This document shows, piece by piece, positions 1 to 64,000 of a stretch of DNA of 64,000 nt. Position 1 is the first letter of the stretch. Every line of letters starts with the position of its first letter. Under the pieces are notes generated by a model. The model ran no database searches, was not told the DNA's origin, and saw nothing but the letters and a program-made list of their open reading frames with translations. The stretch is from Chiloscyllium plagiosum (Eukaryota): the NCBI RefSeq assembly GCF_004010195.1, contig NC_057718.1, forward strand, positions 76,892,079-76,956,078, read 5' to 3'. The translations under genes were made by a program, and so were the position numbers.

Positions 1-559
1 TGTTAAATGGCTGAGACCTCAGTGACCCAGTTGCCAAGCTTGGAACAGACTGGTGGGGTTTGGTGGTGTAGTCTATTGGTCGTGGACAAGAGGACATCTT
101 TCCTCTACATCACACCATCGACAAGAACCCCCAAATCCCTAATAACAAAGGCTCCAATTTATCCTTCTGTATTACATCCAACTTAAATTTCAGGAACCAT
201 GCAGGACAGCTGTGGTCTGTGTGCTTGACTGAGTACATGACTAGCTTAGAAAGGAGGGCATCAGCTTAATTCCATGATATTCCAGCAGTGCCAAGTTTTT
301 CCAGGTACGGCAAATGTGACAATGAGTCTATTCAGATATCACTAAATGAAAGGGGTACCATATTTGTTGGGGAGGGTGGAATAGACAGATGGTTTGGGAC
401 GATACGGGAAGAAATCTCACTAGACCTTGCAGAGGGAAACCTGCTGCGAAACTTAGAAAACTGACACATGGCCAGAATATGACAGGATTCAGCTCCCTGA
501 CTCTGCTGAACTGATTTGGAGATGCCAGTGTTGGACTGGGTGTACAAAGTTAGAAATCA

Positions 560-919
560 TCGAGGAGAAAGTGAGGTCTGCAGACGCTGGAGATCAAAGC
601 TGAAACTTTATTGCTGGAACAGCACAGCAGGTCAGGCAGCATCTAGGGAACAGAAGATTCGACGTTTCGGGCACATGCCCTTCTTCAGGAATGAGCAGAG
701 AGTGTTCAGCAGGAGAAGCTTCTTCAAGGAAGGCATCCTTGTAAGAGGATTCGCAGTAGGTTGAAATCTTCGAGGAGAAAGTGAGGTCTGCAGACGCTGG
801 AGATCAAAGCTGAAACTTTATTGCTGGAACAGCAATAAGGGCATGTGCCCGAAACGTCGAATCTTCTGTTCCCTAGATGCTGCCTGACCTGCTGTGCTGT
901 TCCAGCAATAAAGTTTCAG
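560..919. mobile_element. Penelope-like element (family A) mini-insertion with tandem plus inverted pseudo-LTR
   Basis: 15-bp TSD CAAAGTTAGAAATCA (545-559 / 920-934). Direct repeat 560-624 = 770-834. Inverted repeat 599-682 vs 837-920. Confidence 0.85.
657..692 (-). ncRNA. Minimal type I hammerhead ribozyme motif (PLE family A)
   Basis: Minus strand reads AUUC-CUGAAGA-A-GGGC AUGU GCCC-GAAA-CG-UC-GAAU: helix I AUUC/GAAU, 4-bp helix II, palindromic ACGU helix III, GUC cleavage triplet. Confidence 0.8.
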
Positions 920-1419
920 CAAAGTTAGAAATCACACAATGCCAGGTTGTAGACCAACAGGTTTATTTGGAAGCACCGGGTCACCGTTCCAAGTTGCCTT
1001 CTGACCTTTTAAGAGTAACCATTTGCTAATTCAAACTGAAACAAAAAAATCCATTTCCCTCCATTTTAAACAATCATAAAAATTGCAAAAGCATTGGAAG
1101 AAAAATCACAATATTATCACTTAATGTTATAATTACTGCTTTCTTCTTTCACCCCGTAGAACTCTTGTGCATCTAGCCCTTGAGGTGACTGGTCTGTGTT
1201 TCGTTCTATTTTTAGAAGTTCACATTAAAACATTCAAATACAGAGAAGAACTATTAAGTTAATCAATATCTTGCCTTACTATTTTATTGACTGAGCTGTT
1301 TCTCATTTGGTCTTAACTGTATTGATTTTGATAAGCCAACAGTAGAATTCATATTATAAAACAAAACTTGTCTTTTGTATTTTTATTCTTTTTAAAATTG
1401 TGAACTGAAATAATAAATA

Positions 1420-2295
1420 ATTGTTTTAAAAGCAGTGTTTGGCTAGGATTGTTGCATGTTTTGAAAAGCAAATAACCTAACATTCATGGCAAGCACCATT
1501 TAAATAGCTGTTTGACCAAGGAGTAATTAAAGTTTAGGTTGCAGACTAACTGGAGCTGAGGGATTCTGTATTCACTTGAATCTTCGGTGGGCAACAAGAA
1601 GTTGATTTGTCTGTTGGCTAGGACCAGTTGTCGATGACCAGGGCCTTTTTTTTGTCTTTCAATAAGAGTATGATTGGTTCTTAGGCAAACTAAACAGATT
1701 GGGCCTGGGAACAAAACATAGAGAAGTGATCAGAGCTTCACCAGCTCAGGAGCTATCTCTTTGTTGTCTGTAGTCCAAAACCCATTTTAAACATGAATAT
1801 TCCACACTGTAAGTAATCTAATCTAATCTGATGAGTCAGATACCACTTTTGTAAGTTAAATAGTCACCCTTGCAAACCATTGGAAGCATTTAGATAAGAA
1901 AAACCGTGGGAAAGAAAACTTCTTTAGCAAGAACGAGCTCAAAAGATTTTGTGAACAAAGGCTACAGAACTGTTTTTTTCACTTTTCTCTTCACCCATTC
2001 CCTGCCTGTCTCTGTCTGTGTGTGTATTTAAGGGGGAGTTTATAAGCGTCTTAGTTTTAATTTGTTGTGTTAAATGCTAAGGTTTATAACTTTACCTGTA
2101 GCTAGCCTCTAATTGTTTGGAATAAATAGTATTTGTAGTTAAGTTCAGAAGCCTGGTGTGTGCTTTCTTCACCCTTTTGAAAATCAGAAAAATATTGGAG
2201 AATTTTCATGTACTTTTTAAAAACCTTTAATTTTTGTGACTACTCTGGAAGTAGCGGGCCTTCATTTGCAGTGCTGTACCCCAGAGTCATGACAA
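1420..2295 (+). mobile_element. Possible solo LTR containing a short HE1/CR1 tail fragment (1801-1828)
   Basis: Ends in ...GTCATGACA, with TATA-like TATTTAA near 2025 and AATAAA at 2121. No TSD or 5' boundary confirmed. Confidence 0.3.
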
Positions 2296-3712
2296 CGTTG
2301 AATTAAACACAGAACACTGTGTAAACACAGACACAAGTTTCTTCCTCCTGTCCAAGGGGAACAGTATTATGCTACAATCCCCTACTGCTCACAAATTGAT
2401 CTCCAGTGATGTTTCAGAGAATTAGAATGGAGAGCTTTCACTTGAGACTCCATCAATATAATTGCCTCTCAGCTGGAATGCATCCATTGTCTCTCTCTTG
2501 TTGGGAGGTCCCTTTAAATATTGTTATCAGCAAGTGGAATGGATCATGATCATACCCATCCATTGATTGTTCAGGAAGTGGAGTGCTTATGATATGGCTT
2601 GGATAAAGAGCCATTATAAAACTTATTCACGATTTTAAGAATCCTGACCTGACTTGCAGCAAGCGAGTCCAAAAGTGAAAATTCATCCTGGTGTTTCTGT
2701 GGTAGTTTTGTTTTTGCCAGTGGGTTTGTACATCAGTAATACATGAATAAGTTATGACTATCAAAAAGCTTAAGCATCAGCATCTGATGAAGTGGTTTTC
2801 ACACCTAAATATTATGCGCATTGAATTGATTGCTTGAATTGTTTGAGCCCTGGCACCTAATAAGATGGAAAAGGAAACTTCACTGAAATGGCTACTCGGT
2901 GCTTTCCTAACCTGGATAAAACTTCTTGCTAAGATAAAGTTAATACATTGGCAAAAAGAGCTAAATACATCTGTTATACAAAGGCAGCATAACAAGTTAG
3001 TAACCACAGACTGTTGTAATTCATTTAAATGTTGGACAGCTGTTGAAAAAGATATGGTGGCTTGTTTATGTTTTATTTGCTTAAACAAATAGCTGAGAAT
3101 CACATATAGTGTTAAAGTGGATTTGACTGTAACTCATGCTCTCAGGACCACATCACTAAACTGACTTACTGGGCTGAATTTTACCAGAAACTGTCTGAGT
3201 CAATTTTGGCAAGTTTCATGGAGTCAGGTACACACTTTTATTTAAAAGGGTGGTAAAGGGAGTATGTGGCATCTTTTTCTTTAATAATTGTGACCTAAAG
3301 CATATGAGCAGGAAAGATATGCTGGAATTATGTACAACACGATAAATAGTGAGAAGGACACTGGGGCTCCAAAGAGAAATAAATAAGTTGCAGGTGAAGT
3401 ATAAGGTCACTTACGCATATCACTTGTATGTGTTGATGTTAAGAAGGTGTACTCATGTAAGGAATGCAGAAAATTATCAAGCAGGTACATTAAGTAATTA
3501 AGGTGAATAGCATGTTGGCCTTTATTGACTAATCACTTGACATCATACAACATCAGTCAATAAGTTGCGAGCTAATAAATGTTTGGTGACTGTTGAAATG
3601 ATGATCGCAGAAGAAACACATAAGTACAACATAGGATGTCCAGCGTTGGTGCAGAGACCTGTATGAAGTGGCTCAACCTGGCCAACCAAGAATGAAGCCC
3701 TTTAAAAGAAGT

Positions 3713-3810
3713 CAAACAGACCCTTCGGTCCAACCCATCCATGCCGCCCAGATATCCCCACTCAATCTAGTCTCACCTGCCAGCACCCAGCCCATATCTC
3801 TCCAAACCCT
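3713..3810 (-). mobile_element. CR1 LINE 3' tail fragment
   Basis: AAACAGACCCTTCGGTCCAACCC...CTAGTCTCACCTGCCAGCACC matches the reverse complement of CR1 3' ends at 47450-47560 and 59820-59930. Confidence 0.75.
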
Positions 3811-4149
3811 AATGATTGAAGCTATATGATGTCACCAAATTTGTGCCAAGAGGGTAGATTTCTCTCCGTGCTCAATACAATGACAAGAATGAGATTCTGG
3901 AGTGCCAGACCATGGAAAGCAAGCAAATGCTACTCAGCCAGAGCAATCCAAAGCTTGGATTGTTAATCCTCGACATGCCAAAAGAGCTTTGCAACATGTT
4001 GCAGCATGCCAAACCATTGACAGCAGAGCAGACCTTCGAGGAGAACAACGCCCTATTTACATTGTTAAAATGTCTTCCTGTAGAATATCTTGAAGTAGAT
4101 GAGAATGTAAGAGCAATTCACCATCTGCTAAGGAAAGTTCCACCTGCCC

Positions 4150-5080
4150 TCCAGGCTAGCCCGACAAGGTAGAGAACAGAAAAGAAGGGAGTAACTGACA
4201 AAGTGGCAACTTAGACTAGATTAGCAGTACCAAAGCAGAAAAAATATCTGAAAAGCTAAGTATGGGCAACCACCCAAAGAATCTCTATGAAGCTCTGGAG
4301 ATATCTCGCTAGTCTATGCCAACCATCAAAAGAATTTTGCCACAATTTTAAAAGTCAAAAATCTTACTACCCTCGATGGAAAGGATGGTTTTTGGCAAGT
4401 AAAACTGGACAAAACAGTAAATTTCCAATTACGTTCTGGATACCATTTGGGAGATACAGATGATTACATGTGCCATTTGACGTTCCCATGGCTGCAGAGG
4501 AGCATCAGCATGAACAATGTGAGATAGGTAGTGGGCTTAGTGGAGTAGAAACTATAGTGGATGATCTGTGAGTTTATTGATGCAGAGATACAATGAAAGA
4601 AACCATTTCTGATCATGGTCAAAGTGTGATGCGACTGCTAGAGTTTGCCAGATGAACCTGAAGTTGAGTAAGAAAAAAATTACATTAAAGATGCCTGAAG
4701 TCAAGTGCATAGGCTTAGTACTGACAGCAAGAAGTCTTCACCAGCAACCCTAAAAGGTGATAGCTCCAGTGTGATGTGACAGCTAACACCTGTAAATGCA
4801 ATCTAATGATTTGTTTGATTCATGCGGTATTTAGCAGATTTCTTACCCAAATTATCTTTGGAATTGAGAACTATTGTACTAACTGGTGACCACAATATAC
4901 AGTTGTATTGGGGTATGGAACAAAAAGCAATATTCACTAAAATCAACCAACTAATGATACCAATGCCATTCTGAAATACTATGATGTAAATGATTAAGTC
5001 ACTATACAGTGTGACATCCATAGATATTACTTGAAGCAAGCCTAGTGTAGCATGGCTGTATTTGCATCTAAAACCGTAAA
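4150..5080 (+). mobile_element. Decayed Gypsy/Ty3 pol (RT) remnant
   Basis: Frameshifted translation gives TLDGKDGFWQVKLD, TFWIPFGRYR*LHVPFD and ETIVDDL, which are Gypsy RT motifs. Confidence 0.7.
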
Positions 5081-5561
5081 ATAGCAGCTGTTATGTATGT
5101 TCATTTACAAATAATTTTGATATAACAATCTATAGTTATCTATTTAGAGCAGCTATTTGGAAATAAAATTACTCGTAAATGAATTGTACAATTGTTGTTT
5201 CATTTGAGTTTATTGTTGCTATGATAGGTGGATGTGGAAACAGTAGATTTAATTTTCTGTTATAGTAATTGCTTCCCTTGTAAAACCAGTTTGCTCAGCA
5301 CAGAACTCTTTTCACCACTTCCCCACTATTTTCCAAAGGGAAGAAGTTGTGAAGATGCATTTTCTTTTTAAAGACCTGGCTCATTAGTTAAAGAACAGCT
5401 CTGACACATTGGAATGGTAGTTGTAATAATTTCTATAAACTTCTCCATTCACCAGAAATTTTGCAAGCTCACAGTTTTTGCACCCTTTTTTAGTTTGAAG
5501 TATAAAGCTTGGAAATAAATCAATTGCTTCACTGTTTGTTTATTTGTTTTTTGATGACTAG

Positions 5562-5683
5562 GCATGCAGATTTGAACAGTAAACCAACAGGTGGCCTTAC
5601 ATCCCTTTCAGATGCCCCCCCTCTGAATGCAAACTTGGTGTCTCTGGCAGGAGCACTACCTGTAAAAGATATTGACATAAAAG
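5562..5683 (+). CDS. CEP43: CEP43/FGFR1OP coding exon (internal)
   Basis: Pyrimidine tract plus TAG acceptor at 5559-5561 and donor G|GTAAGT. Encodes HADLNSKPTGGLTSLSDAPPLNANLVSLAGALPVKDIDIK, matching the FOP motif SLSDAPPL..L.SLAGA. An alternative CAG acceptor lies at 5567-5569. Confidence 0.88.
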
Positions 5684-7357
5684 GTAAGTCAAGATTATTT
5701 GGTCTTTAAAATAGTGAATAATAAAATATTTATGTCATCTATCTTATTAGTTGATGAGCGGCAATGGAAGAATTTTGAGTGATATCCTTTATTATTGTCA
5801 GTCTGGGTTATATTTAGACCCAGGTTCTAGAGATAAAGGTTCTAGTGCAATGTGCTGTGCAGTTCCTCTGTCCTCTCAAACCTCAAAAAAATGTTTCAGT
5901 AAATTTCAAAATGTTGAAAGTTCAGATTTTATTTTCTAACTTAATTTTCTACATGCTATGGATATGTTTTATATATGTTCAGTTTTTCTTGGTCGTGGTG
6001 TAAAGGGAATTAAGGGAATGTTATTGGGGAAGAGGGAGTTGAGTTCTATGATGGCTGATTTCCTGTATTTTGATACTAGTTTGGAAGCTGTGTTCTATTC
6101 ATTTTTTTAATTAAAATTGAAAAGGCTGTTTTTCACTGGGAATTTCGCCTCATTAATTTACCATCTGTATATCTACCTGATACATCATTAATCAAGAGAT
6201 AACTACAAACCTCATTTCTTTCTGCATTTTCTCATTTTTCCAATATTCTGTCTCCTAATTTTTCTTTCTTAATAGTTGATGTCTGACTCTTGCATTCTTC
6301 TTCCTCTCCTTTTCTAGTTACATTTTCTCATGCCCATTCTCTGTGTATATCACTGTTTCTCTCCTCCAATGTCAAGCACTCAATCTTGTGCATAAAGTCA
6401 CTCTTTAAATACATATGTCCTACTTTCCATTTTTGGTTTTCAGTCACATTACCTAACTTGCAAGTAATGAGAACAGCATTCTGTCTTCTATTGAATCAAT
6501 GACTAATATGCATTGGTCACTGCAGAATTAATTTTAAATTGCTCTTTCCAATTTTTATAGATGCTGATACAAGCAGTAATTACTGAAATTGCCAGGAATT
6601 AACTTTTTGCTTGCTTTGCTGATAATACTCAGTGATAAAACTAAAGTTGAGAATCCTAAAATAGTTGTGATGCTGCTCCTTTAACACGGTTATGTTGTCC
6701 TTGGTTTTTTTTTCAGAAGGGTAAAAATGCAGAGTTGCGAGAGATCTGGCTTTGGGTTTTAGGGCTAATTTGATTATAGCTAACAGATACTGCCTCAGGA
6801 AAAAGGCTTTCAAGTTTAGAAAAATCTCTTGTACAATGAAAAGGGAATGACCAGTTCTCCTAGCTCCATGTTACTCTGGTTTGGTTTGGTTTTAGCAACC
6901 AGTCCATTGTGAAGCTGCTGGACCCAAAAAAGCAGGTCCATGCTGATCCTCCCTCTCTTTGATATCTCTCCAATGTTTGATATTTTTTACAAAGGAGTGT
7001 TTTCAGATAGGTGGTTGTTCTATTTTCGGTTACTTTTATTTGTTTAATTCTGTAATCATGCAAATAAATTCTGTTTTGTTTAAAGCTAAGTGGTTGGGCC
7101 AGTTGCATCAATCCTCGACTATCCACCTTACACCTGCTTAAAACAACTTGCAAAGATAGGGTCCAGGCAACTTTCTTGAAATGTTTTGAGGAGTCTGGCC
7201 TGGTTGATAACGTAATGAATGAAAAGAAGTTTCCACAGGGATTTAGTCAGTAACAGTAATATGAGCAATTCAAAATAATTACATAAACAGTCAGGAGAAA
7301 TAGTATTTTAACACAATTACATATTGCTAAAATTCTCATTTCAAATCTCTACCTTAG

Positions 7358-7400
7358 GAGCAGGTGATGAAGAAGAATATTACGATGATGATTTTGTCAG
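7358..7400 (+). CDS. CEP43: CEP43/FGFR1OP coding exon (43 bp)
   Basis: Acceptor CCTTAG, donor AG|GTATTG. Encodes (G)AGDEEEYYDDDFV(S), like human GTGEDDDYVDDFNS. Phases fit both neighbouring exons. Confidence 0.88.
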
Positions 7401-7764
7401 GTATTGCAAGTTTTATCATCCTAACTTAAATGTTTATTTTCATATTCTGGTAATATGACATACTTTCAGATACTGAGTAAATCATTTGGTCAGTGGTCTA
7501 ACTTTTATCTGAGGATCTGACTGTTGAAATACTTGAGTACTGAATTGTTTCTGAAATGCAGTGAAGGTTCAATATCAGATTTGTGCTGTTAGAATCTGCT
7601 TGTGAGCATAAGCAAAAAGAAAGTAAAATAATTCAGAAGTTTGTCACCTGAATTGAAAGCTGCTTTTAATATTTGAGAAAGAATGGTAATATGTTTGCAC
7701 TAAAGCCAAGGCAAGTATATTGGAAACATTGATGGAGTCTTTTGCAGTTAAAAATAATTTAAAA

Positions 7765-8390
7765 GCATTGAATCACAAAACGTTGGTTTGCAAGTGCATT
7801 GGTAGAAGGATGGAGTTTAAAAACAGAGAGGTTATGCTCAGCTATTTAGGATTCTGTTGAGGCCACACCTGGAGTACAGTGTACAGTTTTGGTCTCCTTA
7901 CTTGAGAATGGATATACTGGCAATGGAGGGGATGCAGACGAGGTACACTAATTTGATTCCGAAATTGAGAGGGCTGGTTGATGAGGAGAGAGATTGAGTA
8001 GACTGGTACTATACTCATTGGAACTTTGAACAGTGAGGGGGAAGTTTTATAAAAACATGAAGGGAATGGATAAGATAGAAGCAAGGAGGTTGGTTCCACT
8101 GGCAGATGAAACTTGAACAAAGGGGCAAAGCCTCAAAATAAAGGTGAGCAGATTCAGGACTGAGTTGAGGAGGAACTTCTTCATCCATGAAGTTCCCTAC
8201 TTAATGAAGCAGTTGAGGCTACCTCGTTGCATGTTTTTAAGGCGAAGATAGATATAAAGGAATTAAAGGTTATGGTGAGCAGGCAGGTAAGCTGAGCTGA
8301 TTTTCCAAAAAGATCAGCCATGATCATATTGCAGAGCATGCTCAGCAGGCCAGATGGCCTATTCCGGCTGCTGTTTCTGACATTCGTATC
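7765..8390 (+). mobile_element. CR1 LINE 3' fragment (intronic)
   Basis: RPHLEYSVQFWSP and FRTELRRNFF motifs followed by a CR1-type 3' UTR. Confidence 0.8.
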
Positions 8391-8671
8391 ATACATTCAT
8401 AGAGGGCAAATTGATTAGAAAACATATGGAGTATTGTATTCAGATCTGGCCACAGTAATAGTGATAATGTAAACATTTATAAACATTCAGAAAAGGGAAG
8501 ATCTCGTTGCAAGCTGGAGTTAACAGCAGCATGATGATATTTGTGAGACTTAGATATTCCGTATTAGGCAGTGCCTTAATAGTTTTTTTTTTCTTTTTAT
8601 TAACTATAAAGGATGTGCTCCTTTTCACTTTATTAAGATTATACTCTAGATTTTCTTTGTTGTCAGCTATG

Positions 8672-9395
8672 CATTTTTAACCCATTCGTAATTGCCCTTA
8701 AGGTGGTGATGAGTCACTTTTCTTGAATTGCTGCAGCCCATGTTACATAGCTACAACTACAGTTATGTTGGGAAGGGAGTTCTAGGCTTTTGACCAGTAA
8801 TTGTGGTGGAGTGGCAATATAGTTCACATCCAGGCGATTGATTACTTTGAGGGAAACTTGAGGTGGTGCTGTTTCCGTGCACCTGCTGCCATTGTCCTAG
8901 GTAGTTTTATTCAGTATTCAGCTGAAATGTACAGTGTAAGAATAATTTATCTATTTACCCTATAATTTCTGCCAAGGGTGGACATTGCACTGTAATTTAG
9001 AGCATCAGCAGCAGAGAAATACAACTAGGAATCTGTAGCTCGCTAATATGTTTCCAGTTTATATCTACAGTTGCATTCCCTGTGAAGCCCCTTCACCATT
9101 CATCCCTGAAGAAGTCTTTTGACCATATATCCCTGAAAAAGCCTCTTGCCTTTTCTTTTGTCTTCATTCCTTCAAGGGATGTGAATGCCTTTGGCTTGGC
9201 CAGCAGTGTTGCGCATCCCTAATTGCCCTTTAACCTATTGATTTTACCAAACCATTTCAAAGGGCAGTTAAAAGTCAGCCATGCTGCTGGAGATTTGGAG
9301 CCACATATAGACCAGACTAAGAATGACAGCTTTTCCTCCCTAAGAGACATTAGTGAACCAGATTGCTTTTTACAACAGTGGTATTAATCCAATGA
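8672..9395 (-). mobile_element. Two old LINE (CR1/L2-class) 3' fragments (8672-8905, 9170-9395)
   Basis: Share CCCTAATTGCCCTT(GA)AGGTGGTG and related motifs with 53780-54000 and, in the opposite orientation, with 12975-13050 and 61380-61560. Confidence 0.5.
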
Positions 9396-9420
9396 TATTG
9401 TCACTCTGTCTTTGTTTTAG

Positions 9421-9523
9421 TGGCAGTCAGCGTTCAGATAAAACCAAGAGTGAAGTGAGCATTGGTGAAGAAATTGAAGAGGATATTTCTGTGGAGGGGG
9501 AGGATCTTTGTACTGATGATAAG
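9421..9523 (+). CDS. CEP43: CEP43/FGFR1OP penultimate coding exon
   Basis: Acceptor TTTGTTTTAG, donor AAG|GTTTGC. Encodes GSQRSDKTKSEVSIGEEIEEDISVEGEDLCTDDK, like human SHRSEKSEISIGEEIEEDLSVE. Confidence 0.93.
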
Positions 9524-9880
9524 GTTTGCAGAACTACTGAGTATAAATAAAAATATTCAAGAACTGTGTGCCTTTTGAAATCTAATAAAGTGGCTTTTGA
9601 GAATATAATCTTATCAGTGAATAGTGACAGATTAAGTATTAGCTAAATATAAATATTTCATTGTTCTAAGAAGCTGCTAAATGTTTATTAATGGCAGTCT
9701 ATATTTTTACTCATTTTGTAAATAGCTGTGCCAGTTTTAAATTAGTCTAATCTTTTAGATGAAAACTAGTTTAAACAGCGTTATTCCTTGTGATTTTTAA
9801 AACATGTTAATACATTTTGCAATAACTTTGCTATTTTTTCTGTGAAAATGTTTTAGTGACTTTTGTTTTATATTTTGTAG

Positions 9881-9955
9881 GTCGACGATTTGACACTGGA
9901 CCACACCATTTCTCACTTAAGTGATGTGGCAGATTATATAGAGGAAGTTGCGTAA
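9881..9955 (+). CDS. CEP43: CEP43/FGFR1OP last coding exon
   Basis: Acceptor TATTTTGTAG. Encodes VDDLTLDHTISHLSDVADYIEEVA* (TAA 9953-9955), like human LDDLTQDLTVSQLSDVADYLEDVA*. Confidence 0.95.
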   Translation, partial: VDDLTLDHTISHLSDVADYIEEVA

Positions 9956-10984
9956 TATCTTCATAATGAATAATTAGTTCACTGTACAGATAAATGAGTA
10001 GTTGTTTTGGTCAATTCTGGTGTTCTGAAGAAGCTCTGAAGCAATGGAAATGGAATTAGGCTGATATAGAATCCCTCCATTAGCAGACAGTTGGTTGAAT
10101 TTCTTAAAATCAGTTAATCCAAATGAAAACCAAAGACTATGTGTTACACTCAAAACCGATGCAATCAGAATGGTACTGAATAGTGCCAATGGGGGAGTCT
10201 GAAAGTGTCCTCGGACTGTCTTCCAGTATCCACGAGAAGAGGCTTACACTCCTTTAAAAAGGATCAGTTTGGTCCGAAATTGTAATGTGTATAAATATAT
10301 TAAGTAAAAATTATTTTTAATGTAGATTTATTTTTTGAATATTCCATGTGTTCTTATTGCATAAAGTCTTATCAAAAATCTCTCTAATCTTTTTAGAGCT
10401 GCATGAAAACTTTTAAATGGGTAATTATTTCTCAAAAAATGCAACATTAATAAATTACTGGTAATAACATCTAGTGTTAAATTGGTTTGTATTAAATTTA
10501 TTTGAATTCTTTTGGCATTTGGCAACCTATTAATTAGTATTCATATTCAGAATATTCCAAACTGTAGAGCAGACCTAATGCTACTTAGTTAACTTTGGAA
10601 TTAGATGGTGATAAAAAAAAGGGTATACTTCCTGCTACTTTTTTAACTCTATGATTGCTGCTGGATTTGTTTGTGTGGGCGTTGACTGAGACCATAATGG
10701 TGACGATATGATGAGCCAGTGTTCATTAGGTTCACAGATGAAGTGCAACCATTTTCTTGAAAATCAGAAACCTGCCATTTCCGCTCGACCTTTATTCCAA
10801 TGTGCTCAGCATCTATATAAAAATTGCTAAATACTGATATCATCTGTTATGTGTGTCCTTGAGTAAAGCCTATTATGGAACTGGAGCTGTGTTTCAATTG
10901 CACACGGACACTATCTTGTTTTTATTGCATTAACTAAAGTATGGAGATTCCTGGAATTGTTAATGAACATTTGTATTTCATTCA

Positions 10985-10990
10985 AATAAA
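10985..10990 (+). promoter_or_regulatory. Candidate CEP43 polyadenylation signal
   Basis: AATAAA about 1 kb after the stop, followed by a GT/T-rich tract near 11040-11055. Alternatives at 10449 and 11330. Confidence 0.45.
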
Positions 10991-11549
10991 TTGACAGCCT
11001 CTGTTCAAAGTGTGTACACCTCGAGGCAGTGAGAATTATGTTTTGTTATTTTTTTAAAAGCCTATTGTTCTGGATGACAAAATTGAAAAAGTTTATATTT
11101 CAAAGAAAATGCTCATTTGGATTTTTCCTGAATATTTTGAATACTTTTATTAAACATGTTATTGGAGGCCTCAGCTACAGTCACAAAGCTAGATTTGGCA
11201 TTGGTAGTTTTGTCCATCACTTGTTACTTAAAAGTGCACCCTGCATTGTAAGCAAAGTGCTAAAATGCACAACCACCTCTCCTCCCCTCTCCCCAATATG
11301 TCAATATATTAAATCTAAAAAGCTTCGGTAATAAAATTATATTGGAATGTTTTTCAATCCTATTTAGAAACTAGAGGATACCTTGTTATCTTGAATGTGG
11401 TCTAATTAATTATCAATGGAAAAATTAAATGTTATAATTACATCTGAGAAACAGAATAGAAAAGAGTTGGGATTGCAGATAGAGAAAGAGACACACCAAC
11501 AGAAGATTGGTCAGGATTTTAACTTCCATTCACTTACGCAGACTTAAAA

Positions 11550-11790
11550 TCACCCTTCAGGCTGATGCTGCATGTCGTACTGAGGGAGGTGTATCCTCTT
11601 AGATGAAGATATAAGATCTCTGCATCATTCAAAGTAGAGTCGCGTAAATCTTTGTTTTTTGCCAATTTATTCCAAAAACAACATCAGGTGTGCAATGCTA
11701 TTGCATTTTCCAACAATGTATGTACTACAGTTGAAAGTTTTTTTAAGTTCAGTACAATATGCTTGAGCATCCCGCAGTCATAAAGGGCAC
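11550..11790 (+). mobile_element. Very decayed Deu-domain SINE (AmnSINE/SacSINE-like)
   Basis: GCTGATGCTGCATGTCGTACTGAGGGAGG...AGATGA resembles the Deu core GCAGTACTGAGGGAG. A reverse-oriented relative lies at about 43750-43880. Confidence 0.4.
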
Positions 11791-12586
11791 AATGTAAATG
11801 CTTGTTTTTTAGTTTGATTGTCCTGATATTTATTACATAATTGGTTATCGTAACATTATGAGATCTTCACTAATGTGATTCATTGATTGCAAGTTTCAAA
11901 CAAATATCATCAGATACTAATTGATATAGTCTTACAAAAGTGTAAAGAAAATGTGATGAGTAGTATTCTCCAAGCCTCAGCTTTTCACTATATCAATTAA
12001 TCACCTTCATGAAGGACTATGTTGTTGACTATTAAAGTTTGTGGATGACGCTAAATCAGGACATACAAGTTCAAATAGGATCAAGAAATTCAAAGGGATA
12101 TAAGTAACTTGAGATCAGTGGGCAGACTGGTGATCTATTTCAATATTAAATAATCACTTATAATCCAAGAAAAGCAAATTGTTATTTTTTTTAATGGCAT
12201 TAGACTTAGAAACTGGCAGAGCAAAGTGCCTTAGATAACAAGGTGGACAAGCCACTTAAAGCCAATTCAAAGAAACAAAAGAACTACAACCTTGAGATGC
12301 CATAGCATCCCTATCTCTGGGCCAGAAGTTGTGGATTTAAGCCCCCCTCAGGTCTTGGATGATAAGCACAGGAGACTTTCCTGGTCAAACTGAACATTGT
12401 GACAACTCCAGCACAGAGCCATGCCAATCTAAAAGACTCCAAGTGCAGCTTCTTGAGATGAGCAGGAATAACCCTCATTCTGAGATGTTATTAAAATAAA
12501 ACCAAATGCTGGGGAAACTCAGGCAGAATCCATACAGAGAGAAATAGAGATAGTATTTTAAGTTTAGATGGATGTTCATAAATTGT

Positions 12587-12895
12587 GGGTGGCACCGTGG
12601 TTAGCACTGCTGCCTCACAGCGCCAGAGACCCGAGTTCAATTCCCGCCTCAGGCGACTGACTGTGTGGAGTTTGCACATTCTCCCCGTGTCTGCGTGGTT
12701 TCCTCCGGGTGCTCCAGTTTCCTCCCACAGTCCAAAGATGTGCATGTCAGGTGAATTGGCCATGCTAAATTGCCCGTAGTGTTAGGTAAGGGGTAAATGT
12801 AGGGGTATGGGTGGGTTGCGCTTCGGCGGGGCGGTGTGGACTTGTTGGGCCGAAGGGCCTGTTTCCACACTGTAATGTAATCTAATCTAATCTAA
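12587..12895 (+). mobile_element. HE1-type V-SINE
   Basis: tRNA-like head with B box GAGTTCAATTCC, V-domain TGTGTGGAGTTTGCACATTCTCCCCGTGTCTGCGTGG, CR1-derived tail GGGCCGAAGGGCCTGTTTCC and (TAATC)n. Confidence 0.92.
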
Positions 12896-13070
12896 AAAAT
12901 CATTTCAAGATACGTTATTAAGTTTTATTATAGCCATATGAATTAGCTACAGGAACTCCATTCTTAATGGCAATGCAAATCTACCTACATGAAATGGGCC
13001 TTCTCAAGGGCTACTAGGGATGGACAATAACCTAGCAACCAGCGATGTTGTTGATGGCAAACCAACAGAG

Positions 13071-14153
13071 AAAATAGGAGTAGGTCATTTGGTCCTTTGA
13101 GCCTGCTGTGCTTAAAGTATAATCGCAGCTGATCATCCAACTTTGTCCTGTTCCTGCTTTCTCCCTTTATGTTTTGATCAGTTTAGCCCTAAGAACTGAA
13201 TGTTTGCAAGGAGTTAGATTCAATGTTTTGGCCACAACTGCTTTATTTGGCATAGAATTCCTCAGGCTAATCACTTTCCCAGTGAAGAACTTCCTCCTCA
13301 TCTCTGTTCCACATGGTCAATCAGGAACACTCTTCCTATGTTTACCCTGACTGTTCCTATTAGAAGTTTATTGGTTTCTGAGATCCCTCCCTCATTTTTC
13401 TAATCTCCAGTTAATATAGTTCCAACTGATCCAGTTTCTTTTCGTATGTCAGTCCTGCCATCCCAGCGATTAGTTTGGTAAGTCTTTGCAGTCCCACATA
13501 GCCCAGAATATCCTCACATAAGAAAACTAAAACTGCACACAATACTCCAGGTGTGATCTCACCAAGGCCCTGGATAATTGCAGTAAGTCATCCCTGCTCA
13601 TATACTCAAATTTGCTATGAAGGTTAACATACCATTTGCCTTTTCACCACTTGCCACATTTACGCGCTTATTTTGTATGATTGGTGTGCAAGGACTATCC
13701 TTAACCCTTGGCCCAATCTATTGTAATTCAGATAATCTGCCTTCCTACTTTGCTATCAAAGTGGATAACCTCATATTTATCCACAATATACTTCATGTGT
13801 TATGCATTTGCCCACTCTCTCAACTTGACAAACTCATACTGAAGTATCTCTGTATCCTCCTGACAGTTCACCCTTCACTCAGCTATGCGTTGTTAGCAAA
13901 CTTGGAAATATTACAGTTAAATCCTTAACCTAAATCATTAATATATAATATGAATAACTGGAGTCCAAGCACTGATTCCTATGGTATCCCTCTAGTCACT
14001 GGCTGCCACTCAGAAAATGACTTGTTTATTCCTACTCTTTATCTCCTGTCTACCAACCTGTTCTCTATCCATGTCAGTACACTACCCCAAATGCATGCAT
14101 TTTAATTTTAAATTATAATCTCTTATGTGGGCCTTACATAAAGCCTTCTGCAA
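13071..14153 (-). mobile_element. CR1 LINE 3' fragment
   Basis: Reverse complement carries ALVRSHLEYCVQF and SKFA-type CR1 ORF2 motifs plus the 3' UTR. Confidence 0.8.
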
Positions 14154-15278
14154 TGCCTGTATTTCATGAATGAATTTTTAAAAGCGCAGCATAGAACTGG
14201 CAGTCAAGGGTGGTTCACTGATACTAGAGAACGAATGAACATGTGACAAATAATGTGTTGAGCTTAATAGCTTGTGCCTTGCTGCCCTGTATCTATCCTC
14301 TTCATGTAGCTTTCCTGATTTATCTTTCATCAGAAGTATTGCCTCCTGAAGAGGACTTTCCATAATGAGGGCACGTTAATTTACTTTTATTTCTGGTAGA
14401 TGGTAGTTTATCTATATCAATCGTCCACTTTAACCTTCTTGACATATTAATGCAAAGCAAGTACATACGTTGTATGAAAAATAACTATTAATTTAATCCC
14501 TGACCTCGCCCTTGACTTTCTTGATGTAAGTACTGTCTCTATTGGGCTTTGCTTGTTACTGGTTCACTGGTCATATGTGTATTTTCCTGGTGGTGGAATA
14601 TAGTTTTTTGACATGGTGTCTTTACTGGGTCACTGCACATTTACATACACACAACACAGATGTTGTAGGAAAGTATAAGCACTACTGCTGTGCACTGGTA
14701 GTGTGGGGAGAAAACATTATAAGCAAGGGATTGAGAACCCCCTCAGTTTAGGGACTAAATAAAAGATAAATGGGATTCCTGTGGAGCAGATTTTATTTCC
14801 AGAGTCTTCCCACAGGTGCTAAGTCCCTCTGACAGAATTGTTGGACTTAATGAATACCTAAAAAAAATTGTCAGGATGGTCACCACCCTTCTTGAAGTCA
14901 GTACTTTTAAAGTTTATGTCTTGGTGAGACTCATTTCCTGCTCGCCTCTAACACATGCATCGATACAGGATGCTGTTCATCAATTTAGTAATTTCAATGT
15001 GGAAGCCTGAGATAAGTGACCCTGCCATTTCCTGAGCTGTTTGGAATTACCTGTCTGCAGAGAGTGAAAATCAATACTAATCAGCTAATGTCAAGTTTAT
15101 AGTGAAATATTGATGGATACCCAGCCCCCGGAAATGAAGATAAAAATTTAGGAAGGGAAGGAAAGAGTCAGTTATGAAACATGAGAGAATGGTAGAAACA
15201 GAATTAATACTTTTTCCAGTTCTGGATGAAAGCAAGAAGCAACACCGAAATGGTCATCAATGTATTGGAAAGGATTTA

Positions 15279-15637
15279 CCATATATACTCATGTAATAGT
15301 CAATCTCATGTAAACATTAACATCCTATTTTTGGCCAAAAAAATCTAGAATTTTCCACATACCTCATAAAAATTGACCCCAATTCTTCACAGATTAATAT
15401 TTATGAGTCAGTCTGCCAGTGTCTCACTGTTCTCCAGGTTTTCAGAATTACCGTAATTCATTGTGTTTTCATTATTAATTTGTTCAGAGATCAACTAGGA
15501 TTCTAATGATATGGTATGAATTTTGACAGGCATGAATTTCAGCTCCTCAAATGTAATATCCATGTAATAGTCAACCCCATAAATTTAACTCTTAAAAAGT
15601 AGTCAAAGAAATTTGACTATTACTCAAGCATATACAG
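15279..15637. mobile_element. Tc1/mariner-superfamily MITE (Tc2/pogo-like TIRs)
   Basis: Flanked by TA on both sides. 25-bp TIRs CCATATATACTCATGTAATAGTCAA and rc CTGTATATGCTTGAGTAATAGTCAA differ mainly by opposite-strand CpG decay. A subterminal copy CATGTAATAGTCAA lies near 15560. Confidence 0.75.
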
Positions 15638-15998
15638 TATCCAAGGAGGTCTGAGGACTAGTGGTTATTGATATGCTCAGCTTCATTTTCTAACTCAAGA
15701 TAAAGGGAAGAAAGTGATTTTCCAGTTATATAGAGATCAATCAGATTAATCCAGAGTTCATTTTGTTTTGTGTGCTGCACTGTAGGAATATTGGGTTTGG
15801 ACAATGTACAACACAGATATACTAAAATAATATGGTGATTGAAGGATTAACCTATCTGCCATGATCAGTGTGTCGATATCTCTTTTAGAGTCACAGTATA
15901 TCGATATACCTTTAAGAAATATGCGTTTGACATTGCAATAAACATTGCATCACAGCATGTGGCCTGAGGGTATAAAGGTCTTCGATGTAATTTTATTA

Positions 15999-16282
15999 GG
16001 AACCAAAACAGTCATTGCTGGAAAAGCTCAGCAGGTCTGGCAGCAGCTGTGAAGAGAAATCAGAATCAAAGTTTTAAGTCTGATGATCCTTTGTCAGAAT
16101 TGATAGTATCTAGGAAAATGTTGGTTATATGTCGGGTAGGAGGTAAGGAGTAAACAATAGGTGGGGTTAGAGCCCAAAGAGAGAAAAGAGCAGTTGGACA
16201 AAGGATTGGATAGCGATCTGCTTAGGAGAATAGCTGTTAATGGAAACTGTTTGTGACTAACAATAGGTAGTATGTAATGGCA
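15999..16282 (-). mobile_element. Older PLE pseudo-LTR (family C), host of the 16283 insertion
   Basis: TTGCTGGAAAAGCTCAGCAGGTCTGGCAGCA is a diverged version of the family-A end. The sequence resumes after the TSD at 17406. Confidence 0.55.
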
Positions 16283-17405
16283 AAAGTGAGGACTGCGGAT
16301 GCTGAAGATCAGAGTCTAGACTAGAGTGGTGCTGGAAAGCAGAGCAGGTCAGGCAGCATCAGAGGAGCAGGAAAATCAACGTTTTGGGCAAAAGCCCTTC
16401 ATCAGGAATGAAGGCAGGGACCCTCCGGGGTGGAGAGATAAATGGGAGGGGTGGGGCTGGGCAAAGGTAGCTAAGAGTACAATAGGTGAATGGGGGCGGG
16501 GATGAAGGTGATAGGTCAGAGAGGAGGGTGGAGCGGATAGGTGGGAAGGAAGATTGGCAGGTAGGACAGGTCATGAGGATGATGCTGAGCTGGAAGGTTG
16601 GAACTGGGGTAAGGTGGGGAAAGGGGAAATGAGGAAACTGGTGAAGTCCACATTGATGCCCTGGGGTTGAAGTGTTCTGAGGTGGAAGATGAGACATTCT
16701 TCCTCCAGGCATCAGGTGGTGAGGGAATAACGGTGGAGGAGGCCCAGTACCTGTATGCCCTCAGCAGAGTGGGAGGGGGAGTTGAAATGTTGTGCCATGG
16801 GGTGGTGGGGTTGATTGTTGCGGGTGTCCCAGAGATGTTCCCTAAAGTGGTCTGCGAGAAGGCTTTCAGTCTCCCCAATGTAAAGGAGACTGCGTCGGGA
16901 GCACCGGATGCAATAAATGACATTGATGGATGTGCAGGTGAAACTTTGATGGATGTGGAAGGTTCCTTTGGGGCCTTGGTTGGAGATGAGGGGGTTGGGC
17001 ACAGGTTTTGCAATTCCTGCGGTGGCAGGGGAAGGTGTCAGGAGGGGAGGGTGGGTTGTTTGGGGGGTGTGGACCTGATCAGGTAGTCACAGAGGGAACG
17101 GTCTTTGCAGAAAGTGGAAAGGAGTGGGGAGGGAAGTATATCCCTGGTGGAGGGGTCTGTTTAGAGGTGGCGGAAATGTTGGCGGATGATGCGGTTTATG
17201 CGAAGGTTGGTAGGGTGGAAGGTGAGGACCAGGGGGGGTTCTGTCCTTGTTGCAGTTGGAGGGGTGGGGTTTGAGGGCAGAGGTGCGGGACGTGGACACG
17301 CTGCGTTGGAGGGCATCTTCAACCATTTGGGAAGGGAAAAACATTGATTCTCCTGCTCCTCAGATGCTGCCTAACCTGCTGTGCTTTTCCAGCACCACTC
17401 TAATC
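16283..17405 (-). mobile_element. Penelope-like element (family A), 5'-truncated, GIY-YIG endonuclease region with inverted pseudo-LTR piece
   Basis: 15-bp TSD TAGTATGTAATGGCA (16268-16282 / 17406-17420). ORF 16712-17002 has NVIYCIRC..LLYIGET..HFNSPSHS (GIY-YIG). Inverted pLTR at 17341-17405. The hammerhead at about 16375-16409 is decayed (GAAA>AAAA). Confidence 0.92.
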
Positions 17406-17910
17406 TAGTATGTAATGGCAGACTATGTGAATGACAACCTTTATTGGGGGTCAGTTGAAGCATGACACACTCATGGAAGCATACTGCTGTTTGTAACCGA
17501 ATAGTTTAATGTGAACTCACACGTTACTGTCTGTGTGGACGTAATATTTGTATATATTAGTGAGCTATAATAAAAGTCTGATTCTCTATTACGACATTAT
17601 CCATATTTTATTCCTTATGCTGTGAAAGATAACACATACGTTACAGCATCAGTTAAAGACGGCCAGCTGGTGGCAAAATCCACATCAAGCTTAAGATAAT
17701 AGGTTGTATTTGCATATTAATTTGCATTTATAAGATTTTGTTGTCCCTCTATTGCCATGCAGTTTTATTCCAACATCTAAGAATTGGGTTTCAAGACAAA
17801 CTGGTTGAGGAGAAGGCAAGGTCAAGGGCTGTTTTTAAGCTTAGGCTTCTTTAGAACTCTGTTTATTCCTTATTAAAGCTACGTGCACGTGGTAATCAGC
17901 AACTGGGCAA

Positions 17911-18845
17911 TAGACAAAAGGTGCAGGAGTAGGCCATTCATTCTGATCCTGGATTAGTGGTGCTGGAAGAGCACAGCAATTCAGGCAGCATCCGAGGACA
18001 GGCAAAATCGACGTTTCGGGCAAAAGCCGAAGGGCTTTTGCCCGAAACGTCGATTTTGCCTGTCCTCGGATGCTGCCTGAATTGCTGTGCTCTTCCAGCA
18101 CCACTAATCCAGAATCTGGTTTCCAGCATCTGCAGTCATTGTTTTTACCTCATTCATTCTGATCATCCACAATCGGTATCCTGTTCCTACCTTATCCCCA
18201 TAACCCTTGATTCCAATATCTTTAAGAACCCTATCCAGCTCTTTCTTGAAAGTATCCAGAGATTTAGCCTCCACTGCCTTCAGGGGCAGAGCATTCCATA
18301 CACCCACCACTCTCTGGGTGAAGAAGTTTCTCCTCAACTCTGCTCTAAATGGTATACCCCTTATTTTTAAACTGTGTCCTCTCGTTCTGGACTTACCCAT
18401 CAGCAGAAACATGCTTCCTGCTTCCAGAGTGTTGAATCCTTTAATAATCTTATGCATCTCAATCAGATCCCCTCTCATCCTTCTAAACTCAAGTGTATAC
18501 AAGCCCAGTTGCTCCAATCTTTCGACATAGGTCGTCCGCCATTCCGGGAATTAACCTTGTGAACCTATGCTGCACTCTGTCAATAGCCAGAATGTCCTTC
18601 CTCAAATTTGGAGACCAAAATTGCACACACTACTCCAGGTGCGGGTCTCACCAGGGCCCTGTACAGCTGCAGAAGGACCTCTTTGCTCCTATATTCAATT
18701 CCTCTTGTTATGAAGACCAGCATGCCATTAGCTTTCTTCACTGTCTGCTGTACCTGCATGCTTGTTTTCATTGACTGACTTATAAGAACACCTAGATCTC
18801 ATTGTACTTACCCTTTACCTAACTTGACTCCATTTAGATAGTATT
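17911..18845 (-). mobile_element. CR1 LINE 3' fragment
   Basis: ORFs 18580-18771 (KKANGMLVFITRGIEYRSKEVLLQLYRALVRP) and 18104-18517 (LGLYTLEFRRMRGDLIE..RTRGHSLK..RRNFFTQRVV). Confidence 0.92.
17949..18150. mobile_element. Fold-back PLE family-A mini-element: 80-bp-arm palindrome
   Basis: Arms 17949-18028 and 18033-18112 with loop GAAG. 14-bp TSD CATTCATTCTGATC (17935-17948 / 18151-18164). Confidence 0.92.
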
Positions 18846-19343
18846 GAATATTGTGGTTACATTAAAATTATTCTGTCCATGTGCTTCTCTCTTCACTCTA
18901 ACTTAATTGCACACATTGTTATTTATGCCCAGTAGGGTGAAACTCCATTTCATCCTCACTAGGGGTCACTCTAGGGTCTTAAACTCCTTACACATTTGTT
19001 TAAAATCATAGAAACATTCAAATATAGATGATATATAGAAATTATTTCCCTACAAAAGGCATTCAGAAGAGGATCCGCAATATTGAAATTGGAACTGGAT
19101 CATTGAGCACTATATATCTTACTTTCAAAAGTTATGATGAAGTACAATTTGATTGAATTGTTTGCAAAATTGAGGCCCAGGTTTTCTGGTCAGTTCCAGA
19201 AATGTTAGCCAGTGCAGACAACATTGTACTTTTCCACTTAGCATGTCAGTTCCACTTTGAATCATGTAATGAATAGATAGGAGGCCAAGTGGTGAGTTAA
19301 TTCCAGAATGAGAAACCTGCTTCGCCTTATCCTGGCAATTAGC

Positions 19344-19527
19344 AAGTGAGGAATGCAGATGCTGGAGATCAGAGCTGAAAGTGTGTTGCTGGAAAAGCGC
19401 AGCAGGTCAGGCAGCATCCAAGGAGCAGGAGAATCGATGTTTCAGGCATGAGCCCTTCTTTCCTGATGAAGGGCTCATGCCTGAAATATCGATTCTCCTG
19501 ATCCTTGGATGCTGCCTGACCTGCTGC
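19344..19527. mobile_element. Fold-back PLE family-A mini-element with one hammerhead motif (+, about 19460-19494)
   Basis: 60-bp arms 19399-19458 and 19468-19527. The + strand reads UUC-CUGAUGA-A-GGGC UCAU GCCU-GAAA-UA-UC-GAUU. Confidence 0.85.
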
Positions 19528-21153
19528 AATGTTCACTTTTAACAATGGTCGACCTATCCCTCATACCTGACAATGCTCACCATGCCTCAGCTATCCACCT
19601 CCCCCCCCACCCCACTCCCACTCCCAGACAATGCCCACACCCTTAATCCCAATACTGTTCATCTCTGCCTGTCAGGTCTTACTGCCCTCCTTAAGCTCAT
19701 CCTCCACCCCTCAATCTCCTGTGTTCCAGTGGAAAAAAACCCTGCATATCCTCATAACCCCAAATGGAGTGTACATGTTGTCACAAGGGAGAATGAACAT
19801 GATGGGTAGATGAGGTAAGCATTGGCTGGAGAGAACGTAAAAATTTCCTGCAATGTTGCTTCAGGCAGGTAAACATTGTCAGGAGTGGTGATTAAATTAT
19901 TAGGTGGTTGGCTGGGTGAACGCTGTGTGAACAGGGTTGAAAATTGTTGAGAGGGTTAAGTATTATTGAGAGATTGATGACTATTCTTGACAGGTGTTTG
20001 AACATTATTGGGTATTGTTGGAAGGGGTAAATAAATGTTATCAGAGAGATACTGAGCAATATCAATGTGGGTGAATATTAAAAACATACAAACAAGGAAC
20101 CAGAGTCGGCCATTCAGCCCAGCGAGCAGGCTCTGCTATTCAATAAGGCTGTGGCTGATCTGATTTTAACCTCATCTTTACAGTCCTGCATATTTCCAAT
20201 AATCTTTTATCCACTTCCTAATCAAGAATATACCTATCTCTCCCTTATAAATATTTAAAGATTCTCTATCTATTGCCTGGTGAGGAAGGGAAATCTAAAT
20301 ACCCTCAACCTTCTTGGAGAAAGAAAATCTCATCTCTGTTTTAAATGGGCTCACCCTTATTTTTAAATTATGACCTCTACTTCTAAATTGTCCTTTCAAC
20401 ATCCATCCAGTCATGACCCCTAACGATCTTATGTTTCAATTGAGTCACATTTGACTCTTAGTAAACCATCTCTGAACTGCTTCCAATGCATCAACATCCT
20501 TCCGTATGTATGATAAGTACAGTACACAGTATTCCAAATGAGGTTTCCCCAATGCTCTGTATAACTGAAGCATAACACCCCTGCTCTTGCATTTAATTCC
20601 CCTCACAATAAAACATAACGTTCTGTTAGTTTTTCTGATTACTTGCTGTACCTGCATACTAATCTATAATTCATGCACTGGGATACCCAGGTATTTCTGC
20701 CTCGCAGAGCTCTGCAAACTCTCATTATTAAGATAATATCCTAATTTTTATTCTTTCTGTCAAAATGGACTATTTCACACTTTCCCTCATTGTACTCCAT
20801 TTGCCAGATTTTGGCCCACTCACTTAACCCTTTATAGCTTTATGTCCTCTTCACAACTTGTGTTCCTATCTTTGTGTCGTCACAAATTTAGCTACCATAC
20901 CTTCAATTGCTTGTTCCAAATGATTTATATAGATTAAAGACTTGTGGCCCCAGAACTGACCCCAATGGCACACCACTTGCGACATCCTGCCAGCCTGAAA
21001 AAAATCATCTATTCTCATTCTTTGCTTTCTGTGAGCAAGCTAATTTTCTACCCATGCCAATAGACTACCCCCCTACATAATGAGATTTTATTTCCTGCAA
21101 AGTTAAAAATCACACAACACCAGGTTATAGTCCAACAGGTTTAATTGGAAGCA

Positions 21154-21188
21154 CACTAGCTTTCGGAGTGACGCTCCTTCATCAGGTG
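21154..21188 (-). ncRNA. Minimal type I hammerhead ribozyme motif (PLE family B)
   Basis: Minus strand reads CAC-CUGAUGA-A-GGAG CGUCA CUCC-GAAA-GC-UA-GUG. Confidence 0.75.
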
Positions 21189-21294
21189 ATAGTGGAGGCC
21201 TCAATCGTAACACAGAATTTATAGCAAAAATTTACAGTGTGATGTAACTGAATTTTTGCTATAAATTCTGTGTTACGATCGAGCCCTCCACTAT

Positions 21295-21329
21295 CACCTG
21301 ATGAAGGAGCATCGCTCCGAAAGCTAGTG
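21295..21329 (+). ncRNA. Minimal type I hammerhead ribozyme motif (PLE family B)
   Basis: CAC-CUGAUGA-A-GGAGC AUC GCUCC-GAAA-GC-UA-GUG: helix I CAC/GUG, palindromic AGCU helix III, CUA cleavage triplet. Confidence 0.8.
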
Positions 21330-22782
21330 TGCTTCCAATTAAACCTGTTACTATAACCTGGTGTTGTGTGATTTTTAACTTTGTACACCCCAGTCCAACA
21401 CCGGCATCTCCAAATCATGACTATTATTTCCTGCAGTAATCTTCAATCTGGTACCTAATCAAATGCCTTCTGGAAATCTAAATACAATACACCCACTGCT
21501 TTCCCTTTAACAACAGCACAAGTTACTTCTTCGAAAACCTCCTGCAAATTAGGTAAAAATCACTTCCATTGACAAAACAATGTTGACTCTGATTACTTTG
21601 AACTTAGCCACACACCCTAATATTTACTAATAGCTTCAAACAGTTTCCCAATGGAAGATGTTAAGCTAACTGACTCACAGTTTTCTGCTTTCTGCCTCCT
21701 CCCTTTTTTTGCAAAAAGGCATTACGTTAGCTTTTTTCCATTCTAAAGGAATCTTCCCTGAATTTAATGGGTTTTGGAAAATTAAAGCCAATATATCAAT
21801 ATTTCACAAGCTACTTCTTTTAAGACATAGGATAAAATCCATTAGGATCTGGAGAATTGTTAACTTGCAGATGCTGTAACCTGGAGGAGGCTGGAGGAAC
21901 AGCAGAAAATGAGCAGTGCACTAACAGATCTTCAAAGTGGACTTTATCATGATGACAAAGTAATTGGAATGCTTGATCACAAGACTGTAGGGCAGTGAAT
22001 CTCACGTCACTGAAATGCAATCTATTCCACTGCTGGAGTGGTTAGCACCAGGACTGTTATAATATTTCTTTTCAACAGGTCCATGCACAGCCTCAAAACC
22101 ACTATGCACAACATATCTGATACATTCATTAAGTTAATAGACCCTTATCTTTCACCTCACAGAATCACAGTAATCTGTACTAGGTACTCTGCAGCACAGA
22201 TGCAATGCAGTTGGGCCATGACAGATATGATGACATGAGGGATCAAATGGAAGCTCCACTCAAAGTATTTCCACTTCTCACACTCAGGCTGTTCTGTCAG
22301 TTACCTGCATTCTGCCTCATTTCCAGATAGCTGTGACTGATCCTGCATAGGTAGGGTGATGGTAAACAGCATGAGCTGAAGAGCTCAAGTTGTAATGTTG
22401 ATACAGGATCACATGAATAGAGGTGTGTTAACTGTGGAAATCGTAAGCTTATCAATAAAAGATTATTGTTAAAATATGCACAGACTAGTGCATTGTAACT
22501 TGACAGACAATAAGATGTCAATACAACCAGAAGACAAAACACAGGTGGAGGTAGTGCAGTCTGCAACAGAGACCTGACTTGCTGCAATGGCCTGAGGGCA
22601 CGAGCAAGGAAGATCTTAGCAGTCAGAGCAGTCTGCACCACATACATACTACAGAAAAAGAAGAGGAAATGTGCATCCCCAGGCTAAAGTTTCAGAGGAA
22701 CTTGGGAAATTTAGCCCTCCGATATGCTGTGCAAGGCCAAGTGCATACACCCTGGCACTCCTGAACCAAGCTCCCAAGCTAT

Positions 22783-23110
22783 GGGCGGCACGGTGGCACA
22801 GTGGTTAGCACTGCTGCCTCGCAGCGCCAGAGACCCGGGTTCAATTCCCGACTCAGGCGACTGACTGTGTGGAGTTTGCACGTTCTCCCCGTGTCTGCGT
22901 GGGTTTCCTCCGGGGGCTCCGGTTTCCTCCCACAGTCCAAAGATGTGCAAGTCAGGTGAATTGGCCATGCTAAATTGCCCGTAGTGTTAAGTAAAGGGGT
23001 AAATTTAGGGGTATGGGTGGGTTACGCTTCGGCGGGTCGGTGTGGACTTGTTGGGCCGAAGGGCCTGTTTCCACACTGTAAGTAATCTAAGTAATCTAAT
23101 CTAATCTAAT
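22783..23110 (+). mobile_element. HE1-type V-SINE, full length, CpG-intact (young)
   Basis: A box TGGCACAGTGG, B box GGTTCAATTCC, V-domain, CR1 tail, (TAATC)n. Confidence 0.95.
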
Positions 23111-23124
23111 TGTTGTCATGTAGT

Positions 23125-23238
23125 GGGCGGCACGGTGGCACAGTGGTTAGCACTGCTGCCTCGCAGCGCCAGAGACCCGGGTTCAATTCCAGGCCGAAGG
23201 GCCTGTTTCCACACTGTAATCTAATCTAATCTAATCTA
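23125..23238 (+). mobile_element. Internally deleted HE1 SINE (tRNA head fused to tail)
   Basis: Head identical to the 22783 copy up to GGTTCAATTCC (23190), then directly AGGCCGAAGGGCCTGTTTCCACACTG(TAATC)n. Confidence 0.9.
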
Positions 23239-24399
23239 TCCACAAGGCAATAGAGTTGAAAACTAAAGGAGAAAAACCCTAATGAAAATTCTGGAGTGAA
23301 GCCCAAAGGGAGATTGTTGTCTACACATGTCATTTCTGCAGCAACTCCTACAAACAAAACTAATTTAACTGAATGATCCACATATAGTTAATGGAAACAA
23401 TTTCTCCCAAAGAGCTTGTGCACTAGCAATTGAGTACATTTGAAGTAAATGCAGAAGTTGATTTTAACCACGTAACCCCTCCCTTTCCGTTACTGACTTG
23501 CATCCAAATCCATGGGCTTTTCCAAGTTAAAAATCAGTCTATTGTCCATAAATAAACACATTAGCATCTTAGTGAAGAATATGCACTCAATGTTAATTTT
23601 CTTTTCCAATATACAGATGCTGATTGGCATGCTATTATTTTATTTCTTTCTGTTTTGCCATAAAACTTAAACTTATGAATACAAACATTGCATGATTTAT
23701 ATAATTTTCTCTAAGCTAATGGGCAATAGCTGAATGAGGAAGCAATTTTGTTTGGCTTTTGATTGAGTGTTTCCTCGTTTGGCTGAGAGCAGTTTGCCCC
23801 ACCAGCTCATTTCTGGATTCTTTGAAAGAAATTTTAAAAAATATATTTAGGAAATTACTTCATGGTGTTTACAGCATGAAATTAGTTCATTCAATCCAGC
23901 AGAGTCATGGTGATGTTTGGTTGCCACACTTGCTTCCTCACACTTCTCCATCAAAAATATCAGCTTATCCTTCTACTGCTTTCTCCTCACTCATTTATTC
24001 TGCTTCTCCTTAAATGAATTTGTTAGTCATCTTAACTTTTATGAGATTGAATATTTTAATCTAATCACTCTAATCAATCTAATCACTCCTATTGGACATA
24101 TAACTTTCTTGTGCTCATGACTCCTAGTTATATTTTCCCCACCATTAGTGATATTATTTCTACACTTACTTTATCAGATTCCTGCATAATTTAAAGACAT
24201 CTAACTGGTCACCCTTCAGTTTGCCCTTTCTTACATATTTGATCTTAGTCTTGTGGCATGCTGTCTCCTTCACTGGAACTGACATGGGGGAGGGGTGGTA
24301 ATATCTTGAATGCAGACAAAATGGGAGAATCACATCAATAGTCTGAGGATAATAATGAGAATGGGGATTGGGACATTGACCAGGAGAGATGCATTAACA

Positions 24400-25510
24400 A
24401 TGCATTGTTAAGCCTGAGAGGCTAGAGAACTTGTTTAAAATCCATGTGTTTGGACGTGGTTAATACTTGTTATTTTGGTTAGACCTTTGTCATGTGACTC
24501 TTTTACCTATCATGTTGTTCCATCCATTTGGTTTGTCTCTAGCACCATCTTATTTTTGATTGTTTTGTAATTATCTTTCTGCCTTAATTATTCAGATCAT
24601 AGGTAATCCCGACATTTGCTGTTGACATTTTATTCATGCTGCTTGACAGTTTTGATCACCTGCAAAGACTTGTTACTCAGTCTGTCGGAACTCCAATCAC
24701 AGTATTTGTACTACCTTTTTAACACTCATAATTACCTGGAATTATCTTGCAATGTTGTCTTTCTCATACGCTGCAGGCAGGGATGCCCCGGGGCATGGTA
24801 TATTGGCAACACCATGCAGACGCTACAACAACTGATGAATGGACATCATGCAACTATCACCAAGCAAGAGTGTTCCTTCTCAGTCAGGAACACTTCAGCA
24901 ATCATGGACATTCAGCCTCTGACCTTCGGGTAAGTGTCCTCCTTCAAGATACACAATAATGCAGAATCGCTGAGCAGAAACTGATAACCAAGTTCCATAG
25001 CCATGAAGACGGCCTCAACTTTGATCTTGGGTTCATGTCACACTATATGATCTCAATACCTTTATTAGTTTGTACAGTTTTAGATTCCTTGTTATTTTGG
25101 TTAGACATTCATCATGTGACTCTTATACCTACCATGTTATTCCAGCCATTTGGTTTGTCTATAGCACCATATTTATTTTTGATTTTTTGTAATTATCTCT
25201 CTGCCTTAATTAATCAGATCATAGGTCATTCCTTCACTTACTGTTCAGCTGTTGATATTTTACTCACACCGTTTGACACTTTTAGTCAGCTGCATCCGTA
25301 CTTATAATTACACTCACAAACGCCTGGAATTATCCTGGATTGATCTCTCCACCTACAAACTCTGTGCCTGTGCACTTTCCTCCACTTCACGTGACGAAGG
25401 ATCAGTGCTCTTAAAGCTTGTGATTTTGAGTAAACCTGTTGGATTATAACCTGGTGTCTTGTGACTTCTGGCTTTGTCCACACCAGTCCAAAACCGGCAC
25501 TTCCACTCCA
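24400..25510 (+). mobile_element. Penelope-like element (family B relative), decayed GIY-YIG region with duplicated pLTR segments
   Basis: NVVFLIRCRQGCPGAWYIGNT in ORF 24616-24933. 24470-24660 is repeated at about 25090-25290. The 3' end has a degenerate hammerhead (CAC-GTGACGA-AGG..TAAAGCTTGTG) and the family-B tail. Confidence 0.8.
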
Positions 25511-27244
25511 TGAGCTATCCATCAAGACGTCTGGGTTCCTGCCCATGAAGCAGGGAGCCTTGTTTTTCTCTAGGATGTGTCCTGAATGTAGAAGCTTTGG
25601 TGATAGAATTGGGTGATAAGTTGTTCCTGGATTACATCACCTGAAGTGGTGTGCAGCTTTAAATATGGTGCTAGTGGTGTGCACCACAAAGTTCCAGTCA
25701 TAGCAAACACCATCTGTCTGCTATAACATTCTCCAGACATAATGCCCTGGAACCAGGTTGTATAATTCATGAGGTGAGGAGCAAAGACTGCATGAGAAAT
25801 TCACTCCAAGCCATTGTGGTCCAGGCACCAAGAATCTCATATGATGAAACACTTTAACTGAAAGTTGAAAATTTTTTTCTGGTAGGTCAGCAGTGATCAG
25901 AACCCTAGTTCAATATGATGTGAAATTGAATGAAAATGCAATGTTTGGCAGAAACAGCAGGACTTCTATGTTCAAGCATTTTTAGTTGGTGGGAGGATTT
26001 TTCTGTACATTTCAAACAACTTTTTCTCAACAGAAGATAAATAACTGTTCAAATAGTTTTGTGGGTTTTTTTTGCATTTTAAGAACAATGGTATAGTCAA
26101 CACAAGCAGAACAAAAAGAAATCATTTTGCTTTGCAGCAGAATATCTGACCTGTTGAAAGAGATTATCCAGAACACTTTTGTTTCCAAGTTCATGTTATA
26201 CACAAATTCCTTTCCTTTCAATGAGACAGCTGAGTGCAACTGCTTTAGTTCATGTATAGGTAAATAAAAATGCTTACACCACTTGTCAACCACTTGCATT
26301 TCGCTTTACACTGTTGTGGTTAATCTTTGGCTGAAGGTGTGAATTTCCTAAATTATGCTCAACATGGAAAGCTAAACAATATAAAAGCAAGAAGAGAGAA
26401 AAAAAACTCTTCCTGAGGGTTCTTGGTTTCATACTGATGCTTGGCCTATGCTCTGAATCAGAAAGATTTTGGAAAGGAGGGAGGATGTGTTAGTTGACTG
26501 CATTACCAGGCTGGGTAATGTGGAACAAGGAAGCAAAGTTTGTTGATAAATTAAAAAGAATCAGAAAATTCCGGTGGAACATCATCATCAGCATGATAAT
26601 GCTGACTAGTCTGTTTCTGTACTGACTAATGAGAATTGTTTCCTGCATTTAATGATATGGAATTAAATATAACACTGTGGTAGGGGTTGGTTTTCATTCT
26701 ATTTGAGAACGTAACAACTTCTCTGATTTAATGTTGCTGTAGTATATTGATCAAAGAAAGATTTACATACTCACTGCTTCTGCAAAGCATGGCAAGCCAA
26801 GGGCAGGCCTTGTGTGTCACATAAAATTAGCTTTGTTTTAAGTGGGTGAGGGGGTCCCTTGCTGATAGCAGTTCCTATCTTGCTGAAATATTTTGGGTCC
26901 CATAACATTACAAAATTTGTGTGGAAATACATGTTGAGCACAATTAATTTAATTACCTCTTGTGGTTGATACCCCACAACCGGTGATTCATCTGTGACCT
27001 GCTCCTTATGAATGTCTGAGTGGGAAGCAGCTCATCATCTGAAAATGGGAGTTCAAGTTGTACCAATGAAAATAACTGAAAACCCTCTATCAATGGGGAA
27101 AGCAGCAGCTGTCCCCATTTTTGTCAGTTCTCCAGTGCTCCAATACACAGTTTGTGGATGCAATTGTATCGCACCTACATCAACTAATGCAATAAGCTTT
27201 ATTGTCTCAGGAGTTTATTGTACAACCACACCAATTTCTGCTAT

Positions 27245-27565
27245 TGATTAATGATTTGAAATTAAATGTATAAGGCATCATTTCAAAGTTTGCAGATGAC
27301 ATAAAATGTGGAAATGTAATAAATAGCTAGGAAGATAGTATTGGACCAAAGGAGGTACTTTAATTCGGAGGAGAAGCTGGAGAAGCACCACACAGCAAAG
27401 AAGGTTAAGAGCAGTTTTAATGGAGGTGTTTAAAATTATGATTGGTTTTAATAGAGTAGATAGAGAAAATGATTCTATCATAAGAGGATGGATAACAGGA
27501 GAACACAGATTGAGATAATTTGCAAAAGAGCCAAAAGGAAATTAGGAAAACATATTTTTTTATAT
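27245..27565 (+). mobile_element. Old CR1 remnant
   Basis: ISKFADDIK motif and decayed CR1 C-terminal coding sequence. Confidence 0.6.
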
Positions 27566-27567
27566 GC

Positions 27568-27709
27568 CATGATGTGGAAGTGCTGGTATTGGACTGGGGT
27601 GGACGAAGTTGAAAATCACATGGCACCAAGTTATAGGCCAATAGGTTTATTTGAAAATATAAGCTCTTGGAGCGCTGCACCTTTGTCAGGTAGCTAGTGG
27701 GGCAGGAAC
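27568..27709 (-). mobile_element. PLE family-B pseudo-LTR fragment (decayed hammerhead)
   Basis: TTGGACTGGGGTGGAC..AAAATCAC..GTTATAG..GGTTTATTTG..AAGCTCTTGGAGCGCTGCACCTTTGTCAGGT. Confidence 0.7.
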
Positions 27710-28273
27710 TTGTTAACCAGTCTACCATGACGAACCTTGTCAAACACCTCACTGACATCCATATAGATCACTTTTACCGCTCTGCCGTCATCAATCCTCT
27801 TTGTTACTTCTTCAAAAAGCTCAATCAAGTTAGTGCAACATGATTTCCCATGCACAAAGCCACATTGACTATCCCTAATCAGTCCTTGTCTTTTCAAATA
27901 CATGTAAATCCTGTCTCTCAGGATTCCCTCCAACAACCTGTCCACCACCCATGTCAGACTCACCAGTCTATAGTTCCCTGGTTTGTCCTTACTACTTTTC
28001 TTAAATAGTAGCAACGCATTAGCCAACCTCCAGTCTTCCAGCACCTCAGTTGTGACTATCGATGATACAAATATCTCAGCAAGGGGACCAGCAATCACTT
28101 GCCAAGCTTCCCACAGAGTTCTAGGGTACACCAGGTCAGGTTCTGGGGATTTGTCAATTTTTATATGATTTAAGACATCCAGCATCAACTCCTCTGATAT
28201 GGACATTTTTCAAGATGTCATCATCTATTTCCCCACTTTGTATATCTTCCATGTGCTTCTCCACAGTAATGAT

Positions 28274-28623
28274 GGGCTGCATGGTGGCCCTGTGGTTAAG
28301 ACTGGTGCCTCACAGCACCAAGGCTGCGGGTTAGATTCCAGCCTCAGGCGACTGTCTGTTTGGAGTTTGCACATTCTCCTCATGTCTGCGTGGGTTTCCA
28401 TCAGGTGCTACAGTTTCCTCCCACCATCCATGTGCAGGTTAGGTGAATTGGACATACTAAATTGCCTATAGTGTTCAGCAATGTGTAGGCTAGGTGCATT
28501 AGTCAGGGGAAATGTACAGTTTTATGGGCTGAGCAATGAATCTGGTTGGGATACTCTTTGGATAGTCAGTGTGGACTTGTTGGGCCAAATGGCCTGTTTC
28601 CACGCTGCAGGGATTCTATGATG
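28274..28623 (+). mobile_element. Older HE1-type V-SINE inserted in CR1
   Basis: Decayed tRNA head, V-domain GGAGTTTGCACATTCTCC..GTCTGCGTGGGTTTCC and CR1 tail. Confidence 0.88.
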
Positions 28624-30188
28624 CAAAATACTCATTTAGTATCTCCCCAATTTCCTGCAGTTCCACACATAGGCTGCCTTGCTGATCTTTAAGGGGCCAT
28701 ATTCTCTCACTAGTTACCCTTTTATCCTTAATGCATTCATAAAATCCTTTTGGATTTTCCTTAACCATATTTGCCAAAGCTATCTCACGTTCCTGTTTGC
28801 TCTCCTGGCTTCCCTCTTAAGTATACTCCTACTGCTTTTATACTCTTCTAAGGAGTCACTCGATCTATCCTGTCTATACCTGATATATGCTTCCTTCTTT
28901 TTCTTAACCAAACCCTGAATTTCTCTAGTCATCCAGCATTCCCTACACCTACCAGCCTTTCCTTACCCCCTAACATGAATATACTGTCTCTGGACTCTTG
29001 CTATCTCATTTCTGAAGGCTTCCCATTTTCTAGCCATCCCTTTACCTGCGAACATCTTCCCCCAATCAACTTTTGAAAGTTCTTGCCGGGCCATCCACAT
29101 ACTGAATCAGAAAATTGTCTTGTACACACTTAACAAATTCCTCTCCATCTAAACCCTTAACAATATGGCAGTCCCAGTCTATGTTTAGAAAGTTAAAATC
29201 CTCTACCATAACCACCCCATTATTCTTACAGATAACTGAGATCTCCTTACAAATTTGTTTCTCAATTTCCCTCTAACTATTAGGGGGTCTGTAATACAAT
29301 CCCCATAAGATGATCATCCCTTTCTTATTTCTCAGTTCCACCCAAATAACGTCCTTGGATGTATTTCCAGGAATATCCTCTCCAAGTACAGCTGTAGTGC
29401 TATCCCTTATCAAAAATACCAACTCCCTCCTCTCTTGCCCCCGTTTCTATCCTTCCTATTGCATTTGTATTCTGGAACATTAAGCTGCCAGTCCTGTCCA
29501 TCCCTGAGCCATGTTTCTGTAATTGCTATGATACCCGAGTCCCATGTTCCTAACCATACCCTGAGTTCATCTGCCTTCCTTGTTAGGCCTCTTGCATTTA
29601 AATAAATGCAGTTTAATTGGTCAGTCCTACCTTGTTCTCTGCTTTGTTCTTGCCTACCCTGACAGTTTGACTCACTCCTTTTCCAAAATGTACCAGTGTC
29701 AGATTGATCTCTTTCCTCACTATCTCCCTGGGTTCCATCATCCCCATCCCTACCGCCCCCAACACCCCCATCCCCCCACCTTACTAGTTTACATCCTCCT
29801 GAGCAGCTCTAGCAAATCTCCCTGTCAGTATATTAGTCCCCTTCCAATTTACGTGCAATCTGTCCTTCTTGTACAGGTCACTTCTACCCCAAAAGAGATT
29901 CCAATGATCCAAAAATGCAAATCCTTCTCCCCTGCACCAGCTCCTCAGCCACGCTTTCATTTGCTCAATCCTTCTATTCCTGCCCTCACTAGCTCGTAGC
30001 ACCGGGAGTAGTCCAGATATTACTACCCTCGAGGACCTCCTTTTTAAATTCCTGCCTAACATTCCATATTCTCCTTTCAAAATCTCATCCTTTTCCCTTC
30101 CTATGTCATTATTTCGAAAGTGTACAACGTCCTCCTGCTAGTCCTTCTCCACTTTGAGAACATTCTACACCCTTTCTGAGATATTTAC

Positions 30189-30510
30189 AGATTAGATTAG
30201 ATTACTTACAGTGTGGAAAGAGGCCCTTCGGCCCAACAAGTCCACACCGACCCACCGAAGCGCAACCCATCCAGACCCATTCCCCTACATTTACCCCTTC
30301 ACCTAGTGCTACGGGCAATTTAGCCTGGCCAATTTACCTAACCTGCACCATTTTGGATTGTGGGAGGAAACCGGAGCACCCGGAAGAAACCCATGCAGAC
30401 ACGGTGAGAATGTGCAAACTCCACACAGAGAGTCGCCTGAGGCGGGAATTGAACCCAGGTCTCTGGTGTTGTGAGGCAGCAGTGCTAACCACTGTGCCAC
30501 CGTGCCGCCC
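30189..30510 (-). mobile_element. HE1-type V-SINE inserted in CR1 ORF1
   Basis: Reverse complement of the 22783 type, from (GATTA)n to ...GTGCCACCGTGCCGCCC. Confidence 0.93.
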
Positions 30511-30913
30511 AACTCCTTGATCCTGGCACCAGGAGGCAACACACCATTCTGATTTTTAGCTGCTGGCCGCAGAAATGTCTGTCTGTGCCTCTGTCTAGAG
30601 AGTCCCCAAACACAATTGATCGCTCATTACATAAGAGCCATTCTCGGTACCAGAAACTTGGCTGTTCGTGCTACATTCCCCTGCGAATCCATCATCCCCT
30701 ACATTTTCCAAAACAGCATACTTGTTTGAGATGGGGATAGCCACAGGAGACTCCTGCACTACCTGCCTCCCTCTCCTACCTTTCCTAGAGTTAACCCATC
30801 TATGTAACTGTACCTGTGGCTTTCCTCCCTTCCTATAATTGCCATCCATCACACCCCCTAGCTCCTGTAAGTTCCTCATTGCCTGTAACTGCCACTCCAA
30901 CCAATCAATAATT

Positions 30914-31588
30914 TGCAGTAGATAGGATAGTGAGGAAGGTGTTTGATATGCTTTCCTTTATTTGCCAGAGTATTGAGTATAGGAGTTGAGAGGTCGTTGC
31001 GGCTGTATGGGACATTGTTTAGGCCACTTTTGGAATATTATGTGCAGTTCTGGTCTCCCTCCTATCAGAAGGCTATTCAGAAACTTCAAAACCCTCAGAA
31101 AAGATTTACAAGGCTGTTGTCAGTGTTGGAGGATTTGAGCTATAGGGAGTAGCTGAATAGGCTGGGGCTGCTTTCCCTGGAGCATTGGAGGCTGAGGGGT
31201 GACCTTATAGAGGTTCATAAAATCATGAGGGGCATGGATAGGGTAAATAGGCAAAGTCTTTCCCATGGGGTGGGGGAGTCCAGAACTAGAGGGCATAGGT
31301 TTAGGGTTTAGGGTGAGAGGGGAAAGATATAGCAGAGACCTAAGGGGCAACGTTTTCATGCAAAGAGTGGTGCGTGTATGGATTCAACTGACAGGGAAAG
31401 TGGTGGAGGCTGGTATAATCACAATATTTAAAAGGCATCTGGACAGGTATATGAATAGGAAGGGCTTAGAGGGATATTGGTCAAGTGCTGGCAAATGGGA
31501 CTAGATTACGTTAGGATATCTAGTCAGCATGGACAAGTTGGACCAAAAGATCTGTTTCCATGCTGTATATCTCTATGACTCTATGACT
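30914..31588 (+). mobile_element. CR1 LINE 3' end
   Basis: RPLLEYYVQFWSP and RDLRGNVFMQRVV motifs, ending in the (CTATGACT)n tail. Confidence 0.92.
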
Positions 31589-32865
31589 GACAACTTAGCA
31601 GCTGCCATGGAGAACCAGGTCGAGAAGTCTCAGAGCCTGCTGGATATGAACACTGACCTGCACACCATAGTATATTGCTCAATATCAACAACAAGGACAA
31701 GGATACAAGGGCCATGTTAACCTCACTCAAGGTGCCCTTCCTCAGAAGGAGACTGGGTGGTGCCAGTAGGAACCCAGCTAGAGGAGAAACTACACACAAA
31801 TCACCCAGAAATCTCCTCTTCCAGCACTCCTCCTTGTCATCCTCCCTGTCAGCTACACTCAGGCCTGTGGAAATCCAAATCAAAGATGTTTTATCTGCCT
31901 CTGGAAAAGACACACTCAGCATGTCTGGGCCCATTACACACAAACACCCCTGGGGTCAGTGACCCAAGCTCTAAGGCCAATGCAGTTTCCCTCCAACTCA
32001 GCTGCAGACACCAGGATTGCACCAAGGTGTAGTGAGAAGGAGAGAAAGAAGGAAACCTTGTGGGCACATTGGTGAGATGCCTAACATGGCTTGATTCTCA
32101 GATCTGTAAATATCTGTTTACCTCTGACACTCATCTGTTTATGTTAATGTATGTATAGCCAAAAACACAGGGCACCTATAATTATCTGCAGACTCAGGCC
32201 CGTGGTTTGAGGCATGGAGTGAGCAGCTGCTGGCCCTTGAGCAGGCAAACAGAAGGAGTCTAGGCAGCCAGCCTCTGTCTTTCCAGGTGAAAATACATCG
32301 TTATTTCATTACAGCTATTTGTGGGCTTCAGCCAATCATCTGCATGAAATGGTCAGGAGGGCTTTGGGTAAAGAGTTTGACTACACACAGGGGATGGATA
32401 TCTTAGGATTACAGCGAATGCTGAGCTTGCAAGTTTGTTTCACCTTTCACAGAGGAGTGATGTTTGGAAGAGGGAGGTGTCACTTTGTGTAGCCCTTTGA
32501 TCGGCCCCATGTATCTATAATTTACACAAAACCTGCAACCTTTCTCACAGATGGCAGCACTCAGAGTGCAATCCCAGCCATTTTCATTTCCATTGCCTCA
32601 CTGTGTTGGTGAAGACCCCCAAAAATCACCATCCCCTTCCTGGTAGGCCTCTCCCTAAAACTACAGGTGTCACACATCTTCAAGTCTCCAAAAACCTATG
32701 TAAACTGAGACCTTATGTGCCTCCAGCCCAGGCATATGAGATGAAGGTGTCACATCGTTACTGCCCTTCCTAGAAGTCAGCTGCTGCTCACTGTTGACAA
32801 TGATACATCTTGCATTAATTTGTACCCTCCCATACTGTATCATCTCTACTCCACTTATATATTGA

Positions 32866-34146
32866 GTTATAGAGTCATTGCATCATAGAGTCATACAGCA
32901 CGGATACAGATGATTTGGTCCAATCAGTCTATGCCAACCATAATCCCAAACTAAACTGATCCCACTTGCCTGTGCTTGGCCCATATCCTTCCAAACCTTT
33001 CTTATTCATGTATTTATCTCATGTCTTTTAAACGTCGTAATCGTGCCCACATCCACCACTTCCTCAAGAATTTCATTCCACAAGTGAACACACACAAATC
33101 TGTGTGCAAACTTTGCCTTCATGTCTTTTGTAAATCTTTCTCCTTTCACATTAAAGAGATGTCCCCTAGACTTGAAATCCCCTACCTCAGAGAAAGTAAA
33201 CCTTTCATTTACCTTATCTGTACATTTCATGATTTTATAAACACTTATAAGGTTACCCTCAACCTCTAAAACTCCAGTGAAAGAAGTCCCAACCTATTCA
33301 GCCTCTCTTTATAACTCAAACCCCCCATTCCCAGCAACATCCTAGTAAACCTCTTCTGAATCCTCTCCAGCTTAACAATATCCTTCCGATAATAGTTCGG
33401 CCACTGTTGGAATATTGCATGCAATTCTGGTCTCCTTCCTATTGGAAAGATGTGAAACTTGAAAGGATTCAGAAAATATTTACAAGGATGTTGCCAGGGT
33501 TGGAGGATTTGAGCTGGAGCTGTTTTCCCTGGAGGGTCGGAGGCTGAGGGGTGACCTTATAAAGGTTTACAAAATTATGAGGGGCACGTATAGGGTAAAT
33601 AGGCAAAGTGTTTTCCCTGGGGTCAGTGAGTCCAGAACTAGAGGGCATCGGTTTAGGGTGAGAGGGGAAGGATATAAAAGGGCAACTTTTTCACACAAAG
33701 AGTGGTACGTGTATAGAATGAGCTGCCAGAGGCAGTGGTGGAGGCTGGTACAATTGCAACATTTAAGATGCATTTGGAAGGGTATATGAATAGGAAGGGT
33801 TTGGAGGGATATGGGCCGGGTGCTGTCAGGTGGGACTAGATTGGGTTGGGAGATCTATGACTATAATAGAATGACCAGAATTGGACACAGTACTCTAGAA
33901 AAGGCCTCACCATGACGTCCCAACTCCTATTCAAAGGTCTAAGCAATGAAGGCAAGCATGCTAACTGCCTTCATAATCATCCTGCCTACATGTGATGCAA
34001 ATTTAAAAGAATTATGTACCTGAACCCCTCGGTCTCTCTGTTCTATAACACCACCCACAGCCCTACTTTCAATTGTAAAAGTCCTGCCCTTGTTTGTTTT
34101 TACCAAAATACAATATTCTGCATTTATCCAAATTAAACCCCATCTG
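32866..34146 (-). mobile_element. CR1 3' fragment interrupted by an opposite-strand CR1
   Basis: (ATAGAGTC)n tail at the left and ORF 33006-33230 with CR1 C-terminal motifs. The sequence resumes after 33863. Confidence 0.85.
33396..33862 (+). mobile_element. CR1 3' fragment nested in CR1
   Basis: RPLLEYCMQFWSP and SRTRGHRFRVRG motifs. Flanking direct repeat ATAATAG (33389-33395 / 33863-33869). Confidence 0.85.
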
Positions 34147-34840
34147 AATTGTCCCCTTTCATGGTTGTAACCCCCTTTTCATCCCAGTGTACTGCCTCCA
34201 GTCCCTACCATTAGGTTCCTCAGCCTCTCTCTTGCAGCAGTGGCCCCTGATAAGTCCCAAGTGATGAGCGACCAGACCCCTGTCAACTGTGTTCCTGCAA
34301 CTCCACAGGCTGACCAGGGCCCACTCCCCAAGATTCACTGACTGCACTGGACTCAGAGGCTGACCATGACCACTCCCCAGACTGTGAAGGTACAAACTCT
34401 CCCACCTTGACTGCATCAACCAGATGCATGACTGTGCCCAAGTTTTGGGACTGATCTCAGAGGCTGCCCTTGAATTACTGTGCTGTGAGACCTGACTTGG
34501 ACTTGAGTGAAAACTACTCCTTTAAGGTGTTGAGACATGGCCGTTAGCCTGAAGCACATGCAGTGTGTTTTCTGCATTAGCTACTGGCACATGGTGTAGA
34601 TGTGAGAGTGAAATAGCTGTGGGCATTGGGGGCATGTGACCACTGCCCAGGAGTGGGGGCAGTGCCCTCAGACATTGGTGCTATGTCCAAGATGGCAGAC
34701 CAGAGGATTACAAAATGAGCTGGAATTTCTAGCCACCCACTCTGAGCTTCAAATCAGGAATTCTCAGCATGTCCCTCCTGTCCCTGTCCCTCCCATGGTA
34801 TAATAGGAACCTACATTTTAATGAGGTGAAATTTCTAGTT

Positions 34841-35428
34841 TGTTTTAGACCAGGCCAGACCCCCTCAAAATATTTTAAGAAGGTAGCCTAGACCTGAATA
34901 TTTTCTTTTTTTAAAGGCAGATGTGAAGTGGATAGTCCAGCTGGGATGCAGCTTGTCAAACCACTCGGCTTTAAGCAAAACAATTTATTTAAACACTACA
35001 GTTGAAACACGAACAAAAGAAAACAGAATTTAGAATATCTTAACTATTGGGAAACTTAACTAAATTGATAAGCAACTTAACTGAGGAACTGTTCCAATCC
35101 AGTAACATTCCATAAACACACCCCTTGGCAAAAATGTAAATTGAAACACAGATTCTTACAGGCAAGAGGGAACAACTTCCTAAGAGATTTCAGAGAGAAA
35201 AGCAGTCAGGAATCATCTGCTGAAACTATAAGCTTTCCCGGACTCCAGCATCTTGTTATTGCCACAGCTAAACCAAACTAGAAAAAACCCGAACTGGGAG
35301 AACTGGCCACTCCCCTGCCATTGTTAAACTGGGCTCTTCCTAGACCCCTCGGCACCTCTGCCTTTACAACCTCTCTTAAAAAAGACCCATGGACAAAATA
35401 ACTTTGTTAAAGTGACAACATTGTCACA
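34841..35428 (-). repeat. 3' LTR
   Basis: TG...CA termini, homologous to 43012-43552. A purine-rich tract lies adjacent on the minus strand (rc of CATACTCCCTTAAAAAA). Confidence 0.9.
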
Positions 35429-37475
35429 CATACTCCCTTAAAAAATGAACCATCAATGTACAAAGGTGGCTTTATTGTAAACACCTTTGTCTTACTCTGT
35501 TAGTACACAACAGTACATATACATTATATTGTCTGTAACCATACAAACATTAACTATGATATTCTATTTCAGTCTGTTTACTCCTGCCCTTAAACACCTC
35601 AGTTTTTCATCCAAGTCTCAACAATTCATCAGCAATTACATTCTCTTGTTCTGTCACATGTATAATTTTCAAATTGAATGGCTATAATAAAAAGCTTCAT
35701 CTAAAGAGTCTGGAACTTGTATCCTTAAATTTCTCCAAAACCTTTAATGGATTATGATCAGTATATATAATTGTCTCAGACAAATTTCTGGCAATATAAA
35801 CATTGAACTGTTGTAATACCAACACCAAGCTCAAGGTCGCCTTCTCAACTGTTGAATGTTTCTGTTGATGAATGTTCAATTTCCTGGAGAAATATCTGAT
35901 AGATCTTTCTATCTTCTCATTGTCTTCTTGTAAGAGTACACTGACACCCACATCACTTGCATTGATAGCCATCTTGAATGGTTTGCGTAATTAGGTGTGG
36001 CTAATACTGGGGAAGTGGTTAACACGGCTTTCAGGCTGTCAAATACCTTCTAACAATCTGCAGTCCACTGAAACGTCCTGCATTTCTTTAGTAATTCAGT
36101 GAGTGGAGCAGCCACACTGTTAAAGTTTGGGACAAATTTCCGATAGAACCTATTCAATCCCAGGAATCCTAGTACTGCTCTCTTCGTCTAAGGTGTGGGA
36201 AACTCCCCAATAACGTCTGTTTTCACATTCCATTAGGCCATGTGTCCTTGTCTGATAACATGGTCCAGGAAGGTGACTTGGGCTTTAGCAAATTCACTCT
36301 TAGTCAGGTTTACCACCAAGCCTGCCTCCCAAAGTCGATTGAATAATTCCGATAAATTCTGCAAATGTTCCTTCCATGTGTGACTAAAAATCACCAGATT
36401 ACTAATGTATACCATACAATTGGGTAATCCAGAAATTACTTTATTGGTTAATCTTTGAAATGTGACTGGTGCATTCTTCATACCAAATGGCATGACTTTA
36501 AATTGATAAAGGTCCATCTGCATTACAAAAGCCAAAATTGTCTTTGCTCTTTTAGATAAAATTCCCATCAAAATCTTCTGAGTAAATCCAACTTAGAGAA
36601 ACATACATTGCTTATCGGGCCTTCTCAATATAGTCTTCCAAATGTGGAATTGGATATGAATCAGACTTTGTAAATGCATTTGCTTTGTGATGGTCTACAC
36701 ATAACTGTTGGCTACCATCTGGTTTTGGCACCATTACTATGGGTGAGCTCCAGTCACTGAAACTTACTTTGATTCTGTTGCCTTGGAGCATGCATTAAAT
36801 CTTTTTTTTGAAACTATGCCAAATTTAGAGGGTTAAGTCTTTAAGAATGATGTTTAATTGGAACAGCATTTCCTATATCTACATCATGCATAATTAGTTT
36901 AGTCCTTCCCACTTTCTTTCCACATATCTCCCTATATAATAGCAATAACTCTTTCAGGTCATTTCCATTTTCCTCTGGAAGGTAACTTAATTCATTATCC
37001 CAATTTTTCACAACTTTCTCATTCTCCAATTTAACTTGCGAAATGTCCAATGCAGAATCCTCTAAACTTGGTTATTTATTCTGTGTTGTAACCAATAATA
37101 CATGCTCCTTTTTCTTTCCTTCCCTATTGAAATACTTTTTGAGCATATTCATATGACACTCTGTGAGATTCATTTTTGTCTGCAGTCTTTATCAAATAGC
37201 TCACCTTACTCAATCTCCTTTTGACATGATAAGGCCCATAAAACTTTGCTTTTAAAGGTTCAGCTACCACTGGAAGTAACACTAACACGCTACCTTTGTT
37301 CGCAAAACTGCGAGTTTTTCATATCTTGTCTGCTTCCTGTTTGATTATATAATGTGATATTTTAAATGCTGTCTATCCAACTCCCCACACTCTGTTTAAC
37401 ACTTCCCTAAAATTTGACACATAACTAAATATGGGGAGTCTGAATTCTGACTCAACAATTTCTCCTTCATGAATT

Positions 37476-37935
37476 TTAGTGGTCCTCTCACCTACAGTGG
37501 GGAGACAGGACGCCTACCCATGGAACGTTTCAGGGATCATCTCTGGGACACATGTAACAAACAACCCCATCACCTTGTGGCCAGCCACTTCAACTCCCCC
37601 TCCCACTCTGCCAAGGACATGCAAGTCCTGGGCCTCCTCCACTGCCAAATCCAAGCCACCCGACGCCTGGAGGAAGAACACCTCATCTTCTGCCTTACAA
37701 CCATACGGCATCAACGTCAATTTCACCAGTATCCTCATCTCCCCTCCCCCCACCTCATCCCAGATTCAACCATCCAACTCAGCACCACCCTCTTAAACTG
37801 TCCCACGTGTTCATCTTCCTTCCCAGCTATCTGCTGCACCCTCCACTCTGACCTCAGAATCACCCCCCACCTCCATCTAACTATTGCTTTCCCAGCTACC
37901 TTCTCCCCAGTCCCATCCCCACAATCATATTTATC
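37476..37935 (+). mobile_element. PLE family-A fragment (GIY-YIG C-terminus) nested in the Gypsy element
   Basis: LTYSGETGR..RFRDHL..HFNSPSHSAKDMQVLGL..RRLEEEHLIF in ORF 37469-37945. Confidence 0.88.
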
Positions 37936-37936
37936 C

Positions 37937-40900
37937 TTTGTATGAAAAAGTTGCCCCTTAGGTCTCTTTTATATCTTTCCCCTCTCACTGTAAACCTATG
38001 CCCTCTAGTTCTGGACTCCCCCACCCCAGGGAAAAAGACTTTGTCTATTTATCCTATCCATGTCCCTCATGATTTTATAAACCTCCATAAGGTCACCCCT
38101 CAACCTCTGACGCTCCAGAGAAAACAGCCCCAGCCTGTTCAACCTCTCCCTATTGCTCAAAACCTCCAACTCTGGCAACAACTCTGTAAACGTTTTCTGA
38201 ACCCTTTCAAGTTTAACAACATTTTTCCGATAGAAAGGAGACCAGAATTGCTCACAATATTCCAAAAGTGGCCTAACTAATGTCCTGTACAGCTGCAACA
38301 TGACCTCCCAGCTCCTACTCAATACTCTGACCAGTAAAGGAAGGCATACCAAACGCCTTCTTCACTATCCTATCTACCTGCGACTCCACTTTCAAGGAGC
38401 TATGAACCTGTACTCCAAGGTCTCTTTGTTCAGCAACACTCCCAAGGACCTTACCATTAAGTGTATAAGTCGTGCTAAGATTTGGTTTTCCAAAATGCAT
38501 CACCTCACATTTACCTAAATTAAACTCCAACTGCCACTCCTCAGCCCATTGGCCCATCTGATCAAGATCCTGTTGTAATCTGAGGCAATCTTCTTTGCTG
38601 TCCACTACACATCCAATTTTGGTGTGAACTGCAAGCTTACTAATTTTACCTTCTATGTTTACATCCAAATCATTTAGATAAATGGTGAAAAGTAGAGGAC
38701 CCAACCCCAATCCTTGTGACACTCCACTGGTCACAGGCCTTCAATTTGAAAAACAACCCTCCACCACTACCCTCTGTCATCTACCTTTGAGACGGTTTTG
38801 TATCCAAATGGCTAGTTCTCCCTGGATTCCATGAGATCTAACTTTGATAACCAGTCTCCAAAGGGGAACCTTGTTGAACGCCTTACTGAAGTCCATATAG
38901 ATTACATCCACCACTCTGACCTCATCAACCTTCTTTGTTACTTCTTCAAAAACTCAATCAAGTTCATAAGACATGATTTCCCACACACAAAGTCATGTTG
39001 ACTATCCCTAATCAGTCCTTGCCTTTCCAAATACATGTAAATCCTATCCCTCAGTATTCCTCCCCATCAACAAGCCCATCACTGATGTCAGGATCACCGG
39101 TCTATAATTCCCTGGCTTATCCTGACCACCTTTTTAAAATAGTGGTACCACTTTAGCCAATCTCTGGTCTTCCAGCATCTCACCTGTGACTATCGATTAT
39201 ACAAATATCTCAGCAATCACTTCCCTAGCTTCCCACAGAGTTCTAGGGTACACCTAATCAGGTCCTGGGGATTTATCCACTTTTATGCGTTTCAAGACAT
39301 CCAGCACTTCCTCTTCTGTAATATGGACATTTTTCAATAAGTCACTATCTATTTCCCCACATTCTATATCTTCTATATCCTTCGCCACAGTAAACATTAA
39401 TGCAAAATATTTGTTTAGTATCTCCCCCATCTCTAGCGGCTCCACACAAAGGCTGCCTTGCCGCTCTTTGAGTGGCTATACTCTCTCCCTAGTTACCCTA
39501 TTTTCCTTAATGTATTTGTAAAAGCCTTTTGGTTTCTCTTTAACCTTATTTGCCAAAGCTATCTCATGTCCCCTTTTTGCCCTCCTGATTTCCCTCTTAA
39601 GTGTACTCCTACTGCCTTTATACTCTTCTAAGGATTCACTCAATCTATCCTGTCTATACCTGACAGATGCTTCCCTCTTTTTCTTAACCAAAACCTCAAT
39701 TTCTCTAGTCATCCAGCATTACCTACACCTACCAGTCTTTCCATTCACCCTAACAGGAATATACTTTCTCTGGATTCTCATTATTTAATTTCTGAAGGCT
39801 TCCCATTTTCCAACTGACCCATTGCCTGCAAACATCTGCCCCCAATCAGCTTCTGAAAGTTCTTGACTAAGACTGTCAAAATTAGCCTTTCTCCAATTTA
39901 GAACTTCAACTTTTAGATCTTGTCTATCCTTTTCCATCATTATTTTAAATCTAATAGAATTATGGTCGCTGGCCCCAAAGTGCTCCCCCACTGACACCTC
40001 AGTCACCTGCCCTGCCTTATTTCCCAACAGTCGGTCAACCTTTGCACGTTCTCTTGTAGGCACATCCACATGCTGAATCAGAAAATTCCTCTCCATCTAA
40101 ACCCTTAACACTATGGTAGTCCCAGTCGATGTTTGGAAAGTTAAAATCCTTTACCAAAACAACCCTATTATTCTTACAAATAACTGAAATCTCCTTACAA
40201 ATTTGTTTCTCAATTTCTCACTGGCTATTAGGGGATCTATAATACAATCTAAATAAGGTTTCTTATTTCTTATTTCTCAGTTCCACTCAAATAATTTCCC
40301 TGGATGTATTCCCTGGAATATCCTCCCTAAGTACAGCTGTAATGCTATCCTTATCAAAAACACCACTCCCCCTCCTGTCTTGCCCCCCCCTTTCTATCCT
40401 TCCTATCGCATTTGTATCCTGGAACATTAAGCTGCCAGTCCTGCCCATCCCTGAGCCATGTTTCTGTAATTACTATGGTATCCTAGTCCCATCTCCCTAA
40501 CCATACCCTGAGTTCATCTGCCTTCCCTGTTAGGCCTCTTGCATTGAAATAAATGCAGTTGAATTTATCAGTCCTACCTGGTTCTCTGCTTTGTCCCTAC
40601 CTGCCTTGACTGTTTGACTCATTTTTTTTCTCAACTGTACCAGTATCAGATTGATCTCTTTCCTCACTATCTCCCTGGGTACCTTCCCCCCTCCCCCCAA
40701 CCATACTAGTTTAAATCCTCCCAAGCAGATTTAGCTAATCTCCCTGCCAGTATATTAGTCCCTTTGCAATTTAGATGCAATCCATCCTTCTTGTATAGGT
40801 CACTTCTAGCCCAGAAGAGATTCCAATGATCCAAAAATGTGAATCGTTCTCCCATACACAAGCTCCTCAGCCATGTATACATCTCTATCCTCCTGTTCCT

Positions 40901-41875
40901 ACCCTCATTAGCTCATAGCACCGGGTGTAATCCAGACATTACTACCCTTGAGGACCTCCTTTTTAAATTCCTGTGTAATTTCCTCTATTTTCCCTTCAGA
41001 ATCTCATTCTTTTCCCTTCCTATGTCATTGGTTCCAATGTGTGCAATGACCTCCTGTTGGCCCCTATCCCATTTTGAGAACATTCTGCACCCTCTCTGAG
41101 ATAGCCTTGATCCTGGCACCATTCTGATTTTTCGCTGCTGGCAGCAGAAACGTTTATCTGTGTCTGACTAGAGAGTCCCCTATCACAATCGATTGTTTGG
41201 AACCCGATGTACCCCTCATGACATTAGAGCCAGTTTCAATACCAGAAACTTCGCTGTTGGTACTACATTCCCCTGAGAATCCATCACCCCCTACATTTTC
41301 CAAAACAGCATACTTGTTTGAAATGGGGATAGTCACAGAAGACTCCTGCACTACCTCTCTACCTCTCCTACTTTCCTGGAGTTAACCCATTGACCTGACT
41401 GTATCTGTGGCTTTTCTCCCTTCCTAAAACTGCCATGCATCACACCCCTTGCCCTAGTAAATTCCTCATTGCCTCTAACTGTCGCTCCAATGAATCCATT
41501 TGATCTGATAGGATTCGCAACCAATGGCATTTATTGCAGATTTAATCCTGAGTAACACATAAACTCTCCCTAAACGCCCACATCTGACAAGAAGAGGATA
41601 TCACTCTACTAAAGGCCATTTTTGCTTCTTCCAATCTACAGAATCAGAAAATAGTACAGTTGTATTCCTCTATAAAACACTGCGCCAGGCTAACTTAATA
41701 CTAATTACTTAAGAGACATATCTCAATAAAACATATAATCAAGAAAGAAGCCACTCTACTCACTACTGTAGATTTATAGCAAGGCTATACTTAAAACTAT
41801 TCACATATCCGTCTCTGTGCTGTGACCTCTCCCAAACAGGTTCCTCCAAGATCAGTTGTGAATTTCGCTGTGTGT
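37937..41875 (-). mobile_element. Near full-length CR1 LINE (5' UTR, ORF1, EN-RT ORF2; extreme 3' end missing), decayed
   Basis: ORF fragments ISNKYAVL..IVIGDSLVR (ORF1), HFGASDHN (endonuclease), DKSPGPD, SGVSQG..LGPLLF and RRLRGDL. Confidence 0.93.
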
Positions 41876-42989
41876 TAAACTTTGATTTATGAACCAACTC
41901 ATAATCATCAGCTGTTTCACCTGCTAATCTTGCCATTTTTACTCTCTGCTCTTCCACATGAGTTCTCACTACCTCATGAAGTAAATCTTTGAATTCCTCC
42001 AAAATAATTGTCTCTCTAAGAGCATCATATGTTTGATATATTTTTAATGGCCTTATCCACTGATCAAAATTGCTTTGTTTTATCCTTTCAAACTCAATGT
42101 ATGTTTGACCAGTGTCCCTCCTTTGATTCCTGAAACATTGTGGGGTCCTGGCACAGGCTTATGTGTATATAAGATGGCATTCTGCACCTCCTCATATTCC
42201 CCAGATACCTCCTCTCATAGTGATGCAAATACTCCACTATCTCTACTTACCAGCTTTCTTTGGATCAACAAAACCCATATGATCACTGCCCACTTCATTT
42301 GTTTAACTACTTTCTCAAATGAGATGAAAAAGGCTTTTACATGCTTCTCATCAAATTTAGGCAATGCTTGGATATTATTAAACAGATCCCCATTAGGCCT
42401 TTGGCTACCATGAGCATCCTCACTACCTCCTCACTCAGCCTACCTTCTACCTTCACCTCCATCCTTTTAAGCCAACTTTCCTGTCTAAATGCTGATTTCT
42501 AAAGTTCAAACTCTCTCTCTTTCTGCCTTTCCTCTGTTGGGCCTTCCTCCCCTTTTCTTTTTGATCTGCTAGGGTGATTCGTTCTTTTTCTCTTTCCTCT
42601 GCTTTTAACCGTAATTACATCTGTCTCAGTTCTCTTTCATGTTCAAGCTGCTGCAGTTGCAATTGAATTCTAGTCATCTTCAAAGATTCTGATGGCGTCT
42701 CCAGCAAATGTAAATGCTGGGCTATTGCTGTAATTGCCTGTCCTTTCCTCACGGAAGGAGGCAGTTTCAACTCCAGCCTGACTGCCAATTCCAGCAGATT
42801 TTCCTTCACCTTTTGTAAAGCCCCCAGAGTCACTTCTTCCACCCCCAGAAAGCTCTTAGTTACTGAAAGAGTCACTACTACACCAAACACTGTTTAAAAT
42901 CAACTGAATTCAACACCCAGAACAAAAGACAATCATACCTACCACTTTGAATTCAACAACTCTAAACCCAAATTGGAATTATAGAATTA

Positions 42990-43008
42990 ATCCCTTCAAG
43001 AGCCCTCA
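42990..43008 (-). other. Degenerate tRNA-Pro primer-binding site
   Basis: Minus strand reads TGAGGGCTCTTGAAGGGAT, 3 nt from the 5' LTR. The canonical Pro PBS is TGGGGGCTCGTCCGGGAT. Confidence 0.55.
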
Positions 43009-43011
43009 ATC

Positions 43012-43552
43012 TGTTATGGATCGTCCCAGACACCCTTAAAATATTTCAAGAAGGTAGCCTAGATCCAAACTTTTTCTTATTTTAAAGACAGGTGTAAAAT
43101 GGATATTCTAAGTGTGATGCAGCTGGTCAAACCACTTGGCTTTAAGCTACAGTTGAAGTACAAACAAAAGAAAACACAGTGTAGAATAACTATTGGAAAG
43201 CGTAACTGACTCAATACAGCTACTTAACTAAGGAGCCGTTCCAATCCAGTAACATCCCATAAACACACCTCTTGGCAAAAATGTAGATTGAAACACAGAT
43301 TCTTACAGGGAACAACTTCCAAAGATATTTCAGAGAGAAAAGCAGTCAGGAATCATCTGCTGAAGCTATACTCCAGCTGGACTGCAGCATCTTGTGACTG
43401 CTACAGCTCTACCAAACTAGAAAAAAAACTGAAGTGGGAGAACTGGCCACTCCGCTGCCATTGTTAAAACTGGGCTCTTCCTAATCCCCTTGGCACTTCT
43501 GCCTTTACAACCTATCTCAAAAAAGACCCAAGGGGAAAATAATCTTGTCATA
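43012..43552 (-). repeat. 5' LTR
   Basis: Homologous to 34841-35428, with small deletions, and followed by the TSD AGTT. Confidence 0.9.
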
Positions 43553-43939
43553 AGTTAATGAGGGTGATGACAAGCAATAATCTCTGTTAGTAGGCCTCTT
43601 GCTGTTCCCGAGTGAGAATTCTGCCTTAATGTCTGGAACTCTGTTAGAAAATGCAACAAGTTGCTTCTGCCTTCAAGAAAAGACTTACTGGAATTTTCAC
43701 GAGATTCTCTGGAAGCCCATGCTGTTCAGGACCCTATAAGATTTTGCCTTTTTATCTGAAAGATGGCACCTCCAACAAAGTTGAATTCCCCCAGTGTAGC
43801 ACTAGAATGTGAACGTTAATTTTGTACTCAGGAACCAATAAACTTCTGACTCAGAGGCAAGGCTCCCAACTGCCATGTCTGATACTCCAGTATATTCATA
43901 TTATATACTGTATGAATGTATGTAAGCAGAAAAAAGGGA

Positions 43940-44120
43940 GATCAGTTAGCTGGACAGCAATGCAGAGTGATGACAACACAGTGGGTTCAATTCCTTGCTG
44001 GCTGAGGTTACTATGACGGCTCTGCTTGTCAACTTCTTCCCTCATCTAAGGTATGGTGACCCTCAGGTTAAACCTGTTGTCTCTCATTAATAAGAAAGCA
44101 GCTCTGTGATGTGGTAGGAC
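43940..44120 (+). mobile_element. Old tRNA-derived SINE
   Basis: B-box-like GGGTTCAATTCC followed by GGTGACCCTCAGGTTAAACC. Confidence 0.45.
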
Positions 44121-44224
44121 CTTTAAACAGATATAGTACATCTTGTTTCATCATGATATGTTTCAGAGATTTATTTTGGCTGTTTTGACTTACAGAAAAG
44201 GATTAAGAACGTTGCTAACAAGTT

Positions 44225-44520
44225 GGAGGATCTCCTCATGGGTCTGCTCCTGGGCCTGGCCAAGCTGGCTCTAAACAGGTCCAGGCAGCAGAGTTTGGAG
44301 GGGATCATTCCTACCGACTGTCTGCCCGTCTTCTGTGCTATGTGGCTGGGCATCCAATGAGAGGAAGCATGTTGCAGCACCAATGCTCTCAAAACCTTTA
44401 GAGAGAGGTGGGCACCATGGGGTAAGAGTGCTTTATTTATCCCTCCAATTCCAATTTGATTTGACCCCTTCCTGCTCTCTCTACCCTTCCTTCACTTTTG
44501 ATAGTTTGCATGTAAATGTC
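44225..44520 (+). mobile_element. Tx1-clade LINE ORF2 C-terminal remnant
   Basis: Translates DLLMGLLLGLAKLALNRSRQQSLEG..DCLPVF, typical of vertebrate Tx1 ORF2 ends. Confidence 0.65.
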
Positions 44521-45699
44521 TAACTGACTGCACAGGTGATTTACTGGTGGTGGTTAATAGATAAAAGCAAAAAAAAAGAAAAAATGTCACAGTGATTTGA
44601 TGATGAACAAAAATATGTTCATTTGTGTGAAAGAGCACTTCTGGATATATGAAAAAAAGAAAATTTCTAAATCCATTACGTATTGTTTTAATTGGTAAAA
44701 GGAAGTTCAGTATTTTTCTTAATTCAAACACAACTTTAAGGATGTAGTTGATTATTCCATTCTCTGTTTATGAAATGACGTTGTTTTCAGTTTCCTTGAT
44801 GTAAAGTGGTTGCTGTTTCAATAGTTAATGGCAACGAAACCTGTGCATAATATGTGCACATATTCCACAAAGATATTTTGATGCTATACCCACTTAAAAA
44901 TGTAGAATCAGACTTCAGTGATGACTATTCACTCAATACTATTCACTCAATAGAGCAATTGATATGGATTTTGCAACAGATACATCTGCAGCTGAGTACT
45001 GCAAATACACATAAAAAGTTGAGCACTGAATATTTCTGCAATCTGAATGGATCCCAAAGTAGAGAACTTGTCTTAGCTATAAAGTAGCTTAGCAGAATGA
45101 ATTCATCAGTTTATTGTTTGTGACTTGTTCTGTTTCTTACTAACATGCAGATTCCAAGGACATCATCTGCAGAAAATCAGTACTTGCTGACAAAATATAT
45201 AATATTTAACTTGTCCTTCATATTGAATGATAGGTCACACACCCAAGCATCACTCACAATTATGGTCTTTGAAAGGGAGAATTTTATACAGCAGGAGGAT
45301 TTTTTAAAGCCGTTTCACCCATACCCAATTCTTTGAAGCAGTTATTCACTAAATCTAAATCCCAGTCTTCAGAAATGAGTCCTTATGTTTAAAAAATAAC
45401 TTATTATGTAACTATTTATATAATGCATTTTAAAAAGCTGTTTTTAGAATTAGAATTAGGTTTTATTGTTGCATATGCTTAAGTATAGGGATACAGGTGT
45501 ACAGTGAAAAGTGTATACAGTTGCCATTTCTGGTATCATCCTAGGTACAAAGATGCCTTGCTACAAAATCTTAGGTATAAATTAGAAAATTAAAAGTTCA
45601 CCATTACAGTCCTTCTACAGCAGCAAGAGAGAGAAAAAAAACAGACCTGTCCAAGTTGAGCTTCACCTCGAAGCTGTGAGTCCCATGAGTTCGTGCTGG

Positions 45700-46770
45700 G
45701 ACCAACTTCATGTCTGTGCTGGGCCTCACTTCGTATCTGTGCTGGGCCTCACTTCGGGTCTGTGCTGGGAATCACTTCAGGTCTGTGCTGGGCCTCACTT
45801 CATGTCTGTGCTGGGCCTCACTTCGGGTCTGTTCTGGGCCTCACTTCGGATCTGTTCTGGGCCTCACTTCGAGTCTGTTCTTGGAATCACTTCAGGTTTG
45901 TGCTGGGCCTCACTTCATGTCTGTGCTGGACCTCACTTCCAGTCTTTTCTGGGCCTCACTTCGGGTCTGTTCTGGGCCTCACTTCGGGTCTGTGCTGGTA
46001 CTCACTTCGGGTCTGTGCTGGCCCTCACTTCGGGGCTGTTCTGGGCTGTTCTGGGCCTCACTTCAGGTCTGTGCTGGGACTCACTTCGGGTCTGTGGTGG
46101 GCCTCACTTCAGGTCTGTGCTGGTCCTCACTTCGGGTCTGTGCTGGGCCTCACTTCGGGTCTGTGCTGGGAATCACTTCAGGTCTGTGCTGGGTCTCACT
46201 TCGAGTCTGTGCTGGGCCTCACTTCATGTCTGTGTTGGGCCTCACTTCGGGTCTGTGCTGGGCCTCACTTGGGGTCTGTTCTGGGCCTCACTTCGGATCT
46301 GTTCTGGGCCTCACTTCGAGTTTGTTCTGGGAATCACTTCAGGTTTGTGCTGGACCTCACTTCATGTCTGTGCTGGACCTCACTTCGGGTCTTTTCTGGG
46401 CCTCACTTCGGGTCTGTTCTGGGCCTCACTTCGGATCTGTTCTGGGCCTCACTTCGAGTTTGTTCTGGGAATCACTTCAGGTTTGTGCTGGACCTCACTT
46501 CATGTCTGTGCTGGACCTCACTTCGGGTCTTTTCTGGGCCTCACTTCGGGTCTGTTCTGGGCCTCACTTCAGGTCTGTGCTGGGACTCACTTCAGGTTTG
46601 TGCTGGACCTCACTTCATGTCTGTGCTGGACCTCACTTCGGGTCTTTTCTGGGCCTCACTTCGGGTCTGTTCTGGGCTTCACTTCGGGTCTGTGCTGGGA
46701 CTCACTTCGGGTCTGTGGTGGGCCTCACTTCGGGGCTGTTCTGGGCCTCACTTCGGGTCTGTGCTGGGAC
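45700..46770. repeat. 23-bp minisatellite, left array
   Basis: Unit GCTGGGCCTCACTTCGGGTCTGT, about 46 copies. 138-bp (6-unit) higher-order repeat at 46281-46418 and 46419-46556. Confidence 0.97.
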
Positions 46771-47590
46771 TTTAATTCAGGTAAATGCGAGGTGCTGCAT
46801 TTTGGGAAAGCAAATCTTAGCAGGACTTATACACTTAATGGTAAGGTCCTAGGGCGTGTTGCTGAACAAAGAGACCTTGGAGTGCAGGTTCATAGCTCCT
46901 TGAAAGTGGAGTCGCAGGTTGATAGGATAGTGAAGAAGGTGTTTGGTATGCTTTCCTTTATCAGTCAGAGTATTGAGTACAGGAGTTGGGAGGTCATGTT
47001 GCGGCGGTACAGGACATTGCTTAGATCAATATTGGAATAATTTGTGCAATTCTGGTCTCCTTCCTATTGGAAAGATGTTGTGAAACTTGAAAGGGTTCAG
47101 AAAAGATTTACAAGGATGTTTCTGGGTTGGAGGATTTGAGCTATGGGGAGAGGTTGAATAGGTTGAGGCTGTTTTCCCTGGAGCGTCGGAGGCTGAGGGG
47201 TGACCTTATAGAGGTTTACAAAGTTTTGAGGGGCATGGATAGGATAAATAGACAAAGTCTTTTCCCTGGGGTGGGAGAGTCCAGAACTACAGGGCCTAGG
47301 TTTAGGGTGAGAGGGGAAAGATATAAAAGAGACCTAAGGGGCAACTTTTTCACGCAGAGTGTAGTACATGTATGGAATGAGCTGCCAGAGAAAGTGGTGG
47401 ATGCTGTTACAATTGCAACATTTAGAAGGCATTTGGATGGGTATATGAATAGGAAGGGTTTGGAGGGATATGGGCCGGGTGCTGGCAGGTGGGACGAGAT
47501 TGGGTTGGAATATCTGGTAAGCATGGACGGGTTGGACTGAATGGTCTGTTTCCATGCTGTATATCTCTATGACTCTATGTCTCTGTGACT
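46771..47590 (+). mobile_element. CR1 LINE 3' fragment inserted in the minisatellite
   Basis: FNSGKCEVLHFG..EQRDLGV..RRLRGDLIEVYK motifs and (CTATGACT)n tail. Confidence 0.95.
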
Positions 47591-48330
47591 TTGTGCTGGG
47601 CCTCATTTCGTATCTGTACTGGGCGTTACTTCAGGTCTGTGCTGGACCTCACTTCGAGTCTATACTGGACCTCACTTCATGTCTGTGCTGGGCCTTACTT
47701 CGTGTCTGTGCCGGGCCTGACTTCGAGTCCGCACTGGGCCTCACTTTGTGTCCATGCTGGACCTTACTTCGTGTCCATGCTGGTCCTCATTTCGTGTACA
47801 TGCTGGGCCTAACTTTGAATCCACACTGGGCCTCATTTTGGAGTCTGCACTGAGCCTCACTTTGAGTCCATGCTGGGCTTCACTTTGAGTCTGCGCTCAG
47901 CCTCACTTCGAGTCCACACTGGGCCTCACTTTGAGTCCGTGTTGGGCTTCACTTCGAGTCCGCATTGGGCCTCACTTTGAGTCCACTCTGGGCTTCACTT
48001 CGAGTCAGTGCTGGGCCTCATTTTGAGTCCACGCTGGGCCTCATTTTGAGTCCACGCTGGGCCTCACTTTGAGTCCGTGCTGGGCCTCACTTCGAGTCTG
48101 CACTGGGCCTCACATTGAGTCCGTGCTGGGCCTCACTTCGAGTCTGCGTTGGGCCTCACTTCGAGTCTCCGTTTGGCCTCACTTCGAGTCCACGCTGGGC
48201 CTCACTTTGAGCCTGCACTGGGCCTCACTTTGAGTCTGCTCTAGGCTTCACTTTGAGTCTGTGCTGGGCCTCTCTTTGAATCCATGCTAGGCCTAAATTC
48301 AAGTCTGTACTGGGCCTGACTTCGGGTCCC
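47591..48330. repeat. 23-bp minisatellite, right array (more diverged variant)
   Basis: Units drift to GCTGGGCCTCACTTTGAGTCCAC/GT, about 32 copies. Confidence 0.95.
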
Positions 48331-48983
48331 GCCACTGATCTTCACCTCGTGTCATCCTGGCTCAACTTGCCACCATCAAAGCTGTCCAAGGATGGGAGAT
48401 AAGTAGAAAGAATAAATACGTGAGAAAAGAAAAAAAGAAAAGAGACAGATGGATGGGAGGATCTCCAGCTCTAGAGCCCTCCTTGAGCCACCATCCTGGA
48501 TACTTTGGGTTCTCCTCTGCACTGTGTAAAGGGTAGAGTACCCAGGTCCTAACATTCATTTTGATTTATTTCTCTCCTTAAGAAGAGAATGCATCAGAGC
48601 AGCCATTTTGAGTTGTGCTGCTACTTGAACAATTTTAGCAATTTTTGCTTGTCACAGGACTGTTCTTTGAAGTATCACATGTGTATTAGTTACAGCATTG
48701 TATATTCAAATGCTGCTTTGGTTCATAATCCCAGCATTTCCAAGAAACAAGATTACTGATATTTCAGCATTTGCTGCAGTGTTCTAAACTTTGTGCTGTA
48801 ATATTAAACATTTACTACGTGCCAGTGTTTGATCAGTTTTATACACACAAGTTATTTTTATTTCCAGATTCAATTGGGTATTTAGATAATTTTGCTTCAG
48901 TTCTAGAACACCAAAAATACAAAATGGCAAATGGATGGTGCACCTCGTAAAAATTTCAAAAAACATGAGAAAAAATTATAAAC

Positions 48984-50253
48984 TTTCTGTCAAATAAATA
49001 TAGGTCACTTCATCAAGCAAAGTCTCATCCGTTCTCACCAAACAGACCTGACACTTTAGCTCTGTGTCTGACTGTGAGGTTTCATGCTGTGATAATCTTT
49101 CTGTAGTCATATAAACCAGAAACATGTCTGAGGTTAACCACAAAGGACAGTGTGAACATTTTTCCAAATGTTCAGCCCAAGAAAAGGTCTCATCTTGTAC
49201 ATAGAGTATAACATAAACTACATTTTTTCTTTACATAATATTGATGACTAATTAAACATAGCAAAAAAGATTTGAGTTCAATAATACTCTTCCCAAGCTT
49301 AAATAATTTTATCACGAAAGATGAAAACAAGGCAGCTAACATTTTTCATAATAAACTCTTCGTGCTTTGACCTATTTTCAGATATTCTGAAAATTAAAGC
49401 TAAGACAGTTTCAAGTGAACACATGGAAACTCCTTTTACAGAAATGGTGCAAGAATATGGAATCTTTTACTTCAGGCAGAGAATCAATTTTATTTGATTC
49501 TCAGCTGAATATCTCTTACCTAGTAGCCCCTTCTCTGTAAAATCATAAAGTTAATATTTTTTTCTTGTGGGTGAGAAGCAGTAGATGAATGAGAGTAACT
49601 GCTTGTTTGGGAAAAGGTGGGTTTGTGGGAAGCAATAACACAATATTCAAGTGGAAAACAAGTAGTAATGTTAACTGTTCGAATGTTAAAACATTTAGAC
49701 ATAATCCACAATGCTTAGTTCTATAATTTCCGGTACAGAATGTTTAGCATTGCTTACATTTAATGACGTGGTGATGTTGTCAGTGATGGAATTCAAAATG
49801 CCTAAGGAAGTGAATAATTTTTATAAAAATCAATCATGACTGTTTATAGACATTCATTAGTTTGACAGCCTAAACTGTATCCATTTGCTAATGTTAACTA
49901 TATGACTGCGAATTCTTGCAGGATTTAGAATGCCACCCAAGTGACTCACAATCTTTTGCATTATTATGCAGATCTCTGAAAAGCAACACATCTTTAAGAT
50001 AGCTAGATGACGCCATGACATGAAATACTCTGATAGCTTACTCTCTGTACAATCAGTTAGTTGGTTAAAGAGCCAGTCAGACAACTAATATAAAATCGAG
50101 CATATAGTTTATCATGTAATAGTGACATAAGTATATATGAGTTATATTAGTGTACATAGTTAGTTGTTTTAAACTTCAAGATATCTATCTAAAGACCTGA
50201 ATTTCTATTTGTAATTGCTTTTCTGTCAAATCAATATAGGTCACTTCATCAAG
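48984..50253. promoter_or_regulatory. Candidate enhancer: three ROR-response-element matches
   Basis: WAWNTRGGTCA matches at 48997-49007 (+), 49368-49378 (-) and 50233-50243 (+). Two lie inside a 34-bp duplicated block. Confidence 0.35.
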
Positions 50254-50475
50254 TTACATAGGCTAACGTATAAAAAAACTGCAGCACATCCAATCCAGAG
50301 AGTTTGACCTCCTCAGGAAAAACAAGACAAATAGATTTCTGACAGATTGAGTAGAACGTTCTCACCTTAGTGCCTGTTGAAACAGCAGGACCATTACCAT
50401 AAAAGGACCTGTTGGACTGTTTTGTGAACTTCAGCTCAGTAACAGAATCACAGAGAAAGCATCTCACTCGATTTC

Positions 50476-50556
50476 TTGCTCTTGCCTGACGGTTGCATTG
50501 TTGGATCTGTGAAGCTGCTTTAAAGATCCAACAACATGACCCTCAGGCAAGAGTAA
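50476..50556. repeat. 81-nt imperfect palindrome (hairpin)
   Basis: 40-nt arms symmetric about 50516 with no indels (CTCTTGCCTGA/TCAGGCAAGAG; TTGTTGGATCT/AGATCCAACAA). Confidence 0.85.
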
Positions 50557-51610
50557 AGGACTGAGCTAGCTTTCCCAAGGGTGGGAGGATAGGAACACTC
50601 TCTCCAAAAACAGTAGGCATGCATGGTACTGGCCAAGGAAGTGAGCAGCAAAAATGTGAACCCTCCAACCTTGAAATAGTGCACCAAGAGAATCTAGATC
50701 CTCTGACAGGCTGAAAAGATGAGAGACAACACATCCCTGCACATTCATACTCTGCAAGCTCCAATATTCTTCTGTTCACAACAGCACTATTTGCAGCTAC
50801 ACTCCTTCCTCTCTCTCTCTCTAGTCACCTCACACACCCTCCTGGAAAGCATATACTTATGTTCACTCTCATCTTAATGTCCTTTTGCATCGATAAAACA
50901 GTCACCCTCCACAAAGTTGTCCTTCTCTCCTATCCACACAAATTATCGCTAACAATCATAATATTCAATCTTTTTCTTCTTGAAGAAGAGTACAGTACCA
51001 TGAAGAGAGGCTATCACCCAAAAATGGCCTTCCAATAAAGCTCACAATGTGTGCCCATCTGACTAAATGGGATGTAAGGATTGAAGGTCTTAGATCCTTT
51101 ATGGCAGGAACAGATTTGGCAGCAAAACATTGTATCAAATGCACTTTAGACAAGGTCAGGACAACTTTATGAGACTTCTAAGATAATGCCACTAAACTAG
51201 AGTGGTGATTTTCAGTTTAATCCAGATTATACGACTCCGTCAAGATTTGATTGGCAGAATGTATGGTTTTTTTTCTGTTTCTTTTGCCTTCTTATTTTCA
51301 AACCTCTCTCTCTCTCTGATCTCTTTATTGTGTTTGGTCTTGTCTCTGGTTGGTCACGCTCTCTACACCCCACAAAGAGCAAAGTGCAGACATTTTTTAT
51401 ATCTTAGCTATTATCCAAATAATCCTTCCCTTACCTCAATTTTCCTTCAGGCCTTTGAAAAATGATTTCAAGGTTTGCTAAATCCAGCAGGAATAGTTAA
51501 TGTGGCCATTGGTCATTTTATGTGTTTACGTTTCTTCATCGGCATGTCTTTATCTCAATGCTTTTGCCTCTGTGGTTTCTTATCTCATATAGATAGAGAT
51601 ATTTACATTC

Positions 51611-52575
51611 ACAGAGTCACCAACAGCACAGAAACAGACCCATCCATGCTAACCATAATCCCAAACTAAACTAGTCCCACCTGCCTGTACCTAGTCCATA
51701 TCTCGCCGAATCTTTCTTATTCATTTACTTATCCAAATATCTTTTAAATGTTTTACAGTATCTGCATCTATCACTTTCCCTGGAAGCTCATTCCACACAT
51801 GAACCGCTCTTCGTATAAAAAAACCCCTCATATCTTTTTAAATCTTCTTCCTTTCAGCTTAAAGATATGCCCCCTATTTTTGAAATCCTCCACCCCAGGG
51901 AAAAGACATCTGCCATATCTATACCCTTCATGATTTTATAAACCTCTATAATGTCACAGCTCAACCTCCTACACTCCAGTGAGAAAAGTCCCAGCTTATC
52001 CAGCCTCTCCTTATAACTCAAACATCCCCTTCCTGGCAACGTCCTGGTAAATCCCTTCTGAAACTTCTCATGCTTATTAACATCCTTCCGATAACAGGGC
52101 AACCAGAACTAGACTCGGTATTCCAGAAAAGGCCTCACTAATGTCTTGTACAACCTCAACATAATGTCCCAACTCTAATACTCAAAGATTTGAGCAATTA
52201 AGGCAATTGTGCAAAATGCCTTCTTAACAAATCTATCTTTATATGACAAAAACTTCAAAGAATTACATATTTGAACCCCTAGGTCTCTCTGTGCTACATC
52301 ACTATTCATGGCCCAATTTTAATTATGTAAGTCCTGCCCTTGTGTAAGCCCTGCAGTACTTTGCATTTATGCAAATTAAATCCATCTGCCACTCTTCCCA
52401 TTGAACATATAAGATCTCTCTGTAATCTTAGATAACCTTCTTCACTGCCCATTATACCATCAATTTTGGTGTCATCCTCAAATGTACTAACTAAGCCTTC
52501 TGTGTTCGAATTTAAATCATTTATATAAATGACAAACAAAAGTGGACCCAGCACCAATCACTGTGGAACACCATT
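51611..52575 (-). mobile_element. CR1 LINE 3' fragment
   Basis: ORFs 52306-52557 (VLGPLLFVIYINDL..FEDDTKI) and 51854-52102 (LGLFSLECRRL). Confidence 0.9.
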
Positions 52576-53449
52576 CAAGTGTTCGTAAACTGCAAGGTTA
52601 GATGTTAACTTCTTATTATAAAGCTAGATTTTAAAATAGGTATTTAGGTTAATGATCTAATAATCTTACATCCTCTTTTGGAGACTTCAGCAATGGCCTT
52701 CCATGAAAACTTAACACCCCGAAGCTCTGGTGATCACACATAGTAATTCTCTGCTTGGAGAACCAATGTTAGCCAATGGCTACACAGAGGTTCATTGCTC
52801 ACTTTCAAAGGTGCCCTGGTGGAACCTGGGAGATGGTGGGAAGCAGGAAACCCCAGGGCAGTAAGCTTAGCATTGCCTCTTTTGGGATGGATTTTGTGTC
52901 CTTTCCCTTTGAAATATGGAGTGGCATGTGGATGAGGAGAAACCAACTGGTGCTGCTGGTGTTTCTTCAGATACTACTGTTGGTGTCAGTTTTGGTGTTG
53001 CTGCTTGTCTCGCTGTTCTTTGGGGTGAAAAGAGGAGCTGAATAAGCTACATTCATGCTGTGGTGCTGGATATAGCAGCAAGGAGGCACAGCTCTTGATG
53101 GGTGAAGTACGATTTGACAATCACCTGGAAGCAGTGTGATCATTCTGAGGATGTTGACAGCAGAAACCTGGGCATAGCTGCAGATTAACTGATCAAAGGC
53201 TTCTAAGCGTGCTATTGCTTCACTGAGAAAGCACTCCCCACAGTGCATGTGCTTTAGTAACCCTCAGAAAGTAGGTTTTCTGCTTGTTAAATCCAGAATC
53301 CATCATTAAAACATCGTCCATTAGGATGCCTTAGCAATTGGCTACACAAAGGTTTATTGCTTACCTTCAAAGCTGCCCCCAGTGAAATCTGGAAGCTGAT
53401 GGAAAGCAGAAAACCACCGGGCAGTAAGCTTAACATTGATCTAATGGGT

Positions 53450-54890
53450 ACAAGTTAGAAGCTATTTTTAAAGACATTAGAGCAGGGCAGGTGGAACGAT
53501 TAGGGTAATAAGGCAAAAGAAACAGTGATTTGTGAAAGGGAAATCATGTTCACCAATTTATTGGAGTAACTTGCACTGAATAAAGGGAAACTGGTGGTTT
53601 TAATGTACTTAGATTTCCAGAGACCATTTGATTGGTGCTACATAAATGATTATTGTAAAAATAAAAACTGATGATGTAGGGGTAATGTATTGACATTGTT
53701 AGAAGATTGGCTGGCTAGCAGGAAACTGAAAGTAGGCATAAGTGGATCTTTTTGTAGTTGGCAACGTGAGACAAATGTTCTTTATATTTATCTGTGGGAT
53801 GTGGACATTGCTGGCGGGCAGCATCTATTGCTAGTCCCTTGTTACCCTTGAAAGGTGGTGGTGAGCTGCCTTTTTGAACTGGCGTAGTCCATTTGCTGTG
53901 AGTTGATCCATGATATCCTTACAAAGGGAATTCTAGGATTTTGACTCAGTCACCGTGAAAGAACATATGAAATGATATATTTCCAAGTCAGAATGGTGAT
54001 GCACAGGGATTGGAGTATCCTCGAGCATGAATTGCAAAGTTAGGCATGCAGGTCCAGCAGATATTGAGAAAAGCTAATAGAATCTTATTGCTTAGATTGA
54101 GGATGAATGAATACAAAGATGGAAGGTTATGATTCAGTTATATACAGAAAAACAAAGATCAAAGAAAATGTACAGCCAGGAACAGGCCCTTCGGCCCTCT
54201 AAGTCTGAGCCGATACAAATCCACTGTCTAAACCTGTCATCCAATTCCTAAGCATCTACATTCCTCTGCTTTCCACCCACTCATGCATCTGTCCAGACAC
54301 ACCTTAAATGAATTTACCATGCCTGCCTCTACTACCTCTGCTGGCAATATATTCCAGCTGTATTCCTGATGAAGGGCTTTTGCCTGAAAGGTCGATTTTA
54401 CTGCTCCTCGGATGCTGCCTGAACTGCTGTGCTTTTCCAGCACCACTCTAATCTAGATTCTGGTTTCCAGCATCTGCAGTCATTGTTTTTACCTAATGTG
54501 TTCCAGGCACCTACCACCCTCTGTGTAAAGTACTTTCCATGTATACCCCCCTTAAACTTTTCACCTCTCACCTTGAATGCGTGACCTCTCGTTATTGAAT
54601 CCCTCACCCTGGTAAAAAGCTTATCTCTATCCACTCTGTCTATATCCTTCATGATATTGTAGACCTCAATCAGGTCCCCCTCAATCTCTTTTTTTTTCTA
54701 ATGAAAACAATCCTAACCTACTCAACCTCTCTTCATAGCTAGCACCTTCCATACAAGGCACCCTCTGCAAAGCGTCCACATCCTTTTGCATCACATCAAT
54801 AGCATTGGTCAAACCATGTCTGGAGTACTGTTTGCAATATTAGCTTGATTTTAAGGAAGAATTTAAATGTTTTGTAAGTAGTTCAGAGAT
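53450..54890. mobile_element. Nested LINE cluster: old CR1 (+) interrupted by a LINE tail (-, 53780-54000) and a CR1 3' end (-, 54146-54790)
   Basis: KGKSCSPIYW and YLDFQ..FD motifs (+). ORF 54398-54652 (-) has TRGHAFKVRG..YFTQRVVGAWN. Confidence 0.75.
54358..54494 (+). mobile_element. PLE family-A pseudo-LTR starting at the hammerhead motif (54362-54397)
   Basis: AUUC-CUGAUGA-A-GGGC UUUU GCCU-GAAA-GG-UC-GAUU. Decayed TSD AATATATTCCAG / AATGTGTTCCAG (54346-54357 / 54495-54506). Confidence 0.85.
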
Positions 54891-57800
54891 GCAAAGGAAT
54901 TGCCCATTGGGATTTTCAATTTCCCAGACAATTCCTTTGAAGACAACTGTGTTGGGATTTGCACAAAGTTCTAATGTACAACTTTAATCCACACTGCAGG
55001 AATGATAATATGGCCATTCGAATATCTGGGCTATTTTGAATAGACTGTAAATAAAAATAAGATCTTAGAAGAAGTACTATCATCTTCAATTCAAAATGCC
55101 AAAAAAAGCCATTTTATTGCAAATATATATGAGTAATTTCAGACCTAGATTAGGAATGCAACAAGTCATATTATCAAAGAACAATTGCATGCAAGGTAAG
55201 AAGCAAGGTTAGGACAACATACTGTATTCAAATGCTTCAAGATCACCTTTGTTCAAGATCCCTTTTGTATCATGATTAACTTCACAACCAAACAGTTTAG
55301 CATTAGGACAGATGTGCTATCTCAAATGGTTGTAGGGCTTCATTGCTATTTTGTTTACTGTTGTCATTTTTAAATAGCAACCTTTTATCAGTTAACTAAT
55401 ATTAGCTTTATTTCACTTTATATATTTCTCTTTATTTCCTTCCGGTTTCTTCACTAAATATAAGGCATTTTTTGGTGAGATAGTTTCTGAATGACGTTGC
55501 TAAATGTTCCTGTCCATGGACTCTCTTATCCTTGGAAACAATTGTCCAGCTTTGAAGTCATGCATCATGCATCTTATACGCCTTTTAGCATAGAAACAGG
55601 ATGCAGCCATTTAACTTCTGTGCGAGTTCATTGAAGTCAACCCTGATCTGTGACCTAACTCCAGATGAGATCTTTGCCCAATATGTCTTAATATTTTCAG
55701 TTAACAAAACAATATAAATTTCAGATTTAAAATTAACAATGGATCCAGCATAAATTGCTGTTTGTGCAACAGTGATACAAAGTTCTTCCATTCTAGTTTG
55801 CAGAAATATTTTCCAAATCTATTCCTAAAATGCTTGGCTCTGTTATTACACCATTTTCTTGGTCCTAAACTCCCCAACCAACAGAGATAATACCTCACCA
55901 CCTATTGCTATTGTTTTCATTTAATAAATTGAAAAGTGCAATGAAATTACCACTTGACCATCCAAAATCCAGACAGTACAATCCTAGTTTGTGTAATCAA
56001 TCCATGTAATTTAATCCTTGAAGCTGTGGAATAATTCGGGTCAACCTATGCTGCAGTCCCTCCACGGCTAATATACTCTTTCCTAGGTGTGCTGCCTTGA
56101 AACACAGTACTTCAGGAATGGTTTAACTTGTTTTAAGGCAATGAATATGAAAGGGTTAATCTGAGCTAAGCTTAGGCTCTGCCCATTATGACATATGACA
56201 AGCCATTGGATGCAGCATCATTCAGTTAGCAATTGGATAGTAGCACAGTTACCTGATGGAGGCACACATGCCATCTCTACATCTTGTTTGTAATACACCT
56301 GTGAGTTTTGTAACTACACATTATTACTGATATGGAATAAACTGCATTTACTTTTTTGCTGTTCTTCTGCTGAGACTTATTCATGGTCCATGCTTTGCCA
56401 CAGCCAACCCTTATATCTGTATAGAAAGGAAAATCGGTGAAAGGACTTTAGCAAAGCACAAGTCATCAATGGTTGGCATTCAGGCAACACATCCTATTAT
56501 AACATGGCAACAAAGTGGGCCTCTGATCACTGTTATAACACAACCAGGGCTTTATATAGCTGCAGAACAACGTCTCCCAAATCGTATTCTCAATAGTCTT
56601 CTCAATGTAATGGTAGTATTCCATTACCCATTTAAATTATTGTCTGTATTTATGCATGGGCATTTTCAAGATGGTAACCTGGAACTAGCAGAGAACCACA
56701 GGGATCTGTGCTAAGGCCACAATTATATGACAATATATATTAATTACTTGGATGAAGAAAGTGATTGTACTATAGCCAACATTGTGGAGCTGATTTCACA
56801 CACTAAAGACCTGAAACCACCGCCATGCATCCAGACCCAGATAGTGTACCTTTAATTTTCCCTTTTTACTAATCTTGCAATCTTTAGCTTTAACTGTTAG
56901 TGTACTCTTAAGATTTTAAGTTTTTATGCTGTGTCCCTCCTCCTTTCCTCAGATTGTCAACTCTCTTTTGATAGCTTATTCTCTCACCTTGTCATCTCTC
57001 TTTGATTTATCATATTTTCACTTACTTGATCTCTAACCCCATTAGTTAAGTTAAAACACACGCTACTACCGAAATGAAATTACTCACCAGACACTGTTCC
57101 CAATGTAATTCAGGTGAATGGCTTTTCAATAGTACAGCTCTCATGTTCTCCGTTACTGGTATCAGTGCTCCTTGAATTGAAACCCACTTCTCTGGCACCA
57201 TTTTAAAACTATGCCTTTAATTCTCTAATCTTATTTACTCCAACTTTCTTTTGACTAAGGTAAGAGATTATTACCTTTGAAATTTTTATTTCTAATTTAG
57301 TCCCTAGATGCTCATATTCACTAAGCCAAACTATTTTCCTAGTTCCACGTATTTTGTTGGTTCCTACTTCGACCCTAACAACTGTTTCTTACCCCTTCAA
57401 CTACAATTTCTTCTCCAGCTGAGATTGGTGGTTTGAATGCTGACACCAGGCAGGTAATACAGTCTTTTGAGTCATAAGGATCTACAGCACAGAAAAAGAT
57501 CATTTGGCCCAACTCTGGATTCTCAATATCAGTTGCAGAGAATTGTCTATCCTCCTCACTATACTGTTTCTTAATACATTCCTGTTCTAATGCTTTCTGT
57601 ACCATAGTGCCATTACCAATTCATGATCTCTGTATAGTCCTGTTTTTATCGATACAGATTGCAAAAGCCTAAGAGTTACCGGACAATCATAAAGGCTGAG
57701 GCTCCTCCACTTCTATCTTTCCGATTCCTATATCTGTCTCATTCGTAGACAAACCATCCAGTCCCTGACCGTGAACAAAATCAGATATCCCAAAACTAAG

Positions 57801-57946
57801 AGGTGTGACCACCTCCTGGCACAATGATTCCAGGTGGTAAAAACAATGACTGCAGAGGCTGGAAGCCAGATTCTGGATCAGTGGTGCTGGAAGAGCACAG
57901 CAGTTCAGGCAGCATCCGAGGACAGGCAAAATCTGAGGACAGGCAA

Positions 57947-57982
57947 AATCGACGTTTCGGGCAAAAGCCCTTCATCAGGAAT
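57947..57982 (-). ncRNA. Minimal type I hammerhead ribozyme motif (PLE family A)
   Basis: Minus strand reads AUUC-CUGAUGA-A-GGGC UUUU GCCC-GAAA-CG-UC-GAUU. Confidence 0.75.
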
Positions 57983-58020
57983 AAAGGCAGAGAGCCTGAA
58001 GCGTGGAGAGATAAGCTAGA

Positions 58021-58529
58021 NNNNNNNNNNNNNNNNNNNNNNNNNNNNNNNNNNNNNNNNNNNNNNNNNNNNNNNNNNNNNNNNNNNNNNNNNNNNNNNN
58101 NNNNNNNNNNNNNNNNNNNNNNNNNNNNNNNNNNNNNNNNNNNNNNNNNNNNNNNNNNNNNNNNNNNNNNNNNNNNNNNNNNNNNNNNNNNNNNNNNNNN
58201 NNNNNNNNNNNNNNNNNNNNNNNNNNNNNNNNNNNNNNNNNNNNNNNNNNNNNNNNNNNNNNNNNNNNNNNNNNNNNNNNNNNNNNNNNNNNNNNNNNNN
58301 NNNNNNNNNNNNNNNNNNNNNNNNNNNNNNNNNNNNNNNNNNNNNNNNNNNNNNNNNNNNNNNNNNNNNNNNNNNNNNNNNNNNNNNNNNNNNNNNNNNN
58401 NNNNNNNNNNNNNNNNNNNNNNNNNNNNNNNNNNNNNNNNNNNNNNNNNNNNNNNNNNNNNNNNNNNNNNNNNNNNNNNNNNNNNNNNNNNNNNNNNNNN
58501 NNNNNNNNNNNNNNNNNNNNNNNNNNNNN
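58021..58529. other. Assembly gap (509 N)
   Basis: Run of n characters. Confidence 1.
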
Positions 58530-58882
58530 GGGAGATATATCCCTGGTGGTGGGGTCTGTTTGGAGGTGGCGGAAATGTCGGCGGATGATTTGGTTTATGG
58601 GAAGGTTGGTAGGGTGGAAGGTGAGCACCAGGGGCGTTCTGTCCTTGTTGCGGTTGGAGGGGTTGGGTCTGAGGGCGGAGATGTGGGATGTGGACGACGC
58701 TGGCTTGATGGTGAGGTTGGGATTGGAGCAGAGGGATTGGAGGGCTGCGCGTTGTGAGGGTGAGAGGTTGGAGTGGGGGACCTTCATCTCCTCCCCCACT
58801 GACCTATTGTACTCTATGCTACTCTCTCCCCACCCCCACCCTCCTCTAGCTTATCTCTCCACGCTTCAGGCTCTCTGCCTTT

Positions 58883-58918
58883 ATTCCTGATGAAGGGCTT
58901 TTGCCCGAAACGTCGATT
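58883..58918 (+). ncRNA. Minimal type I hammerhead ribozyme motif (PLE family A)
   Basis: AUUC-CUGAUGA-A-GGGC UUUU GCCC-GAAA-CG-UC-GAUU. Core is intact but helix I is weak (U.U mismatch). Confidence 0.75.
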
Positions 58919-59429
58919 TTGCCTGTCCTCGGATTTTGCCTGTCCTCGGATTTTGCCTGTCCTTGGATGCTGCCTGAACTGCTGTGCTCTTCCAGCACCA
59001 CTTATCCAGACAATGATTCCAGGTAGCTATTCACCACCAAGATGCCTTGCATTGTCTGAAGTTCAGTGACACTGAGTCAAAGATCCTCCAGCCACAGACA
59101 TTTATAGTAAATTAGTTTTCCTTGGGTCATGTAGCTGTCCATGAGTATGCACATATTGCAGATGCCATACATTTTCTGCTCTGCCATCTTTGAGGTGTTT
59201 CATGAATTAACTACTTTACTGATGAAATTTTAATTATGTCTCTGGTCCTGTGTGTGCTTAGATTCTTATTGTTTTAATGAAGTTTTAAATCTTGAAATTC
59301 CAACATTAAGGTAAAAAAGGAAATGCTCTAATAGATCCTCCAATCTGATAGCTTTTATGACCATTAGTAAACTTCAATACTGCTAATAAACTTTACAACT
59401 AAATGTACCTGATGCACTAGCGAATCAAC

Positions 59430-60286
59430 CCTCCTATCGGAAGGATATTGTGAAACTTGAAAGGACTCAGGAAAGATTTACAAGGATGTTGCCAGGGCTG
59501 GAGGATTTGAGCATAAGGAGCGGCTGAATAGGCAGGGGCTGTTTTTCCTGGAGCATTGGAGGCTGAGGGGTGACCTTATAGAGGTTTATAAACTATGAGG
59601 GGCATGGGATAGGATAAATAGACAAAGTCTTTTTCCTGGGGTCGGGGAGTCCAGAACTAGAGGGCATAGGTTTAGAGTGAGAGGGGAAAGATATAAAAGA
59701 GACCTAAGGGGCAACTTGTTCACGCAGAGGATAGTACGTGTATGGAATGAGCTGCCAGAGGATGTGGTGGAGGCTGGTATAATTGCAACATTTAAGAGGC
59801 ATTTGGATGGGTATATGAATGGGAAGGGTTTGGAGGGATATGGGCTGGGTGCTGGCAGGTGGGACTAGATTGGGTTGAGATATCTGGTTGGCATGGACAG
59901 GTTGGACTGAAGGGTCTGTTTCCATGCTGTACATCTCTATGACTCCATGACAGATAAATGGACAAGGTCTTTTCCCTGGGGTGGGGGAATCCAGAACAAG
60001 AGGGCATAGGTTTAGGGTGAGAGGGGTTAGATATAAAAGGGACCTAAGGGGCAACTTTTTCACGCAGAGACTGGTGTGCGTATGGAACGAGCTGCCAGAG
60101 GAAGTGGTGGAGGCTATCACAATTACAACATTTAAAAGGCATCTGGATAGATATATGAATAGGAAGGGTTTAGAGTGATATGGGCCTAGTACTGGCAAAT
60201 GGGACTAGATTAGGTTAGGATATCTGGTCGGCATGGACAAGTTGGACCAAAGAGTCTATTTCTGTGCTGTACATCTCTATGACTCT
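59430..60286 (+). mobile_element. CR1 3' end followed by a second, shorter CR1 3' end in tandem
   Basis: About 59612-59950 is repeated, diverged, at about 59953-60286. Both end in CTCTATGACTC. Confidence 0.92.
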
Positions 60287-60639
60287 CAAACAAAACAGTC
60301 ATTTTCTTCTTTTCTTAAGACAAATCTGCCTGGTTTAAAACTTTTTGAAAAGCTCAGCAGATCACTATCAATTATCATTAGCTGGCACATTCTCCATATC
60401 AATATCTCTACAAATCAGAGTCCAGCTGCAAACCAATCAGTACTCCCTTCTCATATAGTATCTGTGTTGTTTTCCCTTTTCTTTGGTATTTTTTGCAAAT
60501 TGCCCTGATGAATGCTAAATGAAAATGTTTGACAATGTGTATTATTTCAACTATGTCTATCCTTTAACAAAAGATTTACATTTAACAATACGTACCCATG
60601 AAGTGAGAGTTATTGCCTTCTACATCAAGGGTGAGGCCT

Positions 60640-61560
60640 CAAAGAACCCCAACAAAACTGAAGTGAATGAAATTTAGGGAATTGCTCTCCACTGACTGGA
60701 TTCAGACCTAGCATAAGGTAAAGATAGTTATGGATTTTTAGGTCAATTATCTCAGTGCTAGAATATCAGGGGTTTCTCAGGGCAGTGCCCAAGGCTCAAT
60801 TATATTTTGTTGCTTTATCAATGAGATTCTTTGCATTATAAGTTCAGAAGTGGTGACATTTACTGACAATTTCACGATGTTCGGTTCCATCTTCACAAAA
60901 TAGAATCTAATCATTTTATCTTGATGTTCAATGGCATACCACCGCTGAATCCCCACCATCAACATGATTATCATTGAGAAGAATCTGAACTGAGCCAGCC
61001 ATAGAAACGTTGTGGCTATAGGAGCTGCTCAGGGACTGGGAATCCTGTAACTCACCTATCGATTCCCCAAAGCCTATACACCTCTACAATTTGTGATTGT
61101 GATTAATACCCTCCATTTTCCAGGATGTGTGTGGCTCCAACAACACAATCAATCTCGACACAATCCAGGACAAAACAGCCCCTTGACCAACACTCATCCA
61201 CCATCTTAAATGTTCTCAGTCTTCACCACAGTGCACTGTGGGAGCAATATGTACCACGTGCAAGATAACTGGGACAAACCAGGACCCTTCCAAATGCACA
61301 AGCTATAACCCCAAATAGCAAAAGCAGCGGCCTTTCAGGGACATAGATTCCCCTCCACGCCACACTCTATCCAAACTTGGATATGTGTTGTTGTTTCTTC
61401 ACAGTTGTTGGTCAAACTTCTGGGAGCTCTTTTCCTAGTGATATTGTGGGTGTGCCTACACCAGAAGGACCGCAGTGATTTAAGAAGGCATGACATTATC
61501 TTACTCTCAAAGGAAGCTTGGAAAGGGGGATAATGCTGACCTTGACAACAATGTTTACAT
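60640..61560 (+). mobile_element. Old LINE (CR1/L2-class) remnant
   Basis: GVSQGS..GS..F..FINE and FTD RT-like remnants, plus the same 3' tail as the 8672 and 53780 copies. Confidence 0.55.
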
Positions 61561-63199
61561 TGTACGAATAAATTTAGAAACATGTTTAATGTATGTCAGT
61601 TGATTTCACTTCGGCTTTTGACTAGTTTACTGAAGATAGAAGAAGAGGGGCAAGTCTTGTAACACTGTTAAATGTAACATCATCAATAACCTTAAGCTAT
61701 CATAAAAGCATAAGGATTGAATCATGATTTATTATAAATATGGAAAATACAAAGACTGCATTGAAGAAGCAATTATGAGGGAAGATGGGGCCCCCATCAG
61801 TTTAGTATCTTGTCTGACAGTGTTGCACTGGGGTTTTCAGTTAAATGAAGAGGCTGGATTGAGTTCAGCCAATTGTGGCAGAAAAGATGGCAGCAGGACC
61901 CACTTGGCCATGGGACAGGCCCTGCATGGCAAAAACATTTCCAAATTAAGTCAGAGGGAAGATGGAGCTGTCATGAGATTCTGATTAATGGCAAGGGGTT
62001 TAGATCATTCAGTTGGTTAATGGGTTCTTCTACATTGTGTCCCCCGTAGTCAAAATTCTGTTCCAATAAAGAGACCTGAACTAGACAGGGGGTGTCGGCT
62101 AAAAGCCACGCTTACATACCACCCTCCTTCCCCATGTCTTTGCAATTTTCATCCTTCCTGCCTTCACTCATCCTCAGGCTGGGTGCTTTGATGATCCTGG
62201 ACATCTGGTAATTTCACTGCTACCAGCTGCCAGCTGCCATCTAACGTTGTCCGCACACAGACTTGCCCACCTCTGACCCCCTGGCAGCTCTTGACACACA
62301 GGACTTCTTTAACTGAGAGTCTCAGTCACAAAGACGGCCTGACATAGGCCAACTAGGTGCCTGAAGGGTGCTTGATTCCATCTATGACCTCCCCTTGGAA
62401 CTGAAAAGGTCATGCTTCCAGTTCTTCAGATGATGGGCTCCTGTATACTTGATGAAATTCTCAGCCATGAACACAAATCATTGTGGTCGATTTCCTCTCG
62501 GGGTGGAAAAGTGTTGTTTCCAGGTCATGACCCCAACCCAGGATCAAAGCAGTCACAAGTCCTGATGCTCACAGAGATGCCCTGTAAATTGGCTGAATGG
62601 GAAGTTGAACAGCCACTAATGTGCTGCAGAAGCAGGAATGCAGATGGATCTGAGCAAATGCAGACTTAGTTTAAAATGATCAGAGCAGCCATTACTGTTG
62701 CTGCCACTTTACTCATTAAATTGCAATAATAGATATGGAACAGGTAAGGCAGAGGGCTGGGGAAGAGCTATCCCTTACAACATCATTGCATATCCAGAAG
62801 TCTTCTTTGAAGTACTGAGTAAGAGGAGGTGGGTCCTCATTCCAATGTCCGTCCTCCCAAACTAAGCCGGTGTAGGTTGGAGGTATAAGTAGCTGGGAAC
62901 ATGAGCAGACAGTGTATGATTGGGAGGAACTGAATGCAGAGTTGAAGAGGGTTAATTTACCTCTTCACCCTGACAAGGTGAGTGCATTGGCAGGCTTTCA
63001 TTGCAGGTCTCTGGGTATTCAATCTCCACAAACTCTCCAGCTGAGAAGCCTGAAGGTGTATCTGCTCCTGGACATGGATAATTGTGCCTTGGGTATTTCC
63101 TGAACCTTTAACAAGGCTTAAAGCGATTGTGCTGTTGAGGACTGCCAGCACTGATACCTCCAGATCCATGTCTCAATGGATCCATAGTCATAGAGACCT

Positions 63200-63897
63200 C
63201 ACCCCACACCGCCATCCAAGGCCCCAAAGGATCCCTCCACATCTGGCAAAGAAAACCTCATCTACTGTGTCCATTGCTCTCAATGTAGTCTCCTCTACCT
63301 TGGGAAGGCAGGACACCAACTTGCTAAACGTTTCAGAGAACATATCCAGGACACATCCACTAAACAATCCACCACTCTGTGACTGACCACTTCAACTCCC
63401 CCTCCCATTCCGCCAACGACATGCAAGTCCTGGGTCTCTTTCACTGCCAAATCCTCGCCACCCAACGACAGGAGGAAGAACATTTCATCTTCCACCTTGG
63501 GACCATCCAACCACATAGAATCAATGTCGATTTCACAGTTTCCTCATCTCACTTTCCCCCAGCTTATCCCAGATCTAACCCTCCAAATCGGCATCGCCTT
63601 CTTGAACTGTCCTACTTGTCCATCTTCGTTCCCACCTATCCACTCCACCTTCCTCTGACTTAACACCATCACCACCCAGTTTCGAATACTTATTGCATTC
63701 CTAGCTACTTTCCCTCAGCCCCACCCTGATCCATTCCTCTCTCAGCCCCCCCATAGCCACCTATCCCACATTCCTGATGAAGAGCTTATGCTTGAAACAT
63801 CGAATCTCCTGTGCCTTGGATGTTGCCTGACCGGTTGCACTTTTCCAGCACCACATTTTGACTCTGATAACCTGCATCGGCTGCCCTCACTTTCTCC
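63200..63897 (+). mobile_element. Penelope-like element 3' fragment (GIY-YIG plus pseudo-LTR)
   Basis: NLIYCVHCSQCSLLYLG and HFNSPSHSANDMQVLGL motifs. The pLTR ends CCTCACTTTCTCC. Confidence 0.9.
63770..63805 (+). ncRNA. Minimal hammerhead ribozyme motif, CpG-decayed
   Basis: AUUC-CUGAUGA-A-GAGC UUAU GCUU-GAAA-CA-UC-GAAU. The helix III palindrome is lost. Confidence 0.6.
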
Positions 63898-64000
63898 CAT
63901 ACAGACTTAGCGCTGCCTCTTTTGTCTTTCTCATTTGCCTCTACAGGAAATAAAGACACGCAATGTGGTGAACAATGTTTGTGGTATTTTGTGCTAAAAT

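Follow-up and report, generated by a model that had tools for sequence, protein, structure and literature searches.

Penelope-like modules and hammerhead motifs in the window

The window, a 64-kb stretch of the Chiloscyllium plagiosum genome, carries dispersed end-pieces of two very abundant families of Penelope-like elements (PLEs), hereafter families A and B, each with a small RNA motif of the self-cutting type. These motifs belong to the minimal type I hammerheads and lie in the pseudo-LTRs (pLTRs) of two endonuclease-bearing families of the Neptune/Nematis type. Both families showed the order ORF, 3′ UTR, hammerhead and tail, placing the hammerhead in the 3′ pLTR, and both encode a reverse transcriptase (RT), a CX4CxxC linker (L018 in family A, P0003 in family B) and, at the C terminus, a GIY-YIG domain with a CCHH motif; the Pfam matches, RVT_1 (E=1.6e-6) and GIY-YIG (E=7e-4), were both under the curated cut-offs. 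Neptune and Nematis were described with the same C-terminal GIY-YIG and CCHH motif, a CX2-5CxxC linker, 5′ truncation, inverted partners and an optional tail (Craig et al. 2021, PMC8557442), and the sequence features suggest a Neptune/Nematis type without favouring either clade. Among 50 loci picked by protein match, none held an intact full-length element with a pLTR at either end, and N runs interrupt most long copies; the long 'open frames' considered as candidates for full-length elements turned out to be N runs. Neither P0001 nor P0002 matched a sequence in the PDB, and an Atlas search with 3858-4172 gave no match. As for host genes, no Pfam family scored above its cut-off among 139 of the 164 non-repeat ORFs and one more.

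Most copies are modules of 90-140 nt, often palindromic. A fully intact family A hammerhead lies on the minus strand at 657..692 (module 557-705; helix I AUUC/GAAU, helix II GGGC/GCCC, helix III ACGU, C17), with an inverted partner truncated within the core at 816..920 on the plus strand. The 5′-truncated family A element at 16275..17338 (minus) comprises a remnant of the RT thumb, linker and GIY-YIG domain (16748-17338), the 3′ UTR, a dead hammerhead and the tail, and its 5′ end is adjoined by a core-less inverted partner at 17339..17419 (plus). Two family A mini-insertions are palindromic: the near-perfect one at 17940..18154 has both arms truncated within the core, and the one at 19344..19534 kept the core in its CpG-decayed plus arm (C3 at 19463) and lacks CUGA in its minus arm. 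A solo hammerhead at 54362..54397 (plus, module 54358-54496) retains intact boxes and a broken palindrome. The intact hammerhead at 57947..57982 (minus, helix I with a U.U mismatch) belongs to the direct pLTR of an ORF remnant (58530-58697), and a second intact one at 58883..58918 (plus) sits in the inverted, 5′-truncated partner (58780-59025). An older element end at 63145..63894 (plus) consists of an endonuclease remnant (63145-63349), a hammerhead (63770-63805, helix II GAGC/GCUU) and the tail. Family A is also represented by an endonuclease/3′ UTR remnant at 37451..37918 (plus), which stops about 46 nt upstream of the hammerhead; an old tail remnant at 16014..16074 (minus) is related to this family.

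Family B contributes an inverted pair, one member of which (21154..21188, minus, module 21095-21258) contains one C.A mismatch, in helix II, and a tail with ATTAAA, the other (21295..21329, plus, module 21249-21423) being intact with CAC/GUG, GGAGC/GCUCC, AGCU and A17. An old family B-type element end at 24745..25513 (plus) combines a GIY-YIG remnant (24745-25049), a 3′ UTR, a dead hammerhead near 25388 and a tail. The old mini-insertion at 27562..27704 (minus) has a broken core and retains AATAAA, which is also found in a core-less tail fragment at 913..985 (minus).

All eight hammerheads that the sequence-only reading had listed as intact (C3 at 688-, 19463+, 21185-, 21298+, 54366+, 57978-, 58887+ and 63774+) showed CUGANGA, one extra A, helix II, GAAA and UH where it had placed them. 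The three copies it had called decayed are so indeed, at 16406- (G12>A), at 25391+ (C3 and G12 gone) and near 27660- (both boxes broken). The claimed palindrome of helix III, that is, of the 15.1-16.1 stretch, which leaves no monomeric helix III, holds in six of the eight, including 19463+, where decay to AUAU retained self-complementarity; it fails at 54366+ (AGGU) and 63774+ (ACAU). Helix I AUUC/GAAU, proposed for the family, occurs in two of the six family A window copies (688- and 63774+) and is not the norm; in 59 of 71 copies helix I is AUUC/GAUU, which includes a U.U mismatch, against U-A in 6 of 71. The GAGC/GCUU helix II is most simply inferred to be a CpG-decayed GAGC/GCUC. In all four cases where an ORF remnant adjoins a direct pLTR (16.3-17.3 kb minus, 24.7-25.5 kb plus, 57.8-58.7 kb minus spanning an N run, and 63.1-63.9 kb plus), the motif lies on the strand of the PLE frame, as had been noted, and the opposite strand carries the inverted partners, 58887+ for example. 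The proposed density of about one per 6-8 kb proved too low, as 18 modules correspond to one per 3.5 kb; those overlooked lie at 816-910+, 913-985-, 16014-16074-, 17339-17419+, 17940-18154 (two arms) and 19344-19472-.

A strict descriptor gave six matches in the window against a mean of 0.13 in 60 Markov controls, none of which had the palindrome, and the motif is thus far above chance. Rfam covariance models (E<=1) gave six matches in the window and no hammerhead among them; all were miRNA models on palindromes, under the gathering score.

Minimal hammerheads in the pLTRs of metazoan PLEs, among them Xena, Poseidon and Neptune of fish, were already described in 2014 (Cervera & de la Pena 2014, PMC4209133). 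Like those, the motifs here are of type I without a closed helix III, and share the palindrome (15.2-16.2 in that report), the extra base between A9 and G10.1, the G10.1-C11.1 pair, the presence of several families per genome and the mostly solo or close, opposite-strand arrangement. The extra base was A in 142 of 149 descriptor matches, which come partly from pattern-selected loci, and U in family C; the palindromic centre was CG or GC in 121 of the 149, and a further 23 were CpG decay products. Helix I differs in being very short here (2 bp, U.U and 1 bp, or 3 bp). Since the extra A was described there, as was the palindrome, neither is novel and the catalogue value of our copies is small; no shark entry was found in the two supplement files of that paper that were searched.

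Genome-wide abundance, covariation and decay

The value lies rather in scale. We counted approximately 100,000 exact intact cores genome-wide, with 0 in reversed controls (86,254 in family A, 12,191 in B, 1,892 in C and 443 in D), whereas about 4,000 were reported for coelacanth and about 9,000 for Xenopus by differing search methods (PMC4209133). Such numbers let genome statistics address the role of PLE hammerheads.

Across the four families, exactly the catalytic core is fixed, N7 (U, A or G) and N17 (C, A or U) vary, and the stems differ. At helix II pair 2 of family A, G-C accounts for 86,254 copies, A.C for 1,305, G.U for 1,055 and the compensatory A-U for 358, against 16 expected. The covariation looked for in the stems is therefore present, albeit with few independent events, as a single subfamily, and hence one event, probably accounts for the 358 A-U copies. 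Changes common to several copies numbered 236 in the flanks of family A and 40 in those of family B, against 0 in the core of either. Subfamilies with a fixed core and a compensatory helix II change argue for selection on the motif in putative source elements.

Individual copies behaved differently. Among 19 young family A copies, private changes amounted to 2/190 in the core and 2/190 in the stems (together 4/380), against 12/1,114 in the flanks, indicating that copies decay neutrally once inserted. When all 33 long family A copies were considered, the core carried fewer rare changes (2/330) than the flanks did (67/2,180, p=0.006); we read this deficit as subfamily differences scored as rare, because it is absent in the young subset.

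Insertion ends and family B transcripts

Among 119 copies, 74 have their 5′ end at the front edge of the ribozyme and only one at the cut site. The ends fell at -13..+6 relative to C3 in 60 of 92 family A and 14 of 27 family B copies, and came to within 3 nt of the cut in a single family A copy (1 of 92) and in no family B copy (0 of 27). Target-site duplications (TSDs) could be recognised in no more than 6 of the 42 solo A copies and in none of the 8 solo B copies, and the six ends that they define lie at -6..+5. As copies start at the front edge and not at the cut site, the RNA templates must have been uncut. A spliced first exon, comparable to the intron end known from Drosophila, was considered for the 5′ pile-up and rejected, as the upstream flanks are unrelated or are inverted copies and the TSDs abut the motif. 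The 3′ ends form two groups, at about +76..104 and +105..134. Palindrome centres vary between copies, and many copies sit in inverted pairs, which are predicted to fold into long hairpins of -105 to -220 kcal/mol.

Poseidon PAc of Anolis offers a parallel that was assayed in vitro (Frangieh et al. 2024, PMC11167929). There, too, RT has two start sites within the tail, the template is uncut RNA, and no RNA-seq ends lie at the cut site. PAc is of the Penelope/Poseidon type, whereas the present families have the Neptune/Nematis linker.

Both families are present in RNA; among raw-read runs picked by species label, the evidence comes from one, X20, its sister run X21 having yielded 0 reads, and two contig sets (X1 and X2) attest presence only. 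In run X20, family B transcripts are sense-strand and cross the cut site uncut, and 747 reads place a poly(A) site about 30 nt behind it, at about +59, after ATTAAA/AATAAA. The same run showed neither a cluster of read ends or starts nor a drop in depth at the cut site, a cut product of about 30 nt being too short for detection. Genomic family B copies that end A-tailed at the poly(A) site numbered 0, against 41,463 running on; the template of family B is thus not the polyadenylated RNA. A poly(A) site is not described in the portion of the PAc report consulted, nor in the other literature searched on PLE pLTRs, including PMC2377424 and PMC3846280, most subscription papers lying outside its coverage. 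Relative to the papers searched, the family B site just behind an uncut motif is an addition.

Role of the hammerhead

These observations are, with considerable confidence, best explained by selection on the motif in source elements and neutral decay of dispersed insertion by-products. In the source elements, cleavage by the hammerhead would require that tandem pLTRs form a dimer, and would probably be slow and aided by an element protein, as published work leads us to infer. Reverse transcription would start within the tail, at a distance of about 90 or 125 nt behind C3, and its template would be RNA uncut at the hammerhead, in family B extending past the poly(A) site. It would usually halt at the front edge of the motif, often with an inverted second arm, leaving single or hairpin-paired copies to decay. 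The sequence-only reading is upheld as to PLE origin, minimal type I architecture, a likely need for dimers and selection on the motif in the source lineages; its 'functional processing sites' suit source elements at best, and not the copies in the window.

Alternatively, the motif may be retained for a non-catalytic role, as a protein-binding or pLTR promoter element, and hardly ever cut. Every template seen was uncut, catalytic mutants had no effect on insertion in vitro (PMC11167929), and Naiad PLEs spread without canonical hammerheads (PMC8557442). Nevertheless, it is the catalytic core that is fixed while N7 and N17 vary and stems covary, and the anole motif does cleave, with C3G/G8C rescue (PMC11167929); we regard this alternative as improbable.

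It appears less probable still that the dispersed copies are themselves active, cleaving RNA of the host or of the elements, either singly or as dimers formed in trans, which the huge copy number would favour. The strict matches in the window, the abundance of exact cores and the presence of both families in RNA accord with such activity, and any pair of ACGU copies or of AGCU copies could join in helix III. Nevertheless, the copies decay neutrally, insertions do not end at the cut, family B reads cross it without a read-end cluster or depth drop, and inverted pairs are predicted to fold into hairpins. Modelled U7-type family A monomers favour a non-hammerhead hairpin (-11.4 versus -5.2 kcal/mol), and in published work monomers showed no activity and dimers only a weak one (PMC4209133). 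The genomic copies appear inert.

That the short copies form a separate non-autonomous, retrozyme- or MITE-like family spreading through hammerhead-cut circles is very improbable: most are indeed 90-140 nt long and often palindromic, and animal retrozymes derive from PLE pLTRs (10.64898/2026.07.22.740005), but short and long copies have the same subfamily sequences, each palindrome has its own centre, the cut site is not where the ends map, and the 16 tandem-repeat rows in the window include no array built of hammerhead units. Non-LTR retrozymes, reported in one chondrichthyan, likewise carry type I hammerheads related to those of PLE pLTRs; they are tandem arrays with the motif in each unit, whereas the copies here are solo or inverted (10.64898/2026.07.22.740005).

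We tentatively raise a further possibility that we ourselves hold to be rather unlikely, namely that the family B pLTR is organised like a retroviral U3-R-U5. Transcription would start at the front edge, R would comprise the uncut hammerhead and a working poly(A) signal, and RT would be primed in the tail beyond the poly(A) site; priming on the 5′ copy might yield short, strong-stop-like run-off cDNAs, which would insert by the hundred thousand. The hammerhead could then serve quality control, as a switch by which non-template RNAs are destroyed or released, and more than 41,000 intact poly(A) signals dispersed in this manner might terminate host transcripts throughout the genome.

If the poly(A) site holds in more runs, family B would contribute dispersed terminators to this genome on a large scale.

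Hammerhead motifs and their parent elements

All eight copies that a sequence-only reading had called intact minimal hammerheads, in shark Penelope-like element (PLE) pseudo-LTRs (pLTRs), show the CUGANGA box with one extra A, a helix II, and then GAAA and UH at the positions given. Six of the eight also fit a strict descriptor, in which helix I must have 2 bp or more and positions 15.1-16.1 must be palindromic or close into a short hairpin; Markov controls of the window (n = 60) gave a mean of 0.13 matches and none with a palindrome. The two listed copies that fail, named by strand and position of the core nucleotide C3, are 54366+ (AGGU) and 63774+ (ACAU); 19463+ has decayed to AUAU and fits solely through the self-complementarity of that sequence. 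The Rfam search of the window returned no hammerhead matches, and profile searches gave 20 matches, of which 18 are distinct modules of hammerhead and tail, or one every 3.5 kb. The proposed AUUC/GAAU helix I is atypical of family A, in which the third pair is a U.U mismatch in 59 of 71 copies and U-A in 6; of 80 family B copies, most have CAC/GUG. In folding, U7 family A monomers (window 58883-58918 and others) adopt an extended hairpin of -11.4 kcal/mol with the core paired to the palindrome, which could act as a built-in off state, and the A7 copy at 657-692 (-) is predicted to be without this hairpin.

Both families are arranged as RT, linker, GIY-YIG, 3' UTR, hammerhead and tail, with a CX4CxxC linker and CCHH residues in the C-terminal endonuclease. 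A linker and endonuclease of these types are given as marks of Neptune/Nematis elements in PMC8557442. The Pfam matches were weak, falling below curated cut-offs. The hammerhead had been placed on the ORF strand, as it indeed is for all four ORF remnants in the window that have a direct pLTR next to them. Screening of 50 loci chosen on protein matches gave no intact element with two pLTRs, since most long copies are broken by N runs. At one other locus (L170:3670-3840), a family A mini-copy flanked by a ~16-nt repeat lies within the 3' UTR of a family B element, and reads skipping the mini-copy are present.

Genome-wide copies, selection and copy ends

Exact patterns matched the 3.56-Gb genome 86,254 (A), 12,191 (B), 1,892 (C, including some CpG-decayed copies) and 443 (D) times, and reversed control patterns for these four families gave no matches. 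At least three further families with different stems were seen besides A and B: family C (L084:9410, L097:9817, L099, L101 and L108), whose extra base is U and whose helix II is longer, family D (L080, L082 and L114) and family E (L083 and L103). Free positions vary across families A-D (N7 U/A/G; N17 C/A/U) and the core boxes are constant. In a genome sample of 60 blocks of 10 kb at even spacing (573 kb once N is removed), 22 matches to the strict descriptor turned up, one per 26 kb, against 2 in 10 controls, and the profiles gave 122 modules, one per 4.7 kb with both palindrome arms counted (2.7% of bases). The window is an ordinary, slightly rich sample of the genome.

Covariation, which the sequence-only reading had proposed as a check, was borne out at helix II pair 2 of family A (G-C 86,254, A.C 1,305, G.U 1,055, A-U 358), where independence predicts only 16 A-U doubles. 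As the A-U matches listed mostly have one loop and N7 in common, they probably reflect one compensatory event in one subfamily. The A.C mismatch is no rarer than the G.U wobble, which fits unselected mutation after insertion. Changes were counted in long copies that had been chosen without regard to the hammerhead (33 A and 37 B; 60 pattern-selected loci excluded). Changes common to at least three copies numbered zero in the core of either family, versus 236 (A) and 40 (B) in the flanks. Rare changes in B were equally frequent in core and flanks (8/369 versus 79/2,430, p = 0.33); in A they appeared rarer in the core (p = 0.006), a deficit that is gone in 19 young A copies (core 2/190, stems 2/190, flanks 12/1,114). 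These sequence comparisons indicate that selection acts on source elements, not on dispersed copies.

Within the random blocks, tail-bearing copies mostly have their 5' end between -13 and +6 of C3 (60 of 92 for A, 14 of 27 for B), and only one A copy and no B copy starts 3 nt or less from the cut site (+28/+29); these alignment-based positions carry an error of a few bases, and some short decayed copies may have escaped the search. Six 5' ends defined by target site duplications (TSDs) lie at -6 to +5, in agreement with the alignments; TSDs were found in 6 of 42 solo A and none of 8 solo B copies. The 3' ends form two broad groups, about +76 to 104 and +105 to 134, a pattern that two RT start sites would produce (PMC11167929). 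We favour, at roughly even confidence, the reading that copies stop at the hammerhead front edge because the RNA 5' end lies there; the same stop could also come from RT stalling, from trimming by the endonuclease at an ATT close by or from fold-back in second-strand synthesis. Any copy with both hammerhead and tail derives from RNA uncut at that hammerhead. By analogy with PMC4209133 and PMC11167929, tandem source elements would cleave weakly, in a dimer- and protein-dependent manner, and uncut RNA would serve as the template.

Among short copies, at least 51 of 93 in family A and at least 15 of 23 in family B have an inverted partner, and four inverted pairs from the window fold into hairpins of -105 to -220 kcal/mol. 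At window 57833-59025, the tails of both inverted arms carry a 17-nt tandem duplication, with differing unit numbers.

A poly(A) site in the family B tail

Reads of four sequencing runs were compared with L170:3600-4200, a stretch with one A copy (-) and one B copy (+). X20, a poly(A) single-cell library assigned to the species by its label, gave 3,799 reads (~2% of the run) and is the one sample behind the poly(A)-site evidence; X21 gave no reads, and X1 and X2 are contigs. In X20 the reads over family B show a strong sense-strand bias, there is no loss of depth at the cut (4084|4085), where a ~30-nt product is too short to show, and no pile-up of read starts or ends was seen over family B. 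Among the loose ends listed, to which 635 others come on top, A runs stand behind 4113 in 337 and behind 4116 in 410 reads, and the two are most likely one site near +59. ATTAAA at 4096-4101 precedes the site by ~14 nt and a GU-rich stretch follows it (family B tail, L170:4096-4145, +), and this order of hexamer, A-addition site and GU-rich stretch is the standard poly(A) signal layout.

ATTAAA or AATAAA occupies the equivalent position in 88 of 113 B copies and in only 3 of 80 A tails. Tails of the signal-bearing type lie in the window at 21095-21150, 27562-27660 and 913-985 (all -). The used signal sits ~30 nt behind the hammerhead cut, and its region has at least 41,463 exact copies genome-wide. 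By exact patterns, of which the A-tail one omits a C variant found in the 337-read group, no genomic copy has A's at the site versus 41,463 that run on; the A's are therefore untemplated, and polyadenylated RNA has not been the template. The family B reads, which come from many loci, may be host transcripts.

PMC4209133 already describes PLE hammerheads with the extra base and the palindrome, their families with compensatory changes, the occurrence of copies singly or on opposite strands, and Neptune elements of fish; two of its supplement files name no shark. Our literature search found no relevant paper on hammerheads of shark Penelope elements, and one chondrichthyan is included in a 2026 retrozyme preprint (10.64898/2026.07.22.740005). 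The family B poly(A) site is the one addition to this known picture that is worth following.

Other features of the window

No host gene was identified within the window, and a 104-aa frame without stops (3858-4172, +), which lies in DNA free of repeats, had no Pfam or Atlas matches. A SINE-like dispersed repeat has at least five copies (including 12577-12735, 22781-23205, 28272-28430 and 30275-30511). LINE RT remnants, which we take to be CR1-like, lie at 27694-31600, 38005-41074, 46767-47566 and 59429-60292, the last region containing a 340-nt tandem duplication (59613-60285). Two arrays of a 23-nt unit (45569-46768 and 47592-48329) on either side of a LINE RT fragment yield frames of 370-480 aa that contain no stop. 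At 36233-36592 and 41763-42158 (-), broken frames resembling RT and gag, presumably Gypsy-like, have the look of an LTR retrotransposon.
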